This document shows positions 1-64,000 of a stretch of DNA of 64,000 bases, one piece after another. How positions within the stretch are numbered: position 1 is the first letter of the stretch; every line of letters starts with the position of its first letter. The notes under the pieces are model-generated. The model had not been told where the DNA came from, made no database searches, and was given only the letters and a program-made list of their open reading frames with translations. This DNA comes from Candidatus Portnoybacteria bacterium RBG_19FT_COMBO_36_7. GTDB taxonomy: Bacteria > Patescibacteriota > Minisyncoccia > Portnoybacterales > GWB1-42-6. The position numbers and the translations under genes are program-made. The stretch spans positions 3,322 to 67,321 of the forward strand of contig MHMW01000018.1 of the NCBI GenBank assembly GCA_001819495.1, read 5' to 3'.

Positions 1-1202
1 CCGACCATCAGCACCCCAAAAAGGGCCATGTTCAAAAAATCTATGCGCTTGCGCCTGAATGCCCGCCAAAGAGTCGCAAACACTGCGCCAAAGATCGCCA
101 GATAGCTTAAAAATCCGAGAATTCCGGTGGTTATCAGGGTGTCAAAAACAATGTTATGCGCCCGGTCAAACCAATTTTCAGTCGGAAATAAATTCGGGTC
201 GTAATATCTGTTAAAAACAGTGGCATAATTCTCCCAGCCCCAGCCCAATATCGGCCGCGCGGCCAAACCTTTCAAGCTCATTTTCCAGGCCAGCAACCTT
301 GTCTGAACGTCCATGCCAGAAAGCGATATTGTGGTCATGCGTGAAAGCGTCACCGAGCTTCTGATAAAATCGGTATTTCTAAGCATATAGACGGAAGCGC
401 CAAAAACAACAGACAGGATAAGCGAAATCAGCGCTATTTTTTTTATTTTCCGGCGGAATTTTGCCATAAATTCCTTTTCTTCCTGCCCTTTGGGCCAAAA
501 AGCCAACGCCAAAAAAAACAAGATTACCGAAACTGCCAAGCCGACAACAGCACCTCTGGTCTCGGTCCAGTAAAGCATCAGGATGCTGAATAAAAACGCA
601 ACGCCGTAATATATTTTCCAGTTTTTTGACTGCTTCTGGAAAAACATAAAGACAATGAAAAAAAGAACGAATAAAAGATAGGCGGCAAAATAAGCCGGGT
701 TACCAAAAGTTGAGGAAACTCTTCCCTGGCCTGCCAGAAGAAAGCTTTGAATGTTCAGTTTCTGGCCGAGGGCAAAAAAAGAAAGAAGCAGGCTGACAGC
801 GATAAAAAAATCAAAAATGAGCAGCCAGTCTTTTTTTGTCTTAAAAACCGAGGCCAAAATCAAAAAATAGGCAAAATAATGCAGAAGGGTGACAATGCCG
901 GTCATTCTTTCATAAGCGCTCCAGAAGCTTAAACCGAAATTGACGCCAAAAATTGAAGCCAAAATGACAATGAACAAAAAAAGCGAAATTGCCCAGAAGA
1001 TCCTTGAGCGCTTCGGCCGGTATTCGGGGCGGCTGATTATCAAAATGAGCCAGAGGAAAAACGCAATTTCAACCACGATCTGGAAAGCGGCGGTTTTGGG
1101 AAAAACAAAGGGAAAAATAAAATCGCTGCTGACAACCAATGGGGCAAAAAGAGAAATTATTATCAGTGCTTTAATAATTGTCGCTAAAGTTTGGCTTTTC
1201 AT
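1..1202 (-). CDS. O-antigen ligase-like (Wzy_C-type) polytopic membrane protein. The 3' end is cut by the window edge. It is a paralog of the next gene.
   Basis: Translating the minus strand from the ATG at 1202..1200 gives MKSQTLATIIKALIIISLFAPLVV...GNPAYFAAYLLF...AWKMSLKGLAARPILGWGWENY...DRAHNIVFD. This is colinear with the 662-aa neighbour. The plus-strand ORFs 747..1215 are shadow ORFs. There is a 1-nt gap to the upstream gene's stop. Confidence 0.6.
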   Translation of the reverse strand, partial: MKSQTLATIIKALIIISLFAPLVVSSDFIFPFVFPKTAAFQIVVEIAFFLWLILIISRPEYRPKRSRIFWAISLFLFIVILASIFGVNFGLSFWSAYERMTGIVTLLHYFAYFLILASVFKTKKDWLLIFDFFIAVSLLLSFFALGQKLNIQSFLLAGQGRVSSTFGNPAYFAAYLLFVLFFIVFMFFQKQSKNWKIYYGVAFLFSILMLYWTETRGAVVGLAVSVILFFLALAFWPKGQEEKEFMAKFRRKIKKIALISLILSVVFGASVYMLRNTDFIRSSVTLSRMTTISLSGMDVQTRLLAWKMSLKGLAARPILGWGWENYATVFNRYYDPNLFPTENWFDRAHNIVFDTLITTGILGFLSYLAIFGAVFATLWRAFRRKRIDFLNMALFGVLMV

Positions 1203-1203
1203 T

Positions 1204-3192
1204 TTATTGATTTAAATTATTATAATACTCTTCTATCTGCCTGCCGATTTCTTCGTCTGTCTGGCGGGCCTGCAAAATTATATTTTCGGCTTTTTCTCTC
1301 TCGTTCTTCAATGAATAAGCCGCCACCAAAATCATATAAGCTTCCTTTTTCATCGGGCTTAATTCTTTAATTTTTTCTCCCTGCTCTATCGCCGAGTCTA
1401 TTCTTTGCTGATCATTGTTTAAAAAATAAAGATTCATCCAGGCCAAAGCAATATAATTGCGCGCCTGAGAAGGCGAGCGGACTATCGTCTCGGCCAAATA
1501 TGATGTTATCAATTTATATAAATTTTCATTTTCAGTCAATTGCGGATCATCCTGGGTACCTTCAAGATACCATAACGCAGCCTGATAGACGATCTCGTCG
1601 GAAGCAAAAGTTTTCTCTTCCACCGCTTTTTCAAGGAGGGGCCCGACTTGACTGTAATTTTGCGATTCAAGAGAAAATATCTGATTGCCTGCAATACTGG
1701 CCGAGATTACCTTAATATTCAAAAAATATACCGAAAAAACAGCGATAATGGCAAAGCTGCCCAATAAAATCTTTTTGCCAAAATTCATTACGGCAGGATA
1801 AGTTCTCGGCTCGGAGGATTGCTCTCTGGCCGCCAGGTAATAAAAATTTATCAGCGCCAGAACAAAAAACAGCATCAAAAAAGAAACAAAAGTATCAAAG
1901 ACAAAAAGATTTTGGACCAAATACGCCAAGAGCAAGCCGACAAGAAAAACCGTCAAAATAAAAATTCTGAAAGTTATTGTGCCGGCCTTGTCTTTTTCTT
2001 CAGGTCTGTTTTTGGTGCCAATAACCTGATAAAAATTTCGCCGGCTGATCTTTTTAAGATAGAAAATAGCTATCGCCATGAGCGCCAGATAGCTTAATAG
2101 CCCCAGCCAGCCGCCCGCCACGCCGTAATCAAAAATAAAATTATGCGCCCGGTCATACCAGGCCTCATAGGGCAGAAGGCGCGCGTCAAAATATTTATTG
2201 ATGGCCACTTCATAATTTTCCGGCCCCCAGCCAAACACCGGCCTCTCCCGCCACGCTTTCCAGGCTTTTTGCCAGAGAATAAGCCGGTTTTGCGCAGTTA
2301 CGTCTTTTAACGATATTGAAGCAAGGCGATTCAAATCGGGATTATTTTGCACAAATGAACTATTTCTGAAAGCAAAGATCAGGCCGCCCAAAATTATAAT
2401 TGCCGCCAAAAAGGCCAAAAAATATTTTCTGAATATTTTGGCCGGGTAAAAAAGCGCAAAAAGAATCAGGTACAATATCGCGCCGGCAAAAAAACCCACA
2501 TATCCGCCTCTTGTGCCTGTCAAAAAAAGCGCGCCAAGCTGAATAAAAAAAGAGGTAACCCATAAAATTGTCTGCTTATCTTTCCAATTTCTTTTTTCTG
2601 CCCAAGAAAGAAAGATTAGATATCCCGCAAAAAATATATTGAATATTAAATAACTAGCCAAGAATGCCGGATTGCCGATAGTGCCAAAAACGCGGCCAGT
2701 CTCGGGCATTGTTGCACCAAGACTGAAAAATCTCTGCAAAATTGCCAACAGACCGACAAAAGAACTGACTGCCACAGAAATCTTAAGCAAATTAACCCAG
2801 CTTTTTTCTGTTTTGAAAATTCCGGCCAGCATCAGAAAAAATGCGCCAAAATGCAGCAGGCCAAAAAAGCCGAGCATCCGCTCAAGATTCCCCCAAAAGC
2901 TTAAATAAGAATCCACGCCAAAAAGAGATGAAAGAAACAAAACCAGCAAAAATGCGCCGACCGCGATTAAAAGCGTGGTTTTTTTTGGCCGGAAAGCCGG
3001 GTATTTCAAGGCCAGGTAAAAATAAAAAAACGCCGAAATCTCAATAAGAATGCGGAAAGAAAATGCCTTGATGGAAGTATAAGGAAAAAGAAGCGAGGCC
3101 GATACAAGAAGTGGAGTTGCCAAGCATAATACCAGCAATATTTTTACCAGCCAGAGAATGCGGTTATCTATTTTGGATAAAATTAAATTCAT
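1204..3192 (-). CDS. O-antigen ligase-like membrane protein with a C-terminal TPR-like extracytoplasmic domain
   Basis: 662 aa with about 10 predicted TM helices. It carries GNPAF, the WG(P)ENY and DRAHN motifs typical of Wzy_C/O-antigen ligase domains, and a helical-repeat C-terminus. Confidence 0.6.
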   Translation of the reverse strand: MNLILSKIDNRILWLVKILLVLCLATPLLVSASLLFPYTSIKAFSFRILIEISAFFYFYLALKYPAFRPKKTTLLIAVGAFLLVLFLSSLFGVDSYLSFWGNLERMLGFFGLLHFGAFFLMLAGIFKTEKSWVNLLKISVAVSSFVGLLAILQRFFSLGATMPETGRVFGTIGNPAFLASYLIFNIFFAGYLIFLSWAEKRNWKDKQTILWVTSFFIQLGALFLTGTRGGYVGFFAGAILYLILFALFYPAKIFRKYFLAFLAAIIILGGLIFAFRNSSFVQNNPDLNRLASISLKDVTAQNRLILWQKAWKAWRERPVFGWGPENYEVAINKYFDARLLPYEAWYDRAHNFIFDYGVAGGWLGLLSYLALMAIAIFYLKKISRRNFYQVIGTKNRPEEKDKAGTITFRIFILTVFLVGLLLAYLVQNLFVFDTFVSFLMLFFVLALINFYYLAAREQSSEPRTYPAVMNFGKKILLGSFAIIAVFSVYFLNIKVISASIAGNQIFSLESQNYSQVGPLLEKAVEEKTFASDEIVYQAALWYLEGTQDDPQLTENENLYKLITSYLAETIVRSPSQARNYIALAWMNLYFLNNDQQRIDSAIEQGEKIKELSPMKKEAYMILVAAYSLKNEREKAENIILQARQTDEEIGRQIEEYYNNLNQ

Positions 3193-3338
3193 TCAAAATT
3201 CCTAATTTCCAATTCCCGATTTCTAATAAAAATCGGAATGTCTAATGCCAAAATTTAAAAATTGAACATTTGAGAATTAGACATTTTATTGAAAATTGGT
3301 AATTGGTAATTGAAAATTTACAAAAATAATTTTTGAGA

Positions 3339-4037
3339 TTATTTTTGTTGTTTCAGCTCTTCTAAATCCTGCCTGGCGGTCTCGTTATCGGGATTTAGCT
3401 TAACTAATTTTTCATAAAACTGGATTGCCTTTTCGGTCTGATTTGTTAAACGATAATAGGATGCTAAAGAGCTAATGATATTAACATCATCTATAAATTT
3501 ATTTAAGGCTTCTAGCAGCGTCTGTTCATAAAGCGCTTCCTTGCCGGGAATTTTGTAGCGGTAAATATCGGCTAAAGAAAAATAAAAATTTATATCATTG
3601 GGATCATTTTCAATAGCTTTTTTGATATTTTCTTCCGCTTTAGCCGGCTCGTTCAAAAAGTTCGCGTAGAGATCACCTAAATTGGCGAATGGCGAGCTGC
3701 TTTTTGGCCTAATCTGTCCGGCATAGATCCAAACGTCTCTGGCTCCTTCGTAATCATTGACTGTTTTTTTTAATATCCCCAAAGTCACCCAACTGTTAAA
3801 GTCATCTGGGTTTTGCTGCAATTTTGATTTAAGATTTTCAAATTGCCCCTGAAATCTCTGGACATAATCCGCTGATAACATCGTGTCTTTGACCTCAAAA
3901 CTCAATAATTTTTCAACGGATGTCTGTTCGTTTTTTGGCCCGAACCAGTCTACCAGATAGCCTTTTTCATAAACGTAAAAGTTGCCGGCAGCAATTAATA
4001 AGATAACGAAAATGATGGCAAAAAAAATTTTAGACAT
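3339..4037 (-). CDS. membrane-anchored tetratricopeptide-repeat protein
   Basis: 232 aa with an N-terminal TM helix, followed by TPR-like repeats (LGDLYANF, LADIYRYK, AIQFYEKLVKLNPDN). Confidence 0.55.
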   Translation of the reverse strand: MSKIFFAIIFVILLIAAGNFYVYEKGYLVDWFGPKNEQTSVEKLLSFEVKDTMLSADYVQRFQGQFENLKSKLQQNPDDFNSWVTLGILKKTVNDYEGARDVWIYAGQIRPKSSSPFANLGDLYANFLNEPAKAEENIKKAIENDPNDINFYFSLADIYRYKIPGKEALYEQTLLEALNKFIDDVNIISSLASYYRLTNQTEKAIQFYEKLVKLNPDNETARQDLEELKQQK

Positions 4038-4081
4038 TTATTTAGCACCTTTATAAAAAATCAGCTTTTTTATTCTATCAC

Positions 4082-4135
4082 ATTTTTTCAAAAAATGAAA
4101 GACCCCCGCTAATCCGCCAACTGGCGGAGGCGGGG
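4082..4135. terminator. bidirectional rho-independent terminator
   Basis: A GC-rich perfect hairpin, AGACCCCCGC...GCGGGGGTCT, is flanked by A-run and T-run sequence. It lies downstream of the surface-protein gene on the minus strand. Confidence 0.7.
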
Positions 4136-4240
4136 GTCTTTTTGAATCCCTCACAACTTCCTACGTCCGTCTAAAACGAAACGTACACAAGTGGAAGCGA
4201 GGGCCCGAGTCAGAAAATTTATCCTGAGTTTGTCGAAAGA

Positions 4241-7200
4241 TTAGAAGCTCAATGTCTGAGCGGTCAAGCCGGAAGCCGGCAAGCCTGAAACCAGATAACC
4301 ATTGGTCCAGTCAGCTGTAGCAGTTGAATGAGCTGCTTTGCTGAAATCAGACCAGATAAAGTTATCGTCGACATCTGGAATAGCAGTCGCATCAACCCCC
4401 GCAGCGGTTGTCATATGCGTGCCCCAAGCTTGACGAGGACTGGTATCACCACGCAAATATGTTACCACAGTTGCGTTAGTGGTTGCGCCAGTAACTGTTC
4501 CGCGCACAACGAAATCTCTATAGGTGCCGGCCGAAACCGTCCTAGGAGTCGCTGTGCCGCCCGGAGTGCCGGGAGAAGCCATTAAGACAACATCAATATC
4601 ATTTGTGCTAACACCAGGCATAATAAGTTGAGTGCTGCTGGCATAAAGCACTGTGTTTCCTCCGCTAGTCACATCAACCAAATTAAAGTAAGTGACATTG
4701 GCAACAGTAGTTGAGATGCGGAAGGTAAATTTGTATAAATCGATATCGCCTTTGGCATCAGCCGCTACTCGGAATTTAAGCAAGTCCATATCGCTGTTAC
4801 TCAACTTGGTTGTTGATACATCAAGTTTAGACACGGTCGGAACAGACCTGTAAATATAGGCGTATGGCTGGGCCGTAACTGTGCTGTAGTTGGCGATCTT
4901 TGCGCCCGAAGACATACCAGTCGCTTCGTTTTCTGAAGTGCTGGTTGAAGGCCAGAAGTTAATTGCCAATTGATGACCGGCAATCGCTGTTGGATTACTC
5001 GTATCATCCATACTGGCAATATCAACTTTTATTCTCACCACCTTATCAGTGTTTGCAGGTAATACCAATGGCGTTGTGAAGACAATGGTTGAGCTGGCAT
5101 TAGTTGAGCCGGCTATTGCATTGCCTATTCCAAGCACACTGCCGCCTGCATTCAGCAAGGTTTCGTCTGGACCGTAGACATAGACTTTGGCAATATCATT
5201 ACAGGTTGAGCTGGCAGTCGTTACTGTGTCCCAAGACGAACTGGCTGATGTCAGAGATAAGCGAAGCTTGGTAATGTTAATCTGCTCCGAAGTTGCTCTG
5301 AAGCGCAAAGCGGTCACAATGTTGCCAGTGGTATTAGCAGCAATCAGTCTTCCGGTCGGACTGGAAGAATCCAGAGCCACGCTCCATTGACCGGCTGCCG
5401 CAATTGTCATTATAGCCCCAAATTCAGACGTAGTCGTATTAACCGTAACAGTTTGACCGGTTGAAACGCCAGTCGCTGTCACATTGGTTGTAACGCCATC
5501 TGTAAAGCCCCATCTCTGGGTATTGCCAGTGGCAGCTGTTGCAAGAATATTGCCTTTCACCGCAATTGTCTTTGAAGTCCCTTTGGTAATAACCAGAGGG
5601 TTGTCAAAGGTAACAGTGTTGGCTCCCGGATTAGCCGCAGCGGAAGGAGTGATGATGTTGGAACCCGTATTTAACGCAGTAGTGTCGTCGAATAATTGAA
5701 CGCCAAACACGTCGGTTGCTGTGGTATAAGCATTTCTCAAAACAACTTGAGTAACCCTAACGTCTTCTCCCGAAGCAGATGCATCAAATATAATATTGCT
5801 GAAAATGTAGCCTTGTGTTCCCGCAATGACTGACTGGGCAACAGGAGTACCGCCAATATGAACTGCCAGCGTACCGCCTCTAATAGTCATTATATTGCCG
5901 TAGATATTTGAGTTAGGAGTAACAGTGATGCTGTTGCCGGTGATTGCGCCGGTGGCTCCGGTTATTCTGGTTTGCGGTGTGGCGAATCCGACTGCAATTG
6001 TGTCACCTGCCACAAAATCGGTGCCCACATTACCTTTAACTAAGACCTGGGTTGTACCGACCGGCAAAGAGACAGAACCAGTGAAGGTGGCCGTGCTATC
6101 TGGATTAGCAGTAGTAGTATCTGCTCCACCATTAACAGGGCCGGCTAAAACCGTACCATCGGCTTTAGCTAAGACAATGTTGGTAATATCCGAAGAACTG
6201 CCATTACCGGTTAACGCCCCAGCCGTAATATCAATGTCCAGGATAATGCTGGTTGGTCTTACTTCTTCGCCCTGAACAACAAAATCAAAGGAACCAAGGA
6301 TTTGGCCGGTTGCGCCTCTTGTAATGTTAGCTGTTGGCGCGCCTGTGGTGCTTTTATCAACTCTTAATGCGCCACCGCCGATAGTGACATCTGAGCCGCC
6401 AAAATACGGCGAGGCATTAATATCTATAAAGGTATTGGTGTTGCCAGGAGTCCCATAATCAGTAGTCCCAAAACTTAGCACGATATAATAACCGTAGGTA
6501 TTGCCCTTGACCACAATATCGGTATTCCGATAGATATCAAAGGAAACTGTGCGGCCTGAACCGTTTATTATATCACCCGAGATGGTAAATTCCTTGTTAA
6601 GGCCTTTGGCAATGACAACCCCTGCTCCAAAAGAAGCAGTGTAGTATTTGCCATCGGATGAAACGGTTGTTGCGTAGTCAGTTGTGCCGTCTGAAACCTT
6701 AACATTAGCCAAGTCAGAAGAAGCGGCTGAACCAGATTGATTCCATCTGATTGAAGCAACTGTTACGTCTTCCACCGAACCAGCAGTGATCCTCAAACCG
6801 GAAAATTTAAAGGCTGTTGTGCCAACATTTTTATTGGCACTTGCCGTTAATGGATCTAAACTGCCAACGCTGACGGTGGCCGAGCCAATACTCAAGCTTC
6901 CGTTAATCGTCATGTAGTTGCCGGTAATCGGCAATGCGCCAGACACGCTCGAAGCAGTTGAAACCCCTACTAAGCTTAATGTAACTACCTGCCCGGCATA
7001 AGTGGAAGTTACTGAAGGCATATTGGCGGCAATCAAAATAGATTTGGTTGTGCCGGCCGGAATCGTAATTGTGTCAGGGAATATGGCTTGATGGTTTGCG
7101 TTTAATGCCTGATTAAGGCCAATTTGGCTGTTATCCGCAGTGTCAATCAACATTACAGTTGAAATAGCCGCGTCAACTGCCAAACCTGTTCGCTGAACTG

Positions 7201-7873
7201 TAATGCCGGTAATTGTCACGGCACCGGCTGAAGAAGCAGTCAGATTGACTTTTGTAAAGCCAACGCGGGCTGCACTAGCAGGAGCCATGCCGGCTACTGG
7301 TGTGTCTGAAGCCAAAGCAACAGACAAAGCGCCGGCTGGTCCGGGCGTGATGCCTTCGCCAGACAACGTGCAGGTGGTATCGTCATTGCTGGCTGCGTAA
7401 TTGTCGCGGTCAACCGCATTTATCTGGTATATTGAATCCCAGTCAAACAAGGTATTTGATAAACCGCAGGCTGTAAACGCCTCGGCTGTCATATTTACCC
7501 AGTGTTTTCCGCCAACGTCGCTGTTGGGTGTCGGAAACAGATTGTAGACTTTGGGATCGCCTTCGGCTCTCACCAAAGTAGATTCTATGAATTGATCCAA
7601 CGTTGCCTGATCAACGGTTTTGACGTTCTCCCATTTGAGATGCTGATAGCTGTTGAACACGGTCGGGCTCAAAATCAATCTTTTGAATTGTTTGGAACCG
7701 ACGTATTTTGCGATGTAGATATCAGGGCTAGTGGCGGTTTTAATCATATCGCCTTCATTAACCCCTGTAACTACCGCGCCAGCTGCCAGAGGAGCAAGCA
7801 TCGCTACTCCGCTTACCATGGCAATCGTGGTGAAACTTGTCGTGATAGAAACTAATTTTTTAAGTTTACTCAT
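4241..7873 (-). CDS. very large Thr/Ser/Gly/Ala/Val-rich cell-surface protein with an N-terminal signal peptide (putative S-layer or adhesin)
   Basis: 1210 aa with a signal-like N-terminus (MSKLKKLVSITTSFTTIAMVSGVAMLAPLAAGA). The composition is low-complexity and beta-rich, with internal repeats and no enzymatic motifs. It has a dedicated strong terminator and a long upstream leader. Confidence 0.6.
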   Translation of the reverse strand: MSKLKKLVSITTSFTTIAMVSGVAMLAPLAAGAVVTGVNEGDMIKTATSPDIYIAKYVGSKQFKRLILSPTVFNSYQHLKWENVKTVDQATLDQFIESTLVRAEGDPKVYNLFPTPNSDVGGKHWVNMTAEAFTACGLSNTLFDWDSIYQINAVDRDNYAASNDDTTCTLSGEGITPGPAGALSVALASDTPVAGMAPASAARVGFTKVNLTASSAGAVTITGITVQRTGLAVDAAISTVMLIDTADNSQIGLNQALNANHQAIFPDTITIPAGTTKSILIAANMPSVTSTYAGQVVTLSLVGVSTASSVSGALPITGNYMTINGSLSIGSATVSVGSLDPLTASANKNVGTTAFKFSGLRITAGSVEDVTVASIRWNQSGSAASSDLANVKVSDGTTDYATTVSSDGKYYTASFGAGVVIAKGLNKEFTISGDIINGSGRTVSFDIYRNTDIVVKGNTYGYYIVLSFGTTDYGTPGNTNTFIDINASPYFGGSDVTIGGGALRVDKSTTGAPTANITRGATGQILGSFDFVVQGEEVRPTSIILDIDITAGALTGNGSSSDITNIVLAKADGTVLAGPVNGGADTTTANPDSTATFTGSVSLPVGTTQVLVKGNVGTDFVAGDTIAVGFATPQTRITGATGAITGNSITVTPNSNIYGNIMTIRGGTLAVHIGGTPVAQSVIAGTQGYIFSNIIFDASASGEDVRVTQVVLRNAYTTATDVFGVQLFDDTTALNTGSNIITPSAAANPGANTVTFDNPLVITKGTSKTIAVKGNILATAATGNTQRWGFTDGVTTNVTATGVSTGQTVTVNTTTSEFGAIMTIAAAGQWSVALDSSSPTGRLIAANTTGNIVTALRFRATSEQINITKLRLSLTSASSSWDTVTTASSTCNDIAKVYVYGPDETLLNAGGSVLGIGNAIAGSTNASSTIVFTTPLVLPANTDKVVRIKVDIASMDDTSNPTAIAGHQLAINFWPSTSTSENEATGMSSGAKIANYSTVTAQPYAYIYRSVPTVSKLDVSTTKLSNSDMDLLKFRVAADAKGDIDLYKFTFRISTTVANVTYFNLVDVTSGGNTVLYASSTQLIMPGVSTNDIDVVLMASPGTPGGTATPRTVSAGTYRDFVVRGTVTGATTNATVVTYLRGDTSPRQAWGTHMTTAAGVDATAIPDVDDNFIWSDFSKAAHSTATADWTNGYLVSGLPASGLTAQTLSF

Positions 7874-7963
7874 TTTAATGTTTGTTTTTTGATTCCTCCC
7901 GGATTGATTTAAAAATCAAGCAGAGAGTTTTTATGAAGTGCAATCACCTTTCGGTTTTAGATT

Positions 7964-7983
7964 AATTGCTATCGACATAGCAA
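7964..7983. promoter_or_regulatory. perfect palindrome ATTGCTAT-CGAC-ATAGCAAT in the leader of the surface-protein gene (candidate operator)
   Basis: The arms are 8 bp perfect inverted repeats with a 4-bp spacer, about 90 nt upstream of the start at 7873. A second palindrome, TTGATTT-AA-AAATCAA, lies at 7906..7921. Confidence 0.35.
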
Positions 7984-8399
7984 TCTGTTCTCCCCGCGCT
8001 TTTATAAGCGAGGTGTCCTCGAGGTTTCATTATATTTCCACCCCCCTTATTATAATGACGGGGGTGCACTTCAATTTTTTCTTCGACTTCGCTCAAAATA
8101 TTATTAAAATCCTGAGTTTATCGAAGGATTATCTTTTTTATTTTGGCTGATTAAGGAGCTTAGCTCCTTGGGGGCAGCTAAGCTGCCTTCCAAAAAAATA
8201 GAACAAGAACAAACCGCCGGGGAATTTCACCCCGATGGCCGTCGACCTTTTCCTTATTCTTTCCAAATTTTAACGTGTTAAACACTCTAATGTCAAATAA
8301 ATTAATTGTGGATAACCGAACCCATTTTACCCTAAATAACTCATACTAAATGGGTTCGTCCTGACCCCGCTTTTGCGGGAGAAGGATCTAAAACATAGA

Positions 8400-9599
8400 C
8401 TATTCGTTATTTACGCTTGTGCCAAACACCGAAATATTCAGCCAGACAGGCGGGGTAGTCGTTTCATGGACAAAGTCTATTTCAATATCAATAATGGCAC
8501 TGGGAGTTGAAGTTGCGAAAGGCGTTGTTGCCGGCGAGGTTGTCGCGTTTTCTATCACAGGGTTTTGAACCGGGTCTTGCGTCTCTGGCAAAGAAGCCGC
8601 ATCCACCATCTGCTGGGCGCTTTTTACCATTTCAGTGGCTGTTTTTATAATCGTCAAAGCGCCGGCAAAATCGCCGTTTCTTAAACACTCTAATGCCTGC
8701 TCAATTGCCTTATCGGATTCATCAAGAATAATGGTTGCATTTATCGGCAATTTATCGGAAATTGCCGAATTGCTTACTGTTTCCGAAAGAATATTAGCTA
8801 TTTGTCTGGTTTTCTGGATCTTATCGTCAACTTTAGCCGCGATTTCCGTTTCGCTCATCCCTCCTTCACCCTGCATCTGGACCATCATTTCAAGCGCCCT
8901 TATGCTTGTTTTATCGGCTTCTTCAGTAGCTTCGGCTATTTTATCGGTTAAATTGTTCTTCATATCCGGCGATAGTGCCAATTTTGCCTGACTTAGGCTT
9001 TGTTCGGCTGAAGCAGCACTCTCGTCTATCTTTCTGGCTGCTGCAACTACTTTTTTAGCCTCGGTTTTGCTCAATTTGGGCAATTCGTCTTTTGCGCTTA
9101 AAAGATGGCGCTGCAAGTTATTTACTGCCTCTTCAATTTTGGTCTGTTTTTGTTCCATTGATCCTTCAGTGCTAATAATTTTATTCAGCTCGTCAATCCT
9201 GGCTGAAATCATATCGGTCTGAACCTGAGCTTTGCCTTCGGCAGAAGTCGTGGCAAAAAGTCTTGCTTCTTCCAGCGCGATTTTAACTGGAAAAAGCCTG
9301 TCCCCGGGCAAGCTATTTTTGGCTCCGGCAATAACAGCCAGACTGCTGCTGAACATAAAGCCGAAAATAAGAACAAAAGCCGCTACTGGTTTTAATACGG
9401 GGTGGGGATTTCTGATATAGCACCAAATTGAGACAATTGCCGAAGAAAAATTAAATGCCGGAATTGTTTCTTTTTTGCTATTTTTGGCCATTTCAAGCGT
9501 AATTTTCTCACGGCAAAAAATAACCCAATTTTCATCCGGCTTTATCTTTTTTAATTGATTTAAGCGTTCTATTAGATTGTTTTCGCTTATTTCGCTCAT
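8400..9599 (-). CDS. membrane-anchored coiled-coil protein, putative anti-sigma factor (DUF5667-like)
   Basis: It sits immediately downstream of the ECF sigma gene. The start is placed at MSEISENNLIERL (ATG 9599..9597), followed by a single TM helix and a long coiled-coil, A/E/K-rich periplasmic part. The ORF-track extension to 9734 runs through a repeat element from an internal GTG and is rejected. Confidence 0.5.
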   Translation of the reverse strand: MSEISENNLIERLNQLKKIKPDENWVIFCREKITLEMAKNSKKETIPAFNFSSAIVSIWCYIRNPHPVLKPVAAFVLIFGFMFSSSLAVIAGAKNSLPGDRLFPVKIALEEARLFATTSAEGKAQVQTDMISARIDELNKIISTEGSMEQKQTKIEEAVNNLQRHLLSAKDELPKLSKTEAKKVVAAARKIDESAASAEQSLSQAKLALSPDMKNNLTDKIAEATEEADKTSIRALEMMVQMQGEGGMSETEIAAKVDDKIQKTRQIANILSETVSNSAISDKLPINATIILDESDKAIEQALECLRNGDFAGALTIIKTATEMVKSAQQMVDAASLPETQDPVQNPVIENATTSPATTPFATSTPSAIIDIEIDFVHETTTPPVWLNISVFGTSVNNE

Positions 9600-9741
9600 C
9601 CAGGTAGTAGAAATTCGACTTGATTTTTTAATTATTGCCAGCCCCGTAGTAGAATTTTGACAAGAACGTAGCTCCAATCCCGTAATGAAAAGTCGAAATT
9701 TCACTACGGGGCCAGGCAGCAGTCGAATTTTCACTACCTGG
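9600..9741 (-). mobile_element. element copy A: a 20-bp-TIR element (CCAGGTAGTAGAAATTCGAC / GTCGAATTTTCACTACCTGG) carrying a nested second copy at 9642..9711
   Basis: The outer TIRs are at 9600..9619 and 9722..9741 and are flanked by CAT direct repeats. The inner copy (CCCCGTAGTAGAATTTTGAC...GTCGAAATTTCACTACGGGG) is flanked by CCAG direct repeats at 9638..9641 and 9712..9715. The gene-proximal end abuts the ATG of the anti-sigma-like gene. Confidence 0.7.
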
Positions 9742-9790
9742 CATTCTAATAAATATGACGCGAAAACGCCTTTTTTATTACAGTCAAATA

Positions 9791-9833
9791 GACAAGAAAA
9801 GAAAACGGCGGAGCCGATATCGGCCCTGCCGCC
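9791..9833 (-). terminator. rho-independent terminator after the ECF sigma gene
   Basis: Hairpin GGCGGAGCCGATATCGGCCCTGCCGCC (with an inner 12-nt palindrome) is followed on the minus strand by a U-rich tract. Confidence 0.55.
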
Positions 9834-9888
9834 TTAAATATACGATTTTAGCTTCCCCCTCCACACTAAGCTTGATTTGGGGGCAAAA

Positions 9889-10398
9889 TTAAGCCTCTAA
9901 GGCCTCTCTCAGAGCTTTTATAGCTCTTGATAAGGAAGTCCTGACTGTCCCCTCTGATTTACCTAAAATTTGGGCTATTTCCTCTACCTCAAAGTCGTCT
10001 ACATAATACCAGATAATAATCTCCTGATACTCCTCCCTGATAAGACGGAGATATTCCATTATCCGGTCAATTTTTAAATTTTTATCAGTTTTTTCTTCTA
10101 TGCCCGATTCGGCAATGCCCAAATGTTTTTCGGAAACCTCTTCCAAAGTTATCGGCAAATTAGGATTCTTTCGGAAATAATCGGAAATGAGGTTCCGACA
10201 AATTTGGTAAGTCATTGCCGAAAGATTTCCGATAAAATTTCCTTCTTTCAGGTACTGCCAACCTTTTAAGAACGCTTCGGAGGCAAGATCCTGGGCCACT
10301 TCCTGCGAACCAACCCTAAAATAAACATAGCGATATATCTTCGTTATGTTTTCGTCATAAAACTTAAGAAAATTCTGTTCATTTTCGACTAAACTCAT
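9889..10398 (-). CDS. ECF-type RNA polymerase sigma factor (sigma-70 family, regions 2 and 4)
   Basis: 169 aa with a region-2-like segment (YRYVYFRVGSQEVAQDLASEAFLKGW) and a region-4 HTH (IAQILGKSEGTVRTSLSRAIKALR). Confidence 0.8.
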   Translation of the reverse strand: MSLVENEQNFLKFYDENITKIYRYVYFRVGSQEVAQDLASEAFLKGWQYLKEGNFIGNLSAMTYQICRNLISDYFRKNPNLPITLEEVSEKHLGIAESGIEEKTDKNLKIDRIMEYLRLIREEYQEIIIWYYVDDFEVEEIAQILGKSEGTVRTSLSRAIKALREALEA

Positions 10399-10407
10399 TA
10401 TTATGGG

Positions 10408-11268
10408 CTACTTGCAGTTTTTGGAGATAAACGCCTTAAGGTCATCTTTCAAATCTTGACGGTCAAGAGCATATTTTAGGGTCGCTTTTAAATAATTCAG
10501 CGGATCGCCGGTGGTCAGCCACTCTCCGTCTTCCACTTTTTTAGCATAAAATATATTCCCGCGCTTAACATATGTTTTTATTGCGTCCACGATCCAGAGC
10601 TCATTTCCTTTTCCCAGCGGAGTATCTCTTAAGATATCAATTATTTCCTGGTTCAGGATCATCCGGCCAAAATCGGCATAGCGCGATGGCGCTTCTTTAA
10701 TGCTCGGTTTTTCAATTATATCTTCAATTTCCATAGTTCCCTTTTTAAGCTTTACAATTCCATACCTGACGACATCTTCTTTTGGCACCTCCTGGACGCC
10801 TATTATAGGACAACCATGCTTCTCATAGTCTTTGACCATCTGCTTGGTAAAAGAAACTTTTGACTTGACCAGATCGTCGCCCCAGACAAAAACGAAAGGT
10901 TCGTCATCAACCAGATTGGCGGCGCACAAAACCGGAGTACCGTTGCCGTAAGGACCTTTTTGTCTTATATACACGAAATTGGCCATTTCCGAGATTCTTT
11001 TTACCTGTTGCCAAAGCTTGTCTTTCCCGGCTTTTTTCAGCTCATTGGCCAAGGCCCAGTTGTGATCAAAATGATCCTCAAGGGGCTTTTTATCCCATTT
11101 GGTCACCAAAATTATATCCTCAATCCCGCCCTCAACCAATTCTTCAACAACCAGCTGAATAATCGGCTTGTCCACAATCGGCAGCATCTCTTTAGGCATT
11201 GATTTGGTCGCCGGCAAAAGGCGGGTGCCCGAACCGGCTACCGCCACTACTGCTTTTTTAATTTTCAT
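10408..11268 (-). CDS. galU: UTP--glucose-1-phosphate uridylyltransferase
   Basis: The N-terminal motif AVAGSGTRLLPATKSMPKEMLPIVDKP is present, and the protein is colinear with GalU-type nucleotidyltransferases. Confidence 0.85.
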   Translation of the reverse strand: MKIKKAVVAVAGSGTRLLPATKSMPKEMLPIVDKPIIQLVVEELVEGGIEDIILVTKWDKKPLEDHFDHNWALANELKKAGKDKLWQQVKRISEMANFVYIRQKGPYGNGTPVLCAANLVDDEPFVFVWGDDLVKSKVSFTKQMVKDYEKHGCPIIGVQEVPKEDVVRYGIVKLKKGTMEIEDIIEKPSIKEAPSRYADFGRMILNQEIIDILRDTPLGKGNELWIVDAIKTYVKRGNIFYAKKVEDGEWLTTGDPLNYLKATLKYALDRQDLKDDLKAFISKNCK

Positions 11269-11311
11269 AACTTTTTTTTAATTTCTATTCTAGCTACTGA
11301 AAAATCAATGG

Positions 11312-12001
11312 TTATGCATTTAATAAATACCTGACGCCTCTCCGTCGGCCCACTCTCCTAATAAAGTTTCTGCCCATCAGCACCGCCAAATCATTCCTGA
11401 CCGTTCTATCGCTAACCTTGCCCAAAATATTACGCAGGTCATTTACGGTGGTTTCTTTATTTTTATTGAAATATTCAACGATCTTTTCCTGGCGCAGTTG
11501 TGCTTCACCGATAATAAATCTGATCTCTTTTTCTTTTTCCTCTTTGGGCAAAGATAAGCTTATTTCCGGCGGGGGATTCATGACTGTTTTTTCTCCCCTC
11601 TCGCGGCTTTTTATTGCCCGGCCGGCCAGATCATAGAGAAGCAAAGAATAAGCGGCTATAAGTAAATCAAAGTTTAGCGGCACCAGCCACTTCTGATTTT
11701 TAGCAATTTCCAGATAAATTTTTACTTCTTCTATTTTTAAAATTGTATCACTAATCTTCCCTGTTGCTAAAAAGACCACTATCTTTGATGAGCCCTGCCG
11801 AAGCTGCGAGATAAGCGCTTCGCCAGCCGGAAATAATTTGGTTATCCGATAAATTGCCAGACAAAGTTCAAAAGCCCTCCCTTTGTAACTGTCTAAATTT
11901 TTGCCGCCGTCCTCCGGAAATTCTTGTTCGGCCATACCCGGTATATCAACTTCCAGTGACAAATGCTTTTTGCAAAAACGCTTGTATCGTGGAAGTCGCA
12001 A
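11312..12001 (-). CDS. four-helix-bundle (23S rRNA intervening-sequence protein family) domain fused to a C-terminal DeoR-like winged-helix HTH
   Basis: The middle region (FELCLAIYRITKLFPAGEALISQLRQ) resembles the four-helix-bundle family. The C-terminus (TVNDLRNILGKVSDRTVRNDLAVLM) is HTH-like. The start is uncertain: a TTG at 12001 or the ATG of MAEQEF at about 11937. Confidence 0.45.
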   Translation of the reverse strand: MRLPRYKRFCKKHLSLEVDIPGMAEQEFPEDGGKNLDSYKGRAFELCLAIYRITKLFPAGEALISQLRQGSSKIVVFLATGKISDTILKIEEVKIYLEIAKNQKWLVPLNFDLLIAAYSLLLYDLAGRAIKSRERGEKTVMNPPPEISLSLPKEEKEKEIRFIIGEAQLRQEKIVEYFNKNKETTVNDLRNILGKVSDRTVRNDLAVLMGRNFIRRVGRRRGVRYLLNA

Positions 12002-12440
12002 GCCCAGAAATTTACTTCCTTATAATTGTTTCTGAATTTGTGCTCTTCTTTTAGAAGAATACACCGGAAGTTGTATTACCGGGCATGTTTAATTCATTCT
12101 ATTTGCCAGAAAGCCAGTCTGTCAACATTATAACATTATAAGCCCTCCTTAATAAACTCTAAACAAAATTTAACGGAATAATAAAAGATATAAAAATAAA
12201 AAAAAGCGTCTGAAACAAATAGGGGAGTTCCAATATATTTTTTCGTTTTTGTTTTTTTATAATCTTTAAAACACTTTTCCGATTTTATTTATTGCCGCAA
12301 TTCCCTTTTTTTTCTGATATTATTTTATTGTGCGACATAATATTTACAGGAGAACAAAAGAACTCCCCCTTTAGTTTTTTTGACGTTCTAAATAATTTAT
12401 TTGTCGCCAATATTGTACGACATCTCTTTTCTACAGAAAT

Positions 12441-12466
12441 AAAAAAAGCCGGTTAAGGCATCCGGC
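12441..12466 (-). terminator. rho-independent terminator
   Basis: Hairpin GCCGGTTAAGGCATCCGGC is followed by a U-run on the minus strand, downstream of the gene at 12484..13239. Confidence 0.6.
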
Positions 12467-12483
12467 ATTTATGGCCAAAAAGA

Positions 12484-13239
12484 TTATTTTAATAATTGTT
12501 TTATCTCTGAAGATTTTGTTATTTTTGCCAAGCCTGCGCTGTCGGCCCAGTTCAAGCCGGCTATCTCCCCTTTCAGATTGAATATCGGACAGCCGATAAT
12601 TTCTCTGCCCGAAAAACCGATATCAAAAACAGGAGAAATCTGCCTGACAATATCAAAATCAGCAAATTTATTAAAATCTGGCGATTTTACGCCGATTAAA
12701 AAAAGCTGCTCGCCCAGCCTTGGTTCTTTCTCGGCAAAAGGCAAAACCGGCAGATTGTTTTCGTTTATTTTCAAAACGGCAATTCCGGACGCCTCGTCTG
12801 CTTTTTTAATCTCTGCCTCTATCTGTCTGCTGTTATAGACGACCAGAATTTTTTGAGCCGAATCCGGAATCAAATTTTTGGCCGTAACAATCAAACCGTC
12901 GCTGGAAGCGATAAATCCTGTCCCCTGCGCCAAAATTTCCGGCTTCTCAAGAATAATTTTTTTTCCGGCGGTTATTTTTTCAGTTACCTCCGATATTACC
13001 CCGACAACAACACCGCTGCATTTGTCAATCGCGTCTTCCAACGCTTCATTTTCCGTAATCACCACTCTTTCTGTCCGGTTTATAACGGTCGTGCCTTCGC
13101 CGGCCTGCCTGATCCAGTCAACATTTTTCAAAAATCCGATGCCGGCCAGCCAGGGAAAAAGAAATTGAGAACCCAAAATCCCCCCAACCGCCCCTAAAAC
13201 AAAAATAAGACCGAACTTAATTAATTTATCTTTTATCAT
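12484..13239 (-). CDS. membrane-anchored trypsin-like (HtrA-like) peptidase-fold protein, probably catalytically inactive
   Basis: It has an N-terminal TM helix and an HtrA protease-domain scaffold (GTGFIASSDGLIVTAKN, GIAVLKINENNLPVLPF). The catalytic His and Ser positions are substituted (GCPIF in place of GNSGGP). Confidence 0.5.
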   Translation of the reverse strand: MIKDKLIKFGLIFVLGAVGGILGSQFLFPWLAGIGFLKNVDWIRQAGEGTTVINRTERVVITENEALEDAIDKCSGVVVGVISEVTEKITAGKKIILEKPEILAQGTGFIASSDGLIVTAKNLIPDSAQKILVVYNSRQIEAEIKKADEASGIAVLKINENNLPVLPFAEKEPRLGEQLFLIGVKSPDFNKFADFDIVRQISPVFDIGFSGREIIGCPIFNLKGEIAGLNWADSAGLAKITKSSEIKQLLK

Positions 13240-13254
13240 TGTGTCTCCAATTTT

Positions 13255-15891
13255 TTAAACTTTTGAAACCCTAACTGCTTCCTGTGTCTGAATTACAATT
13301 TCGTTATTTTTCTCGTCAAAGACTATCATGCTGCCTTCTTTTATTTTTCCTTCAATTATCTGCTTGGCTGCCTGGTCCAGAATAAGCTGCTGGATTATCC
13401 TTTTTAAAGGCCGGGCCCCGAAATTCGGATCGTATCCCTTGGCCGCCAATAATCTTTTTGCCTCTTTGGTTACTTTTATTTTTATCTTTTTCTCCGCCAG
13501 TCTTCTTTGCACCTGCTCCAGCTGCAGCTCAACTATCATTGCCAGATCCGCCTGGCTCAGCGCGTCAAAAACGATTATTTCGTCAACCCGGTTCAGAAAT
13601 TCCGGCTTGAACTGCTGACGAAGAGATTCCAGAACTTTGTTTTTCATCTGCTGAGCCTCTTTTTCGGGCCGATCGGCAGTAAAACCAAGAATATATTCTT
13701 TGACTATTTCATTGCCGGCGTTTGAAGTCATAATAACAACCGAGTTCTTGAAATTGACATGGCGGCCCTTAGCGTCGGTCAGCCTGCCGTCATCCAGAAT
13801 CTGCAGCAGAATATTGAAAACTTCGGGATGGGCTTTTTCTATTTCGTCAAACAAAACAACGCTGTAAGGCCGGCGGCGGATCGCTTCGGTCAGTTGGCCT
13901 CCTTCTTCAAAACCAATGTATCCGGGAGGAGAGCCGATCATCCGGGCAACCGTGTGTTTCTCCATATATTCGGACATATCCAACCTGACGAGCGCGTTCT
14001 CGTCATTGAACATAAATTCGGCCAGCGCTTTGGCTAATTCGGTTTTGCCCACACCAGTGGGCCCAAGAAATATAAAAGAGCCGATTGGTTTTTTTTCTTC
14101 GGAAATTCCGGCGCGGGCGCGGCGCACGGCGTTGGCCACCGCTTTAATCGCCTGCTCCTGATCAATGATGCGCTCGTGCAATTCATCTTCCATGCGCGAT
14201 AATTTTTCCATTTCTCCTTCGAGCATTTTTTGCACCGGGATGCCCGTCCAGCGCGAGACAACTTTCGCAATATCCTGCTCGCCTATTTCTTCCTTGAGCA
14301 GGGGGTTGCCGCGCTGAATTTCCACTAATTTTTTCTGCAAAGATTTTATCTCTTTCTCAAAATTGGGAACTTTGCCGTAGCGGATCTCGGCCACCTTCTG
14401 CAATTCTGCTTTCCTTTCTGCAATCTCGGCTTCCTGCTTTAAAAAGTCTATCTGTTTTTTTGATTCCCTGATTTTGGCGATAATATCATGCTCGGCCCGC
14501 CACCGCAGCTCCATGCCGCGGCTTTTTTCTTTAAGCTCGCTTAGGTTTTTTTTAACTTTGCGCAGCTGCTGTTGCGTTTCTTTTGATTTTTCGCGCTTGA
14601 GCGCCTGGCCTTCGATTTCCAGTTTCATGATCTGGCGCTTGGTCTGGTCAAGCTCAACAGGCATGCTGTCAATTTCCATTCGCAAAGCCGAGGCCGCTTC
14701 ATCTATCAGGTCGACTGCTTTATCGGGCAAAAATCTGTCTGAAATATAGCGCGCCGAAAAACTGGCCGCTGCGATAATTGCCGCGTCCGTTATGCGCACA
14801 CCGTGATGAATCTCGTATTTTTCCTTGATGCCGCGCAAAATGGCGACCGTGTCCTCTATAGAAGGCTCGGAAACAAAGACCGGCTGGAATCGCCGGGCCA
14901 GCGCCGGATCTTTCTCAATGTATTTTTGATATTCCTTCAGGGTTGTTGCGCCGATAGCATGCAATTCTCCTCTGGCCAAGGCCGGCTTGAGCAGGTTTGA
15001 AGCATCAATCGCTCCCTCGGCTGCTCCGGCACCAACCAAAGTGTGAAGCTCGTCAATAAAGAGAATGAATTTTCCGGCTGAACGGTCTATCTCTTTCAAA
15101 ACCGCCTTTATTCTGTCTTCAAATTCCCCGCGGAATTTTGTTCCGGCTACCAAGCCTCCAAGATCCAAACCGATAAGCTCCCTGTCTTTTAAGCTTTCGG
15201 GCACGTCGCCGGCGACAATGCGCTGGGCCAAACCCTCAACAATCGCTGTCTTTCCGACTCCTGCCTCTCCGATAAGAACCGGATTGTTCTTTGTCCGGCG
15301 CGATAATACCTGCATAACTCTCCTGATTTCTTCATCCCGGCCAATGACCGGATCGAGTTTTTCTTTGCGGGCAAGATCAGTCAGATTTCTGGTATATTTT
15401 TCCAGAACCTGATATTTGCTCTCCGGCTCAATGTCGGTGACGTGCTGGCCGCCTCTCACATCCTCCATCACATTCAAGATCTTCTGCTTGTCAACGCTGA
15501 AAATCTGCAATATTTCCTTGACCTTTGTTGACGTCTCAAAAACAGCCAGAAGCAAATGCTCGCAGCTGATAAATTCATCCTGCAGGTTCTGCGCTTCTTT
15601 GCTGGCCTGATTGATGAGTTTCCCCAGCTCCGGGCTCAAAAATACCTGGCCAAAAGGAATTTCGCCGACCACTTTTGGCAGCTTGGTCATTTCTTTTTCC
15701 AGTTCCGATTCAAGCAAGGCCAAATTGACGCCCAGTCTCTGCAAAATGGAAACAACGATGCTTTCGGCCTGCCAAACAAGAGCCAAGACCAAATGCAAAA
15801 TGTCTATCTGCTGCTGTCCGCGTTCCGAGGCTAGATTATGCGCGTCTTTTAGCGCTTCCTGAGCTTTGATTGTGAATTTATCGATTTGCAA
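13255..15891 (-). CDS. clpB: ATP-dependent chaperone ClpB
   Basis: 878 aa with an N-domain, two AAA+ modules (GEAGVGKT and GPTGVGKT Walker A motifs) and a coiled-coil middle domain. The apparent start is a TTG. Confidence 0.95.
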
Positions 15892-15922
15892 GTTCGCTTA
15901 CGCTCAAGTTAAAAATTAAAAG

Positions 15923-15939
15923 TGACAACTTTGTTGTCA
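15923..15939. promoter_or_regulatory. inverted repeat TGACAAC-TTT-GTTGTCA in the clpB upstream region (candidate stress-regulon operator)
   Basis: The arms are 7 bp perfect inverted repeats, 32-48 nt upstream of the clpB start. It is embedded in a 180-bp palindrome-rich leader. Confidence 0.3.
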
Positions 15940-16072
15940 TCCTGAGGGCGAAGCCCGAAGGATCCTGCTGAATTTCCATAAAGTCCTCCCTTAACGCTCA
16001 GGATGGCGCCATGCGCCAGTTTTTAATTTTTAATTGTCGTTTTTATTTTTTATGTCTTACTTTTTAAATTTA

Positions 16073-17293
16073 TCACGATTTCTCTCCCAAAGTCGCCTGT
16101 ATTGTTTTTTCCTGTCCGTTTCGCAAAATTCTTAAAGTTATTTTATCTCCGACATTATGGCTCTGGATAATTTTAGCCAGAGTATTGGTCGTGTTAATCT
16201 TTGAACCGTCCACTTCCAATATTATATCATTTTCCTGCAATCCTGCATCTTGCGCCGGGCTGCCGCTCGTTACAGCCGGTTCGTTTACGCTGTTTCCCCG
16301 CAGGATCAGCGCGCCGTAATCAACTGATAAATTTTTTTCCGCTTTTATTTCTGGCGTAACAATGACATAACGGACTCCCAGGAACGGATAGGAAATTTTC
16401 CCTTCTTTTTGCACCTGCGCAATATCGCGTTTGGCCAGATTTATCGGCAGGGCGAATCCGATGCTCTGGGCGCCCTGCGCCACTGCCACATTTATTCCGA
16501 TGACTTCGCCTGACAAATTGAGCAAGGGCCCGCCCGAATTGCCTGAATTGATAGCAGCGTCGGTCTGAATGACGTCTTCCAGCTGTTCGGTTTGCGAACC
16601 AAAAATATCATTGGACACTGTAACAGAGCGGCTCAGCCCGGAGATAACGCCCACGCTAACGGTATTCCTGAATTCGCCCAAAGCATTGCCTATAGCAATC
16701 GCGGTCTGGCCGATATTCATTTCATCTGAATCACCTAATTTGACGACCGGCAAATTATTTTTATCTATTTTCAAAATAGCGATATCCTGCACCGGGTCTT
16801 TGGCAATAACCTCGGCCGGATATTTCTGTCCGTCGTTAGTCAGAACAGTAAAGCTTGCGCCTTCAGCCTCAACTACATGCTTATTGGTCAGAATCATACC
16901 ATCAGAAGATATGATAAAGCCGCTGCCGCCGCCAATCTCCTGCTCTTGACTGTCCTGTTGATTGGGATAATTTAATCCGGGAAAAAGATTTCCGAAAAAA
17001 TCATTAAGAGGATTACCGAATTGCCCGGCAGCAGATAAATTAGCAGTGGCGATAATAGAAACTACCGAAGGCGAAACAACTTTGACCACCGCCTCTACTG
17101 CTTCTTCCTGCGTTGTTACGATTTGCGTATTATTATCTGAATTATCTGGCTGCGCTAAAAGATTTGAAAGACCAGGCGTTTCTCCGGAAAGCAGGCTGAA
17201 AGACAAGAAACCGCCGCCAAAACCGGCTAAGGCAGAGATTATCACTACAATGATAATCATCCTTGTTAATTGATTTTTTTGTTCACCATTCAT
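16073..17293 (-). CDS. htrA: HtrA/DegP-family serine endopeptidase with a C-terminal PDZ domain
   Basis: It has an N-terminal TM helix, a trypsin-like domain with the GNSGGPLLN catalytic-Ser motif, and a PDZ-like C-terminus. Confidence 0.85.
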   Translation of the reverse strand: MNGEQKNQLTRMIIIVVIISALAGFGGGFLSFSLLSGETPGLSNLLAQPDNSDNNTQIVTTQEEAVEAVVKVVSPSVVSIIATANLSAAGQFGNPLNDFFGNLFPGLNYPNQQDSQEQEIGGGSGFIISSDGMILTNKHVVEAEGASFTVLTNDGQKYPAEVIAKDPVQDIAILKIDKNNLPVVKLGDSDEMNIGQTAIAIGNALGEFRNTVSVGVISGLSRSVTVSNDIFGSQTEQLEDVIQTDAAINSGNSGGPLLNLSGEVIGINVAVAQGAQSIGFALPINLAKRDIAQVQKEGKISYPFLGVRYVIVTPEIKAEKNLSVDYGALILRGNSVNEPAVTSGSPAQDAGLQENDIILEVDGSKINTTNTLAKIIQSHNVGDKITLRILRNGQEKTIQATLGEKS

Positions 17294-17299
17294 AATTCT

Positions 17300-17707
17300 T
17301 CATTTTTCATTTTTACTTTTTAATTTATTCCTATAGTCTTCTATCGCTTTATGCAAGGCCTGCGCCGCCATGTTTGAACAATGCATCTTAATCGGAGGCA
17401 ATCCGCCCAGTTCCTTAGCCACTGTTTCTCGGTTTAATTCTAAGGCTTCTCTTAAAGTTTTCCCTTTGGCCAATTCTGTAATCATTGAAGAAGTGGCAAT
17501 AGCCGCCGCACAGCCAAAACTTTCAAATTTTATATCATTAATTGTTTCTACGGTTTTTCCTTTTTCATTTTTACTTTTTACTTTTATGTAGAGCGTCATC
17601 CGGTCGCCGCAGACTATATTGCCGATTTTTCCGACTCCATCGGCATCTTTTATAGATCCCATGTTCTTGGGATGCAAAAATTGTTCAAGGACTTTTTTAG
17701 AATACAT
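17300..17707 (-). CDS. iscU: Fe-S cluster assembly scaffold protein (NifU/IscU/SufU type)
   Basis: 135 aa with the conserved Cys motifs GNIVCGDRMTL, FGCAAAIATSS and HCSNMAAQAL. Confidence 0.85.
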   Translation of the reverse strand: MYSKKVLEQFLHPKNMGSIKDADGVGKIGNIVCGDRMTLYIKVKSKNEKGKTVETINDIKFESFGCAAAIATSSMITELAKGKTLREALELNRETVAKELGGLPPIKMHCSNMAAQALHKAIEDYRNKLKSKNEK

Positions 17708-17708
17708 A

Positions 17709-17849
17709 CCAGGTTAGTAGAAATTCGACTTTAAATTTAACATTGCCTGCTAAAGGTAAAATCTTCAATTATACAATGTGCCAAATCGTGAGTTTCTTTT
17801 TGGTTCATTCCGTTAAACGGAATGAACCTGTCTAATTTTCACTACCTGG
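17709..17849 (-). mobile_element. element copy B: a 141-bp variant with the same 20-bp TIRs and a different 101-bp interior
   Basis: TIRs CCAGGTTAGTAGAAATTCGAC and GTCTAATTTTCACTACCTGG are flanked by CATA direct repeats at 17705..17708 and 17850..17853. The interior holds a 12-bp-stem hairpin (17802..17828) and a TATAAT hexamer facing iscU. The element abuts the iscU ATG. Confidence 0.65.
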
Positions 17850-17896
17850 CATATATATTTAACTTAGAAAGAATGAGAAATTAATGAAATTGATTT

Positions 17897-19138
17897 CTAA
17901 CAGCCGAAGTCATCCGGCAATTTCTTTTTGGCTTCTTGGCCCGAGCCGCTTATTTTTCTTAATTTTTCCACGACTTTTGGCAAAACTTCCAAAAATCTAT
18001 CAATTTCCTCATCGCTCGTATATTTTCCCAAGGTAACCCTGATGCTGGTATGCGATTCTTCCAGTTTAAGATCCAAAGCCATTAAAACGTGGGATGGCTG
18101 GAGGTTTTCCGAGGCGCAGGCCGAGCCGGTTGAAACGGCAATTCCCTCCATGTCCAGCGCCATCATAATTGATTCGCCTTCTGCCCCGGGAAAACTAAAA
18201 TTGCAGTTATTTTGCAGGCGTTTTTCCGGCGAGCCGTTCAATTTTGAATTCGGGACATTTTCCAAAACTCCGCTGATTAGTTTATCCCTTAATTTTTTGA
18301 CTCTATCGGCCGTCTCTTTATTTACCATTGAAATCGCTTTTCCCAAGCCGACTATCCCTGCAATATTATAAGTTCCAGCCCGCAAATCGTATTCGTGAGC
18401 TCCTCCGTCCTGAATTTTTTTGACAGGAGTGCCTTTTTTGATATATAGTGCGCCAACCCCCTTGGGTCCGTAAAACTTATGAGCTGACATAGAAAGCAAA
18501 TCAATCCCCAGATCATCAACCTTACAGTTCAAATAATTTATCGCTTGGACCGCGTCGGTGTGAAAATATATCTTCTGCTCGCGCGACTGATTAAGCTTTT
18601 TTATCAATTTTCCGATTTCCTCAATTGGCTGGACTGTCCCGATTTCGTTATTAGCATACATTATAGAAACTAAAACCGTATTCTCTTTTATGACCTTCTC
18701 TAAGCTTGAAACTTCAACTAAGCCTTCTTTGTTGACCGACAAAAACGTAACTTCCGCCAAACCTGATTCTTGCAGGCTCTTGCATGTATCTAATACGCAG
18801 TGGTGCTCAATTTGTGACGTAATTATATGCGGCAAATTTTGACCTTTGACATTTGATTTTTGAATTTTTGTTTTATATACCAATCCTTTTATCGCCAGAT
18901 TATTGCTTTCTGTCGCTCCGCTATTAAAAATAACCTCTTCATTACGGCAGCCCAAAAAATCTGCCACCTGAGCCCTGGCTTTATCAAGGGCTTGCCGAGC
19001 TTTCTGGCCAAACTGATGGGCGCTCGAAGCATTGCCAAAATCTTCGCCAAAATACGGCTTCATCGCCTCAAAAACCTCCTGGTCAAGGGGGGTTGTGGCA
19101 GCGTAATCTAAGTATATTTTTGATTTATTTTCAGTCAT
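17897..19138 (-). CDS. cysteine desulfurase (class V aminotransferase, NifS/IscS-like)
   Basis: 413 aa with IYLDYAATTP and NASSAHQFG motifs and a PLP-lysine region (SMSAHKFYGPKG). Confidence 0.85.
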   Translation of the reverse strand: MTENKSKIYLDYAATTPLDQEVFEAMKPYFGEDFGNASSAHQFGQKARQALDKARAQVADFLGCRNEEVIFNSGATESNNLAIKGLVYKTKIQKSNVKGQNLPHIITSQIEHHCVLDTCKSLQESGLAEVTFLSVNKEGLVEVSSLEKVIKENTVLVSIMYANNEIGTVQPIEEIGKLIKKLNQSREQKIYFHTDAVQAINYLNCKVDDLGIDLLSMSAHKFYGPKGVGALYIKKGTPVKKIQDGGAHEYDLRAGTYNIAGIVGLGKAISMVNKETADRVKKLRDKLISGVLENVPNSKLNGSPEKRLQNNCNFSFPGAEGESIMMALDMEGIAVSTGSACASENLQPSHVLMALDLKLEESHTSIRVTLGKYTSDEEIDRFLEVLPKVVEKLRKISGSGQEAKKKLPDDFGC

Positions 19139-19181
19139 ATACCTTGCAATTTTAACTCAAAATTTTATTAAAGTCAAACTT

Positions 19182-19217
19182 AAAAATAAGCCCTGTTTTC
19201 AATTTGAAAACAGGGCT
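19182..19217 (-). terminator. rho-independent terminator with a 12-bp perfect stem
   Basis: AGCCCTGTTTTC-AATTT-GAAAACAGGGCT is followed on the minus strand by a U-run. Confidence 0.7.
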
Positions 19218-19234
19218 GCATGCCAGAAAAAAAT

Positions 19235-19525
19235 TTAAGCTCTTGCCTTGGGCCTAACCCTGTAAATAAGGGCTTCACCTTTTCTTCCGTTGTCATCTGT
19301 GCATTTAGGACACCAAGGCATGGCAATGGCCGTGCCAAATGTTACTTCCTGGCCAGTAAATTTAGCCAGTTCTTCTTCTTTTTTTTCGCTTAGGTCAAAC
19401 TTGGCGTGGCATTTTATGCATGTCGCTATGATTTTTGTAGGATTACCACAATTGCTGCAAACTCCCTTTTTCCCGTTTTCTGAACCAACTCCACAAATTA
19501 TACATTTATTTCCATCAGCGCCCAT
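19235..19525 (-). CDS. small double zinc-ribbon protein (four CxxC pairs), function unknown
   Basis: 96 aa with CIIC, CSNC, CIKC and CPKC motifs. Confidence 0.5.
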   Translation of the reverse strand: MGADGNKCIICGVGSENGKKGVCSNCGNPTKIIATCIKCHAKFDLSEKKEEELAKFTGQEVTFGTAIAMPWCPKCTDDNGRKGEALIYRVRPKARA

Positions 19526-19576
19526 AAAAGCATCCTCCTCTCAATTTTTTTCTAAAGAACTTCCCGCATTTTTATC

Positions 19577-20194
19577 CTAAATTTTTGGCTCCCAATATTT
19601 TTTTTCTTTTATTTTATTATTTAAAATTTCAAAGCTTATTTTCCCGTAATTCTCGACAATATCGCAATATTTTTTTGAATCATAGTCATCATCAGAAGGA
19701 TCTGGCACATCTTCTTCAACCAAAAAATCAGCTTTTTTTATTTTTTCCGGATGCCTGGTTACGTCACCTGTAACTATATATTCTTTTCCGTCGTCCGCTA
19801 TAAAAGACAAGAAAAAATCAATTCCATGATGAAAGTCTGCCGGACTTTTTTCCCTGCCTGCGCATGTAAAAAATCTCAATCTTTCTAATTCCTCATCTGT
19901 TTTCAGCCCCAGAAAATCGCCAACAGATATCCTTATATCTCTGGCAAATTCCTTTTTAGGATGTGCCGGGTCTTTATCCGGCTGAAACTTTCTGGCCAGC
20001 TCAATCGCATATTCAACCGGCATATTATTATCTCCTTTAAATTTATGGCCGGATTTTCGTGCTAAATCCTGATATCTCTTTAATTCTGACTGATAATCAG
20101 GATGTTCTGTGTCAACTTTCCCTATCAGATCATATTCATAAAATTCAGCCGGATATGATTTATCAAATTTATCAAATTTTTCCCCAAATTTCAT
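19577..20194 (-). CDS. hypothetical protein
   Basis: A 205-aa acidic ORF with normal codon usage and no recognisable motif. Confidence 0.45.
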   Translation of the reverse strand: MKFGEKFDKFDKSYPAEFYEYDLIGKVDTEHPDYQSELKRYQDLARKSGHKFKGDNNMPVEYAIELARKFQPDKDPAHPKKEFARDIRISVGDFLGLKTDEELERLRFFTCAGREKSPADFHHGIDFFLSFIADDGKEYIVTGDVTRHPEKIKKADFLVEEDVPDPSDDDYDSKKYCDIVENYGKISFEILNNKIKEKKYWEPKI

Positions 20195-20266
20195 AAAAGT
20201 AAACTAATCTATTGAATTTATATATTTAAGCATAAAACATATAATAAGTCAATTTCTGGAGCGTTC

Positions 20267-21118
20267 TTATTCAAACAATAACGCCGCGCCCAGCGCGCCT
20301 CCGAATTTTCCCAGCTCGCTGAACAAAATCGGAGTTTTTTTTGCTTCGGGAGAAATAACATATTTTTCTATCGCTTCTTTGATGCCCGGCATTATAAATT
20401 CCTGCGTGCCCACAATTCCCCCGCCGATAATCACGGCTTCGGGGTCAAAAACATTGATGATATTGGCAATGCCGATTCCCAGATTTTTGCCTCTTTCTTC
20501 AAAAAAATCTTCTGCTTTTTCGTCTCCCGAACGCACCAATTGTTCTGCTTCTTTGCCCGTAACCCCCAGCATATTTTTTACAAAATTATTCGCCGTCAGG
20601 CTTTCAAAATCCTGACCGGAATTTCTTTCAATTATCATATGGCCGGCTTCGCCCGAAGCGCCGTGAGCGCCGATGAATATTTCTCTATTTATCATGAAAG
20701 CGCCGCCAACGCCCGTGCCGACCGCCAGATAAAAAACATTTTTTAGGTCTTTGGCCAGGCCAATATCTTTCTCCGCCTGCAAAAAACAATGGACATCGTG
20801 CTCTAATTTTATCGGCAACGGCGCCATTTTTTTCTCCAACATTTTTTTAATCGGCTGACCGTCCAAATATGGGATATTCGGGCTGTGAAGCATCTTTTCT
20901 CTTTCAACATCAAGCGCGCCGGCGATACTAAAACCAACGCCGCTAATTTCGCCGGCTGATAATTGAGCACATAGATCATATTTCATTTTTCCCAGCAGCA
21001 AAAGCAGGTTTTCCAAATTATCTGAGGTGTTTTCTAAGGCCTTCCTGATTATTTCTTTATTTTTTATCAAAGCAGCTTTGATGTTTGAGCCGCCGATGTC
21101 AAATCCAAGATAATACAT
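20267..21118 (-). CDS. ROK-family sugar kinase (glucokinase-like)
   Basis: It has LGFDIGGSNIK, GTGVGGA and the GEAGHM ROK signature. Confidence 0.8.
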   Translation of the reverse strand: MYYLGFDIGGSNIKAALIKNKEIIRKALENTSDNLENLLLLLGKMKYDLCAQLSAGEISGVGFSIAGALDVEREKMLHSPNIPYLDGQPIKKMLEKKMAPLPIKLEHDVHCFLQAEKDIGLAKDLKNVFYLAVGTGVGGAFMINREIFIGAHGASGEAGHMIIERNSGQDFESLTANNFVKNMLGVTGKEAEQLVRSGDEKAEDFFEERGKNLGIGIANIINVFDPEAVIIGGGIVGTQEFIMPGIKEAIEKYVISPEAKKTPILFSELGKFGGALGAALLFE

Positions 21119-21188
21119 AATTTTTTAATTTCTTAATGTTTAAAAATTAAAATATTAAGATTTATTTACAAAATTAAAAATTCAAAAA

Positions 21189-22202
21189 TTAAAAATTATT
21201 CAGTTGTTTAACATATTCCCAATATTCCGGATGTCCATTCTGTTTAAGACTCCACCACCATTCCGCACCCCACAAATAATAATCAGAGAATCCCGTTTTC
21301 TTGGCGTATTCAATCGTTTCCTTAAAATTATCAAACGGCATATTTTTCATCTGCTCTTCAGTTGATATTTCATATATCTGCAAATGCTGCCACGGCTCGC
21401 CTTGCAATTCAATGACAACAAATGGTTTTTCCTGTCCGACAAAAAGCCGGACGATTCTTTCTTTGGCCCGGAAAAATGAAGGCGGGATCGGATATTTATA
21501 AGCGCCTATCCATTTGCTCCAGACATAGCGGTACATGGTCGTGCCAAAAATATCGGCCCGCTTGGCCGCTCTCACCCAAATGCTCAATTCTCCGCTGTCG
21601 GTCACCATTATTGGCCGGCTATCCAGACTTTTCACAAGAGCGATTTCTTTATCCAAAAAGACGGCGTCAGCCTCCGGGCATTCGCCAAAATCAAGAAACG
21701 GCTCATTTTCCACTTCCCAGGCAATTATATTTGGATTATTCTTGTAGCGCTCAACAGTTACTCTGATGTAATCCATCAAATACTCTCTTTCGTTGTATGA
21801 AAGATATAAAGATGCATTCAAATCCAGTTTCAGTTTTTTTGCCCATTCTGGAGTATGGCATTCCGGCCATCTGGGCAGCTTACGCCCGACAGCCAGAATG
21901 ATTTTTGCGCCCCGAACGCTGGCCTGCTCTATCTGCCAGTCCAGATCTGAAAAATCAAAAACGCCTTTGCTCGGCTGGATCTGCGGCCAATATGCGATCA
22001 GCCGCAAATTCCTTATCTTTAAATCATCCAATATTTCAATATACGCTTTTTTCCAGTCAAGTTTCAGCTTCTGGGCAAAAAGCTGCGAGAAAGTTACTCC
22101 CCATTCGATTTTTCGATTCGGGTCGGCAGTATCTCGGCCCAGATAATATAGACTGCCGCCGATTATCGCAATAATAATTAAAAATTTAAAAAGTTTTCTC
22201 AT
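21189..22202 (-). CDS. membrane-anchored glycoside hydrolase, clan GH-A (GH5-like)
   Basis: It has an N-terminal TM helix and TIM-barrel hydrolase hallmarks, including the WEVENEP acid/base motif. Confidence 0.5.
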   Translation of the reverse strand: MRKLFKFLIIIAIIGGSLYYLGRDTADPNRKIEWGVTFSQLFAQKLKLDWKKAYIEILDDLKIRNLRLIAYWPQIQPSKGVFDFSDLDWQIEQASVRGAKIILAVGRKLPRWPECHTPEWAKKLKLDLNASLYLSYNEREYLMDYIRVTVERYKNNPNIIAWEVENEPFLDFGECPEADAVFLDKEIALVKSLDSRPIMVTDSGELSIWVRAAKRADIFGTTMYRYVWSKWIGAYKYPIPPSFFRAKERIVRLFVGQEKPFVVIELQGEPWQHLQIYEISTEEQMKNMPFDNFKETIEYAKKTGFSDYYLWGAEWWWSLKQNGHPEYWEYVKQLNNF

Positions 22203-22213
22203 TTTGAAATAAA

Positions 22214-23107
22214 TTAAAATGCCAAAATTGCCAAACCTGCGATTATTAATATTATAGCTAAAATTTTCTGCATAAGAATTCCCCGAGTGATTTTTTCCTG
22301 AATTATTTGAGGGAATTTTTTGGAAAGGAAAATCGTTAAAATCAGCAAAAAAGCGTATTGAATTCCCTGCATGGCATTAACCAAAGAAGCGCTGGCTAGA
22401 AAAATTGCATAATTAACAGCGATAGTCCCAATGCCGGCCATTGCCTTATTGGAAACAAAAAGCATGCTTAATCCTGCCGTGGCCTGCCTGCCGCCGGAAA
22501 AAATCGAACGGCGCAGCCTCGGAAAAATCAGAAAGGTTAATGCTGTTAAAAAAATCCCTATCCGAATCCAAATAAATCCGCTGACAAAATTTTGATTAAT
22601 GAAAACATATTTTGTTAAAACAAGTGAAATGGCGGTCAGCAAAATTGAAAAAACAATAAATTTAAATCTTTTTTGCTGTTTCTCTCTGGGCTCTTTTTTA
22701 AAAGAAATCAGCACTCCGCCAAGAACCAAAAGGAGAAAAGCCGCTATTTGCGCCAAGGCGAGCCTCTCGCCCAAAAATAAAAAAGAAAGTCCCAAAACCA
22801 AAATTGGCGTCAGGCCGCCAAAAGAGGGCAGAACGCGCGAAGCTGAACCGATGTCCAGCGCATGAAAAAGATACAAAAAGCCAAAAAGCGTAAATGCACC
22901 GGTCCCAAGCGCGATTAAAAATTGGGTTGTTCCGGGCCAAACCAAGCCAAAAGGGGCCAAAGCCAAGGCAAAAATGCTCAAAAGCCCGACATAAAAAGTG
23001 TAGACTGCCGGCTTGGTCACCGGCCGCTGGCCAAGCAAAAACTTATCCAACACTCCGACAACAGCTATTAAAAAATATCCGGCAATGGCAAATAAAAACC
23101 AGCTCAT
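22214..23107 (-). CDS. EamA/DMT-superfamily transporter
   Basis: 297 aa with about 10 TM helices and two EamA-like halves. Confidence 0.7.
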   Translation of the reverse strand: MSWFLFAIAGYFLIAVVGVLDKFLLGQRPVTKPAVYTFYVGLLSIFALALAPFGLVWPGTTQFLIALGTGAFTLFGFLYLFHALDIGSASRVLPSFGGLTPILVLGLSFLFLGERLALAQIAAFLLLVLGGVLISFKKEPREKQQKRFKFIVFSILLTAISLVLTKYVFINQNFVSGFIWIRIGIFLTALTFLIFPRLRRSIFSGGRQATAGLSMLFVSNKAMAGIGTIAVNYAIFLASASLVNAMQGIQYAFLLILTIFLSKKFPQIIQEKITRGILMQKILAIILIIAGLAILAF

Positions 23108-24342
23108 AAATTTATTGAATTATTTTTACAGATCTTCGCGTATTCCAAGGCACTGGGCCTAATGCGCCGCTCCATGGTTTTGTAGTTAACTTCAACCAAG
23201 CCGAAGCGCGGCCAGAAACCTTTATCCCATTCAAAATTATCCAAAAGAGACCAATGGAAATATCCCTGTATATTGACGCCGCGTTCCAAAGCTCGCGAAA
23301 CCGCTTTTAAAGTTTCTTCAATAAACCATCTTCTATATTTGTCTTCTTTGTCTGCCATGCCGCTTTCAGTTATATAGACCGGCTTATCGTATCTTTTTAA
23401 GTTCGCCAGAACATTTTCTATTCCTTCCGGGTGCGTGTCCCAGCCCACATCGGAAACAACCTCTTTTTTATTTTTATTTATTCCGTAATCTATTCTGTTG
23501 TGGAAATAAAAATTAAGACCTATAAAATCAAGCTGGTGATGAACCCTTCTCAAATATCTATGATTCCAAAATCTTTCAAAAAGAATCTTCAAAATTGCGT
23601 TGACAACTCCTTCCGAAGATTTAAAATCCGAAAGATTGCATACTCCTCCGACCATTGACAGAGGCGTTATTTTTTTGATGGCCCGGTATGCCCTTTTATG
23701 GGCTTTCATCAATGAACGCATTGAGAAATAAAAATTTAAAATCCCTTTTTTTTGAGGAGTCCATCTTCCGCGATAATATGAATTAAGAGAATAAATTTCC
23801 GGCTCGTTTATAGTCAGCCAATATTTGACATCGCGCCCTAAAACTTCAACCATCTTTTTAACGTATTTTTCAAAATATTTCGGGAAATCCGCATTCCTCA
23901 CCCCGCCTTTTTTTGCCAGCCAAATAGGCAATGTCCAATGCCACAAGGTCACAAAGGGTTCCAGTCCTCTCTCTTTTAACGCTTTTATGACCAGCTGATA
24001 GTGCTCTATTTCTCTTTCGTCAAACTTTCCTTCTTCTGGCTCTATGCGGCTCCATTCAATTGAAAAACGATGAGCGTTCTGGCCAAGCTCTTTGACAATA
24101 TCAAAATCCTGCTCAAAACGTTTGTAATGGCCGCAGGCGTGATCTGAAATATAATTTTTGGGCTCAAACATCTCCGGAAATTTTTCCTGCTGCCATTCTT
24201 GAAATTCCATTCTGGTTTCCTTTGCCAGACGATTGGCATTGGTTTTTTCCCATTCTGTCCAGTCGTTAAAATTCCAGCCCTCAACTTGATGAGCCGAGGT
24301 AGCCGCGCCCCATAAAAACCCTGAGGGAAATTTGTATTCCAT
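23104..24342 (-). CDS. glycoside hydrolase family 1 beta-glucosidase
   Basis: It has N-terminal FLWGAATSAHQVEG, TLWHWTLP and ITENG-like (YITESGMA) motifs. Confidence 0.85.
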   Translation of the reverse strand: MEYKFPSGFLWGAATSAHQVEGWNFNDWTEWEKTNANRLAKETRMEFQEWQQEKFPEMFEPKNYISDHACGHYKRFEQDFDIVKELGQNAHRFSIEWSRIEPEEGKFDEREIEHYQLVIKALKERGLEPFVTLWHWTLPIWLAKKGGVRNADFPKYFEKYVKKMVEVLGRDVKYWLTINEPEIYSLNSYYRGRWTPQKKGILNFYFSMRSLMKAHKRAYRAIKKITPLSMVGGVCNLSDFKSSEGVVNAILKILFERFWNHRYLRRVHHQLDFIGLNFYFHNRIDYGINKNKKEVVSDVGWDTHPEGIENVLANLKRYDKPVYITESGMADKEDKYRRWFIEETLKAVSRALERGVNIQGYFHWSLLDNFEWDKGFWPRFGLVEVNYKTMERRIRPSALEYAKICKNNSINL

Positions 24343-24343
24343 A

Positions 24344-24410
24344 CCGGGTAGTAGAAATTCGACAATTACTAGTATCGCTGCCGGGCAGCAGTCGAATTTT
24401 CACTACCCGG
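24344..24410 (-). mobile_element. element copy C: a 67-bp basic unit
   Basis: TIRs CCGGGTAGTAGAAATTCGAC and GTCGAATTTTCACTACCCGG differ from the other copies by a compensatory A/G-T/C change that keeps the pairing. They are flanked by CATA at 24340..24343 and 24411..24414. The left repeat holds the GH1 ATG. Confidence 0.7.
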
Positions 24411-24471
24411 CATATTTTTTATTATACCAAAAAACAGCCGGTTGGGCTGTTTTTTTATACACATCGCTGTT

Positions 24472-24687
24472 TTAGCGCTTGGCTATCGTATAAGTTCCAT
24501 CGTCATTATGAATTAACGAATAATTTTTGCCTGTCTGCGTCTCAAAATGCGCGGCGCCATGGACTTTGGCGTAACGAAAAAGCATTTCCGATTCTTCACG
24601 GTCTATTTTCCTGACTATATATACGTAGCCCGGATCATCATTATCTTCGTAAATTGTCGGATGACCGTTTATATTCATTTTTGGCAT
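24472..24687 (-). CDS. hypothetical small protein
   Basis: A 71-aa ORF with a terminator immediately downstream. Confidence 0.4.
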   Translation of the reverse strand: MPKMNINGHPTIYEDNDDPGYVYIVRKIDREESEMLFRYAKVHGAAHFETQTGKNYSLIHNDDGTYTIAKR

Positions 24688-24794
24688 GATTTTAAATTTA
24701 ATTTATTATAACGGCGGTTTGTGTATTCTTTTTTAAATCTTAACCGACAAACTCATGTTATCACAAAATCTTCTTTTCAACAATTTTTTGATAA

Positions 24795-25073
24795 TTATTT
24801 TTTTCTGATTTTTATAGCCTTGCCTCCAATCAAGGCTTCAGCGACTTTTTTACGGGCCGAAGCCAAAATCCGCTGAAGAGTGCTTTGGGAAATCTTCATT
24901 TTTATTGCCCCTTCCTCCTGTTCTAAATCTTCCAAATCGCAAAGTCGCAGCGCTTCCAGCTCATCTATGCTTAAATCTACCTCTTCCAGCATGGACAATG
25001 GCACAGCTCGCGGCTTAAAATAAACTACTTCTGGATCAAATAATATTCTTCTTGGCTTTAATGGTCTTGTCAT
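24795..25073 (-). CDS. DUF134 (UPF0251) predicted DNA-binding protein
   Basis: It has RPLKPRRILFDPEVVYFKPRAVP...LSIDELEALRLCDLEDLEQEE, the characteristic DUF134 pattern. Confidence 0.7.
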   Translation of the reverse strand: MTRPLKPRRILFDPEVVYFKPRAVPLSMLEEVDLSIDELEALRLCDLEDLEQEEGAIKMKISQSTLQRILASARKKVAEALIGGKAIKIRKK

Positions 25074-25096
25074 ATATTTATATGGAGTTTATTCGG

Positions 25097-26146
25097 TTAT
25101 TCTCTAATCAAATTGCTTTTACATTTTGGACACTCGAATTTTGAGCAAGGAGTGCCGCGTTCGTGAATAAATTTATATCCGCATTTTGGACAAACGCAAT
25201 ATCCGCCCGGTCCTCCTCCTTTAGATTCTTTTATTTCTTCTTTAAATTTGCCTCTTCTCTGCCAGCCAAAACTTCGGCCAAAAGCGGGCTTGTAATATCC
25301 AGTTGAAACTTCATGGCTTTTAATTTGAATAGCAACATAAGATAATCGCTCAACCTCTTTTATCAATTTTCCCTTTAGGTCTTCGGAGGTTTTCACTGCT
25401 TCTTCTACAGTTAGACTACTGGGTAGCTTTATTTCTAAATTAGCCGTAACGGCTGATCCCTTTTTCTGGGTTTTTAAAGAATCTATCTCTATGTTTTGCA
25501 TACTGACAATTGATTTTATTTTTTCTTCGGTTTCAGGGCTCGCTGAAATATCAAGCAAAGAATCAACTGCCTCTTTGCCCAGCGAAAACGATTCTTTGAT
25601 GATATATAAACCAATAAATAACGCCATAACCAAATCAACATAAATCCAGTATCTGGTTAAAAATAATCCCGTCAGAACAACCAATGAAGCATAAACATCA
25701 ACTCTGGAATGAATTCCGTCAGACAGCAGGCTAACTGAATTCTCCTTTTTACCATAATGAATTTTTAATCTTGCCATCACTTCGTTAACAGCAGCTGATG
25801 CCAACATAACGCCGAAAGCCAAATAGCCGATGCCAACAGGCGAAGGGTTTTTAAAGTCGCGAACCGATTCAAAAACAATAAACAGTCCTGTTAAAAATAA
25901 AATTATAGTTATAAGCAGGCCGGCCAAAACTTCAAATTTATAATGGCCGTAAGGATGTTTTTTGTCTACCGGTTTTTTTGCTATCTTTATGCCGGCAAAA
26001 CTTATTGCCGAAGACAAAATATCCATTCCCGAATGCAAACCTTCAGCAAATACAGCGCCAGAACCGGCTATAATTCCGGCTGTCAATTTGCTTCCGGCCA
26101 AAAAAATATTTGCCAATATTGAAATTGTTGCTATTTTTTCTTTCAT
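25097..26146 (-). CDS. cation diffusion facilitator (CDF) metal efflux transporter with an added C-terminal zinc-ribbon
   Basis: It has a six-TM CDF core (HPYGHYKFE) and a cytoplasmic domain, followed by CVCPKCGYKF...CPKCKSNLIRE. Confidence 0.75.
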   Translation of the reverse strand: MKEKIATISILANIFLAGSKLTAGIIAGSGAVFAEGLHSGMDILSSAISFAGIKIAKKPVDKKHPYGHYKFEVLAGLLITIILFLTGLFIVFESVRDFKNPSPVGIGYLAFGVMLASAAVNEVMARLKIHYGKKENSVSLLSDGIHSRVDVYASLVVLTGLFLTRYWIYVDLVMALFIGLYIIKESFSLGKEAVDSLLDISASPETEEKIKSIVSMQNIEIDSLKTQKKGSAVTANLEIKLPSSLTVEEAVKTSEDLKGKLIKEVERLSYVAIQIKSHEVSTGYYKPAFGRSFGWQRRGKFKEEIKESKGGGPGGYCVCPKCGYKFIHERGTPCSKFECPKCKSNLIRE

Positions 26147-26174
26147 ACAAAATTGATGTTTAATCTGTTAATAA

Positions 26175-27326
26175 CTAGTTTTTATTAACATTAATCTTCT
26201 CGGCCGTTCTTTTATAAATATAAGCTGCCAAAAATGTCGTAATCGGCACAGCCAAAGCCAATCCGATGCTGCCAACCAAAGCCCTCACTATTTCCGTAGC
26301 AATGACTTCGTTATTTATAACCCGGTTAAGCGTTTCAAAAGGAGGCTGCTTAAAGACAAACAGAAGCAAAAGCGGAAAAGATGCCCCGGCATATGCTAAA
26401 AACAAAGTATTGACCATTGAGGCAACGTGGTCAATGCCTATCTTCATCGCTCTTTTATATATTTCAAATTTGGATAGACCAGGATTGGCTTTCGTTAATT
26501 CTTCAACGGCTGAAACCTGACTGATGGTTATATCGTCCAAAACGCCCAAAGCGCCGATTATAAATCCTGCCAGCAACAAACCTTTTAGATTTAAACTGCT
26601 ACCCATTAAATTTACCAGAAATATAGTTTCCTCCTGAGCGAAGCCAGCCAGCCTGACAAGTTCAGTAAAAATAAGCGAAAGAATTCCGACAATCGTTATT
26701 CCGGCAAAAGTTCCTAAAATTGCCACGCTTGATTTTTTGTTCAGGCCATAGACTAAATAAGTAGAAACTAAGATAATAATCGCGGAAAATAACAGGCTGA
26801 CCGATAAAGGATCGGAACCGTCTAATATTTTAGGAATGACAAACTTAAAAATTATCAAAAAACTGAAACCAAGGCCCATTATTGCTCTTAAGCCCCGCCA
26901 TCGGCCGGTTAAAAGAATCACCAAACAAAAAATAGCGGCCAGCCAATATATCTTATCCAGCCGGACAAAATCAACTATATAATAATCGCTCTCCCCTTCT
27001 GCCTGCTCGCTGAAGGAAACCAAAACCTTATCGCCTTTTTGATACAGCTCATTAAAAGACGGATTAATTTCTATCCCAGAAACAATAACTTCAATATCCT
27101 CCCATCGGCCTTCAAGGCCTTCTACTTTCAATTTCTGCGAAATATATTTAGAATTATCTTCCCCGATAAATTCTTCCTGTTCTAAAACTTCTAAAACTTT
27201 TGCTTTAAAAATTTCTTCTTTGAAACTTTCGCTTGCTGATTCGGTTTCTTGTGCCAAAGAAAAACATATATTAAAGAACAAAACGCCGCAAATTATTAAA
27301 TAAGATAAAAATAATTTTTTGCTCAT
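26175..27326 (-). CDS. YibE/F-family membrane protein
   Basis: It has a signal/TM N-terminus, an extracytoplasmic domain and a polytopic core with the GVLDDITISQVSAV motif. Confidence 0.55.
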   Translation of the reverse strand: MSKKLFLSYLIICGVLFFNICFSLAQETESASESFKEEIFKAKVLEVLEQEEFIGEDNSKYISQKLKVEGLEGRWEDIEVIVSGIEINPSFNELYQKGDKVLVSFSEQAEGESDYYIVDFVRLDKIYWLAAIFCLVILLTGRWRGLRAIMGLGFSFLIIFKFVIPKILDGSDPLSVSLLFSAIIILVSTYLVYGLNKKSSVAILGTFAGITIVGILSLIFTELVRLAGFAQEETIFLVNLMGSSLNLKGLLLAGFIIGALGVLDDITISQVSAVEELTKANPGLSKFEIYKRAMKIGIDHVASMVNTLFLAYAGASFPLLLLFVFKQPPFETLNRVINNEVIATEIVRALVGSIGLALAVPITTFLAAYIYKRTAEKINVNKN

Positions 27327-27397
27327 TTTAAAATATTTTTATTTTTTTCTAATTTTGATAGCCTCGCCACAGTTTAATTTTATTATACAATAAAACT

Positions 27398-27439
27398 GGA
27401 AAAAAGCCCTGCTTCCAATTTTAAACCAGAAACAGGGCT
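27398..27439 (-). terminator. rho-independent terminator
   Basis: Hairpin AGCCCTGCTTCC...AGAAACAGGGCT is followed by a U-run on the minus strand. Its arms resemble the terminator at 19182..19217. Confidence 0.6.
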
Positions 27440-27446
27440 TTCTCTT

Positions 27447-27689
27447 TTACTGCTTCTTGAGTTCATTGAGCCTGTCTTTGAGAGCTTTCAGCTCTTCTTC
27501 TAAAATCTTTGCTTCTTCCTCCAATATCTGTTTTTCCTCTTTTTGCGGCACTTCAGAGCCAAATCTCCAGAATCTGCCAAATCCTCTTCCTAATCCTTTT
27601 CGCCAGCCCATACCAGCTCCGCAAGGCCCCATACCCCAGCCGGTGCCAGCTCCCATTCCCCAAGGACCAGTTCCGTCTCGTCTTGGCAT
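27447..27689 (-). CDS. DUF5320-family small Gly-rich protein
   Basis: It has MPRRDGTGPWGMGAGTGWGMGPCGAG, followed by a coiled-coil tail. Confidence 0.6.
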   Translation of the reverse strand: MPRRDGTGPWGMGAGTGWGMGPCGAGMGWRKGLGRGFGRFWRFGSEVPQKEEKQILEEEAKILEEELKALKDRLNELKKQ

Positions 27690-27801
27690 AGTTTTATTAA
27701 GTTATTGCTATTTAGCAGATAGCCCGACCTTTGGCAACGACTACCTATTATGAATATATACCCATAACTAATGCTTGTCAATACCCATCCCTTTTCCAAC
27801 T

Positions 27802-27828
27802 AAAAAACCGCCTTCTTGGCAAGGCGGT
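27802..27828 (-). terminator. rho-independent terminator
   Basis: Hairpin ACCGCCTTCTTGGCAAGGCGGT is followed by UUUUUU on the minus strand, downstream of tRNA-Gln. Confidence 0.65.
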
Positions 27829-27898
27829 CTTTGACACTAATTTTATTCTTCCAACATCTGCTGATCAATCAAGGGCTTGCCCTGAGCTTGTCGAAGGG

Positions 27899-27969
27899 CT
27901 GCGGGGCTTGGAATCGAACCAAGATTCCCAGATTCAGAGTCTGGTTGCCTACCTTTAGCAGACCCCGCA
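27899..27969 (-). tRNA. tRNA-Gln (anticodon CUG)
   Basis: Hand-folded cloverleaf: acceptor UGCGGGG/CCCCGCA (U1-A72), anticodon stem CCAGA/UCUGG with loop CUCUGAA, T-arm CUUGG-UUCGAUU-CCAAG, discriminator G. No CCA is encoded. Confidence 0.8.
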
Positions 27970-27982
27970 GTAAACCCCGCAA

Positions 27983-28894
27983 TTATACCCTCAAATATCG
28001 CCTAATTGCAATAAAGCTGGACAGCGAACCAAGAACCGCGCCCACGCCGACCAAAAGCATTAATATTTGTCCGATATTTACTTCAAAAAAATACAGGAGG
28101 TCAACTTCGGGCAGGAATGAAGTAATCTTGGGCGAAACAAAATAAAGCGCCGGATAAAGAATTATTAAAGTGGCCATCGCCGCCAAAATGCCGTAAATTA
28201 CGCCCTCAACCACGAACGGCCCCCTGATATACCAATTGCTCGCCCCAACCAGCCTCATCACCGAAATCTCGTCTTTCCAGTTATACATGGTTAAGCGAAC
28301 CGTATTAAATGTGATAAAAATCGCCATGAGCGCCAAAACTAAACTCGCAATAATTCCTCCGCGGCCGATATTTGAGGCCAAGTTAGAAACGCGTTCAATT
28401 ACCTCCCTGTTTTGATGATAATTTACTTTATCTACCAGAGAAGCATACTTTGACTGTTCCAAAAATCCGGCAATGGTCTCAAACTGAGCAGCCGACTGGG
28501 CTTTGATGTTGAGACTGGCCTGAAGCGGATTGTCATCAAGCTCATCCAGGCTCTGCAAAAGGGTTTGGTTGTCTTTATGCCGCTCTTTAAATTGTTTTAA
28601 CGCTTCCTCTTTTGAAACATATTCAACTGATTTGACCTCAGACAACTTTATCAGATCCTGCCTGATAGCCAGAATATCATTCTCCGGCGACTCGGAATTA
28701 AAATAAGCGCTGACGTCAACTTTATTTTCCAAATCCGCTACCACCGATTGAGTTATCACGTTCAAAAGAAGAAGGCTTGTCATTACAAACAAGGTTAGCA
28801 CAATTATGGAAATCGTGGCGGCTGAAAGCCAGCTGTTGCGCCAGAAATTCTGAAAACCGGTTTTAATAATGCGCAAAAGATTCGTTCTAATCAT
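27983..28894 (-). CDS. ftsX: cell-division ABC permease FtsX
   Basis: 303 aa with four TM helices and a large periplasmic loop, downstream of ftsE. Confidence 0.85.
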   Translation of the reverse strand: MIRTNLLRIIKTGFQNFWRNSWLSAATISIIVLTLFVMTSLLLLNVITQSVVADLENKVDVSAYFNSESPENDILAIRQDLIKLSEVKSVEYVSKEEALKQFKERHKDNQTLLQSLDELDDNPLQASLNIKAQSAAQFETIAGFLEQSKYASLVDKVNYHQNREVIERVSNLASNIGRGGIIASLVLALMAIFITFNTVRLTMYNWKDEISVMRLVGASNWYIRGPFVVEGVIYGILAAMATLIILYPALYFVSPKITSFLPEVDLLYFFEVNIGQILMLLVGVGAVLGSLSSFIAIRRYLRV

Positions 28895-28927
28895 AAGTTT
28901 TGAATTTTGACATTTGACCTTTGAACT

Positions 28928-29623
28928 TTAAAGAATATACCTCCCTTTCTGCTCATCTCTGATTAATTTTCCTTTATCCAGCGTTATTACCCGCCGGCTC
29001 AGATTGTTTATAATGTCTCTGTCGTGTGTCGCCAAAATTATCGTCGTGCCAAGTTCGTTGATTTTCAGCAGCAATTTAATGATGTCCCAGGTATTCAATA
29101 AATCAAGATTGCCTGTCGGCTCGTCGGCCAGAATAACCGAAGGCCGGTGCACCAGGGCTCTGGCAATGGCCACTCTCTGTTTTTCCCCGCCGGATAACTG
29201 ATGCGGAAAATAATCCCTTTTGTCAGCCAAGCCAACCACGTCCAAAACCTGAGGGACATCTTGTCCTATTTCTTTGTTGCTGTCGCCGGCCGCTTCCATG
29301 GCAAAAGCCACATTCTCATAAGCCGTTCGGTTGGCCAGCAATCTAAAATCCTGAAAAACCATGCCGATTTTTCTCCTGATTTCTGGCAGATGCTTTAAAC
29401 TGACAAGGTTAAGATTCTGATTATCAAGCATTACTTTGCCTTCGGTCGGCTTTTCTTCGCCAATCAGAAGCTTGAGGAGAGTCGATTTTCCCGCGCCCGA
29501 AGGCCCGGCCAGAGATATAAACTCCTGAGGGCGGATACGAAGATTAATACTGTCCAGCGCCACGCATGGATCAGAACTCCCGTTGCAATTATAGATTTTG
29601 CTTACATTTTCAAAATAAATCAT
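28928..29623 (-). CDS. ftsE: cell-division ABC ATPase FtsE
   Basis: It has Walker [10 protein letters not shown], the signature LSGGEKQR and Walker [12 protein letters not shown]. Confidence 0.9.
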
Positions 29624-29626
29624 TTT

Positions 29627-30725
29627 TTATTTCATTTTTATCTCTGCTTCTAAGAATTCATCAAGCTCTCCGTCTAGGATTTTTTCTGGCTGGCGGGATT
29701 CTGTTTCTGTTCGGTGGTCTTTGACTAATTTGTAAGGATGCAGGACGTATGAGCGGATTTGTGCGCCCCATTCGGCCGTACCTTCAGAAACTTTTTTGCC
29801 GCTTCTAATTTTCTGAGTTTCTTTTTCCTGTTTTTTGAGCTCCAGCGCAAAGAGCTTGCTGTAAAGAATGGCCATTGCCTTTTCTTTATTCATTGATTGG
29901 GAGCGTTCGCTTTGGGCCGCCACCGCGATGCCGGTCGGCTCATGAGTTATGCGCACAGCCGTTTCAACTTTATTGACATTCTGGCCGCCCGGGCCGGAAG
30001 AACGGAATGTATCAATGCGTAGGTCGTTGGGATTTATTTTTATTTCTGTTAGTTTTTCAAATTCAGGCAGGACTTCCACTAGGGCAAATGATGTATGGCG
30101 CAGATTGTTGGCGTTAAAAGGTGAAAGACGGACTAGCCGGTGCACGCCTCCTTCACCTTTCAAATATCCATACGCGTAAGGCCCGCGAATTTCCAAAGTG
30201 GCGTTTTTTATGCCTGCTTCAGCGCCTTCGTGAGTATGCAAAACTTTTGTGGCAAATCCGCGCGCTTGTCCGTATCTCTGATACATGCGCAGAAGCATTT
30301 GCGCCCAGTCCTGCGCCTCGGTTCCGCCCGCTCCTGAATAAATTGACAGAAGAGCGTTGTTTGAATCGTATTTGCCGGACAAAAAAGTTTTTAATTCTTC
30401 TTTGGCGATTATTTTTTCAAGCTCCAAATATTTTTCTTCGAGATCCTTGTTCAATTTTTCGTCTGACTCCGCAAGCTGCTGCAATTCTGCCAGCTCTGCC
30501 AGGTCTTTTTCTATTTTCTCCCATCTTTCTTTGTCTTCTTTGAGCGCGTTGACTTGCTGCGCTATTTCTTTGGCGCTTTCCTGGTCTTTCCAGAAATCAG
30601 GCTCCCCCATCATTTTCTCCAGTCCTTTGATTTTAACCTCTTTGGAAGGTAAATCAAAGATAGTCCGTGATCTTTTGGACCCGGCCTTTAAGATTTTCTA
30701 TTTGTTTTTCCAAATTCTCAATCAT
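29627..30725 (-). CDS. prfB: peptide chain release factor 2, with a programmed +1 frameshift
   Basis: The main ORF has the GGQ motif (SGPGGQNVNK) and SPF. A short upstream ORF starts at ATG 30725 (MIENLEKQIENLKGRVQKITDYL) and ends at the classic CUU UGA U shift site (30654..30659). After the shift it continues in the +1 frame into DLPSKEVKIKGLEKMMGEPDFW. Confidence 0.85.
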
Positions 30726-30753
30726 TTACTCTACTAATTATATTATGCCTGTC

Positions 30754-30799
30754 AAAAAAAAACAACAAAAGAGAGCCAGCGGTCCCGCCATTGCGGGAC
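30754..30799 (-). terminator. rho-independent terminator after tRNA-Thr
   Basis: Hairpin GUCCCGCAAUGGCGGGAC is followed by a U-rich tract of 9+ nt on the minus strand. Confidence 0.65.
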
Positions 30800-30829
30800 G
30801 ACCGGAGTTTATCCCGCACCTTTTTGCTG

Positions 30830-30901
30830 AGCCGATGGTCGGGATTGAACCGACAACCTATCGCTTACGAAGCGATTGCTCTACCATTGAGCTACATCGG
30901 C
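30830..30901 (-). tRNA. tRNA-Thr (anticodon CGU)
   Basis: Hand-folded: acceptor GCCGAUG/CAUCGGC, D-arm GCUC-AAUGGUA-GAGC, anticodon stem AUCGC/GCGAU with loop UUCGUAA, T-arm GUCGG-UUCAAUC-CCGAC, discriminator U. No CCA is encoded. Confidence 0.85.
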
Positions 30902-31016
30902 ATAAAGGTGCAGGGCTGCCGACTGAGCTACGCTGGCGATACACTTTTCAACCTATCATAAAACGTACCTCTTGTGAACTACTTGACAAGATTTTTAGAA
31001 CTGATAAACTGACCTT

Positions 31017-31041
31017 ATACCTATACCATAGGTATAGGTAT
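31017..31041. promoter_or_regulatory. candidate CsoR operator: a 10-5-10 perfect inverted repeat
   Basis: ATACCTATAC-CATAG-GTATAGGTAT overlaps a TATAAT hexamer 22 nt upstream of csoR. The TACC...GGTA arms resemble known CsoR boxes. Confidence 0.5.
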
Positions 31042-31063
31042 AATAATTTTTAATAAAACTTTT

Positions 31064-31333
31064 ATGAAAGACAAACAAGACGCTTTAGTAAATTTCAAAA
31101 AGGCCCACAGTCATCTGGCCAATCTTATCAAGATGACCGAGCAGGGCGAATACTGCATCAACATTATGCAGCAGAACCTGGCTGTCATCGGGCTTTTGAA
31201 ATCAGCCCATCAGATGCTGATGGAAAATCATTTAAACACCTGCTTCAAAACCGCGATGTCAACAAAGAACGAAAAAAGAAAGCAGGAGATGACGCAGGAA
31301 ATTTTGGGCGTCACAAGACTTTTTAATAAATAA
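31064..31333 (+). CDS. csoR: CsoR/RcnR-family metal-sensing transcriptional repressor
   Basis: 89 aa, all-helical, with conserved Cys and His ligands (EYCINI, NHLNTC). It is the first gene of a copper-handling operon. Confidence 0.75.
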   Translation: MKDKQDALVNFKKAHSHLANLIKMTEQGEYCINIMQQNLAVIGLLKSAHQMLMENHLNTCFKTAMSTKNEKRKQEMTQEILGVTRLFNK

Positions 31334-31337
31334 AAAA

Positions 31338-32726
31338 ATGGACAATAAAATAAAAGAATTTACTTATGCCGTCCGCGGCATGCACTGCGCCTCCTGCGAA
31401 ATTCTGATAGAGAAAAAACTGCTGGAGCTGCCGCAGATAAAATCGGCCGACGCCTCAAACCCAAGGGGCCGGGTGACCATAGAATACGAAAACCAGAGGC
31501 CTTCTGCCAAAGAACTTTCGGCGATGTTTGAAAAAGAAAACTACGAATTTTTTGAAACATCCCAGAAAAAAGAGGAAAATCCGCCATCAAATAATCTGGC
31601 TAAATCCTTTCTTGTGGCTCTGGTTTTAATCGCCAGCTTCCTGGCGCTCAATAAGCTCGGCCTCTCAAAATTGATTAACGTCAACTCCGCCTCTTCCCTG
31701 CCGACATTCTTTGTCTTCGGCCTGCTGGCGGGTGTATCTTCCTGCGCCGCGCTGGTTGGCGGAATAATTCTTTCTATGTCAAAGCAATGGATGGCGCTTT
31801 ATTCCGCAAATGATTCGCTTCTTGTCAAATCGCGGCCGCACGTCATGTTCAACATCGGCCGCCTATTCTCTTATTTTGTTTTGGGGGGGATGCTCGGCCT
31901 CGTCGGCCAAAAACTCCATCTATCCCTAACTTTTTCATCGGTTCTGGTCATTGCTATCTCTGTCATTATGGTGTTTTTGGCTCTACAGATGATCGGCGTC
32001 AAGTATTTCAAACAGTTCCAGTTCGCTCTGCCAAAATCGCTCACCAGATACATCGCCGACACGTCAAATTTCAAAGGCCGCTGGATGCCGACTTTATTGG
32101 GTGCCTTAACTTTTTTTCTCCCATGCGGATTCACCATCACAGCCCAGGGGCTGGCTCTGCTTTCAGGAAATTTTTTCCAGGGCGGCATGATCATGTTTTT
32201 TTTCGCTCTGGGAACGTTATTTCCCCTGCTTGCTATCGGGCTTTCAAGCGTCAAATTTTCTTCAAGCCATCATATATCAAACCAGTTTTTAAAAGTGGCC
32301 GGGCTGGTCGTCTTATTCTTTGCTGTTTTTAACATCAATTCGCAATTGAATGTTTTTGGCTTCAACGGATTTAGTGATTTGGTTTCTGGCGCCGCGCAAA
32401 AAAATCCAGTCAATCAGCAAAATGATCTGCCGCCGATAGTGGAAGGCAAACAAATCCTTAAAATGAATGCCTCATCTTCCGGATACAGCCCCAGGACCCT
32501 GAAAGTCAGAGTCGGCGTGCCTGTTCGCTGGGAAATCACCGATATTGGAACAAGCGGCTGCACCAACGCAATAATTTCACGAAATTTATTCAGCGGACAA
32601 ATCAATTTGACGCCAGGCCGGACCAGCATTAAAGAATTCACTCCGCAAAAAGTGGGACAATACAGATTTTCCTGCTGGATGGGCATGGTGACAGGCGTCA
32701 TTGAAGTTATCGACAATAATTCATAA
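31338..32726 (+). CDS. heavy-metal-associated (HMA) domain membrane protein with a CcdA/TauE-like permease core and a C-terminal cupredoxin-like domain
   Basis: It has an N-terminal MHCASCE HMA fold, six to eight TM helices with Cys in GVSSCAAL and FFLPCGF, and a C-terminal beta domain with a [16 protein letters not shown] plastocyanin-like ligand loop. Confidence 0.5.
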
Positions 32727-32740
32727 TTCAGTGCAAAATT

Positions 32741-35017
32741 ATGGCCAATAAAATTATCCTGAAAATTTCTGGCATGCACTGTGCTTCCTGCGCTGCCAAC
32801 ATCGAACGCGCCCTGACAAAAGAAAAAGGTATCGTATCGGCTAATGTCAATTATGCTAACGAAAAAGCTTATCTGGAATTTAATCCGCAACAATCCTCCA
32901 TTGAAAGAATTAAGAAAGTTATTAAAGATACCGGCTACGCGGCAAACGAAGAATCTCGCGATATGACCATAGCCGGCCACCACGACCATCAAAAAGAAGC
33001 ATCCTTGAAAGAAATGACAAGTCTTAAAAAGCGCTTCTTTTATTCGCTCGTTCTGGGCCTGCCGGTTATTTACGCGGTTATGGGCGGACTGGCCGGCCTG
33101 CCTCTGCCTGAATTTTTTGAAAAATACGGCATGCCCATCCAATTTCTGCTTTCTACTGCGGTTATTCTGACCTGTTTTAACATCTGGACTTCGGGATTTA
33201 AAAGCCTTATCAAACTACGGCCAAATATGGATTCTCTGATATTTGTCGGCACGGCGGCCGCTTATTTTTACAGCTCTGCGCTTTTCGCTCAGACACTTTT
33301 TGGTGCAAAAATCGGAATGGAAAATCTCTATTTTGAAAGCGCGATTTTTATTTTAATCTTCATTTCCCTGGGCAAATATCTGGAAGCGATAACAAAAGGA
33401 AGAACATCCGAAGCGATAAAAAAACTGATAGGCCTGGCGCCAAAAGAAGCGACGATTATAAAAAATGGGCAGGAAGCGAGAATTCCGATTGCCGAGGTTC
33501 GCGAAGGCGATATAATTTTGGTGCGGCCCGGTGAAAAAATCCCGGTTGATGGCGTTGTTGTTGAGGGCTACTCGGCCGTTGACGAAAAAACCATTACCGG
33601 CGAAAGCATCCCGGTTGAGAAAAAAGAAGGCTCGCAAGTTATCGGCGCCACCATCAATAAAACCGGCTCATTTCGATTCCGGGCAACAAAAATCGGCAGT
33701 CAAACAATGCTAGCCCAGATAATAAAAATAGTTGAAGAGGCGATGGGTTCAAAAGCATCCATTCAGCTTATGGCCGATAGAGTATCCTTATATTTTGTGC
33801 CTGCGGTTATTACGATAGCCATTTTATCTTCTGCTATCTGGCTTTTTTTTGGATACCAGTTTGCATTTGTGTTAACAATCTTTGTTTCAGTGCTCATCAT
33901 CGCCTGCCCCTGCGCGCTGGGGCTGGCCACGCCGACAGCCATTATGGTCGGCTCGGGCCTGGCAGCGCAGCGCGGCATTTTAATAAAAACTGGAGATGCC
34001 TTAGAAATAGCCCGAAAAGTGAATTTTGTAGTCTTTGACAAAACCGGCACGCTGACCAGCGGCGAGCCGTCAGTAACTGATGTTTTAGGTGAAGGACAGA
34101 ATGAAATTTTACAGCTAGCCGCTTCAATTGAAAAAAAATCAGAGCATCCTCTGGCGCAAGCGATTGTAAAAAAAGCGGAGCAGGATAATATAGCGATAAA
34201 AAATGCCACTGATTTTGAAGCTGTCCCGGGCAAAGGAGTAAAAGCGAAAATTGACGGGCAAGAAATCCTATTTGGGACCCGTAAATTAATGGCTGAAAAT
34301 AATATCAAAATCGATTCTACGGAAAACGATATGATCGCTTTAGAAGATAACGGCAAAACAGTCATGATCCTGGCGGCCGATAGCAAAATTGTCGGCTTGA
34401 TCGCGGTGGCTGATACGCTCAAAGAATATTCTCAAGAAGCGATAGATATTTTGCATAAAATGGGCAAAAAAGTCGCTATGCTAACCGGCGATAATAAACG
34501 CGTCGGCCAGGCAATCGCCAAACAAGTCGGCATAGATTATGTAATTGCAGAAGTTCTACCTCAAAATAAAGCAAAGGTTATTAAAGATTTACAGGCAGGA
34601 AATCAAATTGGAAATTGGAAATTGGAAATTGGAAATTCCCGCCAGGGGCGGGTGGTGGCTATGGTCGGCGACGGCATTAACGACGCGCCGGCTCTCGCCC
34701 AAGCTGACCTTGGCATCGCTTTGGGTTCGGGCACTGATGTGGCCATGGAAACCGGCCAGATAGTTTTGATCAAAGACGACCTCCGCGATGTGGTGACAGC
34801 AATAGACCTGAGCAAATACACTATCAAAAAAATTAAACAGAATCTTTTCTGGGCGTTCATCTATAATGTCGTGGGAATACCGATTGCCGCAGGTATCCTC
34901 TTCCCTTTCACCGGATGGCTCATGAGCCCGACAATTGCAGCCGCTGCCATGGCTTTCTCCTCAGTATCAGTCGTCTCAAATTCGCTTCTGATGCGGACAT
35001 ACAGGCCAAAAATCTAA
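32741..35017 (+). CDS. copA: copper-translocating P1B-type ATPase
   Basis: It has an N-terminal HMA ([12 protein letters not shown]), a CPC motif ([10 protein letters not shown]), DKTGTLT and GDGINDAP. It also contains an in-frame 15-aa low-complexity insert encoded by a heptamer repeat. Confidence 0.9.
34598..34639 (+). repeat. 7-bp tandem repeat (AAATTGG, four perfect copies plus imperfect flanking copies) inside copA
   Basis: The repeat is GGAAATC AAATTGG AAATTGG AAATTGG AAATTGG AAATTCC. It encodes [13 protein letters not shown] between the hinge region and the GDGINDAP motif. Confidence 0.8.
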
Positions 35018-35043
35018 TCAACCAAAAACGCCCCACAAGGGCG

Positions 35044-35072
35044 TTTTTTTATTTGACCTCGGTTCTTCCTAA
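35044..35072 (+). terminator. rho-independent terminator of the copper operon
   Basis: Hairpin AACGCCCCACAAGGGCGTT is followed by TTTTTTT. Confidence 0.75.
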
Positions 35073-35381
35073 AAGGAATACAGCAATATAAAAGTAATTA
35101 TAGTAACGATGAATAAACAGCCGACGGTGTAGGCAAGCAATGTAATCGCGTCCGATTTTTTGCCGTCCAGATAAAGCAATATCGGCCGACCAAGGATCAG
35201 CGCTCCGACAATTGTGGCCGAAATTACGAATAAAAGCAACAGCGCCACTGGCATCCAGAAACTTTCTGCCTTGCCGAAAAACTTTTCACCGTTAAACATC
35301 AGCCACGCCACGCCCGAAATATAAACGAACGCGGCCAGCGAATTAATGATGCTCCAAGATAATATTTTTGAGTTTTTCATA
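35069..35381 (-). CDS. small integral membrane protein (hypothetical)
   Basis: The start is placed at MKNSKILSWS, with three TM helices. The ORF-track N-terminal extension would overlap the tRNA-Gly gene and is rejected. Confidence 0.45.
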
Positions 35382-35402
35382 ATTTTATTATTAATGATTA
35401 TG

Positions 35403-35473
35403 AGCGGGATACGGGAATCGGACCCGTCTCTCGACCTTGGGAAGGTCGCATAATACCGATATACTAATCCCGC
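35403..35473 (-). tRNA. tRNA-Gly (anticodon CCC)
   Basis: Hand-folded: acceptor GCGGGAU/AUCCCGC, anticodon stem CGACC/GGUCG with loop UUCCCAA, T-arm ACGGG-UCCGAUU-CCCGU, discriminator U. Confidence 0.75.
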
Positions 35474-35503
35474 ACTTCGCCCCACAGACGGGCTCAGTAT
35501 AAA

Positions 35504-35926
35504 CTATCGGAAGAAAAACTTCCACCACTTTGAAAAATTAGATTCCATTTTTTTGACTGCCGAGGCCGGCAAAATATCTTTATTTTCCTCTTTTTGCGGC
35601 TGTGAATTTTGAGTAGCTAACGAATCTTTAAGCGGCTCGATTATCACCACTTCCTCCCCCGGTTTTTTCATATTTAATTTTTCCCTCGCTTCTTTTTCCA
35701 AAAAACTCTGACTGTCCAGATAATCTATCATTTCCGATATCTGCTGGTTAGATCTTTCCGCATTGCCAATCTGGGCTTTCAAATTATCGATTTCTTTGTT
35801 AATTTTATATTTCCTGTAATAGACATTGACCACGCTTAAAACCAGCCAAATAAAACCGAGCAATAGAAAAAACAGCGTTATCCGCGAACTTAATATTTTT
35901 TTTATTTTTGCGCCTTGCTCTGCCAT
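35504..35926 (-). CDS. FtsB/DivIC-like septum formation initiator (single TM plus coiled coil)
   Basis: 140 aa with an N-terminal TM helix (FFLLLGFIWLVLSVV), followed by a coiled coil with an EIDNLKAQ heptad pattern. Confidence 0.55.
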   Translation of the reverse strand: MAEQGAKIKKILSSRITLFFLLLGFIWLVLSVVNVYYRKYKINKEIDNLKAQIGNAERSNQQISEMIDYLDSQSFLEKEAREKLNMKKPGEEVVIIEPLKDSLATQNSQPQKEENKDILPASAVKKMESNFSKWWKFFFR

Positions 35927-35952
35927 AAAAATATTGATATACTCAAAATATG

Positions 35953-36020
35953 CCAGGTAGTGAAAATTCGACTGCTGCCCGGCAACAAATCCTAAATTAT
36001 GTCGAATTTCTACTACCTGG
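35953..36020 (+). mobile_element. element copy D: a 68-bp basic unit in inverse orientation
   Basis: TIRs CCAGGTAGTGAAAATTCGAC and GTCGAATTTCTACTACCTGG are flanked by TATG direct repeats at 35949..35952 and 36021..36024. The interior (TGCTGCCCGGCAACAAATCC...) is homologous to copy C. The gene-proximal end abuts the ATG of a small plus-strand ORF. Confidence 0.7.
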
Positions 36021-36021
36021 T

Positions 36022-36120
36022 ATGAAAAAGGGACAAATTTTTAAGATTGTTTGGACGCTTGTCATTGTTTTAATTGTCTTGAGCATGGTAATTCTTTTAA
36101 TCGCACCAATTTTTTATTAG
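36022..36120 (+). CDS. putative 32-aa single-TM micropeptide (MKKGQIFKIVWTLVIVLIVLSMVILLIAPIFY)
   Basis: Its ATG is in the same position relative to the element as the starts of three bona fide genes. It has a hydrophobic helix and is followed by hairpin AAATCGCGCGAGCGATTTTTT. Confidence 0.3.
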   Translation: MKKGQIFKIVWTLVIVLIVLSMVILLIAPIFY

Positions 36121-36199
36121 ATGTTCTGTTTTTACACCTGAAAATCTTGTAAGAAAATCGCGCGAGCGATTTTTTATTTTCGCCATAAAGGTAATTCCG

Positions 36200-37999
36200 T
36201 CATTTTTTCAGGATCTCCAGAAAAGCTTTCTGCGGGATTTTTAATTTGCCGATGGCTTTCATCTTCTTTTTGCCTCGCTTCTGTTTCTCCAACAACTTTT
36301 TCTTGCGCGTGTAATCGCCCCCGTACAGATACCCTGTTACATCTTTCTTCATGGCCGCGATGGTTTCTCTGGCAATAATCTTTCCGCCAATAGCCGCCTG
36401 AATGGCAACCGCAAACATCTGGCGCGGCAAAACTTCTTTCAACTTTTTGACCATCTGTCTTCCTGTTTCAAAAACTTGGTCTTTTGGAATGATGCGGGCC
36501 AGCGCCGGTACCTCTTCGCCCGCCACTAAAATATCCATTTTCACAAGATCAGCCGCCCGCCAATCAGCCAGCTCGTAACTCATCGAGGCATAGCCGGAAG
36601 TAATGGATTTTAGTCTGTCGTAAAAATCAACAATAATCTCACGCAGAGGCGCTTCGTATTTTATTATAACTCTTTCAGCGCCCAAATACTGAGTAGCTTT
36701 ATACACACCGCCCGCCCCCTGCAATAATTTCATCACCGCGCCCAGATATTCATTCGGGCAGACCACTTCTATTTTTATCCAAGGCTCTTTTATTTTTTCT
36801 ATTTTGCTCGGCTCTGGTAATTCGTGCGGAGAAAAAATTGTTTTTTCCGTGCCGGAATGTTTTTCAATAATTTGATAAGCGACGCTGGGAGTGCTCAAGA
36901 CTAATTCCAGGCCATATTCCCGCTTGAGTCTCTCACTGACGATTTCTAAATGCAACATTCCCAGAAATCCGCATTTGAATCCCCTGCCCAGTGCCTCGGA
37001 TGATTCTGGTTCAAAGGTTAGCGAAGCGTCATTTAATTTCAGTTTATTCAGCGAATCTTTCAAATGTTCGAAATTCGCTTCTTCGGAAGGATAAAAAGAA
37101 GCAAAAACCATTGGTTTTGGTTCTCGGTATCCGGAAAGCGGCTCTTTTGCCTGTTCTGTAAAAAGAGTGATTGTGTCTCCAACGCGGCACATCACCACAT
37201 CCTTTAGGCCAGTGGCAATATATCCTATTTCGCCGGCTTCCAATGAGTCTTTTTGGATCAGCGCCGGCTTAAAAACCCCGACTTCCAAAACTTCTGCCTG
37301 AGCCCGAGAACCTATTAAATATATTTTGTCGCCTCTTTTTATTTTTCCGTCAAAGACGCGGATATATGCCAAAGCGCCCTTAAAAGAATCATAGACAGAA
37401 TCAAAGATAAGCGCCCGCGCCTGCTTCTCCGCATGCCCTTTTGGCGCGGGAATCTTTTCTGTCACTGCTTCAAGGACTTTTTCGACATTTAAGCCGTCTT
37501 TGGCCGATATTTTCAAAATCTCATCGCTTGACTGAATTTCACCCATGAATATTTCTTTTATTTCGCTTTCAACTTCGGCCACTCTGGCACTGCCCAAATC
37601 AACCTTATTTATTACCGGAATAACTTTTAATTTTTGGCCAAGCGCCAAATAAAAATTTGCCAGGGTCTGGGCCTGTACTCCTTTTGTCGCGTCAACCAGC
37701 AAAATTGCGCCTTCAACCGCGGCCAGAGAGCGCGAAACTTCATAGGTAAAATCAACATGGCCTGGCGTGTCTATCAGATTAAGGATAAAATTTTCGGCAG
37801 ACGACAGCCTGAAATCCATCCTGACGGGCTGTAATTTAATGGTTATTCCCCGCTCCCGCTCCAGATCCATCTGGTCCAAAAACTGTTCCCTCATCTTTCT
37901 TTTTTCAACCGTGCCGGTCAATTCTAAAAATCTGTCCGCCAAAGTGGATTTTCCGTGATCAATGTGCGCTATAATACAAAAATTCCTGATGTTTTGCAT
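36200..37999 (-). CDS. lepA: elongation factor 4 (LepA)
   Basis: The start is placed at MQNIRNFCIIAHIDHGKSTL (G1 motif). The full GTPase domain and the LepA C-terminal domain are present. The ORF-track start at 38083 adds a non-conserved 28-aa extension. Confidence 0.9.
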   Translation of the reverse strand: MQNIRNFCIIAHIDHGKSTLADRFLELTGTVEKRKMREQFLDQMDLERERGITIKLQPVRMDFRLSSAENFILNLIDTPGHVDFTYEVSRSLAAVEGAILLVDATKGVQAQTLANFYLALGQKLKVIPVINKVDLGSARVAEVESEIKEIFMGEIQSSDEILKISAKDGLNVEKVLEAVTEKIPAPKGHAEKQARALIFDSVYDSFKGALAYIRVFDGKIKRGDKIYLIGSRAQAEVLEVGVFKPALIQKDSLEAGEIGYIATGLKDVVMCRVGDTITLFTEQAKEPLSGYREPKPMVFASFYPSEEANFEHLKDSLNKLKLNDASLTFEPESSEALGRGFKCGFLGMLHLEIVSERLKREYGLELVLSTPSVAYQIIEKHSGTEKTIFSPHELPEPSKIEKIKEPWIKIEVVCPNEYLGAVMKLLQGAGGVYKATQYLGAERVIIKYEAPLREIIVDFYDRLKSITSGYASMSYELADWRAADLVKMDILVAGEEVPALARIIPKDQVFETGRQMVKKLKEVLPRQMFAVAIQAAIGGKIIARETIAAMKKDVTGYLYGGDYTRKKKLLEKQKRGKKKMKAIGKLKIPQKAFLEILKK

Positions 38000-38201
38000 A
38001 AAATTTATCCCGAGCCCCTGCGAAGAATTATCCCATAAAACGCTGTTTTTCTCAACCCCGTTAAAAGTTTGATATTTATCCATTTATCTATCGGAAATCA
38101 TCCTTAGGCGATTCGCAAAAAATTTATATTGCCTTAATCAAACACGGCTAAATTTCCAAAGAATTCAACTTAAAAAGCAGATGTTTTCTCCATCTGCTTT
38201 T

Positions 38202-39902
38202 TTATAATTCTTCTGTCTCGCCCACTCCCACGTATTCTTCTGTTCTAAAAACTTTACGCCGGAAGGCGGCGGCCAAGTTTATCATTTCTTCCGATCTTAA
38301 AAGCAACGCTACCAGGATAAAAGCACCCCCGCCAATCATGGTGGCAAATAAAAGCTGGATCAATATTCCAATAAAGGTGTAGGTATTTAAAAACGGCTCA
38401 ATAAAATATAGACCAGCGTAGGCAGTCACTCCCGCCGCTATGCCGGCTGTTAAATATTTGATAAAGGCGACAATTATTTTTCTGCCTTCCAGGCGCCCGA
38501 AAAATCTGCGCAGCAGCACAAATAGAATGACTGTGTTAAAAAAAGAAGCGACTGAAAAACCAAAAGGCAAAGCCAGAACTCCGATATTGCCCAAACCTTC
38601 AAGTTTCAAAAAAGAAACAACTCCATTCATTACAGTAAAGTCACGCTCCAGCAGGTTTAAAAAAAGATAAGTTGAGGCGACGTTGATACCAATGGAAAAA
38701 AGACTGGAAAATAATGGGATCAACGAATTTTTTAAGGCAAAAAATGAACGGGCCAGCAGAGGCGAGATGCCCTGAAAAATAAAACTAAAAGCAAAAATTG
38801 CCAGGGCACCGGCCGCCAGCCTCGTCTCGTCCCAGGATAAGTTTTGCGTTCCAATAATAAGCCTGATTATCTGCGCCCGGAAAATGAAGGTCAGGATGGC
38901 TAAAGGAATGAGAAAAAAGAGGATTTGCCGGGCAGTATAGGAAAAATCCTGCCTGAATTTTTCCCGTTCGGCTCTGGCAATATGGTGGCTCAGCGAAGGA
39001 AAAACAGAAACCACAAAAGAGATGGCAAAAATACCCACCGGCACGGCCTCAATATTGTAGACCAGATTAAAGATCGAAACACTGCCGGCCACGAGAGTTG
39101 AGGCAATAATGGTACCGACCAGCTGGCTGATATGGGAAATATCGAGTGTGAGCAGGCGGGGCAGAATGAGCTTTAAAATTTCTTTCACTCCCCTGATTTT
39201 CAAATCAATAACTGCTTGCCAGGAAAAGCCAAATTTTATGACGCCGGGAACCTGAATGAGGATATGCATGAGCGCCCCGAAAATTACGCCGGCCACTGCG
39301 CCATAAATCCCCCAAATTGGCGCCAGGAACAAAATTCCAAAAATTATTCCCAGATTATAAAGCAGAGGTGCGATAGCCACCAGAGTAAAACTTCTGAAAG
39401 AATTCAAAATGCTGGAAAAAACGGAGCTGATGGAGAAAAGCCATGGCGATAAAACCAGGATTCTCGTCAAGTTGACTGTCAGACGATATTTTTCTCCGGA
39501 AAACCCCGGGCTAACAAGCTTAACTAATTCTGGCGCCAGAAAGAAAAGAGCGATAGACAAAATTCCGATAGCAATAAACACTAGATTTAAAATGGAATTG
39601 GCGATGCGCCAGGCCTCTGTTTTATCTCGGTTCAAGTATTCACAAAAAACAGGAATAAAAGCAACCGAAAGAGTAGCCAGAATCAGAAGGTTATAGGCAA
39701 AGTCTGGCACCTGAAAAGCGGCAAAATATGCGTCTAACGTGTCAGAAGCGCCAAATGAGCCGACTAAAAGCCTCTGCCTGATCATGCCCAGCACCCGGCT
39801 AGCTAAAGAAGCCGCCCCTATTAAGATGGCGGCTGAAGTGATGGTCTGCGTTTTGTTGTTAAAAATCCTTTCCAGGATTTTCTGTTTTATTTTATTTAAC
39901 AT
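38202..39902 (-). CDS. murJ: lipid II flippase MurJ (MviN)
   Basis: 566 aa with 14 TM helices and an N-terminus (ILIGAASLASRVLGMIRQRLLVGSFGASDTLDAYFAAFQVP) typical of MurJ. Confidence 0.85.
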   Translation of the reverse strand: MLNKIKQKILERIFNNKTQTITSAAILIGAASLASRVLGMIRQRLLVGSFGASDTLDAYFAAFQVPDFAYNLLILATLSVAFIPVFCEYLNRDKTEAWRIANSILNLVFIAIGILSIALFFLAPELVKLVSPGFSGEKYRLTVNLTRILVLSPWLFSISSVFSSILNSFRSFTLVAIAPLLYNLGIIFGILFLAPIWGIYGAVAGVIFGALMHILIQVPGVIKFGFSWQAVIDLKIRGVKEILKLILPRLLTLDISHISQLVGTIIASTLVAGSVSIFNLVYNIEAVPVGIFAISFVVSVFPSLSHHIARAEREKFRQDFSYTARQILFFLIPLAILTFIFRAQIIRLIIGTQNLSWDETRLAAGALAIFAFSFIFQGISPLLARSFFALKNSLIPLFSSLFSIGINVASTYLFLNLLERDFTVMNGVVSFLKLEGLGNIGVLALPFGFSVASFFNTVILFVLLRRFFGRLEGRKIIVAFIKYLTAGIAAGVTAYAGLYFIEPFLNTYTFIGILIQLLFATMIGGGAFILVALLLRSEEMINLAAAFRRKVFRTEEYVGVGETEEL

Positions 39903-42555
39903 CTGAAAATGTCAAATTAATTAACCTGTCCACGCTCAAATCACTCTGCAATGCTGTCTGATTACCTGAAATACTTAATGATGCGTCATCAGTGGCTACC
40001 TGCCAAGAAACCGGCCATCTGACACCTAATATAAGTTTGTTGCTCAGACTCCCCGACTGCTTCTGCGCCAACAAAGAATAAATAGAATTTTTTCCATACA
40101 CATCAACTTTGAACGGCAGCTGATACTGATAAGTTATAATAACCGTCTCGCCGGGACTGACATAGACCCAGTTGCCAAAAACCGTTTTGCCAGATTCTTC
40201 AAAAATGTCGGTGCCAGAAACAGGATCTTTTTTCAATCCCTGCTTTTGCGCCAAAACATCCTCGTCCGTTAAAAATCCAGCTTGTTCGTAATCTATCGGC
40301 GGATTAACCTCTTCTTTGGTCTGGCCGGAGACCGAAATGAGATTACTGCCCTTGGGAACATAAACTCTCATATAATCAGAATTAACCTTATTGTACCAAT
40401 CATATTGGGAATTACCTCCTTGATGATGCCTGGTAATTTTAAGCGTGTCAACGATAGAACCATTTGCTTTGATCTGGCTTGTGTGTTCTATTTTTTCATC
40501 AATTACTTTATCGGTCTTGTAACCGTTAATATTAGTGTTAATCACTGAAAAATAATCATGCTGAGCTTCTTTAATCTCGCCCGCCCATCCTTGTTTTATA
40601 ATAAATTCTTGAAGTGTCGGCTCACTGAAATATACCAAGATGTGTTTTTCTTTCAGCAGCTGATTAATGATTTTTATAACTTCAATGTTGTTCTTGCTCA
40701 ATTGCTCACTGACCTTATCGATAAATTTTGGCGCAAAATCAGCCAATATCTTTTTAGGCTGATTAATTTCTTTGTCGTAATCAACTTCAACTTTATACTG
40801 GGTTATTTCCGCAAAATTTTGAGAATTTAGAGAAATACCGTATTCGGACATGTCTATCGGACCGGTTAGGACAAGTAATCGTTCAATCACTGTTGGTGTT
40901 AGGCTGATGACGCCGTCCGGTGTCGGCCCACCCGTCTTTTCATAGAACCACATTATTTTCTTGGCCGAAGTCGGGAAATCCGCAAACCAATTGGCGTCGT
41001 GCATTGACCAGGCGGTTGAAATTTTCTGAATCGGTTCGGGCGGCACGACATTTTCCCTCAGCTGGCCGTCGGCGTTGAATATGCCGTCAATAAAAATTTT
41101 CTTCACTTGTCCCTGATCAAGATCTAACAGGCCGTAAGTGCCGATGAATCCGCCCGTGGCGCGCATCTCGGCGTTATTTTGAAAAACAAGAAGATATTTT
41201 TTGGCGCTTTGCTGGCCTAAAATTGCGAGAAAATTATCGGTCCAATCAATCGCCAGCGCGGCCGTTTGTATCATCTGCGGCATTTTTTCTGAAAGCTGAA
41301 CTAGCTGCGGCCGCATTGATTCTGGCAAAGCGGAAACCTTAATGCCTTCTATGTTCTGCTTGGCCGAAACCAAAAAGACGAGGCCGGCTTCCAGATGATT
41401 CTTCCCCTGCGCGATAATTTCTGAAAAAGGAGCCTGATTGTCTCTGGAAGAATCCTCGTATCCTTTTTGCAAAAGAGTTATCATGGCAGAAAACTCTTCG
41501 CCTGCTTTGCTCATATCTTGACCGGCTTCAATCAATTTTAGGCGCGAAGACAGATAAGAAAACCCCGGTAGCTTAGCCAGAAGAGGAATCAGCCAGCCGC
41601 CCGTATCTTTAATTTGGGAATCAGCGGCGGCAAAATAATTATAAGCATTACTGAAATCTTTTCCGGCCTGCCCAAAATCAGCGTTTTCCAAAGAATCTTT
41701 TGCCTGCATCAAAGATTGATAAGCGGCAAACCCGAAATTTAAAGCTTCTTCTTTGGCTATCAAAGCTCCTCTTGCCCAGCTAAACAAAGAAATAGATGAA
41801 AAAATAAGAAAAGCCGCGGTCAAAAAAATAACGATTGGTTTTTTTATGGCACGCCAGCCCAAAAATTCTCCGGCTGCGTGTCTGCCCAATAAAAATTCCG
41901 GGGTCAAAAACTCGTTTCCCGGAACAAATTCTGTCTGGGCTTGCGCTTGAGGCCGATTCCAGAATGTCAGATCGGGTTCCCGGCCATAAGAATATTCGCT
42001 ATTAAAATTAAAAACCGGCTCCGATTCCGCTATCTGCGCCGCTGCCTGAATTTCGGGGAAAACAAGTTCTGGCTCGGTTGTCTGGATTTGCGGTTGTTCA
42101 ATTTCCAATACTGGATCTTCCAGCGACGCAACTTCCAATACCGGTTCTTCCTGTTTTTCCACAAAAATATTTCTGACGGGGATATTATGGGCAATCTCTC
42201 TTTCCTGTGTTTTTTTTAAAAGTTCATCAGTCGCCTCAATGATATCAAAAACCGAAAGGATATCTGATTCTTCGGGAAGATTACCATCATAAAGCCGGGA
42301 TAGAAAATCGATGTTTTTTTCGGATGTTTTTGTGCCAGAGGAAAATAATGTTCCGCCTGGCGGCGTCTCACCTGTGCAACACAAATTTACCCGTTTCGGC
42401 CTCAAATTAATGGTTCTTGTACCTGGTATCTCTGCTTCCTCAATCCTCAAATTCAAAAATTCCTCTAGTTTTGCCATTTTTTCCAAATCCAAATCGCCGA
42501 GAGTTGTCCTCGGACGTACATCAAACATTTGGCTAAAGATAAAACGATAGCCCAT
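39892..42555 (-). CDS. large extracytoplasmic protein with one TM helix, DUF4012-like (cell-envelope associated)
   Basis: 887 aa with an acidic N-terminus, a TM helix near aa 245, and a conserved core containing FQNNAEMRATGGFIGTYG. Confidence 0.45.
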   Translation of the reverse strand: MGYRFIFSQMFDVRPRTTLGDLDLEKMAKLEEFLNLRIEEAEIPGTRTINLRPKRVNLCCTGETPPGGTLFSSGTKTSEKNIDFLSRLYDGNLPEESDILSVFDIIEATDELLKKTQEREIAHNIPVRNIFVEKQEEPVLEVASLEDPVLEIEQPQIQTTEPELVFPEIQAAAQIAESEPVFNFNSEYSYGREPDLTFWNRPQAQAQTEFVPGNEFLTPEFLLGRHAAGEFLGWRAIKKPIVIFLTAAFLIFSSISLFSWARGALIAKEEALNFGFAAYQSLMQAKDSLENADFGQAGKDFSNAYNYFAAADSQIKDTGGWLIPLLAKLPGFSYLSSRLKLIEAGQDMSKAGEEFSAMITLLQKGYEDSSRDNQAPFSEIIAQGKNHLEAGLVFLVSAKQNIEGIKVSALPESMRPQLVQLSEKMPQMIQTAALAIDWTDNFLAILGQQSAKKYLLVFQNNAEMRATGGFIGTYGLLDLDQGQVKKIFIDGIFNADGQLRENVVPPEPIQKISTAWSMHDANWFADFPTSAKKIMWFYEKTGGPTPDGVISLTPTVIERLLVLTGPIDMSEYGISLNSQNFAEITQYKVEVDYDKEINQPKKILADFAPKFIDKVSEQLSKNNIEVIKIINQLLKEKHILVYFSEPTLQEFIIKQGWAGEIKEAQHDYFSVINTNINGYKTDKVIDEKIEHTSQIKANGSIVDTLKITRHHQGGNSQYDWYNKVNSDYMRVYVPKGSNLISVSGQTKEEVNPPIDYEQAGFLTDEDVLAQKQGLKKDPVSGTDIFEESGKTVFGNWVYVSPGETVIITYQYQLPFKVDVYGKNSIYSLLAQKQSGSLSNKLILGVRWPVSWQVATDDASLSISGNQTALQSDLSVDRLINLTFSDVK

Positions 42556-42601
42556 CTTAAGTGAATTATACCATAATTAAAAATTTCTTTAATCCACAAA
42601 T

Positions 42602-42628
42602 AAAAAAGGCGGAAAATTTTTTCCGCCT
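42602..42628. terminator. bidirectional rho-independent terminator
   Basis: Hairpin AGGCGGAAAATTTTTTCCGCCT is flanked by A-run and T-run sequence. Confidence 0.65.
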
Positions 42629-42643
42629 AAGAACGAACTGTTT

Positions 42644-42967
42644 TTACCTTGGAGGATCATAAATACCACCAGCGTGCTCCATTTCCCGCCTTATTTGATC
42701 AATTACCGGCACGGGTTTCAAATATTTTTGCTTTTTCCTTGGGCGCCTCGGTTTATTGTACTTGGCCGCCAGCTTATGGGATTTGTAACCCCATAAATAC
42801 TGGTTTAAGTCATTAACCTCTTTTTTAATTCTCACTAATCTTTTTGATGTCGGCAGAAGCTTTGGTATATCCATGGTTCTGGCCAAATAAACTTGCTTCC
42901 GTTTCCTTTCCAGAAATCTCAATATTTCATCAAATTTTTTAATGTCTCTCTCTAGTTTAATTTTCAT
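42644..42967 (-). CDS. hypothetical basic protein
   Basis: 107 aa, Lys/Arg-rich, with a strong SD (AAAGGAGGGTAAAAATG). Confidence 0.5.
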   Translation of the reverse strand: MKIKLERDIKKFDEILRFLERKRKQVYLARTMDIPKLLPTSKRLVRIKKEVNDLNQYLWGYKSHKLAAKYNKPRRPRKKQKYLKPVPVIDQIRREMEHAGGIYDPPR

Positions 42968-43149
42968 TTTTACCCTCCTTTTATCACCTAGTTTCTGGAT
43001 ACTACTTCACCGATTTGCCAAAAAGAAATATTCCTTGCTTCCCCCGCATCATTTTTCCTGCAGTATATACATTCCCCACTCATTTCTTTCCTCTTTTATT
43101 AAATTATTTAAGAGCTAATAAATTATACTCCCATAAATCATATTAAAAA

Positions 43150-44292
43150 TCAAGTTTTTTCAATATATATTTTTAATGTTTCTTCCGCCATTTTTTGCCA
43201 GGAATATTTTTTTATTTGCCTATAACCGGTTTCTCTTGTTTTCTCAGCCAGATTATTATTGGTTAAAATATTGTTTATTTTTTCCGCTATATCTTGTGGG
43301 TTCCCCGCGTCAAAATAAACTGCCGCGTCACCCAAAATTTCGGGCAGGCAGGTTGATTTTGACGAAACAACTGGAACGCCACGAAAAATTGCTTCAAGCG
43401 GCGGCAGGCCGAATCCCTCGCATAACGAAGGAAAAACATAAAGTTTTGCCCCGCTATACAATTCGTTTAAGCTCTCGTCGCTTATAAAACCGGTAAAAAT
43501 AATCTGATTAAAGATTCCGGAACCATGAAGCATGGTATTTGTTTCCGCCTTTAATCTCCTAAAAAAATAATCTTCTTCTCCTACCAAGACCAGCTGCAAA
43601 TCTTGATTAAATTTTTCAATTAAAATTTTAAATGCCACGATTAAATTTTCAAGATTTTTATGCGGATAAGCATTACCTACATAAAGAAGATATGGCCTGT
43701 TAATTTTGTATTTTTCAAAAATATATTTTTGATTTTTGATTTTTGATTTTTGATTTAAATATGGCGCTCCTTCATAAGTGACAACGATTTTTCCATCTTT
43801 CACACCAAAATTATTTAAAATATCGTTTCTTACATAATTTGAAGGAACAATGATTTTTCTGGTTCTTTTTATTGCCAGCCATATAACTATTCTATATGCT
43901 AAATTTTTCAACCAATACTTTATCGGTCCCATGGCTGAGGCACGGCGGGTCGGAAAATGCCGCAATATAAGATCGTGAATGGTCACCACAAAAGGCCTTA
44001 AATAAAAAATTGGCACGTTAAAATGCGGAAAGTGCATCAAATCGATTTTTTCCCGATAAATTTTGGCTGGCAACCGAATTTGTTCGGCCAAAGAATACCA
44101 GCGATAATCGGCCAAGACTTTTTTAAAACGCGGCGAACTTGGTTCATATTCCCCCCAGTTTTCCCGACGCAGAAAAATTACGTATTGATTCTCCGAATCA
44201 ATTTTTTCAAGATTTTCAATCAATTTTTCCGTGTAGCGGCCAAGGCCCTTGCCTTTCGGCCCTAAAAAACGCGCGTCAATTCCGATTCGCAT
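43150..44292 (-). CDS. glycosyltransferase family 4
   Basis: It has a GT-B fold and a C-terminal EGFGLPPLEA motif. It contains an in-frame heptamer repeat. Confidence 0.8.
   Translation of the reverse strand: MRIGIDARFLGPKGKGLGRYTEKLIENLEKIDSENQYVIFLRRENWGEYEPSSPRFKKVLADYRWYSLAEQIRLPAKIYREKIDLMHFPHFNVPIFYLRPFVVTIHDLILRHFPTRRASAMGPIKYWLKNLAYRIVIWLAIKRTRKIIVPSNYVRNDILNNFGVKDGKIVVTYEGAPYLNQKSKIKNQKYIFEKYKINRPYLLYVGNAYPHKNLENLIVAFKILIEKFNQDLQLVLVGEEDYFFRRLKAETNTMLHGSGIFNQIIFTGFISDESLNELYSGAKLYVFPSLCEGFGLPPLEAIFRGVPVVSSKSTCLPEILGDAAVYFDAGNPQDIAEKINNILTNNNLAEKTRETGYRQIKKYSWQKMAEETLKIYIEKT
43726..43756 (-). repeat. 7-bp tandem repeat (TTTTTGA x4) inside the GT4 gene
   Basis: Four perfect copies encode NQKSKIKNQK in the GT4 protein. 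Confidence 0.8.
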
Positions 44293-44298
44293 AATGAA

Positions 44299-45444
44299 TT
44301 ATGACGTTAAAAAATCAAGGGTTTCCTTTGCGCATTTGTCCCAAGAGAATATTTTTGCTCTCTCAAGGCTCCTTTTGCTCATTTCCTTGCTTAAGCTGCT
44401 GTCAGACAAGATTTTTTCCATGGCCCAGGCCAGTTCCTCAATATCATACGGGTCTATCATTATAGCCGCTTCGCCGGCGATCTCGGGCAAAGAAGAGGTA
44501 TTGGAAGTGATAGTGGGCACTCCGCAGGCCATCGCTTCCAGCGGCGGGAAGCCAAATCCTTCAAAAAAGCTCGGGTAGACGAAAAGTTCGGCCAAATTAT
44601 AGAGATAAACTTTGTCTTCTGGGCTGACAAAACCAGTAAAGATTATCTGTTTGGCATATTTGGATTTTTCCGCCGCCTCAAATATTTCTTTGAACAACCA
44701 TCCTCTTCCGCCCCCAATGACAAGACTGACATTCTTGAAATCCTTGTTTTTTTCTTTCAGAAGCTCAAATGCCTTTATCAATCCGAAAATATTTTTTCGC
44801 GGCTCAATCGTCCCAAAGTATAGAATATATCTTTTTGGCAGATGATATTTTTGGGCAATATTGGACATCCTGCATTCAAAATCTGACATTTTTATGAATT
44901 CTTCCCCGACTCCTGAATAAATTACTTTTATTTTTTCCGGATCGATCTTATACAGATCTACCAGGTCCTGTTTTGTTGATTCTGAAACAGCAATAATCTT
45001 GTCAGAGCTTCTGGCTTCTTTTTTCGCATTCATCAGGAATCTCTGCCAGGCACGCTTTCGCCAGGAAAAAAGTTCCGGATGCAGCTTGAAAGAAAGATCA
45101 TGAAAGGTCATAACTTTTTTGGCTTTTTTGCTAATCGGAGCGCTGAAAAAATGCGGATTGAAAAAGATATCCGCTCCGCCCAACAACCTGTCGATCTTGG
45201 GAAAATTAAAGTATCTGGCGCTGATAAATAAAAAACGGTTGGGAATCCTGAATTCTCTCAATTTGACGTTGTGCAGACCGGCCCAATCATAATTTATTTT
45301 TGTTTTATTAAAAGCGTTGAAAAAAAGCTTAAAATTGATATTTTGATTCAATCTTAAAAGCCGGGATAAGAGGTTAATTGTATATTCCTCTACCCCGGTC
45401 CTGGTCCCCCGAGTTAAAACTCTGATGTCAATTCCAATTGTCAT
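44299..45444 (-). CDS. glycosyltransferase family 4
   Basis: It has a GT-B fold and an EGFGFPPLEAMACGVP motif. Confidence 0.8.
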   Translation of the reverse strand: MTIGIDIRVLTRGTRTGVEEYTINLLSRLLRLNQNINFKLFFNAFNKTKINYDWAGLHNVKLREFRIPNRFLFISARYFNFPKIDRLLGGADIFFNPHFFSAPISKKAKKVMTFHDLSFKLHPELFSWRKRAWQRFLMNAKKEARSSDKIIAVSESTKQDLVDLYKIDPEKIKVIYSGVGEEFIKMSDFECRMSNIAQKYHLPKRYILYFGTIEPRKNIFGLIKAFELLKEKNKDFKNVSLVIGGGRGWLFKEIFEAAEKSKYAKQIIFTGFVSPEDKVYLYNLAELFVYPSFFEGFGFPPLEAMACGVPTITSNTSSLPEIAGEAAIMIDPYDIEELAWAMEKILSDSSLSKEMSKRSLERAKIFSWDKCAKETLDFLTS

Positions 45445-46027
45445 CTTCTTTTAACAATACAAAAAGAATTCCCAAAATCACTCCGCCCAGCAAAGCTAAT
45501 AGCCCGTCAAGAATAAAATTTGCCTGATTTTTGGTGACCTGCGGCTCTCCTCCCAAAATCGTAAAAACAACGTTGCCGGAATTCTTGCTCGCCAAATCGG
45601 CTTTCTCCTGTAAAACAGAAACTAAAGCTTGCCCTATTTTGCCGCCGTCGCCGGGACTTTTAACCATAAATTCCGCTGCCACATACTGGGGAGCCATTTT
45701 TTGCGCTTTCAGTGGCCTGCCAAGCAAAGATTTTACGGGCGCAACTTGCGCTTTCTGATAGACCGCGTTGACAACTTCCGGGCTGCTCACCCATTGCGAA
45801 ACTGTATTGGAAAATTCATCAGCCGCCTTAACGCTCCAGTATCCGTCATATTGATAATCCTGCGTTGGCTGGCTGATTTTAGAATATACCGAAATCGCCA
45901 GCGAAACATCATATCCCCTGCTCTGCCATACAAAAAATGCTTCAACTAAAATAACCACTACGCCGGTAAAAATTAAAAGGAATCTTAAATTTTTTTTGAT
46001 AATGAGATAAAGTTTTTTAAAATCCAT
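45428..46027 (-). CDS. Wzz/polysaccharide co-polymerase-like protein (two TM helices flanking a periplasmic domain)
   Basis: 199 aa with TM helices at both termini. It sits within the glycosyltransferase cluster and overlaps the downstream GT4 gene. Confidence 0.5.
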   Translation of the reverse strand: MDFKKLYLIIKKNLRFLLIFTGVVVILVEAFFVWQSRGYDVSLAISVYSKISQPTQDYQYDGYWSVKAADEFSNTVSQWVSSPEVVNAVYQKAQVAPVKSLLGRPLKAQKMAPQYVAAEFMVKSPGDGGKIGQALVSVLQEKADLASKNSGNVVFTILGGEPQVTKNQANFILDGLLALLGGVILGILFVLLKEDDNWN

Positions 46028-46077
46028 GGTAATTAATATTAATTAAGTCTGTAATTTTTTTCTTATTTTTTCTATTT

Positions 46078-46689
46078 CTAATAAACTAGTTCGCCTTCTT
46101 TATATGTTTTATCTAAGATTTTATTAAAAAACAAAAAATCATCTTCTTTATAATATTCTTTCAGCATCTCCGCTATTTCCTGCCTTGTTTTGCCCTGATT
46201 TTTCAAATATTCAAATTGCTGTGAAAAAGCATATTCTTCTACTTTGTTATTTGGATATGTGTATTCTGATTTTATATTATTAAAAGCAAAAGTTTGATTG
46301 TCTTTTTTGTATGCTTCTGAAGATTCCGAATCCAAAAATCGTTTGCAATGCGCAAGCTCATGGAGCATCCAAGCAATTTCATCAGGTTTTTCAATATTCT
46401 TAAAATAGCTCTCCTTAAAAGAGACTAATTGTTTGTCGGCGGCAGATTCGGAAGGTTGACTTTTTTGCCATACATCGTCCGGGACAACTAATATTTTCAC
46501 GTTTTCTAACTTTTTATCGTTTAATGCTTCGTATTGTCTTTTATAGTGTTCAGAAAGACTCTCTGCTTCAAATAGTTCGATTTTTTCAGCTTCTTCATCA
46601 TCAATTTCAAAACGTTCTTTTACATATTGTTTATAATCAATCTCATCTTTCTTTTCAATCGATGATAAAACTGGCTTTTCATCTTTCAT
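46078..46689 (-). CDS. hypothetical protein with an HExxH motif (possible zinc metallopeptidase-like)
   Basis: 203 aa, acidic, with an MLHELAHCKRF motif. Confidence 0.4.
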   Translation of the reverse strand: MKDEKPVLSSIEKKDEIDYKQYVKERFEIDDEEAEKIELFEAESLSEHYKRQYEALNDKKLENVKILVVPDDVWQKSQPSESAADKQLVSFKESYFKNIEKPDEIAWMLHELAHCKRFLDSESSEAYKKDNQTFAFNNIKSEYTYPNNKVEEYAFSQQFEYLKNQGKTRQEIAEMLKEYYKEDDFLFFNKILDKTYKEGELVY

Positions 46690-46692
46690 GAT

Positions 46693-47814
46693 TTATTTTT
46701 TAATTTTTTTATGTTCTTCCCAGCAATTTTGGACAAAATCTTTTATTTTTTGCTTAAAAATTTCTTTATCAAATTGCATTGCCTGTTCTCTGATTACCTG
46801 CGGATTAAAATCGCTGGCGACAAATTGTTTAAGAGACGAAATCAAAGATTCAACTGTCTGTTCTTTGAAAAATAAGCCACTCACTCCATGCTTTATCGTT
46901 TCCAAGGCGCCACCAGCCTGGTAGGCTATCACCGGCCGGCCCGAAGCCATTGCTTCAAGAGCAGTTATACCAAAGTCCTCTTCTTGTGGAAAAATAAAAG
47001 CCTGACATTTGGCATAAAGTTCGCGGAGTTTAAAATCAGCAACTAGGCCCAAAAATTCAATATTGGGACCGGCCAGACGCCGCAGCTTCACCGAATCAGG
47101 TCCGTCACCGACGATTTTGAGCGGCAGGCCCAGCCGATTAAAAGCTCCAATGGCTATATCAAGGCGTTTATATGAAAGGAGCCTGGCCACTATCAAAAAG
47201 AATCTGTCGATCTGGGGCGAAACATAAAAAAGTTTTGCGTTGACTGGCGGATGGATGACAACGGCTTTTTTTTGATAGTATTTTTGAATCCGCGAAGCGA
47301 CAAATTCGGAATTGGCAATAAATTTATCCGGCCGCTCTGCCGCCGCCTGATCCCAGACACGCAAATAGTTCATAAAAATCGGGATGACGCTTCTGACAAA
47401 AGAAGGATAACCAAATTCTCTGATATATTTATGGCTGTCATCCCAGGCATAGCGGGTCGGCGTGTGACAATAGCAAATATGGAGAGTGCTCGGACGCGTA
47501 ATGATGCCCTTGGCAAAGCTGGCTGAGTCCGAAATAACCAAATCATATTTTGAAAAGTCAAAAGATTCAATCGCCAGGGGCATCAGCATCAAAAAAGGCC
47601 GGTGATGCGATCTGACAAACGGAATTTTCTGCAGAAAAGAAGTTTTTATCCGCCGGCCGTCAAAGGCCTGGCCGGTTCTTGCCCGATCATAAATCAGAGT
47701 AAAGATCGGCGCATCCGGCCAGATCTCGCAAAATGCTTCCAAGACACGCTCGGCGCCGCCATATTGGTTCAAATAGTCGTGAACTAAAGCCACTCTCATA
47801 AATGACAAATGCAC
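46693..47814 (-). CDS. glycosyltransferase family 4
   Basis: It has VALVHDYLNQYGGAERV at the N-terminus and a GT-B C-terminus. Confidence 0.8.
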   Translation of the reverse strand: MHLSFMRVALVHDYLNQYGGAERVLEAFCEIWPDAPIFTLIYDRARTGQAFDGRRIKTSFLQKIPFVRSHHRPFLMLMPLAIESFDFSKYDLVISDSASFAKGIITRPSTLHICYCHTPTRYAWDDSHKYIREFGYPSFVRSVIPIFMNYLRVWDQAAAERPDKFIANSEFVASRIQKYYQKKAVVIHPPVNAKLFYVSPQIDRFFLIVARLLSYKRLDIAIGAFNRLGLPLKIVGDGPDSVKLRRLAGPNIEFLGLVADFKLRELYAKCQAFIFPQEEDFGITALEAMASGRPVIAYQAGGALETIKHGVSGLFFKEQTVESLISSLKQFVASDFNPQVIREQAMQFDKEIFKQKIKDFVQNCWEEHKKIKK

Positions 47815-47832
47815 CCCTCCAGAACAAAAATT

Positions 47833-49296
47833 TTAAACTTTTGATTTTCTGAATAAAACCGCCAAGGGCGTTTTTAACAAAATCTTAAAATCAAGACCTA
47901 AAGACCAATTCTCAATATAATAGGTGTCAATTTTTGCCTCTTCATCAAAATCAATTTCTGAACGGCCGGAAATCTGCGCCAAGCCGGTGACTCCCGGCTT
48001 GATATTGAAAACTTTTTTATGCCATCGCTCGTATTTTGCCACTTCTTTTGGCTGATGAGGCCGCGGCCCGACCAGGCTCATGTTACCAACGAGGACATTA
48101 AAAAATTGTGGCAGCTCGTCCAAGCTGGTTTTTTCCAAAAAGCCACCCAAACGCGTGCGGCGCGGGTCATTGGCTATTTTGTAAACCGGACCGCTTCGGA
48201 TGCTCTGCTTTTCTATCAGTTTGTTTTCCAGAGTGTCAGCCGCGCCGGTTTTATCATACTGGCCGCCGGTACAATATTCAATCTTCATTGAACGAAATTT
48301 ATAAGTATCAAAGTTATTTCTGGGGCCGACGCGTAAGTTTTTATAAATCACCGGCCCCGGCGAATCAAGTTTAATCAAAATGGCAACCGTTGCCATCACC
48401 GGCGAAAAAATTATTATTGCAAAAAGCGAGCCAACCATATCAATTATCCGCTTAATAATTTTGCCCCATCCGTCAAGCGCTGTGCGTTTGAGCTCAATCA
48501 GAGGAACGGCTGCTAAAGTATCAAAATCAACATTCGTTGTCAGAGTCTGAAAAAGATTCGGAACAAATTTAAAGTTTATTTTTTTGTCTTCACAAAATGC
48601 AATAAGCTCCAAAACCTTTCCGCGCGGAAAATTGGGATTAGCCAGAATTATATCGTCAACAAAAAAAACATTTGCTGTTTCTTTGATTGTCTCTATTTCA
48701 AGGTCTCTAAAATATTTTATCAGGCGATACCCCAGCGAAGGCCTCTCTTTTATTTCCTGGATTATTTCCTCTGAAATACCGTCTCCGCCCACCACCACGA
48801 CATTGTGCGAGCCAAAATGATATCTGCCAACGAGGTATCGCTGAAGAGCCCTCACCGCCAAACGACCCCAGCTGACAAAAAAGACAGCCAGAACCCAGGC
48901 CCCAAGGATCAAAAACCGCGAATCAAAGAATTCGCGTTTGATAAAAATATAGATAATGACAACCATTAGGCCCGCAGACGTGGCGATTACAATCCTGAAA
49001 AATTCCTCAAGCAGCTTATTATTTCTTTTCATTGAATAAAGCCCGATAATCGCAAAAACTCCCAGCCATATCAAAGAAACCAAAAACACCAAACCAAGAT
49101 ACCGTTTAAACGGCAGATTTAAAGAAAAAAGCACTGGCCGCCAATTAGCGATTAAGCTGCTGGTTCGTAAGAAATAAGCGGCTATACCGGCTAAAACCAG
49201 CATCAAAAAATCAACCGGAACCAAAATTGCTGTAAAAATAAGCTCGGAACGTTTCATATTTATAATAATCTTAATCTTTTTAAACAAAAATTGCAA
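47833..49296 (-). CDS. polyprenyl-phosphate hexose-1-phosphate transferase (WbaP/bacterial sugar transferase family), the initiating enzyme
   Basis: It has an N-terminal four- to five-TM region and a C-terminal sugar-transferase domain ([28 protein letters not shown]). Confidence 0.8.
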
Positions 49297-49319
49297 CTGT
49301 GCGGAAAATATACAAAATA

Positions 49320-49348
49320 TTGACAGATTTTATATTTTGATTTACTAT
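49320..49348 (+). promoter_or_regulatory. sigma-70-type promoter (TTGACA-17-TACTAT) for the AlkP-family gene
   Basis: A consensus -35, a 17-nt spacer and a near-consensus -10 are followed by the strong SD AAAAAGGAGGAAAAACAGATG. Confidence 0.5.
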
Positions 49349-49481
49349 AGTCAATATTCAAATTTAGCCGGTGAAGGTTAATTTTTTGTTCTTTAAAATT
49401 AATTAAAATTTATTTTGCGAAAGGGGGTGAAATTTTTTCGGGCAGAAGGAAAAAAGAAAAATAAAAAAGGAGGAAAAACAG

Positions 49482-50378
49482 ATGAAAAAGACGAAAGTGT
49501 TTATTTTGTTATTGGTGGCTTTATTGATTTTTCCGGCAATCTCAGCGGCAAAAAGCCTTGTTGTAATAGGCTGGGACGGAGCGGGCAGCAGAAACGTCAT
49601 CCCGATGCTCCAGGCCGGCAAGTTACCAGGTCTTCAGTCAATTTTGGATGCGGGAGGGGTGTTTTGTGACATTGAGACAATTAATAAGACGGTGACCGTG
49701 CCGACGTGGACACTGATGTTCACAAGTTTAGATTCATCCCAGACTGGTGTAACCACCAATAGAAACACCAGGCAAAAAATTCCTATTGAGGACATAATAA
49801 CAAACCCAATAAGGAATTCGGGATACCTTATTGGGTGGTTTGTGGCCAAGGATTTTTTGTGGAATAACAGCCCCTTGAAAAAAATTATGTCTAATGTTGA
49901 CGCGGGCGGATTATTTACGGCGGTAGATAACGCCGGCGCCTGTCTTGATAATTCGGTAACTGATATAAACCAAAGAGCTGTTCAGTTTATAATGGACAAC
50001 AGAGGAAAAGATTTTTTCCTTTTTGTCCACATCGGCCCGGACTGCTACGGGCACGGGCACGGGGAGAACAGCGAAAGATATCTGTACGAATTCGTCCGTT
50101 CGGACGAGGTAGTACAGAATATCTTGGCTGTGATAGACTTTGACACCCGGATCATGGTTGTGAATGACCACGGATTTGATGAAGGCGCGAGTGACCACCA
50201 GTCTGCGCCAGACCTGTGGATGGTTACAGATCTCCTTATAAAGGAAATTTATCACAACGGGGAGACGAGGGGAACGGTAAGGGATATTCCTCTTACAATC
50301 TGGGATTTCTTCGGAGTTTACGGTTGGCGTGATAATCCTTCCAAGTATCGGGGGAAGAGCATGTTAATTATTGAATAA
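49482..50378 (+). CDS. secreted alkaline-phosphatase-superfamily metalloenzyme (nucleotide pyrophosphatase/phosphodiesterase-like)
   Basis: It has a signal peptide. Metal-ligand and nucleophile motifs are VVIGWDGAG, TVPTWTLMFTS, HIGPDCYGHGHG and VNDHGFDEG. Confidence 0.6.
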   Translation: MKKTKVFILLLVALLIFPAISAAKSLVVIGWDGAGSRNVIPMLQAGKLPGLQSILDAGGVFCDIETINKTVTVPTWTLMFTSLDSSQTGVTTNRNTRQKIPIEDIITNPIRNSGYLIGWFVAKDFLWNNSPLKKIMSNVDAGGLFTAVDNAGACLDNSVTDINQRAVQFIMDNRGKDFFLFVHIGPDCYGHGHGENSERYLYEFVRSDEVVQNILAVIDFDTRIMVVNDHGFDEGASDHQSAPDLWMVTDLLIKEIYHNGETRGTVRDIPLTIWDFFGVYGWRDNPSKYRGKSMLIIE

Positions 50379-50387
50379 AAACACATC

Positions 50388-50427
50388 GGGCTTTGCCTTA
50401 TTTCAGGCAAAGCCCTTTCTTTTTTAC
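50388..50427 (+). terminator. rho-independent terminator
   Basis: A 10-bp stem, GGGCTTTGCC...GGCAAAGCCC, is followed by TTTCTTTTTT. Confidence 0.75.
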
Positions 50428-50471
50428 ATCATCAAATTAAAAAGTAAAAAACAGAAACAATTTTACTTGTC

Positions 50472-50500
50472 TTGACAGATGGAAAAATAAGCATTAAAAT
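50472..50500 (+). promoter_or_regulatory. consensus sigma-70 promoter for rnpB (TTGACA-17-TAAAAT)
   Basis: It has a perfect -35 and a 17-nt spacer. The -10 lies 7-10 nt before the first nucleotide of the P1 helix. Confidence 0.6.
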
Positions 50501-50506
50501 ATGAAT

Positions 50507-50880
50507 ATCCAAGCAAGCTGGGTAATTGCCCTGCACTTTTAATAAAGGTCCAGGGAGGAAAGTCCGAACTCCATCGTTCACTAAAAAGTGAAGGTAAAAA
50601 AGTAGCGGCTAACCGCCGTCCATCGTAAGATGCGAGGTGCGAACAGAGACGCCTGAAACCGAAAGGAATCGGGTATCCTTAATGGATAATTCTTAATGGC
50701 AACATTAAGACTGAAACGGCCAAATCCTTACTGGGAGCAAGATCAAACCTATGAGGCGACAAGCTTGATCTCATAGAGAAAAGTAGATCGCCAGAGCCCT
50801 TGAGCAATCAAAGGCCAAGACAGATAATTATCGCCCCGCAATTGCGGGGTACAGAATTCGGCTTATAGGCTTGCTTGGAT
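50507..50880 (+). ncRNA. rnpB: RNase P RNA (bacterial type A)
   Basis: The P1 helix CCAAGCAAGC/GCTTGCTTGG closes the molecule. Conserved GGAGGAAAGTCCGAACTCC and ACAGAATTCGGCTTATAG (P4 strands) are present. It has its own terminator. Confidence 0.85.
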
Positions 50881-50887
50881 AAATAAA

Positions 50888-50918
50888 AATCCGCTTCTAA
50901 AAAGCGGATTTTTATTTA
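50888..50918 (+). terminator. rho-independent terminator of rnpB
   Basis: Hairpin AATCCGCTTCTAAAAAGCGGATT is followed by TTTATTT. Confidence 0.75.
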
Positions 50919-50941
50919 TCTGAGTTATTGCCAAAACGTTA

Positions 50942-50974
50942 TAAAAAAGGGAAGTCATAAATATGACTTCCCTT
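50942..50974 (-). terminator. rho-independent terminator (minus strand)
   Basis: A 10-bp stem, AAGGGAAGTCATATTTATGACTTCCCTT, is followed by UUUUUUAU on the minus strand. Confidence 0.7.
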
Positions 50975-51354
50975 ACAAATTAACTGCCAGAGAACAAATG
51001 AACTAATAAGCAGTTTTGCGTCATGCTCGGGACAAAATACATGATCCGCAACACGAACAGTGGGTCGCGTGAGGAAATAACCAGCGCATCTTGCATCACC
51101 TCCTTTCTAGCCGGGGATGGAAATCTTTGTGCCATACTTCATTATAGCCTGTCAAAATTAAGGCTAATTGATATGTAGACATCAGGAACATGTTTTCCAC
51201 CCCCTCATTATTAAAGGGATGAGAGTGGATATCAGCTCTTCGTTGCAATATCTCAGCGTCCCAATCAAGGATTTTGAGTCCCCTGCTCTCACCTATAGAT
51301 CTGCCTTGATATCAATCTAGAAGATACACCCCTATCATCTCATCCCCGCCTTTC

Positions 51355-51825
51355 TTAAAACATTTTTTCCTGTTTTTTGTCCAGCGCCTCATTAACCAAT
51401 CTATCTGCTTCTTTGTTTTCTTCTCTGGAAATAGCTTTGAATTTGATTGTACCAAAATCCAGCATTAAGTTCCAGACTTTCAAAAACAACTTCTGGATGT
51501 TTGGCTCTTCGATTTTGTATTCGTGGTTAAGTTGATTGGCGACGAGCTCCGAATCAAGGCGAATTTCGATATTAGATTTTTTTGCCTCTTCTTTGCCAAA
51601 AAGCGCCTTAAATTTTTTGAGCGCAAAAATCACCGCCTGATATTCGGCTTCGTTATTGGTTGCCTCGCCAATGGCTTCGGAATATTTTTTTATCGGCTCG
51701 CTTGCCTCGCCGAAGCCCTCAGTAGCGGACGAAGGCGGGCCTTTTTCGTTAATAATAACTACTCCGATTGCTGAAGGCCCAGGGTTGCCCCTGGAACCAC
51801 CATCTGTGTAAATTATATGCTTCAT
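51355..51825 (-). CDS. rnhA: ribonuclease HI
   Basis: It has the RNase H type-1 motif YTDGGSRGNPGPSAIGVV and a catalytic TNNEAEYQA segment. Confidence 0.8.
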   Translation of the reverse strand: MKHIIYTDGGSRGNPGPSAIGVVIINEKGPPSSATEGFGEASEPIKKYSEAIGEATNNEAEYQAVIFALKKFKALFGKEEAKKSNIEIRLDSELVANQLNHEYKIEEPNIQKLFLKVWNLMLDFGTIKFKAISREENKEADRLVNEALDKKQEKMF

Positions 51826-53579
51826 AGTTTTTTTATATCAGTTATTTTTAACTGCAATTCCCTGCTCCCGTTCCATTCGTCTATTATCAACTCAAACACT
51901 ATATCAATTTTATCGCCGATTTTCAAATCCTGATTGCCATTTTTGGCTAATCTAAAACCAATAGCTTTGAATATTTTATTAGAAAGTTTATCGCTTTTTA
52001 ATTCTAATTTTAAATGCTGGGAACCGTTGCCAACCTGACGCAGATTAACAATTTCAAGCTGTTTTATTAAAAAATTCGGCCGCGGATTGGTTTCTCTGTC
52101 GTATGGTTCAAAACAGGCCATCTCGTCAAAAAATTCCCAGACGATATTTTCCGGCTCAATTTCGGCGTCTATTTCTATAAAAGGCACCAGATCTTCATCC
52201 TTTAATTTTTTTCTGGCAATCTGATTGATTTTTTCCTTAAAATCACCGAATTTATTATTTTTCAGCGCCAAACCGGCTGCGCCAGGATGACCGCCAAATT
52301 CTTTCATCAATTGGCCGCACTGCCCAATTGCTTCAATGATATTAAAACACGGAATACTGCGGGCTGAACCGCGAACTTCTCCTTCGTTTTCTTTAAAAAT
52401 AATGGTCGGCCGGTGATAACGGTCGCAAATTTTACCAGCCACCAAACCAATTACGCCCGGCGACCATTTTTTGTCGCTTTCAATAATGATAGGGTCTAAT
52501 TTATTTTCAATATTCGGTTTTATTCTCGTTTCAATTTCCCGAACTATTTCATCTGTTAATTTTTGGCGCAGTTTATTTTGATCATTTATTTTTTCTGCCA
52601 AAGACCTGGCTTCGTCTCTCGTCTTGGCTAACAAAAGCTCCATCGCCAAACTCGCATGCTTCATTCTTCCTGCCGCATTTAAGCGCGGCGCCAAAATAAA
52701 ACCGAGCGAATAAGTATCAAGGTTGGTCGTCATTGTGTCGGTTTCAAAAACGGGATTCAGTTTAGCGATTTTCATTAATTCCTGCAGGCCAATTCTTTTT
52801 GTTTGAGCAAGCACGATTAAACCATATTTTACCAAAGTCCGATTTTCACCAAGCAAAGGCACACAGTCGGCCACCGTGGCTATCGCCACCAAATCCAACA
52901 GCCATTTTTCCCAGCCTTCTGGAATTGACGATTTGCGATTTGTGATTTGCGATTTGCTAAGCAGTGCTTGCGCTAATTTAAATGCCACTCCGGCGCCGGC
53001 TAATTCCTTAAAAGGGTACCTGTCTTTTTTTTGCCAGGGATCAATAATGATTTTAGACGGAGGCATTTTTTTTCCAATCTGATGATGATCCACAACTATT
53101 ACCTCAACCCCCAGCAAATTGGCTAATTCAATTTCCTTTATATCAGAAATACCACAATCGACTGTCAAAATCAGCATGACTTTCTGTTCGGCTATTTTTT
53201 TAATTGCCTCGGTGTTTAATCCATAGCCTTCAATGATTCTGTCCGGAATATAGACCCCGCCGGATAAATCAGCGCCCAGTTCTTCCAAAATGCTTTTTAA
53301 AATTATTGCTCCGCAGACACCATCGGCATCGTAATCACCAAAAATCGCAATTTTTTCCTTTTTTTCAATTGCTTCATAAATTCTTTTAACCGCTTCTTTG
53401 ACTCCCAACATTAAAAAAGGATCGTGCAGATCCTCTCCATAATCCGGATTAAAAAATTCATCAATCACCTTTTGGGTCTTTAACCCCCGGTTATACAAAA
53501 GCTGTAAAATCAAAGGGCTGTATTCTGGAAATTTTTTAATGAATTCATCCGGCACTTTATCCTTGATCTTCCAAATCAT
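51822..53579 (-). CDS. recJ: single-stranded-DNA-specific exonuclease RecJ
   Basis: 585 aa with DHH (GDYDADGV, VVDHH) and DHHA1 (GGHPGAAG) motifs. It contains an in-frame heptamer repeat. Confidence 0.85.
   Translation of the reverse strand: MIWKIKDKVPDEFIKKFPEYSPLILQLLYNRGLKTQKVIDEFFNPDYGEDLHDPFLMLGVKEAVKRIYEAIEKKEKIAIFGDYDADGVCGAIILKSILEELGADLSGGVYIPDRIIEGYGLNTEAIKKIAEQKVMLILTVDCGISDIKEIELANLLGVEVIVVDHHQIGKKMPPSKIIIDPWQKKDRYPFKELAGAGVAFKLAQALLSKSQITNRKSSIPEGWEKWLLDLVAIATVADCVPLLGENRTLVKYGLIVLAQTKRIGLQELMKIAKLNPVFETDTMTTNLDTYSLGFILAPRLNAAGRMKHASLAMELLLAKTRDEARSLAEKINDQNKLRQKLTDEIVREIETRIKPNIENKLDPIIIESDKKWSPGVIGLVAGKICDRYHRPTIIFKENEGEVRGSARSIPCFNIIEAIGQCGQLMKEFGGHPGAAGLALKNNKFGDFKEKINQIARKKLKDEDLVPFIEIDAEIEPENIVWEFFDEMACFEPYDRETNPRPNFLIKQLEIVNLRQVGNGSQHLKLELKSDKLSNKIFKAIGFRLAKNGNQDLKIGDKIDIVFELIIDEWNGSRELQLKITDIKKL
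52930..52957 (-). repeat. 7-bp tandem repeat (GATTTGC/GATTTGT x4) inside recJ
   Basis: Four copies encode KSQITNRKSS in the recJ protein. Confidence 0.8.
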
Positions 53580-53665
53580 ATAAGTTCAAAATGTAAATCT
53601 CAAAATGAAAACTTAAAATTATTTAAATCCCGCGGGGCGGGATACCTAAATTTTACATTTTTAAA

Positions 53666-54832
53666 CTAATTAAGGGCTTCTATTCCCGGCAATTTATCTC
53701 CTGCCAGAAATTCCAGCATGGCACCTCCCCCCGTGCTAACATGCGAAAAATTATCAATTAGACCGAATTTTTCAACAAAACAAGTCGTTTCACCCCCTCC
53801 GATAATCGAAAAACAGGTAGGGCAATTTGAAATCGAATGAGCCATTGCTTCAGTTCCGTGGCTAAACTTATCAACTTCAAAATATCCCATCGGACCGTTC
53901 CAGATAACCATTTTCGAAGCCCGAATCACCGAATCAAAAACCTTTTCAGTTTCCGGCCCGATATCCAGAATTAGTTCGCCCTCGCCGGTTCTGCCAACCG
54001 GATCGATTTTAATTTCGGCTTGGCCGGTCTTGTCTGCACTCGCCACCACATCAACAGGAATATGCAATTTAGTATCTGTCAGCTTTAATTTTTTTAAATC
54101 CGGAATTACTTCTTCTTCTATTAAAGACTTTCCAACGGCAATTCCCTGAGCGTGAAGAACGGTATTGGCCAGCGCTCCCCCAAGAATTATATGGTCTGCC
54201 TTTTTTAAATATTCCTCAATCAGCTTCATCTTGGTTGAAATTTTTGCGCCGCCGATGACGACTGTCAGGGGCCGCTCCGGATTTTCCAAAACCTTTGAAA
54301 GAGCCTCAAATTCTTTTTGTAAAAGCAACCCTGCAAATGACGGTAAATATCTTGTTACGCTGACAATTGAAGCATGGACTCTGTGCGAAGCGCCGAATGC
54401 ATCATTGACATAGACTTCTGCGAGTCCTGATAATTTTTTGGCGAAATCATCGCTATTTGCTTCTTCTTCGGGATGGAATCGTAAATTTTCCAGCAATAAA
54501 ATTTCATCGTTTTTCAGCTGATTGACTAATTTTTCTACTTCCGGACCGATACAATCCGGGGCCATTTTTATCTCTATGCCAAGCAGTTCACCCAGTCTTT
54601 TCTGCACCGGTGACAACCGCATTTCTCCAACCACTTTTCCTTCGGGCCGGGCGAAATGCGAGGACAAAATAATCTTTGTTTTCTGTTCCAATAAATATTT
54701 TATCGTCGGGAGGCTCGCCCGAATCCTATAATCATCCAGAATTTTGCCGCTGTCATCAATCGTGATATTGAAATCATTCCTAACCAGAACTTTTTTACCT
54801 GCTAAATTGCCTGCTTCGCTAATTGTTCTCAT
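53666..54832 (-). CDS. pgk: phosphoglycerate kinase
   Basis: It has RNDFNITIDD and GGGA-type motifs, and the full length is colinear with Pgk. Confidence 0.9.
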   Translation of the reverse strand: MRTISEAGNLAGKKVLVRNDFNITIDDSGKILDDYRIRASLPTIKYLLEQKTKIILSSHFARPEGKVVGEMRLSPVQKRLGELLGIEIKMAPDCIGPEVEKLVNQLKNDEILLLENLRFHPEEEANSDDFAKKLSGLAEVYVNDAFGASHRVHASIVSVTRYLPSFAGLLLQKEFEALSKVLENPERPLTVVIGGAKISTKMKLIEEYLKKADHIILGGALANTVLHAQGIAVGKSLIEEEVIPDLKKLKLTDTKLHIPVDVVASADKTGQAEIKIDPVGRTGEGELILDIGPETEKVFDSVIRASKMVIWNGPMGYFEVDKFSHGTEAMAHSISNCPTCFSIIGGGETTCFVEKFGLIDNFSHVSTGGGAMLEFLAGDKLPGIEALN

Positions 54833-55581
54833 GTTAAATCATTTAAACTATTGGCTATTTTTGAAAATTCTTGACCGTCTAAACTGGCACCGCCCACAAG
54901 CACCCCCTGTAAGCGCGCTTCCTTGACGTAGCTGGCCGCGTTTTGGGCGTCAACACTGCCGCCATAAAGAATACGGATTTTTTCCGCCAAAAAGCGGCTA
55001 TAGAGAACAGAAAGGGTTTTTTTAACAAAAAGACTGGCGCTCAACGCGTCATCAGGCAAACACGGCTTACCAGAACCAACTATTCCTGAACTTATAGCCC
55101 AAACCGGCTCATAAACCAGAATAATATCTTCTATCTGGTTCTTGGCGACATCCTTCAGGCATTTTTCCAGCTGAGCGGAAAGAACATGGCCCATTTCTTC
55201 GCCCTCTCGCTCGCCTAAGCAAAGAATCGGTGTCAAGCCGCATTTCAAAGCCATTTTTAATTTGCCGTTAATTATTTCATCTGATTCGCCTGCGTACTCC
55301 CGGAGTTCCGAATGACCTAAAATAACATAATCACAGCCGAGGTCTTTTAACATTTTTCCGGAAACTTGGCCGGTATAAGGCCCCTGCGCTTCCCAAAACA
55401 TATTCTGACCGCCAAGCTTAATACTTTTTGGCGAGCCAAATACTGAAAGAAAAGGAAAAGGCGGACAGATTATTGTCTCAACGTTCTTTAACCTGCCCAA
55501 ATCAACAATCATGTCAAATAAATGCCTGGCCTCCCGCGAGGTCTGCGGATTCATCTTCCAGTTAGCGACAAGAAATGTCAT
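54829..55581 (-). CDS. tpiA: triosephosphate isomerase
   Basis: It has LVANWKMN, the catalytic segment ILGHSELRE and GGS. Its stop overlaps the pgk start. Confidence 0.9.
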   Translation of the reverse strand: MTFLVANWKMNPQTSREARHLFDMIVDLGRLKNVETIICPPFPFLSVFGSPKSIKLGGQNMFWEAQGPYTGQVSGKMLKDLGCDYVILGHSELREYAGESDEIINGKLKMALKCGLTPILCLGEREGEEMGHVLSAQLEKCLKDVAKNQIEDIILVYEPVWAISSGIVGSGKPCLPDDALSASLFVKKTLSVLYSRFLAEKIRILYGGSVDAQNAASYVKEARLQGVLVGGASLDGQEFSKIANSLNDLT

Positions 55582-55620
55582 GAATTATTTTGTGCTGATA
55601 AGATTATATTTGAATAAATA

Positions 55621-56109
55621 TTACATAAAAGGCAATTTAAGCACTCCTAATGTTATAGCACCGACAATCAGCCCAGCTATCAAAACGCCGACAATAATTG
55701 AAGGAATGGCTTGTTTTGGGGGAATTCCAAAAACAAAAGCTGCTACTGCGCCCGACCAGGCGCCGGTCAGCGGCAAAGGAATCGCCACAAATATTGCCAA
55801 TGCCAATGGACCCCAGATCTCAAAATGTCTAGAATGGCGATTTCTTGTTCTCTCGAAAAGCCAGGCAAAAAAACGATTAAACCAGTAATTGCGGTGACTA
55901 AGATATTGGGTGATTTTGTCCAGAAAAAAAACAAAAAAGATAGGCGGTATAAGGTTCCCGATGAATGACCATAAAAAAGCTGGCCAAAAAGACAAACCAA
56001 AATTCGTCAGAGCAATCGGCAGCGCCCCCCTAATCTCAAAGACGGGAAGCATTGCGATAAAGAATGTTTTAATTTCGGCAATGCTTATTTTTAAAAGGAG
56101 AACTTGCAT
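55621..56109 (-). CDS. small membrane protein of the putative small multidrug export family (Sm_multidrug_ex-like)
   Basis: 162 aa with four TM helices and an FEIRGALPIAL motif. Confidence 0.45.
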   Translation of the reverse strand: MQVLLLKISIAEIKTFFIAMLPVFEIRGALPIALTNFGLSFWPAFLWSFIGNLIPPIFFVFFLDKITQYLSHRNYWFNRFFAWLFERTRNRHSRHFEIWGPLALAIFVAIPLPLTGAWSGAVAAFVFGIPPKQAIPSIIVGVLIAGLIVGAITLGVLKLPFM

Positions 56110-57120
56110 TTATTCAATTCTTCTTAAGTATTCGGCTGCTTTCTCCGGCTCAATAGTTGAAATTTGGATACCTGTTCCCAGCTCAAACCCCGCCCAGACA
56201 GAAGTTTTTGGCAGAATTTCAAAATGCCAATGATAATGATCGTAGTTCTTCCCGTCGCAGGGAGAAGTGTGAATAAAAAAATTATAAGCAGGATCAACTA
56301 ATCCTTTGCAAATCTTATTTAACGCCACCTGCAGGGCTTCTGCCAGTTTTTCTTTCTCGTCTTCCTTTATTCTTTCAAAATAAGCTTTGTGTTCTTTTGG
56401 ATAAATTCTAGTTTCAAAAGCAACTTTTGCCGCAAAGGGCGAGACGACCACAAACTTATCATTTTCAAAAATAATCCTTATTTTCTCTTCCAATTCCCAC
56501 TCAAGCATGGCGCAATGGACGCAGGAGCCATGGTTTTCAAAAAAAATGCGCGAGCCGTCAAGACTACGCCGTAAATCCGGATCTATCACAGGCATCGCAA
56601 TAATCTGGGAGTGAGGATGAACCATCGAGGCGCCCGCTTCTTTGCCGTTGTTATGAAAAATTGAGACATAATTAATATGTTTTTCATTCATCATTTCAAG
56701 GTATCTTTCCTGATAGGCATCTATAACTAGCTTAACTTTTTGGGCCGAAAATTGCGCCATATTCTGGCGGTGATCGCGCGTCACCACCACTTCATGGAAG
56801 CCGAGCCCATCCATTACCTGATAAGGCCCGACAGCCCGTTCATGAAGCTGATTGCCTTCGGAGAATGCCGGATATTTATTAGGGAAAACCACCACCTCCC
56901 ATTTTTCTTTATCGTCAGGATAAATATAAACCGGCGGCGCTTGAGTTTCTATATGACAGAAAGGGCAATCTTTTTCTAAACCTTCTTCTTTGGCGCGGCC
57001 GTTATTTTTGAAAGTTTCCGGCTTTCTCGCCCGGCCCGTGGCAATGACCACCCAGTCTTTGGAAACCAAATCAAATCTCAGCTCCGAAGATGGTTTTTTA
57101 TTATTCTGATTATTCTCCAT
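56110..57120 (-). CDS. galT: galactose-1-phosphate uridylyltransferase (HIT superfamily)
   Basis: It has a zinc motif CPFCHIE and an active-site HPHSQI motif. Confidence 0.8.
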   Translation of the reverse strand: MENNQNNKKPSSELRFDLVSKDWVVIATGRARKPETFKNNGRAKEEGLEKDCPFCHIETQAPPVYIYPDDKEKWEVVVFPNKYPAFSEGNQLHERAVGPYQVMDGLGFHEVVVTRDHRQNMAQFSAQKVKLVIDAYQERYLEMMNEKHINYVSIFHNNGKEAGASMVHPHSQIIAMPVIDPDLRRSLDGSRIFFENHGSCVHCAMLEWELEEKIRIIFENDKFVVVSPFAAKVAFETRIYPKEHKAYFERIKEDEKEKLAEALQVALNKICKGLVDPAYNFFIHTSPCDGKNYDHYHWHFEILPKTSVWAGFELGTGIQISTIEPEKAAEYLRRIE

Positions 57121-57122
57121 AA

Positions 57123-57920
57123 TTAAACAATTTTTTTATTTTGATGCTGCTCAACTTTGGGTTCATTTGATTCAGCGGATTTGGGCGATCTTAAATGATA
57201 TTTATCCGTCAGCAAATTCATCTTAATCTGAAAAAGTTCAACAAATGTTTTAAGATAGCTTTTTAAATTGACCGTGCTGCTCGAGTCATTTATCCAATAA
57301 ATCGGAATCTTGGCGATCTTATAACCAAGACGTTTAGCCACGGCCAAAACTTCAATATCAAAACCGAAACGATCGATCAAGCCCCGCGAAAAAATTTCTT
57401 TGGCCGCTTTGGCTGAAAAAGCCTTAAAGCCGCATTGGGTGTCCCAAATACCCCAAACAGCGAGAATCTGAATTAAAATATTGCCAATATCGCCCAATGC
57501 CCTTTTAAGAAATGACTGCGGAACTGCTTGTTTGGCATCTTTGTGGTCTCTTGAATCCCGCGTCCCTATCACAACGTCATACCCTTCTTTAAAATATGGC
57601 CAGGCTTTTTCTATGTGATCAATGGTCGTCGCATTATCGTCGTCCATAAAAACCCTGTAATCTCCCTGGGCTTCCAGCATTCCCTTCCGCACCACCCAGC
57701 CCTTGCCGTGATTCTCTTTGTTGTCGATCAGACGCAGATTATGGATCATTTGCTCAAAACTAGCGACCACTTCCGCTGTTTTGTCCGGAGAGCCATCGTT
57801 GACAACCAGGATCTCGTAATCATAATGCTGTTTTGTTAAATAATGATCAACTGCCAAAAGAGTCTTTGAAATTCTTTTTTCTCCCTTATAAGAAGGGATG
57901 ATAACTGATAAATAAAGCAT
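57123..57920 (-). CDS. glycosyltransferase family 2 (polyprenyl-phosphate glycosyltransferase-like)
   Basis: It has LSVIIPSYKGEKRI, VVNDGSPDKT and a DDD-type motif (FMDDDNAT). Confidence 0.8.
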   Translation of the reverse strand: MLYLSVIIPSYKGEKRISKTLLAVDHYLTKQHYDYEILVVNDGSPDKTAEVVASFEQMIHNLRLIDNKENHGKGWVVRKGMLEAQGDYRVFMDDDNATTIDHIEKAWPYFKEGYDVVIGTRDSRDHKDAKQAVPQSFLKRALGDIGNILIQILAVWGIWDTQCGFKAFSAKAAKEIFSRGLIDRFGFDIEVLAVAKRLGYKIAKIPIYWINDSSSTVNLKSYLKTFVELFQIKMNLLTDKYHLRSPKSAESNEPKVEQHQNKKIV

Positions 57921-57954
57921 GACTTAAAATTTTCAATTACCAATTTCCAATAAA

Positions 57955-57973
57955 CGCCTGCCTCTGGCAGGCG
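57955..57973. repeat. GC hairpin CGCCTGCC-TCT-GGCAGGCG (a minimal form of the secY-flanking stem motif)
   Basis: It is an 8-bp perfect stem next to a 7-bp-periodic AT tract (57922..57950), upstream of the GT2 gene. Confidence 0.6.
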
Positions 57974-58145
57974 AGGATATAAAAAATCAGCAATCTAAAA
58001 TTGGTTATAGCTCTATAATATCACACTTCTCTTTACTTTCCCAACAAAAAAATCCACAGGCAGCCCTCTTTGACAATTGAAGACTTTGCTAATTTATGTT
58101 ATTTTTAATAGTAGTTTTTTAAAAACTTAGAAAGGGGTGATTCTT

Positions 58146-58448
58146 ATGAACATAGCCGTTGTTTTTATTTCGCCGGATGAAAAAGATTATTATGAATATC
58201 TTAAGAGCTTTGAAATTAACAATCTGATAATATTGCAAATTGGTTTATCTCAAATTTTTAAGGAACTCGGCACGGCTTACAGTATCGTTGATAAGATTAG
58301 CGGCGCTTTTGTCGCCAGGCAATTTTTTGACGATACCCAAAGAATAGAAAATTTAATCATCTGCGGCCCGCTTAAATTATTGAATGATTGCAAAAAACTT
58401 TTTTTTGGCATGGCGGGTAAAACTCATTTTTTCCCCGAAAAAAAATAG
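58146..58448 (+). CDS. hypothetical protein
   Basis: 100 aa from the ATG at 58146, preceded by the strong SD AAAGGGGTGATTCTT. The N-terminus (NIAVVFISPDEKDYYEYL) is faintly reminiscent of TIR-like/nucleoside-binding folds. It has a bidirectional terminator downstream. Confidence 0.4.
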   Translation: MNIAVVFISPDEKDYYEYLKSFEINNLIILQIGLSQIFKELGTAYSIVDKISGAFVARQFFDDTQRIENLIICGPLKLLNDCKKLFFGMAGKTHFFPEKK

Positions 58449-58535
58449 CCCATCCGGATAAAAATCCGATTGGGCTTTTAATTTAAAAGTTAACTACAGT
58501 ATTTAGAAATTCAATACTTTAACTCTATAATATAA

Positions 58536-59336
58536 TTAAGTTTTTGTTAAAACATCGCACCCTTCTTTCGTCACCGCCACTGTATGTTCAAAATGAGCGG
58601 ACAGCGATTTATCGCTGGTCTCATAGGCAAAACCATCTTTACTTTGTTTTATTTTATAACCGCCGGCTGCTATCATCGGTTCGATTGCCAGAGTCATGCC
58701 TTCTTTTAAAATAGGGCCTTGACCCGGACGGCCGAAATTTGGCACTTCAGGGTCTTCGTGCAATTTTTCTCCCACGCCGTGGCCGACCAGATCTCTGATA
58801 ACCGAAAATCTCTGGCTTTCAACATATTTTTGGACGGTAAAACTGACATCTCCAAGATGCACACCAGGTTTTATTTTTCCAATTGCGATTTCCAGTGATT
58901 TTTTTGCCGTTTCAATCAATTTTTTGGCTTGCGGCGAAACTTTACCGACTGCCACCGTCAGGGCCGCGTCAGTAAAAAATGGTTTGTTTTCCGGATTACA
59001 AGTGCCTCCCATTGGACAAGAATGGCATTTTCCGACCGGATACAGAATTCCCAGATCCAAACCGATAATATCACTCTCTTTCAGTTTTCTGCCCGATGGC
59101 GCGCCGTGTACTACCTCTTCATTGATTGAAGTACACAGCGCCGCGGGAAACCCCTGATATCCCAAAAACGCGGGCTTGGCGCCGCAAGAAAAAACAAGGT
59201 CTTGCGCGACCTTGTCCAGCTCTATGGTTGTGGCGCCTGGCTTAACTCTTTTTGCTACTTCTTCAAGAATTTTTGCCAGCAGCCAGCCGCCTTCTTTCAT
59301 TATTTGGATTTCCTGAGGCGTTTTTATTATAATCAT
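58536..59336 (-). CDS. map: type I methionine aminopeptidase
   Basis: It has the metal-ligand pattern (D..D..H..E..E) and is colinear with MAP1. Confidence 0.9.
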   Translation of the reverse strand: MIIIKTPQEIQIMKEGGWLLAKILEEVAKRVKPGATTIELDKVAQDLVFSCGAKPAFLGYQGFPAALCTSINEEVVHGAPSGRKLKESDIIGLDLGILYPVGKCHSCPMGGTCNPENKPFFTDAALTVAVGKVSPQAKKLIETAKKSLEIAIGKIKPGVHLGDVSFTVQKYVESQRFSVIRDLVGHGVGEKLHEDPEVPNFGRPGQGPILKEGMTLAIEPMIAAGGYKIKQSKDGFAYETSDKSLSAHFEHTVAVTKEGCDVLTKT

Positions 59337-59341
59337 TTATT

Positions 59342-60010
59342 TTATTTCAAAATTCTCAGTATATTCTCATGCACTTCTTCGATCGGCCTGTTGCCGTCAA
59401 TTTTTATCAATAATCCGTTTTTCTCATAATGATCAATCACCAGCTGAATTTCCGTCTCAAAAACATCAAGCCGATGGCGGACAACTTCAGGATCATCATC
59501 AGCTCTTTTTACCAGAGTACCGCCACATTTATTACATTCGGTCATCTGTTTAAAATATCCAAAATAAGGAATTATCTGGCCGCATTTTTCACACATCCGC
59601 CGCTGGGTTAATCTGGCATAAGATTCTTCAGCCGAAATATCAATCAGAATAACTTTTGTAAATTCCAGCAAGTCGTACCATGCCAAAGCATCCTCCATCA
59701 AGCGCGCTTCAAGAATTTTTCTGGGATTTCCGTCAAAAACTGCACCTTTAAAATCCGGCTTATTTTTCATTACGTCAATCTTGTCAAGCCATAATTTAAA
59801 AATCAAAAAAGTCGGCACTAAATCTCCTCTGTCTAAAATTGCTTTCAGTTTAGAAGAACTGAAATCGTGATTCTCTTTCGCCATCTCGCGCAGCAAATCA
59901 CCGCTGCCGATATATTCCAAGCCAAATTTTTCCCTCAACAATTTTGCCTGAGTTCCTTTGCCGCAACCGGGCCGGCCTAAAATTATGGTGACAAGTGGAT
60001 TCTGGTTCAA
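59342..60010 (-). CDS. adk: adenylate kinase (zinc-lid type)
   Basis: It has the P-loop GRPGCGKGTQA and a lid CEKCGQ...CNKCGG. Confidence 0.9.
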   Translation of the reverse strand: MNQNPLVTIILGRPGCGKGTQAKLLREKFGLEYIGSGDLLREMAKENHDFSSSKLKAILDRGDLVPTFLIFKLWLDKIDVMKNKPDFKGAVFDGNPRKILEARLMEDALAWYDLLEFTKVILIDISAEESYARLTQRRMCEKCGQIIPYFGYFKQMTECNKCGGTLVKRADDDPEVVRHRLDVFETEIQLVIDHYEKNGLLIKIDGNRPIEEVHENILRILK

Positions 60011-60027
60011 TTTCTAATTTCTAATTT

Positions 60028-60136
60028 CCCCGCCTGCCAAAGCCAATAGAAATTACTTGATATTGTCAATCGAAGACGGTTAAATTTATTAAATTATTTA
60101 ATTTGTATCTGCTCGCTTTGGCTATTGGCGGGCAGG
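60028..60136. repeat. R1: a GC-clamped long stem-loop element (arms CCCGCCTGCCAAAGCCAATAG / CTTTGGCTATTGGCGGGCAGG) between adk and secY
   Basis: Stems GCCAATAG/CTATTGGC and CCTGCC/GGCAGG enclose about 67 nt of AT-rich sequence. It is the inverse-orientation partner of R2. Confidence 0.6.
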
Positions 60137-60198
60137 TAATTTCTAATCCAGTGCCACAAAACGGCACTTTATTGAAAATTGAAAATTGAAAATTTTAT

Positions 60199-61473
60199 TT
60201 AAAGACCTTCATACTCTCGCATCGTCAATTGAGAATCGACCTGCCTGATAGTTTCCAAAACCACTGCTACGACGATAAGGATAGAAGTACCGCCGACCGT
60301 AAAAGTAGTCACTCCTGTTGCGCCCTGAACGATATTTGGCGCAATGGCAATCAAGCCCAAAAATATAGCGCCGACCAGCAAGACTCTGTTCAAAATAAAA
60401 TTAAGAAAATCTGAAGTTGGCTTGCCGGGCCGGATACCCGGAATAAAACCGCCCATTTTTTGCAGATTTTCGGCGATATTTTTTGGATCAAAAGTGACGG
60501 CTGTATAAAAATATGTAAAAAGCAGAACCAGAACAAAATAAATAACGCTGTAGATAATCTGGCCTTGCTCGAATATATCTCGCAAAAATGTGGCAGCGTT
60601 GGCGATCCAGGGAGTAGAAGAATTGGCAAAAAAATTGCCGATCATACCCGGAAAAAGCATTATCGATAAAGCAAAGATAATCGGGATAACTCCTGCCGGA
60701 TTAACATTCATGGGCAGATAAGTTGAAACTCCGCCGTACATACGATTGCCACGAATTCTTTTGGCGTAAGATACGGGGATATTGCGCCGGCCTTCGGTTA
60801 TAATAACCACACCCACAATTACCAAAAGGCTAATCGCGATAAATCCAAGATAAGCAGGAATTTTGGTCGGGTCCCAGGTGGTCAGAGTCTGCCTGAAAGA
60901 AGTCGGAAATCCCGCCACGATGCCGGCAAAAATCAGCAATGATACTCCGTTACCAATCCCTTTCTCGGAAATTAACTCGCCTATCCACATCAAAAATATT
61001 GTTCCCGCAGTAATAACAGTTATTGTCGTCACTAATTGATAAGTGCTTAAAAATCCAATGACCTGCTGGTTACGCAAAATGCCGATCATGGCGTAAGCCT
61101 GCAATGCGGCCAGAGGAATAGTGAGCAATCTGGCATACTGATTGAATTTCTGCCGGCCGGCCTCGCCTTCTTCTTTGTACATCTGTTCCAGCCGCGGGAA
61201 GATCATCGTCAGAAGCTGCATAATGATAAGGCCGGTGATGTATGGACCTAATCCCAGCATCGCCACTGAAAAATTGCTCATTGCCCCGCCGGTAAAAAGA
61301 TTAAGCAGACCAAACAGCTGATTGCCCTCAAAAAAAGCACGAAGTTTTGTTAAATCAATTCCGGGCACAGGAATATTAGCTATAATCCGGAAAACGACAA
61401 AAGCACCAAGGACAAATAATATTTTGTTTCGTAGCTCTGGGACTTTAAAAATCTGAATTATCTTATTCCACAT
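60199..61473 (-). CDS. secY: preprotein translocase subunit SecY
   Basis: 424 aa with 10 TM helices and N-terminal FRIIANIPVPGID. Confidence 0.95.
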   Translation of the reverse strand: MWNKIIQIFKVPELRNKILFVLGAFVVFRIIANIPVPGIDLTKLRAFFEGNQLFGLLNLFTGGAMSNFSVAMLGLGPYITGLIIMQLLTMIFPRLEQMYKEEGEAGRQKFNQYARLLTIPLAALQAYAMIGILRNQQVIGFLSTYQLVTTITVITAGTIFLMWIGELISEKGIGNGVSLLIFAGIVAGFPTSFRQTLTTWDPTKIPAYLGFIAISLLVIVGVVIITEGRRNIPVSYAKRIRGNRMYGGVSTYLPMNVNPAGVIPIIFALSIMLFPGMIGNFFANSSTPWIANAATFLRDIFEQGQIIYSVIYFVLVLLFTYFYTAVTFDPKNIAENLQKMGGFIPGIRPGKPTSDFLNFILNRVLLVGAIFLGLIAIAPNIVQGATGVTTFTVGGTSILIVVAVVLETIRQVDSQLTMREYEGL

Positions 61474-61588
61474 ATATCCTATTAAAATTTAAATTGTAAA
61501 AATCAAAATTCAAAACTACAGTTCAAAATTAAAAATTTAAATTTTGCATTGCTCGCCTCGCTGTAGCTTTGGCGAAGCGGGTCATTTT

Positions 61589-61699
61589 GCCTGCCCGCCA
61601 ATTGCCAAAAAGAATAAATCACTCAAAGAATTTTTATTTGCTTTGACTAATTGTCGCTGTCAGTTAAGAATAATCACAATTGGCTCTGGCAGGCGGGCA
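61589..61699. repeat. R2: a GC-clamped long stem-loop element between secY and rplO, inverted relative to R1
   Basis: The ends are GCCTGCCCGCCAATTGCC ... CAATTGGCTCTGGCAGGCGGGCA. The reverse complement of R1 matches both ends (CCTGCCCGCCAAT.GCCAAA and ATTGGCT.TGGCAGGCGGG). Confidence 0.6.
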
Positions 61700-61701
61700 T
61701 T

Positions 61702-62160
61702 TTAATATTTGATTTTTGAATTTATGGTGCCGCCAACTTTCTTTATCTTCTTTATCGCGCTTGCAGAAAATTTAAATTCTTTAAAAACAAGTTTCTTTGT
61801 GACTTCTCCCTCTCCTAAAATCTTAATGTTTGGCATCGCCCCTTTTATTCTACTAATTAATTTCTTCTTAAGCAATGAGGCGACTGAAACGATTTCCCCT
61901 TCTTTGAATGCCTTGTTTAAAATATCCAAGTTCATGATGATAAACTTCCGCGCCACTGGTTTAAATTTATAGCCTCTTTTTTTGGGAATTTGTTTTATCA
62001 AATCCCGCCAGGCCGGCCTGATTTTAGCACCGGCTCTTGACTTCTGCCCCTTGACGCCGCGGCCCGAAAAAGTGCCGTGAGCGCCGCCCCGGCCAACACG
62101 TTTTTTTGATTTTTGTTTTTGTTTTGGTGAAATTTGATGAAACTGCATAATCGTAATCAA
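61702..62160 (-). CDS. rplO: 50S ribosomal protein L15
   Basis: It has a Gly/Arg-rich N-terminus (GRGGAHGTFSGRGVKGQKSR). Confidence 0.9.
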   Translation of the reverse strand: MITIMQFHQISPKQKQKSKKRVGRGGAHGTFSGRGVKGQKSRAGAKIRPAWRDLIKQIPKKRGYKFKPVARKFIIMNLDILNKAFKEGEIVSVASLLKKKLISRIKGAMPNIKILGEGEVTKKLVFKEFKFSASAIKKIKKVGGTINSKIKY

Positions 62161-62163
62161 AAA

Positions 62164-62643
62164 TTATTTCTTCATCCTTATTTTTTCAAACGCAGCCAAA
62201 GTGGCTCTGGCATTATTAATTTTATTGGTAGTGCGGCTGACCACTTTTGCGGAAATATTCTGAATTCCTACCAAATCACAGATAACTCTGACCACGCCGC
62301 CTGCCACCAAACCTCTGCCTTTTTTAGCTGGCTTTAAAATAACTTTTGCGGCGCCGAATTTTGCCGTTACTTCATGCGGAATAGTGGCGTCTTTTATTGG
62401 CACGATCAACAAATTTTTCTTGGCGCTGGCGACCGCCTTTTCAACCGCCGTGGTTACATCCTGGGCCTTGGCAATTCCCAAAGCCACTTTTCCAGCTCTG
62501 TTGCCAATAACAACAGCTGTCCGGAAACGGAAACGCCGGCCGCCGGCCACGACTCTGGTGACCCTGGCCACATCCAAAACTTTCTGATCATATTCAGATT
62601 TTTCTCTTTCTCTTCCTCTAAATTTTCTCATTGGTTCTGCCAT
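62164..62643 (-). CDS. rpsE: 30S ribosomal protein S5
   Basis: It has S5 dsRBD and C-domain motifs (VTRVVAGGRRFRFRTAVVIGN). It lies directly adjacent to rplO with no rpmD between. Confidence 0.9.
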   Translation of the reverse strand: MAEPMRKFRGREREKSEYDQKVLDVARVTRVVAGGRRFRFRTAVVIGNRAGKVALGIAKAQDVTTAVEKAVASAKKNLLIVPIKDATIPHEVTAKFGAAKVILKPAKKGRGLVAGGVVRVICDLVGIQNISAKVVSRTTNKINNARATLAAFEKIRMKK

Positions 62644-62707
62644 AATTGTCTAAATTTATGAACGGAGCGCATTGCGTAATAAAATAAATTTAGCTACAAC
62701 AATGAGC

Positions 62708-62773
62708 ACCGAGCACATAATTTATTCTTTGTGCTCTGAGTATATCTGATGAAGAATAAATTATGTGCTCGGT
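62708..62773. repeat. 22-bp perfect inverted repeat (ACCGAGCACATAATTTATTCTT / AAGAATAAATTATGTGCTCGGT) with a 22-nt loop in the rplR-rpsE spacer
   Basis: It sits within a 188-bp intergenic region of an otherwise tightly packed ribosomal operon. Extra GAGCAC/GTGCTC motifs allow an alternative fold. Confidence 0.7.
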
Positions 62774-62831
62774 AAAGGTTTTGTTACAGAAAACTGTTCG
62801 TCTTTTCGACTCCAGATTTCTGACAAAGCCC

Positions 62832-63191
62832 TTAAAATTTTAATCCTCCTTCTTTCGCTCCTTGCGCCAGCTCCCTTATCCGTCCATGGAATTTACAGCC
62901 GCGCCTGTCAAAAACGACCTCTTTTATCTTCAGATCTGCCGCTTTTTTTGCCAGAAGCTTTCCTACTTCTTTGGCCAATTCAATCTTTTTCATTTTTCTT
63001 GATTTTATTTCCGAATCTTTGGCGCTGACTAAAGTTTTTGATTTTTCGTCGTCTATCAACTGACTATAAATGTGCTGATGACTGCGAAAAACCAAAAGTC
63101 GCGGCCGTTTGCTTGTCCCTTTTATCTTTCCCCTGATGCGCCGGTGCCGCATCGCAAGTTTTTGTCTTTTTATCTTAAGATTATCTTTCAT
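62832..63191 (-). CDS. rplR: 50S ribosomal protein L18
   Basis: 119 aa, basic, with a C-terminal [23 protein letters not shown] motif. Confidence 0.9.
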
Positions 63192-63194
63192 ATT

Positions 63195-63749
63195 TTATAA
63201 CTCTGCAGATACAGCTTTCTTGCCCGCTTTAATTTTTATCGTCTCACCCTGATATCTGATACCCTTGCCTTTATAAGGCTCTGGTTTTTTACGCGCACGG
63301 ATATTGGCGGCTGTTTGACCAACCATCTCTTTATCAGCACCACTGACAATAATCACATTTTTTTCAACTTTGAATTCTATCCCCGGCGGCGCCTCGATTT
63401 CCACGGGATGCGAAAAACCAATATTTAGCACCAGTTTATTCCCTTGAACTATGAAACGATAACCGACACCTTCAACTTCTAATCTTTTTTCATAACCGTC
63501 TTTTGCTCCTTTGACTAAATTTGCCAACAAAGCACGGCTTAACCCCCAAAGCGCCATTATTTTTTTATCGGCGGTGTTCTCTAAAATAGGAAAAACAACG
63601 ATATTATTATCTTCAATTTTTGCACTAATGCCGTCTGGCAACTGGCGCCTAAGCTCCCCTTTTGGCCCCTTGGCAATAACAAAATTACTTTCGATCTTGA
63701 CTTCGACTTTTTCCGGAATCGGGATTGGCTGTTTGCCTATGCGACTCAT
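63195..63749 (-). CDS. rplF: 50S ribosomal protein L6
   Basis: 184 aa with MSRIGKQPIPIPEKV and a two-domain L6 pattern. Confidence 0.9.
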   Translation of the reverse strand: MSRIGKQPIPIPEKVEVKIESNFVIAKGPKGELRRQLPDGISAKIEDNNIVVFPILENTADKKIMALWGLSRALLANLVKGAKDGYEKRLEVEGVGYRFIVQGNKLVLNIGFSHPVEIEAPPGIEFKVEKNVIIVSGADKEMVGQTAANIRARKKPEPYKGKGIRYQGETIKIKAGKKAVSAEL

Positions 63750-63755
63750 AAAAAT

Positions 63756-64000
63756 TTAATAAATTTCGCAGATTAATTCTCCGCCCAAACCTGCTTTTTT
63801 AGCTTCGCTGCCGGACATCAGCCCCTTTGATGTTGAAATTATCAGTCTGCCAAAACCCTGCCTGGTTGTCTGAATTTCCTTCTTTCCGATATAGATACGG
63901 CGGCTCGGCTTGCTCTTTCTGATTATATTCTCTATGGCGGGCTGCCCCTCTTCATATCTTAGACTAATTATTATTTTTCTGGCTGCCTTTTTACCTTTTT
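63756..64000 (-). CDS. rpsH: 30S ribosomal protein S8 (C-terminal part). The N-terminus lies beyond the window edge.
   Basis: The reverse-strand frame ends in AGLGGELICEIY* (stop at 63756..63758), matching the conserved S8 C-terminus. Confidence 0.8.
   Translation of the reverse strand, partial: KGKKAARKIIISLRYEEGQPAIENIIRKSKPSRRIYIGKKEIQTTRQGFGRLIISTSKGLMSGSEAKKAGLGGELICEIY

What the first reader, a model, noticed from the sequence alone, without database searches (positions are those of the whole stretch)
9600..36020. A family of small 20-bp-TIR elements whose copies all sit directly against gene start codons
Four copies lie at 9600..9741, 17709..17849, 24344..24410 and 35953..36020. They share near-perfect 20-bp terminal inverted repeats, CC(A/G)GGTAGTAGAAATTCGAC and GTCGAATTTTCACTACC(T/C)GG. 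Each is flanked by 3-4-bp direct repeats (CATA, CATA, CAT, and TATG, which is CATA on the other strand), consistent with target-site duplications. A compensatory change (CCAGG/CCTGG to CCGGG/CCCGG) keeps the TIR pairing intact in copy C. Copies C and D share interior sequence (TGCTGCCCGGCA...). No transposase gene is in the window, so these behave like MITEs. In every copy the same end (GTCGAATTTCTACTACCYGG) is followed within 0-1 nt by the ATG of a gene reading away from the element: the anti-sigma-like gene, iscU, the GH1 beta-glucosidase and a 32-aa micropeptide. The start codon itself forms part of the flanking direct repeat. Four out of four insertions falling at (T)ATG start codons is very unlikely for random targeting of a 4-bp site. 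Either the element targets start codons, or it is kept there because it supplies a 5' UTR or promoter. Each copy has an AT-rich TAnnnT-like box 5-8 nt before the gene-proximal TIR and no Shine-Dalgarno sequence.
Basis: seen in the sequence. Interest (0 to 1): 0.85.

Follow-up and report, generated by a model that had tools for sequence, protein, structure and literature searches.

The report
Tiny start-codon-seeking mobile DNA hairpins
The four small inverted-repeat elements are real, and they are stripped-down copies of an apparently undescribed, roughly 315-base mobile element of ultra-small (CPR/Patescibacteria) bacteria that carries only an 88-residue GIY-YIG nuclease gene and inserts almost always exactly at the ATG start codon of a host gene, duplicating that ATG so the gene survives.

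Summary
Four elements (67-142 nt) have 20-nt complementary arms, each flanked by CAT(A)/(T)ATG repeats and each abutting an ATG. Copy A also contains a nested fifth copy.

The window comes from Candidatus Portnoybacteria. The same arms occur in many Patescibacteria genomes. Of 134 distinct insertion sites, 66 are flanked TATG|element|TATG. 93 sites abut an ATG that opens an ORF of at least 50 codons. The null share is about 19% (p about 1e-23).

The new result is a long form of 311-333 nt, found at 54 distinct sites. It has the same arms and the same flanks, and it holds a single 87-91-codon ORF. That ORF is a GIY-YIG nuclease of the UPF0213/Slx1 type, with dN/dS of 0.085. Two copies that are 99.7% identical sit at unrelated genes. 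Orthologous GH1 genes in relatives lack the element.

The window copies are therefore MITE-like derivatives. The arms covary throughout but always keep a tandem G·T/A·C mismatch, which suggests recognition of a hairpin or cruciform.

Best model: a nuclease-driven, directional insertion at (T)ATG with a 3-4-bp duplication. The nuclease's role is inferred, not shown. I found no promoter in the element. I found no prior description in the searchable literature.

The parts
9600..9741 (-). Copy A, 142 nt, composite. The outer arms are at 9722-9741 (distal, CCAGGTAGTGAAAATTCGAC on the - strand) and 9600-9619 (proximal, GTCGAATTTCTACTACCTGG on the - strand). It abuts the ATG (9599-9597, - strand) of the anti-sigma-like gene 8400-9599, downstream of the ECF sigma gene 9889-10398.
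9642..9711 (-). A 70-nt copy nested inside copy A. Its arms are CCCCGTAGTGAAATTTCGAC ... GTCAAAATTCTACTACGGGG. It is flanked by a CCAG/CCAG duplication (9638-9641 and 9712-9715). The same nested arrangement occurs in L101 from another Portnoybacteria genome.
9597..9599 (-). Proximal copy of the duplicated ATG of copy A, which is the start codon of the anti-sigma-like gene. The distal copy is at 9742-9744.
17709..17849 (-). Copy B, 141 nt, lying between iscS (17897-19138) and iscU (17300-17707). Its arms are decaying: the distal arm reads ...AAAATTAGAC and the proximal arm has a 1-nt insertion (CTACTAACCTGG). The CATA duplication is at 17705-17708 and 17850-17853. Sibling strains L214 and L215 carry the same copy.
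24344..24410 (-). Copy C, a 67-nt short form with CCGGG/CCCGG termini. The CATA duplication is at 24340-24343 and 24411-24414. It abuts the ATG of the GH1 beta-glucosidase gene (23104-24342). A TATAAT box lies 7 nt upstream of the distal ATG.
35953..36020 (+). Copy D, a 68-nt short form. The TATG duplication is at 35949-35952 and 36021-36024. It abuts the ATG (36022) of a 32-codon hydrophobic ORF (36022-36120), which is not verified as a gene.

Best explanation
The four window elements are non-autonomous, MITE-like derivatives of a very small selfish DNA element of Patescibacteria.

The full-length form is 311-333 bp. It consists only of two complementary 20-bp arms and one 87-91-codon gene for a GIY-YIG nuclease of the UPF0213/Slx1 type. 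The gene's ATG lies about 7 nt after the 5' arm, and its stop codon overlaps the first base of the 3' arm.

The element integrates in one fixed orientation at 5'-(T)ATG-3' and duplicates 3-4 bp. One ATG therefore stays in front of the host ORF, so the gene remains intact. The other ATG ends up in front of the element.

Shown here:
- The short, middle and long forms share the same arms and flanks.
- An intermediate exists that keeps the 3' end of the nuclease gene.
- The flanking repeats are true target-site duplications.
- Orthologous sites in relatives are empty.
- Near-identical copies sit at unrelated genes.
- The nuclease gene and the arms are under purifying selection.

Inferred:
- (i) The nuclease is the mobilising enzyme. 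It recognises the arms as a hairpin or cruciform carrying a fixed tandem G·T/A·C mismatch, and it makes staggered cuts at (T)ATG in both donor and target. That would explain the duplication and the fixed orientation.
- (ii) The start-codon bias is TATG specificity combined with selection. Only at a start codon does an insertion leave the coding sequence intact while placing a nuclease gene that has no evident promoter or Shine-Dalgarno of its own directly behind a host promoter and start codon.
- (iii) In the window copies, which have no nuclease gene, the element is a passive 5' hairpin (-31 to -63 kcal/mol) that partly pairs with the host AUG. The short reading frame from the distal AUG (MPGSENST...) ends inside the element. 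Its translation may open the stem and couple translation to the host AUG.
For: Anatomy and spread:
- A scan of one genome per species with a 16-mer from the arm returned dozens of paired copies in Parcubacteria, Portnoy-, Yanofsky-, Nealson-, Lipton- and Sungiibacteria MAGs. One genome has at least 13 copies and another at least 9.
- The long form has identical boundaries in L106 and L112 and in L120-129. Of 80 metagenome loci fetched with the nuclease protein, 71 have both arms, giving 54 distinct sites.
- The 125-nt copy in L012 retains the last ~20 codons of the nuclease gene at 86-90% amino-acid identity.

The nuclease:
- Pfam GIY-YIG, E = 1e-15 to 2e-17.
- 951 homologues at E <= 1e-10. 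Many were called with the N-terminus MPGSENST, which is the 5' arm read from the distal ATG.
- Median dN/dS of 0.085 at dS of about 1.7.
- An AF2 model with pLDDT 84.5. The best structural matches are UPF0213 BH0048, then the Slx1 structure-specific nuclease. I-TevI and UvrC match much more weakly.

Target:
- Of 134 unique sites, 90 have identical 4-mers on both sides and 66 are TATG/TATG. 93 abut an ATG with an ORF of at least 50 codons, against a null share of 0.19 (p = 6e-24).
- For the long form the duplication reads TATG in the sense of the nuclease gene 29 times and CATA 0 times.
- T at -1 occurs in 87% of occupied starts and 44% of ordinary starts.

Mobility:
- The elements in L150 and L152 are 99.7% identical over 324 nt, but their flanks and host genes are unrelated (IscU-like versus a membrane protein).
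- Nested and tandem copies occur.
- GH1 orthologues L130, L131 and L132 are empty, while L133 and the window are occupied.

Arms:
- Compensatory pairs occur at positions 1-6 and 14-20. Positions 10-11 are G·T plus A·C (either order) in 38 of 40 distinct arm pairs.
Against: - There is no biochemical or genetic evidence that an 88-residue GIY-YIG domain can excise and integrate DNA. GIY-YIG enzymes are hydrolytic nucleases with no known strand-transfer or ligation activity, so host repair or ligation would be needed.
- No nuclease gene lies in the window. Whether the window's genome has one elsewhere is unknown.
- The reading frame from the distal ATG into the nuclease gene is kept in 28 of 37 copies. 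Among copies with spacer indels it is kept in only 3 of 10, which is no better than chance. Start-codon capture for translation is therefore not demonstrated.
- The null model for TATG sites rests on crude ORF calls.
- My sampling of short and middle forms required one exact arm 16-mer, which biases it towards intact arms.
- The empty GH1 sites come from relatives at only 82-83% protein identity, so the duplication is inferred from non-identical flanks.
- Most middle-size copies have interiors that I could not align to the nuclease gene. Their derivation from the long form rests on the shared arms and on one clear intermediate.
Confidence: 0.68

Rival explanations
1. These are ordinary MITEs mobilised in trans by a conventional transposase (DDE or similar) encoded elsewhere. 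The GIY-YIG gene of the long form is only cargo, or a separate gene that happens to be bracketed.
For: No nuclease gene lies in the window. GIY-YIG nucleases are not a known transposase class (established knowledge). Six GIY loci lack arms of their own.
Against: - Of 80 loci fetched through the nuclease protein alone, 71 have both arms at fixed distances: about 7 nt before the ATG, with the stop codon overlapping the 3' arm.
- The long form has room for nothing else.
- No pair of arms more than 333 nt apart enclosing a larger gene was seen among 175 elements.
- The nuclease gene is under strong purifying selection while moving between sites.
Confidence: 0.12
2. The elements move by an IS200/IS605- or REPIN/RAYT-like single-strand mechanism. 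A Y1 HUH transposase would recognise the folded hairpin and insert 3' of a tetranucleotide, and the apparent duplication would be the element's own cleavage site.
For: The arms behave as a hairpin with covariation. They contain GTAG, the conserved REP tetranucleotide (from my own knowledge). Orientation relative to an asymmetric 4-nt target is fixed. The middle-size copies contain degenerate inner arm copies that could form separate left and right hairpins.
Against: When the target is not TATG, the same odd sequence appears on both sides (ACG, CCCA, TGAA, GTG, TGGA). That is a real duplication, which IS200/IS605 elements do not make. No Y1 transposase gene was seen between or beside the arms. 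The only gene ever enclosed is the GIY-YIG gene.
Confidence: 0.08
3. The hairpins are host regulatory RNA or DNA structures, acting in translation control, RNase III processing or attenuation. On this view they are conserved at start codons by selection for function and are not (or no longer) mobile.
For: - The folds are very stable (z = -7.5 to -8.6) and partly sequester the host AUG.
- The arms stay near-perfect while interiors diverge.
- Copies persist at the same gene in diverged strains (L149/L159; L214/L215).
- IscU is hit independently in the window and in L150.
Against: - The host genes are unrelated.
- There are target duplications, nested and tandem insertions, presence/absence differences among orthologues, and a nuclease-coding form with the same ends.
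- There is no Rfam match.
- Copy B accumulates substitutions inside the element, including the arms, while its flanks are identical.

Domestication of individual copies is not excluded.
Confidence: 0.07
4. This is a free-standing GIY-YIG homing endonuclease gene spreading only by intronless homing between alleles of the same locus. On this view the short copies are in-situ deletion remnants rather than transposed units.
For: GIY-YIG is a classic homing-endonuclease fold. The gene sits between host genes like the T4 seg genes (from my own knowledge). Some sites are inherited vertically (L149/L159).
Against: - At least 134 different sites were found, with many per genome.
- Short forms with the same interior (TGCTGCCYGGCAGC) sit at different genes in different genomes, so they moved as short forms.
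- A 3-4-bp duplication and inverted arms are not features of homing.
- Identical elements sit in unrelated flanks.
Confidence: 0.05

Closest known systems
Bacterial MITEs (e.g. Correia elements of Neisseria, RUP, Rickettsia palindromic elements)
   Same: They are small (67-157 nt), non-coding, multi-copy and bounded by inverted repeats. They have short target duplications, can fold into hairpins in transcripts, and share their ends with a coding parent element.
   Different: The parent here is not an IS with a DDE transposase. It is a ~315-bp unit whose only gene is an 88-residue GIY-YIG nuclease. The target is the asymmetric (T)ATG, orientation is fixed, and about 70% of copies sit exactly on start codons. 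The arms vary by compensatory change, so pairing rather than sequence is conserved at many positions.
Free-standing GIY-YIG homing endonuclease genes (phage T4 seg genes; I-TevI family)
   Same: A selfish GIY-YIG nuclease gene wedged between host genes and expressed from host signals.
   Different: Homing endonucleases have an added DNA-binding domain and no inverted arms. They make no target duplication, have one cognate site per genome, and leave no MITE derivatives. The structural match to I-TevI is weak (E above 1), whereas the matches to UPF0213 and Slx1 are E = 5e-4 to 1e-2.
UPF0213/COG2827 proteins (BH0048, PDB 1zg2; E. coli YhbQ) and the nuclease domain of eukaryotic Slx1
   Same: These are the best sequence and fold matches. 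Like this protein, UPF0213 members are stand-alone GIY-YIG domains of about 90-100 residues. Slx1 cuts branched and stem-loop DNA, which fits arms that behave as a structure.
   Different: As far as I know and could search, those proteins are not reported as parts of mobile elements bounded by repeats. Slx1 needs Slx4 and has a RING domain.
REPIN/RAYT and IS200/IS605 PATE elements
   Same: They are hairpin-forming non-autonomous repeats with a GTAG-containing arm, pairing conserved by covariation, and insertion polarity relative to a short asymmetric target.
   Different: They are mobilised by Y1 HUH transposases and make no target duplication. REPINs sit mostly at gene 3' ends. Here duplications are real and the associated gene is GIY-YIG.
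Split ribosome-binding sites and bypassed hairpins (T4 genes 38/25; T4 gene 60 and mitochondrial byp elements)
   Same: A stable hairpin placed at the translation start or take-off point, with identical codons on both sides. The hairpin may be tolerated because folding or translation makes it functionally invisible.
   Different: This is only an analogy for how host genes might tolerate the insert. No evidence here bears on hopping or shunting.

Membership tests
MITE (miniature inverted-repeat transposable element) | Terminal inverted repeats | tested here: met
   20-nt arms; 8 matches in the window against 0 in shuffles; pairing statistics.
MITE (miniature inverted-repeat transposable element) | Target-site duplication | tested here: met
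   90 of 134 sites have identical 4-mers on both sides, including non-ATG targets. Orthologous GH1 sites are empty.
MITE (miniature inverted-repeat transposable element) | Small, non-coding and multi-copy within genomes | tested here: met
   66-157 nt; 5 copies in the 64 kb window; at least 13 and at least 9 copies in two MAGs.
MITE (miniature inverted-repeat transposable element) | Shares its ends with an autonomous coding element | tested here: met
   The long form has the same arms and flanks. L012 is an intermediate. Autonomy of the long form is inferred, not shown.
MITE (miniature inverted-repeat transposable element) | Evidence of recent movement | tested here: met
   For the long form, 99.7% identical copies sit in unrelated flanks. 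For short forms, the evidence is nested and tandem copies and a shared interior at different genes.
GIY-YIG nuclease superfamily (protein of the long form) | Pfam PF01541 domain above the gathering score, with catalytic residues retained | tested here: met
   58-63.5 bits against a cut-off of 22.6. Y6, G19, R27, H31 and E63 are invariant and Y17 is at least 90% conserved. Their catalytic role is assigned from my own knowledge of I-TevI. The fold matches UPF0213 and Slx1.
Homing endonuclease gene (free-standing) | A single cognate site per genome, spread by repair from a homologous allele, with no terminal repeats and no duplication | tested here: not met
   More than 100 different sites, inverted arms and 3-4-bp duplications.
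IS200/IS605 or REPIN-RAYT | An associated Y1 HUH transposase | tested here: not met
   The only gene ever found between the arms is GIY-YIG. Whole genomes were not searched for RAYT genes.
IS200/IS605 or REPIN-RAYT | Insertion without target duplication | tested here: not met
   Rare non-ATG targets are repeated on both sides.
Known structured RNA family (Rfam) | A match at the gathering score | tested here: not met
   Only RNase P and three tRNAs were found in the window.
Insertion sequence with a transposase of a known catalytic class (DDE, DEDD, HUH, Ser or Tyr recombinase, Cas1) | Encodes such an enzyme | tested here: not met
   Pfam, NCBIfam and PADLOC give only GIY-YIG-type hits.
Nuclease-driven transposition by the GIY-YIG protein | The protein cuts at the arm/TATG junctions and mobilises the element | not testable with these tools
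   Needs biochemistry or genetics.

The most novel reading that the evidence does not exclude
The ~315-bp long form is an autonomous DNA transposon whose only protein, an 88-residue Slx1/UPF0213-like GIY-YIG nuclease, acts as the transposase. That would make it a new catalytic class of prokaryotic transposon and the smallest autonomous one known. It would recognise its own ends as a mismatched hairpin or cruciform and make 3-4-nt staggered cuts at (T)ATG. By landing on start codons it would borrow the host promoter and, in many copies, the host's own AUG, possibly as the 5'-terminal AUG of leaderless mRNAs. It would also hand the host gene a fresh ATG.
Probability: 0.45. Interest if true: 0.95.

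Novelty: categorically new. Interest (0 to 1): 0.88.

Why it matters
If the model holds, four things follow.

- It adds a new enzyme class to the short list of ways DNA transposes, and it lowers the size limit for an autonomous mobile element to about 0.3 kb.
- It shows a parasite strategy not described before, as far as I know or could find. The element inserts on the start codon and duplicates it. This makes the insertion harmless to the coding sequence and guarantees that the parasite is transcribed.
- It has practical consequences for annotating Patescibacteria genomes. Public gene calls already run into these elements. Examples are the 444-aa call for the anti-sigma gene in this window, the 472-aa GH1 in L133, and hundreds of nuclease entries beginning MPGSENST.
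- Stable hairpins placed directly on start codons in genomes poor in Shine-Dalgarno sequences give a natural experiment on how these little-studied bacteria initiate translation.

Tried and rejected
- **Chance.** Rejected: 0 matches in shuffles, and the pattern repeats across genomes.
- **Known RNA family.** No Rfam hit on the elements.
- **Promoter carried by the element.** No sense-strand sigma-70-like site inside copies A-C. The AT-rich box sits where the long form has the nuclease gene's Lys-rich end and stop codon.
- **Selection for the reading frame from the captured ATG.** I first took the in-frame MPGSENST extension as evidence of start-codon capture, including codon-sized indels in P0043 and P0086. 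Counting all spacer-length variants gave 3 in frame against 7 out of frame, so that evidence does not hold.
- **Orientation marker.** The GA/CT asymmetry of the arms is not a reliable polarity mark. Five long forms carry the AG/TC arrangement, and the four 'antisense' short copies are of that type.
- **Empty sites in sibling strains.** The exact-protein look-up for IscU found two siblings, both occupied. Look-ups for the anti-sigma protein and the FtsB-like neighbour found nothing.
- **Larger autonomous element.** No arm pair encloses more than the GIY-YIG gene.
- **Defence-system or curated NCBI family.** Nothing above cut-off.
- **Literature.** Eight searches found no description. They covered the arm sequences and MPGSENST, GIY-YIG with MITE/TIR/TSD/CPR, and UPF0213/COG2827/YhbQ. 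The one Patescibacteria paper that mentions GIY-YIG does so only in a list of transferred genes. The library lacks most subscription journals, so absence is not proof.

Full report
**1.

Reading the four regions shows 20-nt arms. In the direction of the abutting gene they read CCAGGTAGTGAAAATTCGAC ... GTCGAATTTCTACTACCTGG. A search with the proximal arm and up to 3 mismatches finds exactly eight matches, two for each of four elements. A hundred dinucleotide-preserving shuffles gave none.

The flanks are CAT/CAT for copy A, CATA/CATA for B and C, and TATG/TATG for D. In each case the ATG next to the same arm opens an ORF:
- anti-sigma-like, 399 aa
- IscU, 135 aa
- GH1, 412 aa
- a 32-codon hydrophobic ORF, which I could not verify as a gene.

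Copy A also contains a nested 70-nt copy at 9642-9711. It has CCCCG/CGGGG termini and its own CCAG duplication. Profile HMMs built from many copies detect nothing else in the window.

The window comes from Candidatus Portnoybacteria bacterium RBG_19FT_COMBO_36_7, since its GH1 protein is 100% identical to P0121. Copy B lies within the iscS-iscU pair. Copy A lies 144 nt downstream of the ECF sigma gene, at the start of the anti-sigma-like gene.

**2. The family is widespread, and the start-codon pattern is general.**

Most paired hits are Patescibacteria MAGs. Single hits in other phyla are what a 16-mer would give by chance in 596 Gb.

I pooled these loci with the loci fetched later and de-duplicated by flanks, which gives 134 distinct sites.
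- 90 have the same 4-mer on both sides, and 66 are TATG/TATG.
- 93 abut an ATG followed by at least 50 codons, and 79 abut one followed by at least 100 codons.

The same 721 kb contains TATG/CATA sites outside long ORFs. Of these, 179 are first-ATG starts and 748 are not. The null share is therefore about 0.19, and the binomial p is 6e-24. It is still 7e-6 against a generous null of 0.40.

The unused distal copy of the duplication is nearly as conserved as the start codon itself (T .80, A .93, T .98, G .93). T at -1 occurs in 87% of occupied starts but only 44% of ordinary starts. The preference for T-A-T-G is therefore a property of the element, not of start sites.

Rare copies at other sequences carry matching repeats (ACG, CCCA, TGAA, GTG, TGGA). 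The repeats are thus true target duplications of 3-4 bp.

**3. Empty sites.**

I compared GH1 orthologues from relatives.
- At 83% protein identity (L131, L132) the sequence reads tataataaaaatatcaatATGGAATAT, with no element.
- At 82% (L130) there is also no element, but there is a tandem ATGATG.
- At 85% (L133) a 66-nt copy sits at the same ATG.

Relative to its relatives, the window's copy C is therefore an insertion exactly at the start codon with one extra (T)ATG. Sibling strains with an identical IscU protein (L214, L215) both carry copy B. They have 0-3 substitutions inside the element and none in the flanks.

**4. The parent element.**

Two 'long' arm pairs in the first scan (L106, 322 nt; L112, 314 nt) enclose one ORF. 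That ORF is a GIY-YIG domain protein (PF01541, E = 1e-15 to 2e-17).

A protein search gave 951 homologues at E <= 1e-10. The top 120 are 73-100% identical. The few that carry source names are named Patescibacteria, and most of the rest come from unnamed metagenome sequence. Their lengths are bimodal. The longer class begins MPGSENSTxI-MFYYVY, which is the distal ATG plus the 5' arm read in frame.

Fetching DNA for 80 relatives from metagenomes shows both arms in 71 of them, at 54 distinct sites. The layout is constant: TATG | 5' arm | about 7 nt | ATG, 87-91 codons, stop (TAG or TAA) overlapping the first base of the 3' arm | 3' arm | TATG host gene.
- 42 of the 54 sites abut a host ATG with an ORF.
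- The duplication reads TATG in the sense of the nuclease gene 29 times and CATA never.

The 125-nt copy in L012 still holds the last ~20 codons of the nuclease gene. It links the long forms to the shorter ones.

Short forms share an interior motif next to the 5' arm (TGCTGCCYGGCAGC) across genomes. The middle forms of one genome share their own interior hairpin. The non-coding forms have therefore spread as such.

**5. Evidence of function and mobility.**

The nuclease gene evolves under strong purifying selection, with a median dN/dS of 0.085 at a dS of about 1.7 across 342 pairs. Y6, G19, R27, H31 and E63 are invariant and Y17 is at least 90% conserved. By my own knowledge of I-TevI these correspond to the GIY-YIG catalytic positions.

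The elements in L150 and L152 are 99.7% identical over 324 nt, yet they sit in unrelated flanks. One is in front of an IscU-like gene and the other in front of a membrane-protein gene. In both cases the element is in tandem with a short copy.

Tandem arrays at one start codon are expected, because every insertion creates a new TATG. They occur in L150, L152, L158 and L164.

**6. The arms behave as a structure.**

Among 40 distinct arm pairs, positions 1-6 and 14-20 show two or three different Watson-Crick pair types, which are compensatory changes. Positions 10-11 form G·T plus A·C in either order in 38 of the 40, and neither position is Watson-Crick in 39 of them.

The AF2 model of the nuclease has pLDDT 84.5. 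It matches UPF0213 BH0048 and then Slx1, the structure-specific nuclease solved with 5'-flap and branched DNA. The matches to I-TevI and UvrC are far weaker.

This is the basis for inferring that the enzyme recognises a hairpin or cruciform. It is an inference only.

**7. How the pattern is best explained.**

What is shown:
- specificity for (T)ATG
- fixed polarity
- a real 3-4-bp duplication
- a nuclease gene with no evident promoter or Shine-Dalgarno of its own

I infer a nuclease that makes staggered cuts at (T)ATG next to its folded ends and at target sites. Host ligation or repair would complete the reaction. A non-palindromic overhang would fix the orientation.

Selection would then remove insertions inside coding sequence. 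In the sampled DNA, 3423 of 4350 TATG sites lie inside coding sequence. Insertions at start codons would be favoured, because there the duplicated ATG keeps the host ORF whole and the element is certain to be transcribed.

I cannot separate intrinsic targeting of start regions from this selective filter. The flanks beyond TATG show only the A/T-richness typical of start regions.

The frame from the distal ATG into the nuclease gene is open in 28 of 37 copies. Among spacer-length variants it is kept only 3 times in 10. Translation from the captured ATG is therefore possible but not demonstrated.

**8. What the window copies do now.**

They encode nothing. Folded as RNA in the gene's sense they are very stable (-31 to -63 kcal/mol, z = -7.5 to -8.6). 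The stem extends into the flanking AUG/UAU, so the host AUG is partly paired.

For GH1 (TATAAT) and for the 32-codon ORF next to copy D (TATACT), a -10-like box lies 6-7 nt upstream of the distal ATG. That suggests originally leaderless mRNAs.

In 35 of 38 cases with a distal ATG, the short frame MPGSENST... stops inside the element. Its translation could open the hairpin and allow re-initiation at the host AUG. This step is speculative.

No sense-strand promoter-like site lies inside copies A-C. The lack of Shine-Dalgarno motifs holds generally in these genomes (12% of ordinary starts).

**9. Comparison with known systems, and novelty.**

The window copies meet every MITE criterion. The parent meets the criteria of neither a known IS class, a homing endonuclease gene, nor an IS200/IS605 or REPIN system (see the membership table).

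Eight literature searches and one paper check found no description of these arms. They also found none of GIY-YIG genes bounded by inverted repeats with target duplications in bacteria, and none of start-codon-specific insertion. The searchable library is incomplete, so prior description in a subscription journal cannot be excluded.

**10. Verdict.**

The underlying system appears to be a previously undescribed kind of mobile element. My confidence that the window copies are derivatives of the GIY-YIG element inserted at (T)ATG is high. My confidence that the GIY-YIG protein itself is the mobilising enzyme is moderate.

Noticed in passing
L135, L172, L188, L193, L203 (e.g. L188 1472-1798): A subfamily with CCGGG...AACTCGAC arms sits at TGGA, two codons before the stop of a gene with dockerin-like repeats (...DFSIMMYWWTG*). 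The start of the arm (CCGGGTAG) recreates the last two codons and a stop, so the host protein is unchanged.
   Followed up: partly
L115 5720-6130: A distant GIY-YIG paralogue (~35% identity) lies beside a tRNA-Met gene. The tRNA 5' half is duplicated and the duplication ends at the anticodon, which with the next base reads CATA, the complement of TATG. It looks like a different insertion mode for a related nuclease gene.
   Followed up: no
L133 150-460: This GH1 orthologue carries the short element at its ATG. About 27 nt into the gene there is a second, decayed arm-like insert (GCCCCGTAGGAAAATC...), followed by a second copy of the gene's N-terminal codons. The public gene call (472 aa) starts at the distal ATG and reads through the element.
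   Followed up: no
L130 around 1501: An empty GH1 orthologue starts ATGATGGAATAC, a tandem ATG. This could be a footprint of an excised element or just a natural variant.
   Followed up: no
L168, L176, L196, L198, L199, L205: Six nuclease genes of the same family lack arms of their own. At least five of them lie just downstream of a short element's 3' arm followed by TGGA/GTGGAC. They may be decayed or rearranged copies.
   Followed up: no
window 8400-9734 (- strand): The longest ORF for the anti-sigma-like gene runs 45 codons upstream into copy A from a GTG inside the distal arm. The 399-aa version is not on record in the public protein collection, so annotation pipelines probably call the extended form.
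   Followed up: partly
window 24415-24470 and 35927-35949: TATAAT or TATACT boxes lie 6-7 nt upstream of the distal ATG of copies C and D. SD-like motifs occur at only 12% of ordinary starts in these genomes. Together these suggest that leaderless or SD-independent initiation is common here.
   Followed up: partly
window 3197-3319, 34601-34637, 57925-57954, 60165-60197: A second, unrelated repeat family of tandem heptamers (AATTGGA / AATTGAA types) appears at four or more places in both orientations (D13, I10, I12, I17, I18).
   Followed up: no
window 50510-50881: Bacterial RNase P RNA class A (127.5 bits). tRNA-Gln, tRNA-Thr and tRNA-Gly lie at 27896-27970, 30829-30901 and 35402-35473.
   Followed up: no
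window copy B versus L150: The iscU start codon is occupied in the window by a 141-nt copy. In an unrelated metagenome contig it is occupied by a tandem array of a short copy and a long form. The same housekeeping gene appears to have been hit independently.
   Followed up: partly

Follow-up and report, generated by a model that had tools for sequence, protein, structure and literature searches.

Anatomy of the composite

In the 64-kb window, the whole stretch of DNA that was analysed, a 142-bp unit (copy A) with two pairs of inverted repeats lies directly in front of an anti-sigma-like gene, downstream of an ECF-type sigma factor gene. This raises the question whether copy A is one mobile element inserted into another of its own kind, as the original prediction proposed. 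The sigma gene, the anti-sigma-like gene and the composite locus are all on the minus strand, with the following features:

8400-9599, minus strand: anti-sigma-like gene, 399 aa, weak DUF5667 match; its ATG touches the composite
9597-9599, minus strand: downstream copy of the outer element's target duplication, ATG with one base lost; start codon of the anti-sigma-like gene
9600-9619, minus strand: gene-adjoining inverted repeat of the outer element; the gene-sense 3' arm is GTCGAATTTCTACTAC plus the terminal CTGG
9620-9637, minus strand: A/T-rich interior loop of the outer element, the sole part of the outer copy that diverged from the orthologue
9638-9641: target-site duplication of the inner insertion, copy 1, CCAG on the plus strand and CTGG in gene sense
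9642-9711, minus strand: inner 70-bp element, same orientation as the outer one; covariance model 41.7 bits
9712-9715: target-site duplication of the inner insertion, copy 2, CCAG
9716-9721, minus strand: conserved TGCTGC (gene sense) of the outer element; 5' strand of the small internal hairpin P2
9722-9741, minus strand: distal inverted repeat of the outer element; the gene-sense 5' arm is CCAG plus GTAGTGAAAATTCGAC
9742-9745, minus strand: upstream copy of the outer element's target duplication, AATG in gene sense; first ATG at 9744-9742
9793-9833, minus strand: terminator-like hairpin and T-run, between the sigma gene and the element
9889-10398, minus strand: ECF-type sigma factor gene, 169 aa, Sigma70_r2 and Sigma70_r4_2

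As read from the sequence, the inverted repeats of the two elements are:

9600-9619 and 9722-9741, outer element: CCAGGTAGTAGAAATTCGAC and GTCGAATTTTCACTACCTGG
9642-9661 and 9692-9711, inner element: CCCCGTAGTAGAATTTTGAC and GTCGAAATTTCACTACGGGG

The 142 bp read as a 68-bp outer element, split into the two parts 9600-9641 and 9716-9741, a 70-bp inner element and a 4-bp duplication. After removal of the inner copy and one CCAG, the 68-bp outer unit could be aligned end to end with copies C and D of the window (listed below), including the internal TGCTGCC-N-GGCA motif. The predicted coordinates and the decomposition into 68, 70 and 4 bp were correct to the base and hold after this alignment. 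The inner unit has full 20-nt inverted repeats with the CCCC/GGGG termini specific to its subfamily, and its arms carry a compensating AAATTT/AAATTC variant. The 4-mer that is duplicated at 9638-9641 is single in the un-nested orthologue described below and in all 24 simple copies. The duplication of the outer copy is CATT (AATG in gene sense) rather than CATA; it is present as AATG...ATG in the window and as AATG...AATG in the orthologue, the window being one base shorter.

In gene sense, the sigma gene is followed by the terminator-like hairpin, ~50 nt, the ATG at 9744-9742, the composite and the ATG of the anti-sigma-like gene at 9599-9597. The hairpin at 9793-9833 was not listed by a simple terminator scan because its stem is bulged; it is kept in the orthologue, with compensatory changes in the stem. 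The orthologous anti-sigma-like protein begins at the same place as the window protein. It had been suggested that the composite could uncouple the sigma from the anti-sigma gene. However, the terminator-like hairpin and the outer copy already separate both genes in the sister species, and uncoupling can therefore not be credited to the nested insertion.

Other copies in the window

The conserved 16-nt arm core of the elements, GTAGTGAAAWTTCGAC (also given as GTAGTRRAAWTTYGAC), occurs ten times in the window, compared with 0.47 expected occurrences, and ten was reached in none of 100 shuffles. All ten occurrences fall in copies A (four arms), B, C and D, which amounts to five units at four loci. 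The three loci besides copy A are:

17709-17849, minus strand: copy B, 141-bp long subfamily variant, adjoining the ATG of an IscU/NifU gene; TATG on both sides
24344-24410, minus strand: copy C, 67 bp, adjoining the ATG of a GH1 glycosidase gene; TATG on both sides; 91 bits
35953-36020, plus strand: copy D, 68 bp; TATG on both sides; 90 bits

Copy D is followed by a 32-aa ORF, and a divergent DivIC-like gene lies 26 nt away. A covariance model built from 24 family members and run over the window matched C, D and the inner unit of A, but nothing else convincingly, the weak matches at 50872-50926, 53594-53669 and 62705-62776 being unrelated hairpins. Copy B, which has its interior in common with a copy in locus L029, is a long variant and not a nested pair; it contains no second pair of arms. 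No second composite was found in the 64-kb window by the arm-core scan and the covariance model.

The orthologous locus and nesting in other genomes

A two-arm pattern scan of one-genome-per-species contigs yielded 50 loci from ~33 MAGs, nearly all of them from Patescibacteria and from many classes. Locus L047, from Ca. Portnoybacteria CG08_land_8_20_14_0_20_40_83, is syntenic with the window at 6.4-15.6 kb, as are L051 and L052 on two JGI metagenome contigs. Identity of the three to the window is 68-79% over the aligned segments and 76-79% for the long ones, and the genes that flank the orthologous locus have 72-79% nucleotide identity to those of the window.

At the same start codon the orthologues carry a 66-bp un-nested copy without the inner copy, in the layout sigma gene, conserved hairpin, AATG, 66-bp simple copy, AATG, anti-sigma gene. 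Their internal site reads TGCTGC-CTGG-CAGCA; the single CTGG represents the empty site for the inner unit.

The subfamily of the inner unit can be recognised by CCCC...GGGG termini, AAATTT arms and an interior containing TACGGG. Members of this subfamily are also nested elsewhere, at the same internal position and in the same orientation, with CGGG flanks in L013 and L043 and CTGG flanks in L018 and L008. L008 is a triple composite, in which a second element with AAAA flanks sits in the outer 5' arm. Because the flanking 4-mer follows the loop of the host element (CTGG or CGGG), CCAG is a target duplication and lies outside the consensus of both elements; the concern that CCAG might belong to the element itself is countered by the CGGG flanks in L013 and L043. 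The empty orthologous site and the varying flanks of the inner subfamily thus bear out the proposed nested insertion with a 4-bp duplication of its own. Copy A is very probably a nested pair of MITEs that was made by insertion into the internal loop of the outer element, with duplication of 4 bp.

Age of the insertion and route of arrival

The inner insertion occurred later than the split from the sister species, which is now ~24% diverged and whose flanking genes are 72-75% identical to the window. Two independent ENA assemblies with an identical sigma protein hold the same composite with 1-2 SNPs, and a third contig with the identical sigma protein stops inside the repeat. No population variant without the inner copy was found among these three contigs or in a metagenome scan, which matched only the sister species. 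The inner copy is 79-86% identical to the inner-type copies in L018, L008 and L013. Nesting had been taken as direct evidence of recent mobility. Mobility is borne out by the empty site, but recency is not, because of the age of the split, the same composite in the two further assemblies of the same species and the divergence of the inner copy.

The outer copy is 91% identical between the orthologues, compared with 72-75% for the flanks; its arms and internal hairpin are essentially unchanged between the species and the A/T-rich loop alone has diverged. This could be due to constraint or selection, to gene conversion among copies or to an independent insertion at a hot spot.

A different route of arrival was considered, in which a composite that existed elsewhere converted the simple outer copy at this locus by homologous recombination or gene conversion via the shared arms. 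Composites of the same architecture are present in the sister genome (L018, L008), and near-identical ones at two different loci of another MAG (L013, L043) argue that composites spread as units; the inner copy could therefore have come by conversion. The arms of the orthologous outer copies, identical despite ~25% divergence of the flanks, would also fit ongoing homogenisation. However, the A/T-rich loop of the outer element in copy A resembles the loop of the orthologue and not those of L018 or L008, and the 64-kb window holds no second composite. Arrival by conversion is therefore considered unlikely, and insertion at the locus itself is preferred.

The duplicated 4-mer equals the local internal 4-mer under transposition as well as under conversion and does not discriminate between the two.

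Ends and target duplications of the family

Family statistics were calculated on 49 unique simple copies from ~33 mostly Patescibacteria MAGs; the covariation statistics among them are uncorrected for relatedness. Unit sizes range from 56 to 141 bp, with 142 bp for the composite, and the copy in L029 has an interior of 101 nt. The arms are 20 nt long with a near-invariant 16-nt core. A G.T plus A.C mismatch pair in the arms is invariant, and one arm position shows a double change from A-T to T-A (39:10) with zero mixed cases. ORFs inside the elements are accidental read-throughs only, and none encodes a transposase.

Identical 4-bp flanks were observed in 37 of the 49 copies (shuffle mean 9.9, maximum 19). 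The flanks comprise no fewer than 15 different 4-mers, among them TATG, CATG, AATG, TTGA, TCAA, CAAG, CGTG, TGTG, TTTG, AAAA, CTGG and CGGG, in line with the prediction that the target is not strictly CATA. Some duplications are far from any start codon and others are inside other copies. The idea that the sites without ATG are insertions into non-coding RNA genes was rejected, since none of these sites overlaps a gene of that type.

The terminal 4-mers pair in 188 of 196 cells, compared with a shuffle mean of 140, and none of 5000 shuffles reached 188. Their variants are CCAG/CTGG, CCCG/CGGG, CCCC/GGGG, CCGG/CCGG and TCAG/CTGA, and CC termini are present in 42-45 of the 49 copies. The internal 4-mer tracks the 3' terminal 4-mer (0 of 5000 shuffles), and in each element the internal motif repeats the 3' end of that element in degenerate form. 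Terminal nucleotides that vary and yet remain complementary are unusual for the inverted repeats of DDE-type transposons and count against a transposon reading. Presence and absence of elements differ between related genomes also outside copy A: an element is present in L023, and the orthologous site of the window near 49.3 kb has none. Based on the inverted repeats, the 4-bp flanks, the covarying ends and these presence/absence differences, the family is classified as a MITE with 4-bp duplication.

The window, related loci totalling ~360 kb and viral contigs yielded neither an autonomous partner nor a transposase; a search of viral contigs for a phage or plasmid carrier gave 0 matches to the family, and the fetched loci contain no distant arm pairs. 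Window proteins hit 97 Pfam families, and the 25 of these that were listed include no transposase, whether Y1, RAYT, TnpA or other. Window positions 9400-9950 and ten related loci gave no match over the gathering threshold of Rfam 15, apart from tRNAs elsewhere, and full-text literature searches returned no description of CPR MITEs or start-codon MITEs. The elements are a hairpin mini-transposon family across Patescibacteria that is undescribed in Rfam or the searchable literature.

Association with start codons

In 29 of 43 non-nested copies, NATG or its complement, mostly YATG, is found on both sides and touches the ATG of a gene; all four window loci abut a gene ATG with flanks of the NATG type. 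These 29 copies are strongly biased in orientation, 26 being in sense and 3 opposite (binomial ~1.5e-5, two-sided). The ORF that starts at the downstream ATG is at least 42 aa long, or runs off the contig end, in 23 of the 26. By Pfam, the genes at the downstream ATG encode IscU, GH1, UvrB, EF-G, UvrD, alanine racemase, LigT and ABC ATPases. The first Pfam domain begins within the first 10 residues for IscU, GH1, EF-G, UvrD, alanine racemase and LigT, and within residues 11-26 for UvrB and the ABC ATPases. A pyrimidine (T or C) precedes the ATG in 24 of 25 cases. Many copies are located 4-12 nt past the stop codon of the gene that precedes them in the operon, and the window genome is mostly devoid of Shine-Dalgarno motifs. 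At TTGA/TCAA sites the orientation bias is absent; four of these sites coincide with -35-like hexamers that are regenerated by the duplication.

Several simple roles for this position were rejected. A leaderless mRNA, with a constant spacing between a promoter -10 box and the first ATG, is contradicted by the lack of a preferred spacing in 25 upstream regions and by the copies that start 4-12 nt after the stop codon of an upstream operon gene. An in-frame N-terminal extension is not the rule, since the spacing of the two ATGs follows no fixed frame and the point at which the upstream frame ends varies: an ATG is present on both sides of 25 copies, the two ATGs are in frame in 8 of them, and a stop codon interrupts 4 of these 8. 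When a database was searched for the peptide encoded by the element, only 3 proteins were found, S20 and L21 fusions among them. Simple consensus scans around copies A and C gave no convincing promoter inside the element. One marginal match on the plus strand (antisense) overlaps the end of copy C, and the number of matches was not above that in shuffled sequence.

Predicted folding of the transcripts

All statements on RNA are based on predicted folds and on covariation statistics that are uncorrected for relatedness among copies. For the sense RNA of a simple copy, a 20-bp stem with a small internal hairpin was predicted, and UAUG...UAUG flanks are predicted to add four pairs that bury both AUGs. 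In copy C, the predicted probability that the AUG bases are unpaired is 0.01-0.23. Composite A is predicted to fold as a single rod of -63 kcal/mol (z = -8.3), in which 9600-9619 pairs with 9722-9741. For the main fold of 24 start-codon copies, 96% of cells are paired, 7 pairs are doubly changed and the covariation score is 0.170 compared with 0.093 in shuffles.

An alternative 5' helix between the 5' end and the internal TGCTGC-NNNN, which is mutually exclusive with the main fold, is paired in 95% of cells; in copy A, the TGCTGC at 9716-9721 belongs to this alternative hairpin as well as to P2. G-U pairs are dominant at three positions of the helix, and because of this dependence it can only form in sense-strand RNA. 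In the nascent RNA, before the 3' arm is made, the 5' hairpin is the predicted minimum-energy fold (-13 to -20 kcal/mol), and a path search placed 15-20 kcal/mol between it and the final fold. Its mean energy is -12.7 kcal/mol at start-codon copies (n=26) compared with -3.8 kcal/mol elsewhere (n=14; p = 5.6e-7). Both outer folds survive in copy A because the inner unit sits exactly in the loop of the internal hairpin.

Such features could also be expected if the family were not mobile at all, and consisted of conserved cis-regulatory RNA hairpins at translation starts with the repeated ATGs as part of the motif. The 26:3 sense bias, the compensatory changes in the stem, the G-U-dependent helix specific to sense RNA and the conservation of the arms above the flanks between orthologues would all be compatible with this. 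A motif of this kind is nevertheless difficult to reconcile with direct repeats of at least 15 sequences, some of them far from start codons or inside other copies, and with the differences in presence and absence among related genomes; the genes concerned are unrelated housekeeping genes, and no Rfam family matched. An immobile hairpin is therefore regarded as highly improbable. Mobility and a role of the RNA are not mutually exclusive, and such a role may be an addition to the mobile-element explanation.

That the 142-bp unit is a long subfamily variant like copy B, grown by internal duplication or divergence, is scarcely credible: long variants (copy B, 141 bp; the L029 copy) and internal duplication (the motif copied from the own 3' end) do occur in the family, but the inner unit has complete 20-nt inverted repeats with its own termini and arm variant, perfect 4-bp repeats flank it, the orthologous site lacks exactly this unit plus one repeat, and copy B has no second pair of arms.

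A model for the composite and the family

For copy A, nested insertion remains the preferred explanation, and the following order of events is suggested. The outer 68-bp element would have entered the (A)ATG at which the anti-sigma-like gene starts; the simplest timing is before the split from CG08. Later, a 70-bp element of a sister subfamily would have entered the apical loop of the small internal hairpin of the outer element, in the same orientation, with duplication of CCAG. We infer that the elements were moved in trans by a putative transposase that recognises the 16-nt arm core and makes 4-bp staggered cuts. Insertion into the internal loop leaves both predicted outer folds intact, which might explain why this loop is a tolerated target.

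How elements of the TGCTGC-NNNN subfamily could survive in sense at start codons may be explained by folding of the transcript. The nascent RNA would first form the 5' hairpin between its 5' end and the internal motif, leaving the AUG of the gene free, and only later could the complete stem of 20-24 bp form beside or across the AUG. On this reading the mini-transposons would be tolerated, or even exploited, at translation starts by way of RNA folding. Extending this to the whole family, it is possible, though doubtful, that the elements are a mobile module for translational control, a 'start-codon MITE' with a two-state RNA. Elements with TGCTGC-NNNN would then land on YATG start codons, the codon being regenerated by the 4-bp duplication, and would be retained in sense orientation only. 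The late 20-24-bp helix, which would abut or sequester the AUG, could also be a substrate of RNase III. The covariation of the 5' terminal, internal and 3' terminal 4-mers would be the signature of the two-state RNA, and nesting in the internal loop, as in copy A, would be tolerated since both states are preserved.

Patescibacteria (CPR) have tiny genomes, which are generally regarded as containing little mobile DNA. Here, a mini-transposon family is common to many CPR classes, moved after closely related species had split and inserts into its own kind at one particular loop. Most often it lands right at the start codon, in a single orientation and beside essential genes, a behaviour that is undescribed in Rfam and the searchable literature. 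If the two-state RNA is real, translation tuning would be spread by a transposon in organisms mostly without Shine-Dalgarno sites, and dozens of housekeeping genes in Patescibacteria (EF-G, UvrB, IscU, ribosomal proteins) would share one kinetic switch delivered by transposons. On the practical side, short-read assemblies break at the elements, which can also mislead start-codon calling; they also supply presence/absence markers at the strain level.

Comparison with known systems

DDE transposons of the IS1380/piggyBac type have ends starting with CC and 4-bp target duplications, as described among the ISfinder family features. Both are shared with the present family, and this type is a candidate parent; no transposase gene with the ends of the family was found, and the link is a lead only. 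With REP/REPIN (RAYT, Y1/HUH) and palindromes derived from IS200/IS605 the family shares repeats centred on a hairpin, structure that prevails over exact sequence, a GTAG at the base of the palindrome and short 'guide-like' internal motifs that covary with the ends. However, these systems insert beside a fixed short sequence without target duplication, whereas 4-bp duplications of many sequences are found here. The IS200/IS605-derived repeats have subterminal hairpins and lie 3' of a fixed tetra- or pentanucleotide, in contrast to the terminal repeats with an identical 4-mer on both sides.

With respect to nesting, Elhai et al. reportedly described in 2008 that small dispersed repeats of cyanobacteria nest in their own kind and in hairpin loops, with the secondary structure preserved; these differ from the present family in size, sequence and hosts. 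Rickettsia palindromic elements (RPEs) are, like this family, palindromic mini-elements of reduced genomes that touch or lie inside coding sequence. According to the account of Ogata 2000 that is given in PMC3184786, RPE insertions within genes keep the reading frame and are translated. Here, by contrast, the frame between the two ATGs is arbitrary and the gene proper begins after the element. An AUG that is sequestered by a long-range helix after a local 5' hairpin has formed first is known from kinetically controlled translation starts, in the leader of the phage MS2 maturation gene and in hok mRNA with its metastable 5' hairpins. For the present family this is predicted only, and the two leaders are fixed and belong to single genes, whereas mobile repeats with predicted behaviour are considered here.

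Correia and ERIC elements duplicate TA. In the present family a variable 4-bp duplication with a preference for YATG is seen, rarely the central TA only. The family has its size, multicopy nature, inverted repeats and stem-loop RNA in common with Neisseria Correia, enterobacterial ERIC/IRU and pneumococcal RUP/BOX elements, but no sequence similarity, Correia and ERIC having been judged by features and not by consensus alignment; it further stands apart by the two thirds of its free copies that adjoin a start codon, by the covariation of its terminal nucleotides and by its Patescibacteria hosts. These hairpin MITEs (Correia, ERIC/IRU, RUP/BOX) are small, non-coding, multicopy elements with terminal inverted repeats and short target duplications, which lie inside transcription units and form long RNA stem-loops (PMC3184786). 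REP2 of Neisseria and the upstream inverted repeats of Borrelia are located directly upstream of genes, contain internal stem-loops and carry an ATG at the end that faces the gene (PMC3184786). They bring their own promoter, ribosome-binding site and ATG, without target duplication, whereas the ATG is duplicated target DNA in the present family and simple scans gave no convincing promoter in copies A and C. From this comparison, the nearest described cases appear to be the co-transcribed hairpin MITEs, REP2 of Neisseria and the upstream repeats of Borrelia (PMC3184786).

Placement of the copies at start codons

In the window, all copies of the hairpin MITE family directly adjoin an ATG start codon, with a second (T/A)ATG ahead of each copy:

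9600-9741, copy A (nested)
17709-17849, copy B
24344-24410, copy C
35953-36020, copy D

The genes at these copies are the anti-sigma-like gene, IscU, a GH1 glycosidase and a 32-aa ORF. In about 33 other genomes, the same ATG-adjoining pattern was observed for two thirds of the free copies. For most genes of the window, nearly all of which lie on one strand, a Shine-Dalgarno motif is absent and the upstream regions are A/T-rich; GGAGG precedes only a few genes, e.g. near 42967 and 49482.

The surroundings of copy D were as follows:

35924-36024, copy D with a divergent DivIC-like gene on one side (ATG at 35926) and the 32-aa hydrophobic ORF on the other

The ATG of the DivIC-like gene is separated from copy D by 26 nt, and the promoter of this gene must be located either inside copy D or past it.

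In two MAGs (loci L021 and L033), copies were found at the start codon of a small Cys-rich protein, apparently the same one in both (MEKQCIVCGKKSIMA / MRKCLNCGKGSIMAG), for which no Pfam match was obtained at either locus. Since the two copies belong to different subfamilies, the CCCC/AAATTT type and the CCGG/AAAATT type, this suggests separate insertions at the same gene.

Copies away from start codons

Copies flanked by TTGA/TCAA (L044, L045, L036 and L048) are located on -35-like hexamers, either TTGACA or TTGAAA-N16/17-TAGAAT, and the duplication restores the hexamer beside its -10 box. Orthologous copies from different MAGs were identified at non-ATG sites ∼22 nt upstream of the gene (L001 vs L027 and L012 vs L037), and the interior hairpins of both pairs show compensatory differences, e.g. 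ACGAAAT/ATTTCGT vs ACGAAGT/ACTTCGT.

Structure of the long B-type copies and nesting

The long B-type subfamily was compared using the following copies:

17709-17849, window, copy B
2795-2943, locus L029
7700-7900, locus L029

Immediately past the 5' arm these copies carry a 12-13-bp hairpin, which is paired in every copy compared although its sequence is wholly different between copies, and the block AAAAAGAAnTCACnATTTGGCA that comes after it is conserved.

Nesting was also observed in the sister species Ca. Portnoybacteria CG08, where a triple composite (L008, 930-1130) is located at a start codon. Its outer element contains one insertion in the 5' arm, with the duplication AAAA, and a second in the internal loop, with the duplication CTGG. 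Nesting of the AAAA type occurs at about six loci in this genome.

Host range, assembly breaks and an unrelated repeat

A MAG labeled Ca. Humimicrobiaceae (Actinomycetota, not Patescibacteria; L035) contains two copies, one of them at the start codon of EF-G; either the family extends past the CPR or the contig was assigned to the wrong bin. At several further loci, the labels "Gammaproteobacteria" or "Saccharibacteria" originate from automated binning. L053 (Logan SRR4030043), a short-read contig from the window's species, terminates exactly at ...GTAGTGAAAATTCGACTGCTGCC, which shows that repeats of this family break assemblies where the copies diverge. A perfect 22-bp inverted repeat with a 22-nt loop (ACCGAGCACATAATTTATTCTT ... 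AAGAATAAATTATGTGCTCGGT), unrelated to the MITE family, is present in an intergenic region at 62709-62774 and may represent another hairpin repeat family.

The sigma/anti-sigma intergenic region

Between the sigma and anti-sigma-like genes, a hairpin at 9793-9833 is followed by a T-run, and comparison with the syntenic metagenome contig L051 (8266-8298) revealed that its stem is preserved via compensatory changes (GGCGGCAGGGCC... vs GGCGGTTAGGCC...). On the minus strand, TGTAAT-N16-CGTC was identified at 9757-9782, with the first ATG following ∼10 nt downstream; this sequence is kept in the Portnoybacteria orthologue. It resembles the consensus of ECF-sigma-type promoters. If this promoter is real, the anti-sigma gene would be transcribed from an ECF-dependent promoter of its own, with a leader that is very short.

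Follow-up and report, generated by a model that had tools for sequence, protein, structure and literature searches.

The spacer between rnpB and rnhA in this Portnoybacteria genome raises the question whether it encodes a peptide, acts as an RNA or has no function at all. In the window, by which the whole analysed stretch of 64 kb is meant, rnpB (RNase P RNA of class A, plus strand, 50510-50881; Rfam RNaseP_bact_a, 127.5 bits) is followed by its own terminator hairpin (plus strand, ~50889-50912). On the opposite strand lies rnhA (minus strand, 51355-51825; RNase HI family, Pfam RNase_H/RVT_3), which overlaps recJ (51822-53579). RnhA of the window shows 100% identity to a protein of Candidatus Portnoybacteria bacterium RBG_19FT_COMBO_36_7, and a comparison set of 177 related loci was retrieved through it. 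In 115 of these, rnpB follows rnhA, convergently in 66 cases and on the same strand in 49, with a median gap of 85 nt and a gap of less than 100 nt in 65 of the 115 loci. The gap in the window comprises 473 nt and, measured against this median, represents an addition which is present in part of the group. The first-pass annotation had described the region as richer in GC than the neighbouring AT-rich spacers and had proposed two coupled micro-ORFs, which were assigned to a metal-binding or RiPP-like peptide operon, a leader-peptide attenuator or an unrecognised structured RNA. The GC content of 42.6% is indeed higher than that of the true nearby spacers (26-29%), but it equals the mean of the 64-kb window (41.8%).

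Known elements were searched for in several ways. With Rfam 15 (gathering cut-offs and E ≤ 10), no family was detected over 51000-51354, and terminator-like noise at 50878-51001 reached at most 36.5 bits compared to cut-offs of at least 40, so that no known RNA explains the region. The homologous parts of the loci L164, L169, L170 and L171 likewise yielded nothing in Rfam at E ≤ 1. ARAGORN identified neither tRNA nor tmRNA in the flagged region, blastn and tblastx found no other copy of it within the window beside the self-match, and six ORFs of 22-51 residues located in the region showed no match in Pfam. A 14-mer on the plus strand resembling the 3' end of 16S rRNA was rejected as an rRNA fragment, as neither strand gave an SSU rRNA match, even with the threshold relaxed to E ≤ 10.

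On the minus strand, with rnhA as the upstream gene and rnpB as the convergent neighbour, the region contains a micro-gene. It begins with the extended Shine-Dalgarno sequence (SD) AGAAAGGAGGTGAT of 14 nt (51108..51095), and the GGAGG core (51103..51099) is located 9 nt before an ATG at 51089. This ATG opens an ORF of 22 codons plus TGA, MRWLFPHATHCSCCGSCILSRA, which ends at 51021. Further downstream, a Rho-independent terminator (50937..50974, minus strand) consists of a 12-bp stem (50974..50947) and a T-run. The SD, the start codon nine nt behind it with the 22-codon ORF, and the strong terminator, which had been placed at 50942..50974, were all reported by the first-pass annotation and were found at these positions.

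The 14-mer is complementary to the canonical 3' end of 16S rRNA; the 16S rRNA gene of the organism itself lies outside the window. It is the only match of at least 9 nt to the anti-SD complement in the whole window and the strongest SD in these 64 kb, and 0.04 occurrences of its 11-mer would be expected by chance. In all eight lineages possessing the module, (G)AAAGGAGGTGA is kept at a distance of 7-9 nt from the ATG. Such a long SD would be expected to load the mRNA heavily with ribosomes and may protect this short transcript. Sequestration of the SD by the CCUC of codon 6 was also considered and rejected, because the complement is lost in L171 and L169. A perfect extended SD near the 5' end of a transcript is likewise found in the STAB-SD of Bacillus thuringiensis cryIIIA, the sequence of which is reportedly GAAAGGAGG. 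However, no start codon follows the STAB-SD, whereas the SD described here is a ribosome-binding site with an ATG 9 nt behind it. The STAB-SD of cryIIIA has been reviewed as an mRNA stabiliser (PMC4113751, PMC3997798), and by analogy a stabilising role might be conjectured for the SD of the micro-gene.

Relatives of the module were found by means of a profile of the flagged region. It was detected in 11 loci, and most of the 177 rnhA loci do not possess it. Eight distinct lineages can be distinguished, seven of which are related Portnoybacteria and carry the module downstream of rnhA, while one (L169) shows a different context. The RnhA proteins of L085 (identical in L177 and L178), L086 and L087 share 72-73% identical amino acids with that of the window, and those of L164, L170 and L171 share 79%, 77% and 76%, respectively. 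L001 and L002, two strains with 99% identity, possess the module as well. In distant relatives with a longer rnhA-rnpB gap, the sORFs located there are unrelated to the micro-ORF.

The consensus of the family is MRWMFPHATHCSTCGSxxLP (20 aa). The eight sequences follow the pattern MRW(M/L)F(P/S)HA(T/I)HCS(T/A/C)(C/A)G(S/C), so that the N-terminal 16 residues are conserved, and end in 4-6 variable residues; the peptide of the window and its near-identical strain form read MRWLFPHATHCS(C/A)CGSCILSRA. Pairwise Nei-Gojobori counts summed over the eight distinct sequences, seven of them from related Portnoybacteria, resulted in a saturated pS of 0.78 and a pN of 0.11 for codons 1-16 (pN/pS 0.14), and in a pN/pS of 0.056 for codons 1-12. 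Values of 1.7-1.9 were obtained in the two shifted forward frames and of 0.34-4.4 in the three reverse frames, and the reverse frame with 0.34 holds 9 stops across the eight sequences; the frame of the ORF itself contains none. In codons 1-12, the variable columns fall on codon positions 1, 2 and 3 in a ratio of 3/1/10. All codons that are able to vary synonymously do vary; thus, Arg2 is encoded by CGC, CGA, CGG or AGA, Ser16 by TCA, TCG, AGC or AGT, and Gly15 by all four of its codons. The low pN/pS ratio together with the saturated synonymous sites shows that the peptide is under selection, and purifying selection on an amino acid sequence implies that the ORF is translated. Judged by this substitution pattern, the ORF of 22 codons represents a genuine, conserved gene for a peptide under strong purifying selection, which implies its translation; of all findings, this one has the best support.

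Conservation is focused on few residues. His7, His10, Cys11 and Gly15 are invariant in all eight sequences, and Cys14 occurs in seven; the exception is L086, which possesses Ala14, a cysteine at position 16 and a product of 31 residues. L171 carries Ser6. The peptide had been called Cys-rich, which holds for the conserved Cys11 and Cys14 but is overstated, since Cys13 and Cys17 of the window are strain-specific and L001 and L002 have Ala13; strain-level changes cluster in codons 13-14. The peptide showed no match to Pfam, PHROGs or PADLOC. In NCBIfam, residues 7-18 matched NF045510 ('4-Cys prefix') with 16.9 bits and an E-value of 0.006, which is below the cut-off of 24 bits, and a profile search of the PDB returned the zinc-binding AHHCSACDSCIL segment (HCSxC) of DHHC20 at a non-significant E-value of 0.2. 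A tblastn search of plasmids and phages with the peptide, a search of viral contigs with a degenerate DNA pattern, and a literature search for the peptide string yielded nothing. A type I toxin was rejected as candidate because MRWMFPHATHCSTCGSPLLP contains no hydrophobic stretch of at least 18 residues.

With a probability of roughly 0.55, we consider the element to be a self-contained micro-gene for a free metal-binding micro-protein, the expression of which is coupled to a spacer in some lineages. According to this explanation, the 3' third of the region (51108..50937, minus strand) constitutes the micro-gene, composed of the long SD, an ORF of 20-22 codons, a stop hairpin and the intrinsic terminator. 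Its product would be a free micro-protein of about 20 residues, MRW(M/L)FPHATHCS(T/A)CGS..., in which His7, His10, Cys11 and Cys14-Gly15 may form a metal-binding knuckle of the type H-x2-H-C-x2-C-G with Zn2+ as the most probable ion. All four candidate ligands are conserved (His7, His10 and Cys11 in 8/8, Cys14 in 7/8), and a small metal-binding micro-protein would be the most likely product. The peptide might act alone or as the partner of a larger protein. What was formerly proposed as a metal-binding peptide operon can be retained with regard to the conserved gene and its fitting invariant His/Cys pattern, but not as an operon.

Very small proteins with a CxxCG knuckle are known as C(P)XCG zinc-finger micro-proteins of haloarchaea (PMC11241148, PMC2253796), and the peptide shows a comparable HC-S-x-C-G motif. 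It differs from them in combining a single CxxCG with two histidine residues within 20 residues, in being bacterial, and in that its metal binding is predicted. According to PMC11241148, several of the haloarchaeal proteins bind no zinc. Twenty residues are very few for a folded metal site, an observation that speaks against a metal-protein reading. The same applies to Ala14 and the longer product of L086, to Ser6 of L171, to the non-significant family matches and to the small number of eight lineages.

The transcription of the micro-gene is organised in two ways. In L085-L087 and L169, a sigma-70-type promoter is located ~25-40 nt upstream of the SD (TTGATT-17-TATAAT in L085; TTGACA-18-TAAAAT in L169; those of L086 and L087 were read by eye from the alignment). 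In all lineages, a G+C-rich hairpin with a T-run occurs at the same place behind the ORF, and its stem sequence changes from lineage to lineage. The presence of a promoter and a terminator of its own indicates that the micro-gene is transcribed as an independent unit of ~160 nt. Downstream, rnpB is convergent in the window, L164 and L171, where nothing follows on the strand of the micro-gene; elsewhere, the next gene is rnpB on the same strand, equipped with a separate promoter, or a gene for an M20 peptidase.

In the window, L164, L170 and L171 as well as in L166 and L167, two truncated contigs, a structured spacer is found instead of the promoter; in the window, it extends over 245 nt from the rnhA stop to the SD of the micro-gene (51110..51354, minus strand). 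Between rnhA and the SD of the window, solely one weak match (9/12) to a sigma-70-type promoter was detected. The spacer is closed by a long-range stem formed by GGCGGGGAUG (51350..51341, minus strand) and CAUCCCCG (51119..51112, minus strand). GGCGGGGAUG starts 4-11 nt after the stop of the preceding ORF, which is rnhA or, in L171, an ORF of 57 residues, and the 3' arm, CAUCCCCG or UCCCCGCC, ends 6-10 nt before the SD. In the four complete versions (window, L164, L170 and L171), the closing duplex amounts to -16 to -27 kcal/mol. The interior of 127-247 nt is poorly conserved (44% column identity). Spacers of the L170, L171 and L166 type contain GNRA-capped hairpins with one compensatory pair (AUGGC-GAGA-GCCAU versus AUGAC-GAGA-GUCAU), and the window and L164 have other spacer blocks in common. 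Folding z-scores of the spacers range from -1.4 to -4.1 against mononucleotide shuffles, and the whole region of the window reached -2.1 and -2.5 on the two strands. The assumption of an unrecognised structured RNA is weakly supported as far as the closing stem of 51354..51110 is conserved, but not for the interior. A MITE or a retron was also considered for the stem-closed spacer and rejected, as no other copies are present in the window; a reverse transcriptase is encoded near the spacer in L164 alone and is of the group-II-intron type.

In our reading, 51354..51110 is a structured spacer that varies between lineages, and the micro-gene would be expressed across it from the rnhA transcript; in the lineage of the window, rnhA, spacer and micro-gene probably share one transcript. 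Since the structured spacer takes the place of the promoter, expression in the window, L164, L170 and L171 probably relies on read-through transcription from rnhA. The closing stem may bring the stop codon of the upstream gene, or the ribosome terminating there, next to the SD of the micro-gene.

A second ORF of 31 codons (MFLMSTYQ...RLERR; 51191..51096, minus strand) does exist in this strain, but it is not conserved and was judged not to be a gene. It is situated in ~100 nt (~51213..51121) which are absent from L164, L170 and L171, it is also absent from the promoter-type loci, and it matched no family in Pfam or NCBIfam. Whereas the SD and the 22-codon ORF were recovered in the syntenic relatives, the 31-codon ORF was not. 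Its stop codon, which had been reported to overlap the SD, is merely the SD GAAAGGAGGTGA read in frame (GAA AGG AGG TGA, i.e. ERR*), and the same string precedes the micro-ORF in L085, L164 and L171, none of which possesses an upstream ORF. The proposed translational coupling is accordingly an artefact of the SD sequence. As indicated by this comparison, the lineage-specific 31-codon ORF is not part of the system, and the two-ORF operon is an artefact.

The end of the ORF exhibits a second type of conservation. TGA is the stop at codon 21 in six of the eight lineages; the window and L086 have CGA at this codon and continue for 2 and 10 further codons, respectively. A small hairpin at the end of the ORF (51008..51028, minus strand) has the form GAGC-13 nt-GCUU in the window and UGAGC-AAGGCGUAAAAnn-GCUCA in relatives, and encloses the UGA stop in six of the eight lineages. 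In a competing long-range helix, codons 10-12 (51062..51054) can serve as the partner of its 5' arm and codon 8 as that of CGU. In the eight sequences, the 5-bp local hairpin is 95% paired and the long-range helix 96%. Both are mutually exclusive and show almost no covariation; their support comes from conservation. Folding prediction gives the long-range helix, and the local hairpin when the 3' part is folded alone. Behind the stop, a block is conserved at the nucleotide level and the reading frame is not kept: the L085 and L086 types differ by a 1-nt indel, which changes the frame but leaves GCUCA intact, indicating that the constraint on this block acts at the RNA level and not on a coding sequence. 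Selenocysteine incorporation or another read-through of UGA was rejected, because the position of the TGA is inconstant and the frame behind it is not conserved. With respect to a metal-protein reading, the post-stop RNA conservation and the exclusive helices are observations on the opposite side, and hint at an additional or alternative role in cis.

Such a role could be that of an arrest or leader peptide, the N-terminus of which acts in the exit tunnel while the ribosome is halted at the UGA stop. Depending on the position of this ribosome, the stop region would pair either with codons 8-12 or with GCUCA, and the choice between the two helices would alter the fate of the RNA or the read-through of the terminator. 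The very short ORF with its selected peptide sequence, the UGA stop in seven of the eight lineages, which is preceded by proline in four, and the conserved post-stop block with exclusive helices paired to 95-96% are in line with this explanation, and stop-codon arrest at UGA has precedents in TnaC and PepNL (PMC8450073, PMC11890864); SpeFL (bioRxiv 10.1101/604074) is a further stop-codon arrest peptide. TnaC, SpeFL and PepNL also share with the micro-gene an ORF of 14-34 codons, a selected peptide, a UGA often located after proline, and a strong SD. Nevertheless, a function of the nascent peptide in cis is unlikely, although it is the strongest competitor of the metal-binding micro-protein. 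The three known peptides depend on their C-terminal residues, whereas the last 4-6 residues of the micro-peptide, which would be located by the peptidyl-transferase centre, are variable, unlike those of TnaC and PepNL. Furthermore, the known peptides are encoded upstream of the gene they regulate; the micro-ORF has no conserved downstream gene, as the neighbour varies and is a convergent rnpB in the window, L164 and L171. It is instead followed by a complete terminator, the self-contained hairpin of which has no sequence in common with either of the two competing helices near the stop. In addition, CGA replaces UGA in the window and L086, and the helices almost lack covariation. An attenuator with a leader peptide, as suggested by the first-pass annotation, is unlikely for the same reasons, since the terminator is self-contained in every lineage and the downstream neighbour varies. 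A trp/his-type attenuator is not supported: two His and two conserved Cys codons occur without a consecutive run of regulatory codons, and no regulated gene follows in the same orientation in the window, L164 and L171.

The RNA conservation might also belong to a dual-function sRNA of ~160 nt, the loop AAGGCGUAAAA and extended SD of which would act in trans or bind a protein, with the peptide as a second product. A unit of the size of an sRNA with its own promoter and terminator, nucleotide conservation that continues past the stop where the frame is not kept, and an SD far longer than translation requires would agree with this. On the other hand, neither a target nor a partner is apparent, Rfam yielded no matching family, and by far the strongest constraint acts on the amino acid sequence. 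We regard an sRNA of this kind as distinctly improbable.

The division of the peptide into 16 conserved N-terminal and 4-6 variable C-terminal residues, the presence of Cys and Ser, and the clustering of strain-level changes at codons 13-14 are reminiscent of a RiPP-like precursor of a modified or secreted peptide with a conserved leader and a variable core. However, none of the eight contexts contains an adjoining gene for a maturation enzyme, a protease or a transporter; the neighbours are pgk, recJ, rnhA, rnpB, a sugar transferase, or an HTH protein and an M20 peptidase. A core of 4-6 residues behind a 16-residue leader without a cleavage motif would be atypical, and no precursor family of NCBIfam or Pfam was matched. 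A RiPP-like function is very unlikely, and as maturation or export genes occur beside the micro-gene in 0/8 contexts, the proposed RiPP operon is not supported. The chance that the region is non-functional, i.e. a coincidental ORF with an SD, a decayed gene or a 3'-end fragment of 16S rRNA on the plus strand, is close to negligible: although it is inserted relative to most relatives (median rnhA-rnpB gap of 85 nt) and matches no protein or RNA family, conservation in eight lineages with saturated synonymous sites and a pN/pS of 0.14 contradicts this, the SD, terminator and promoter are conserved, no SSU rRNA match occurs at E ≤ 10, and nothing similar is found elsewhere in the window.

The micro-gene is not restricted to the rnhA locus. 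For a protein search, four peptide variants were concatenated in order to reach the query minimum of 40 residues, and a word search of 5.8 billion protein clusters matched one spurious call of 98 residues (P0121) that encloses the ORF; this is its sole trace in the database. On the corresponding contig (L169), the module is located between a gene for an HTH protein of the excisionase family and a gene for an M20-type peptidase. A HMMER scan of 1.84 billion representatives with P0121 matched solely its N-terminal part, a spurious segment that represents a dispersed repeat. More than 100 clusters share 86-99% identity with the HTH protein, and a single one of them bears an organism name, that of a Syntrophaceae MAG (88% identity). 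This Syntrophaceae-type neighbour suggests that the module probably also occurs outside the CPR, with the placement resting on a single named homologue. It is possible, though we regard it as rather doubtful, that the peptides represent an undescribed micro-protein family of CPR (Portnoybacteria) and Desulfobacterota (Syntrophaceae-like) with the first 16 residues identical across phyla, which would function as a minimal H2C2 metal-binding module or as a stop-hairpin nascent-chain sensor, and that the GGCGGGGAUG-closed spacer is a new RNA coupling the micro-gene to the preceding gene.

Many characterised bacterial small proteins possess a membrane helix, which the micro-peptide lacks. As in other bacterial small proteins of up to 50 residues, the gene is a stand-alone, unannotated sORF with SD, promoter and terminator that is missed by gene callers, but with 20 residues it lies at the extreme low end. 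It was recognised through synonymous variation across species. Such genes are collected in the catalogues GMSC (PMC11364881) and sORFdb (PMC11796252). Membership of the micro-gene in any of the known kinds compared here is not established.

On the comparative evidence, the unannotated micro-gene is a genuine new micro-protein gene to which standard gene callers are blind, and its detection illustrates that conserved micro-proteins of uncultured lineages are accessible through the comparison of just one intergenic site. The 20-mer represents a concrete and cheap target for metal-binding or ribosome-stalling assays. The apparent location of the module next to a gene of the Syntrophaceae type prompts the question whether micro-genes spread horizontally. 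In the small and heavily streamlined genomes of the CPR, a 20-residue peptide provided with an SD unmatched in strength within the 64 kb and a terminator of its own, and in some lineages also with its own promoter, represents a gene-sized investment, which implies that this peptide has a real role in the cell.

The genes rnhA and rnpB are adjacent in 115 of 177 loci (window 50510-51825 together with the related loci L004-L178) from many Parcubacteria-type genomes. Their gap has a median length of 85 nt, and both orientations of rnpB relative to rnhA occur (66 convergent, 49 on the same strand). Across the loci, this gap is a frequent site of small insertions, among them a CAP-domain gene (L172 and L084), a sigma-70 gene (L168) and an ORF of 57 residues (L171). 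The latter (L171 2957-3130) is located between rnhA and the structured spacer, has a GTG start and is preceded by a long SD, AAGGAGGTGAT, of the same kind as that of the micro-gene, the 22-codon His/Cys ORF of the window. No match to this 57-residue ORF was found in NCBIfam.

On the other side of rnhA, a reverse transcriptase of the group-II-intron type (265 residues, L164 1439-2236) overlaps the rnhA start in the related locus L164 and occupies the place of recJ in other relatives. It matched TIGR04416 with an E value of 1.5e-39 and a score under the cut-off, and is therefore probably truncated.

Within the structured spacer, which separates rnhA from the micro-gene SD, the contigs of three independent assemblies (L003, L166 and L167) end 61-192 nt past the rnhA stop. 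Such breaks are consistent with strain heterogeneity of this element. In the window-specific insert of the spacer, both TTGACA and TATAAT occur without mismatch at 51142-51156 on the minus strand. The two motifs are separated by only 3 nt, which is too small a spacing for a working pair. The TATAAT, which went unreported in the promoter scan, is positioned 52 nt ahead of the micro-gene ATG, where it could provide this gene with a -10 element.

Strain variation was seen in the micro-gene. In comparison to the 99%-identical strain L001, 6 of 14 differences fall into 42 nt of the micro-gene (window 51012-51053), and rnhA, recJ and the upstream spacer show none. The six comprise three adjacent substitutions in codon 13 (TGT to GCC), one synonymous change in codon 14 and two changes in the post-stop loop. 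A local hot spot or the exchange of an allele accounts for this clustering.

After rnpB, the hairpin AAATCCGCTTCTAAAAAGCGGATTT (window 50889-50912) is flanked by A-runs and T-runs on both sides and could act as a bidirectional terminator, providing a backup to the terminator of the micro-gene.

Outside the rnhA-rnpB context, the micro-gene was detected on the JGI contig TB_LI09_3DRAFT_1047077 (L169, 1-1006), where it is flanked by genes for an excisionase-family HTH protein and an M20-type peptidase. Upstream of the micro-gene promoter, this contig contains a stretch rich in inverted repeats (400-560). The N-terminal part of the gene call P0121, which is a spurious translation of this stretch, matches 44 cluster representatives (E<=0.001), one of them from Deltaproteobacteria bacterium RBG_19FT_COMBO_46_12. 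The stretch thereby resembles a dispersed repeat element of intergenic DNA. The HTH protein matches more than 100 clusters at 86-99% identity, of which the only organism-named one is from a Syntrophaceae MAG (88% identity). This match, together with the different gene context, suggests that the micro-gene module is also present in Desulfobacterota or was transferred horizontally.
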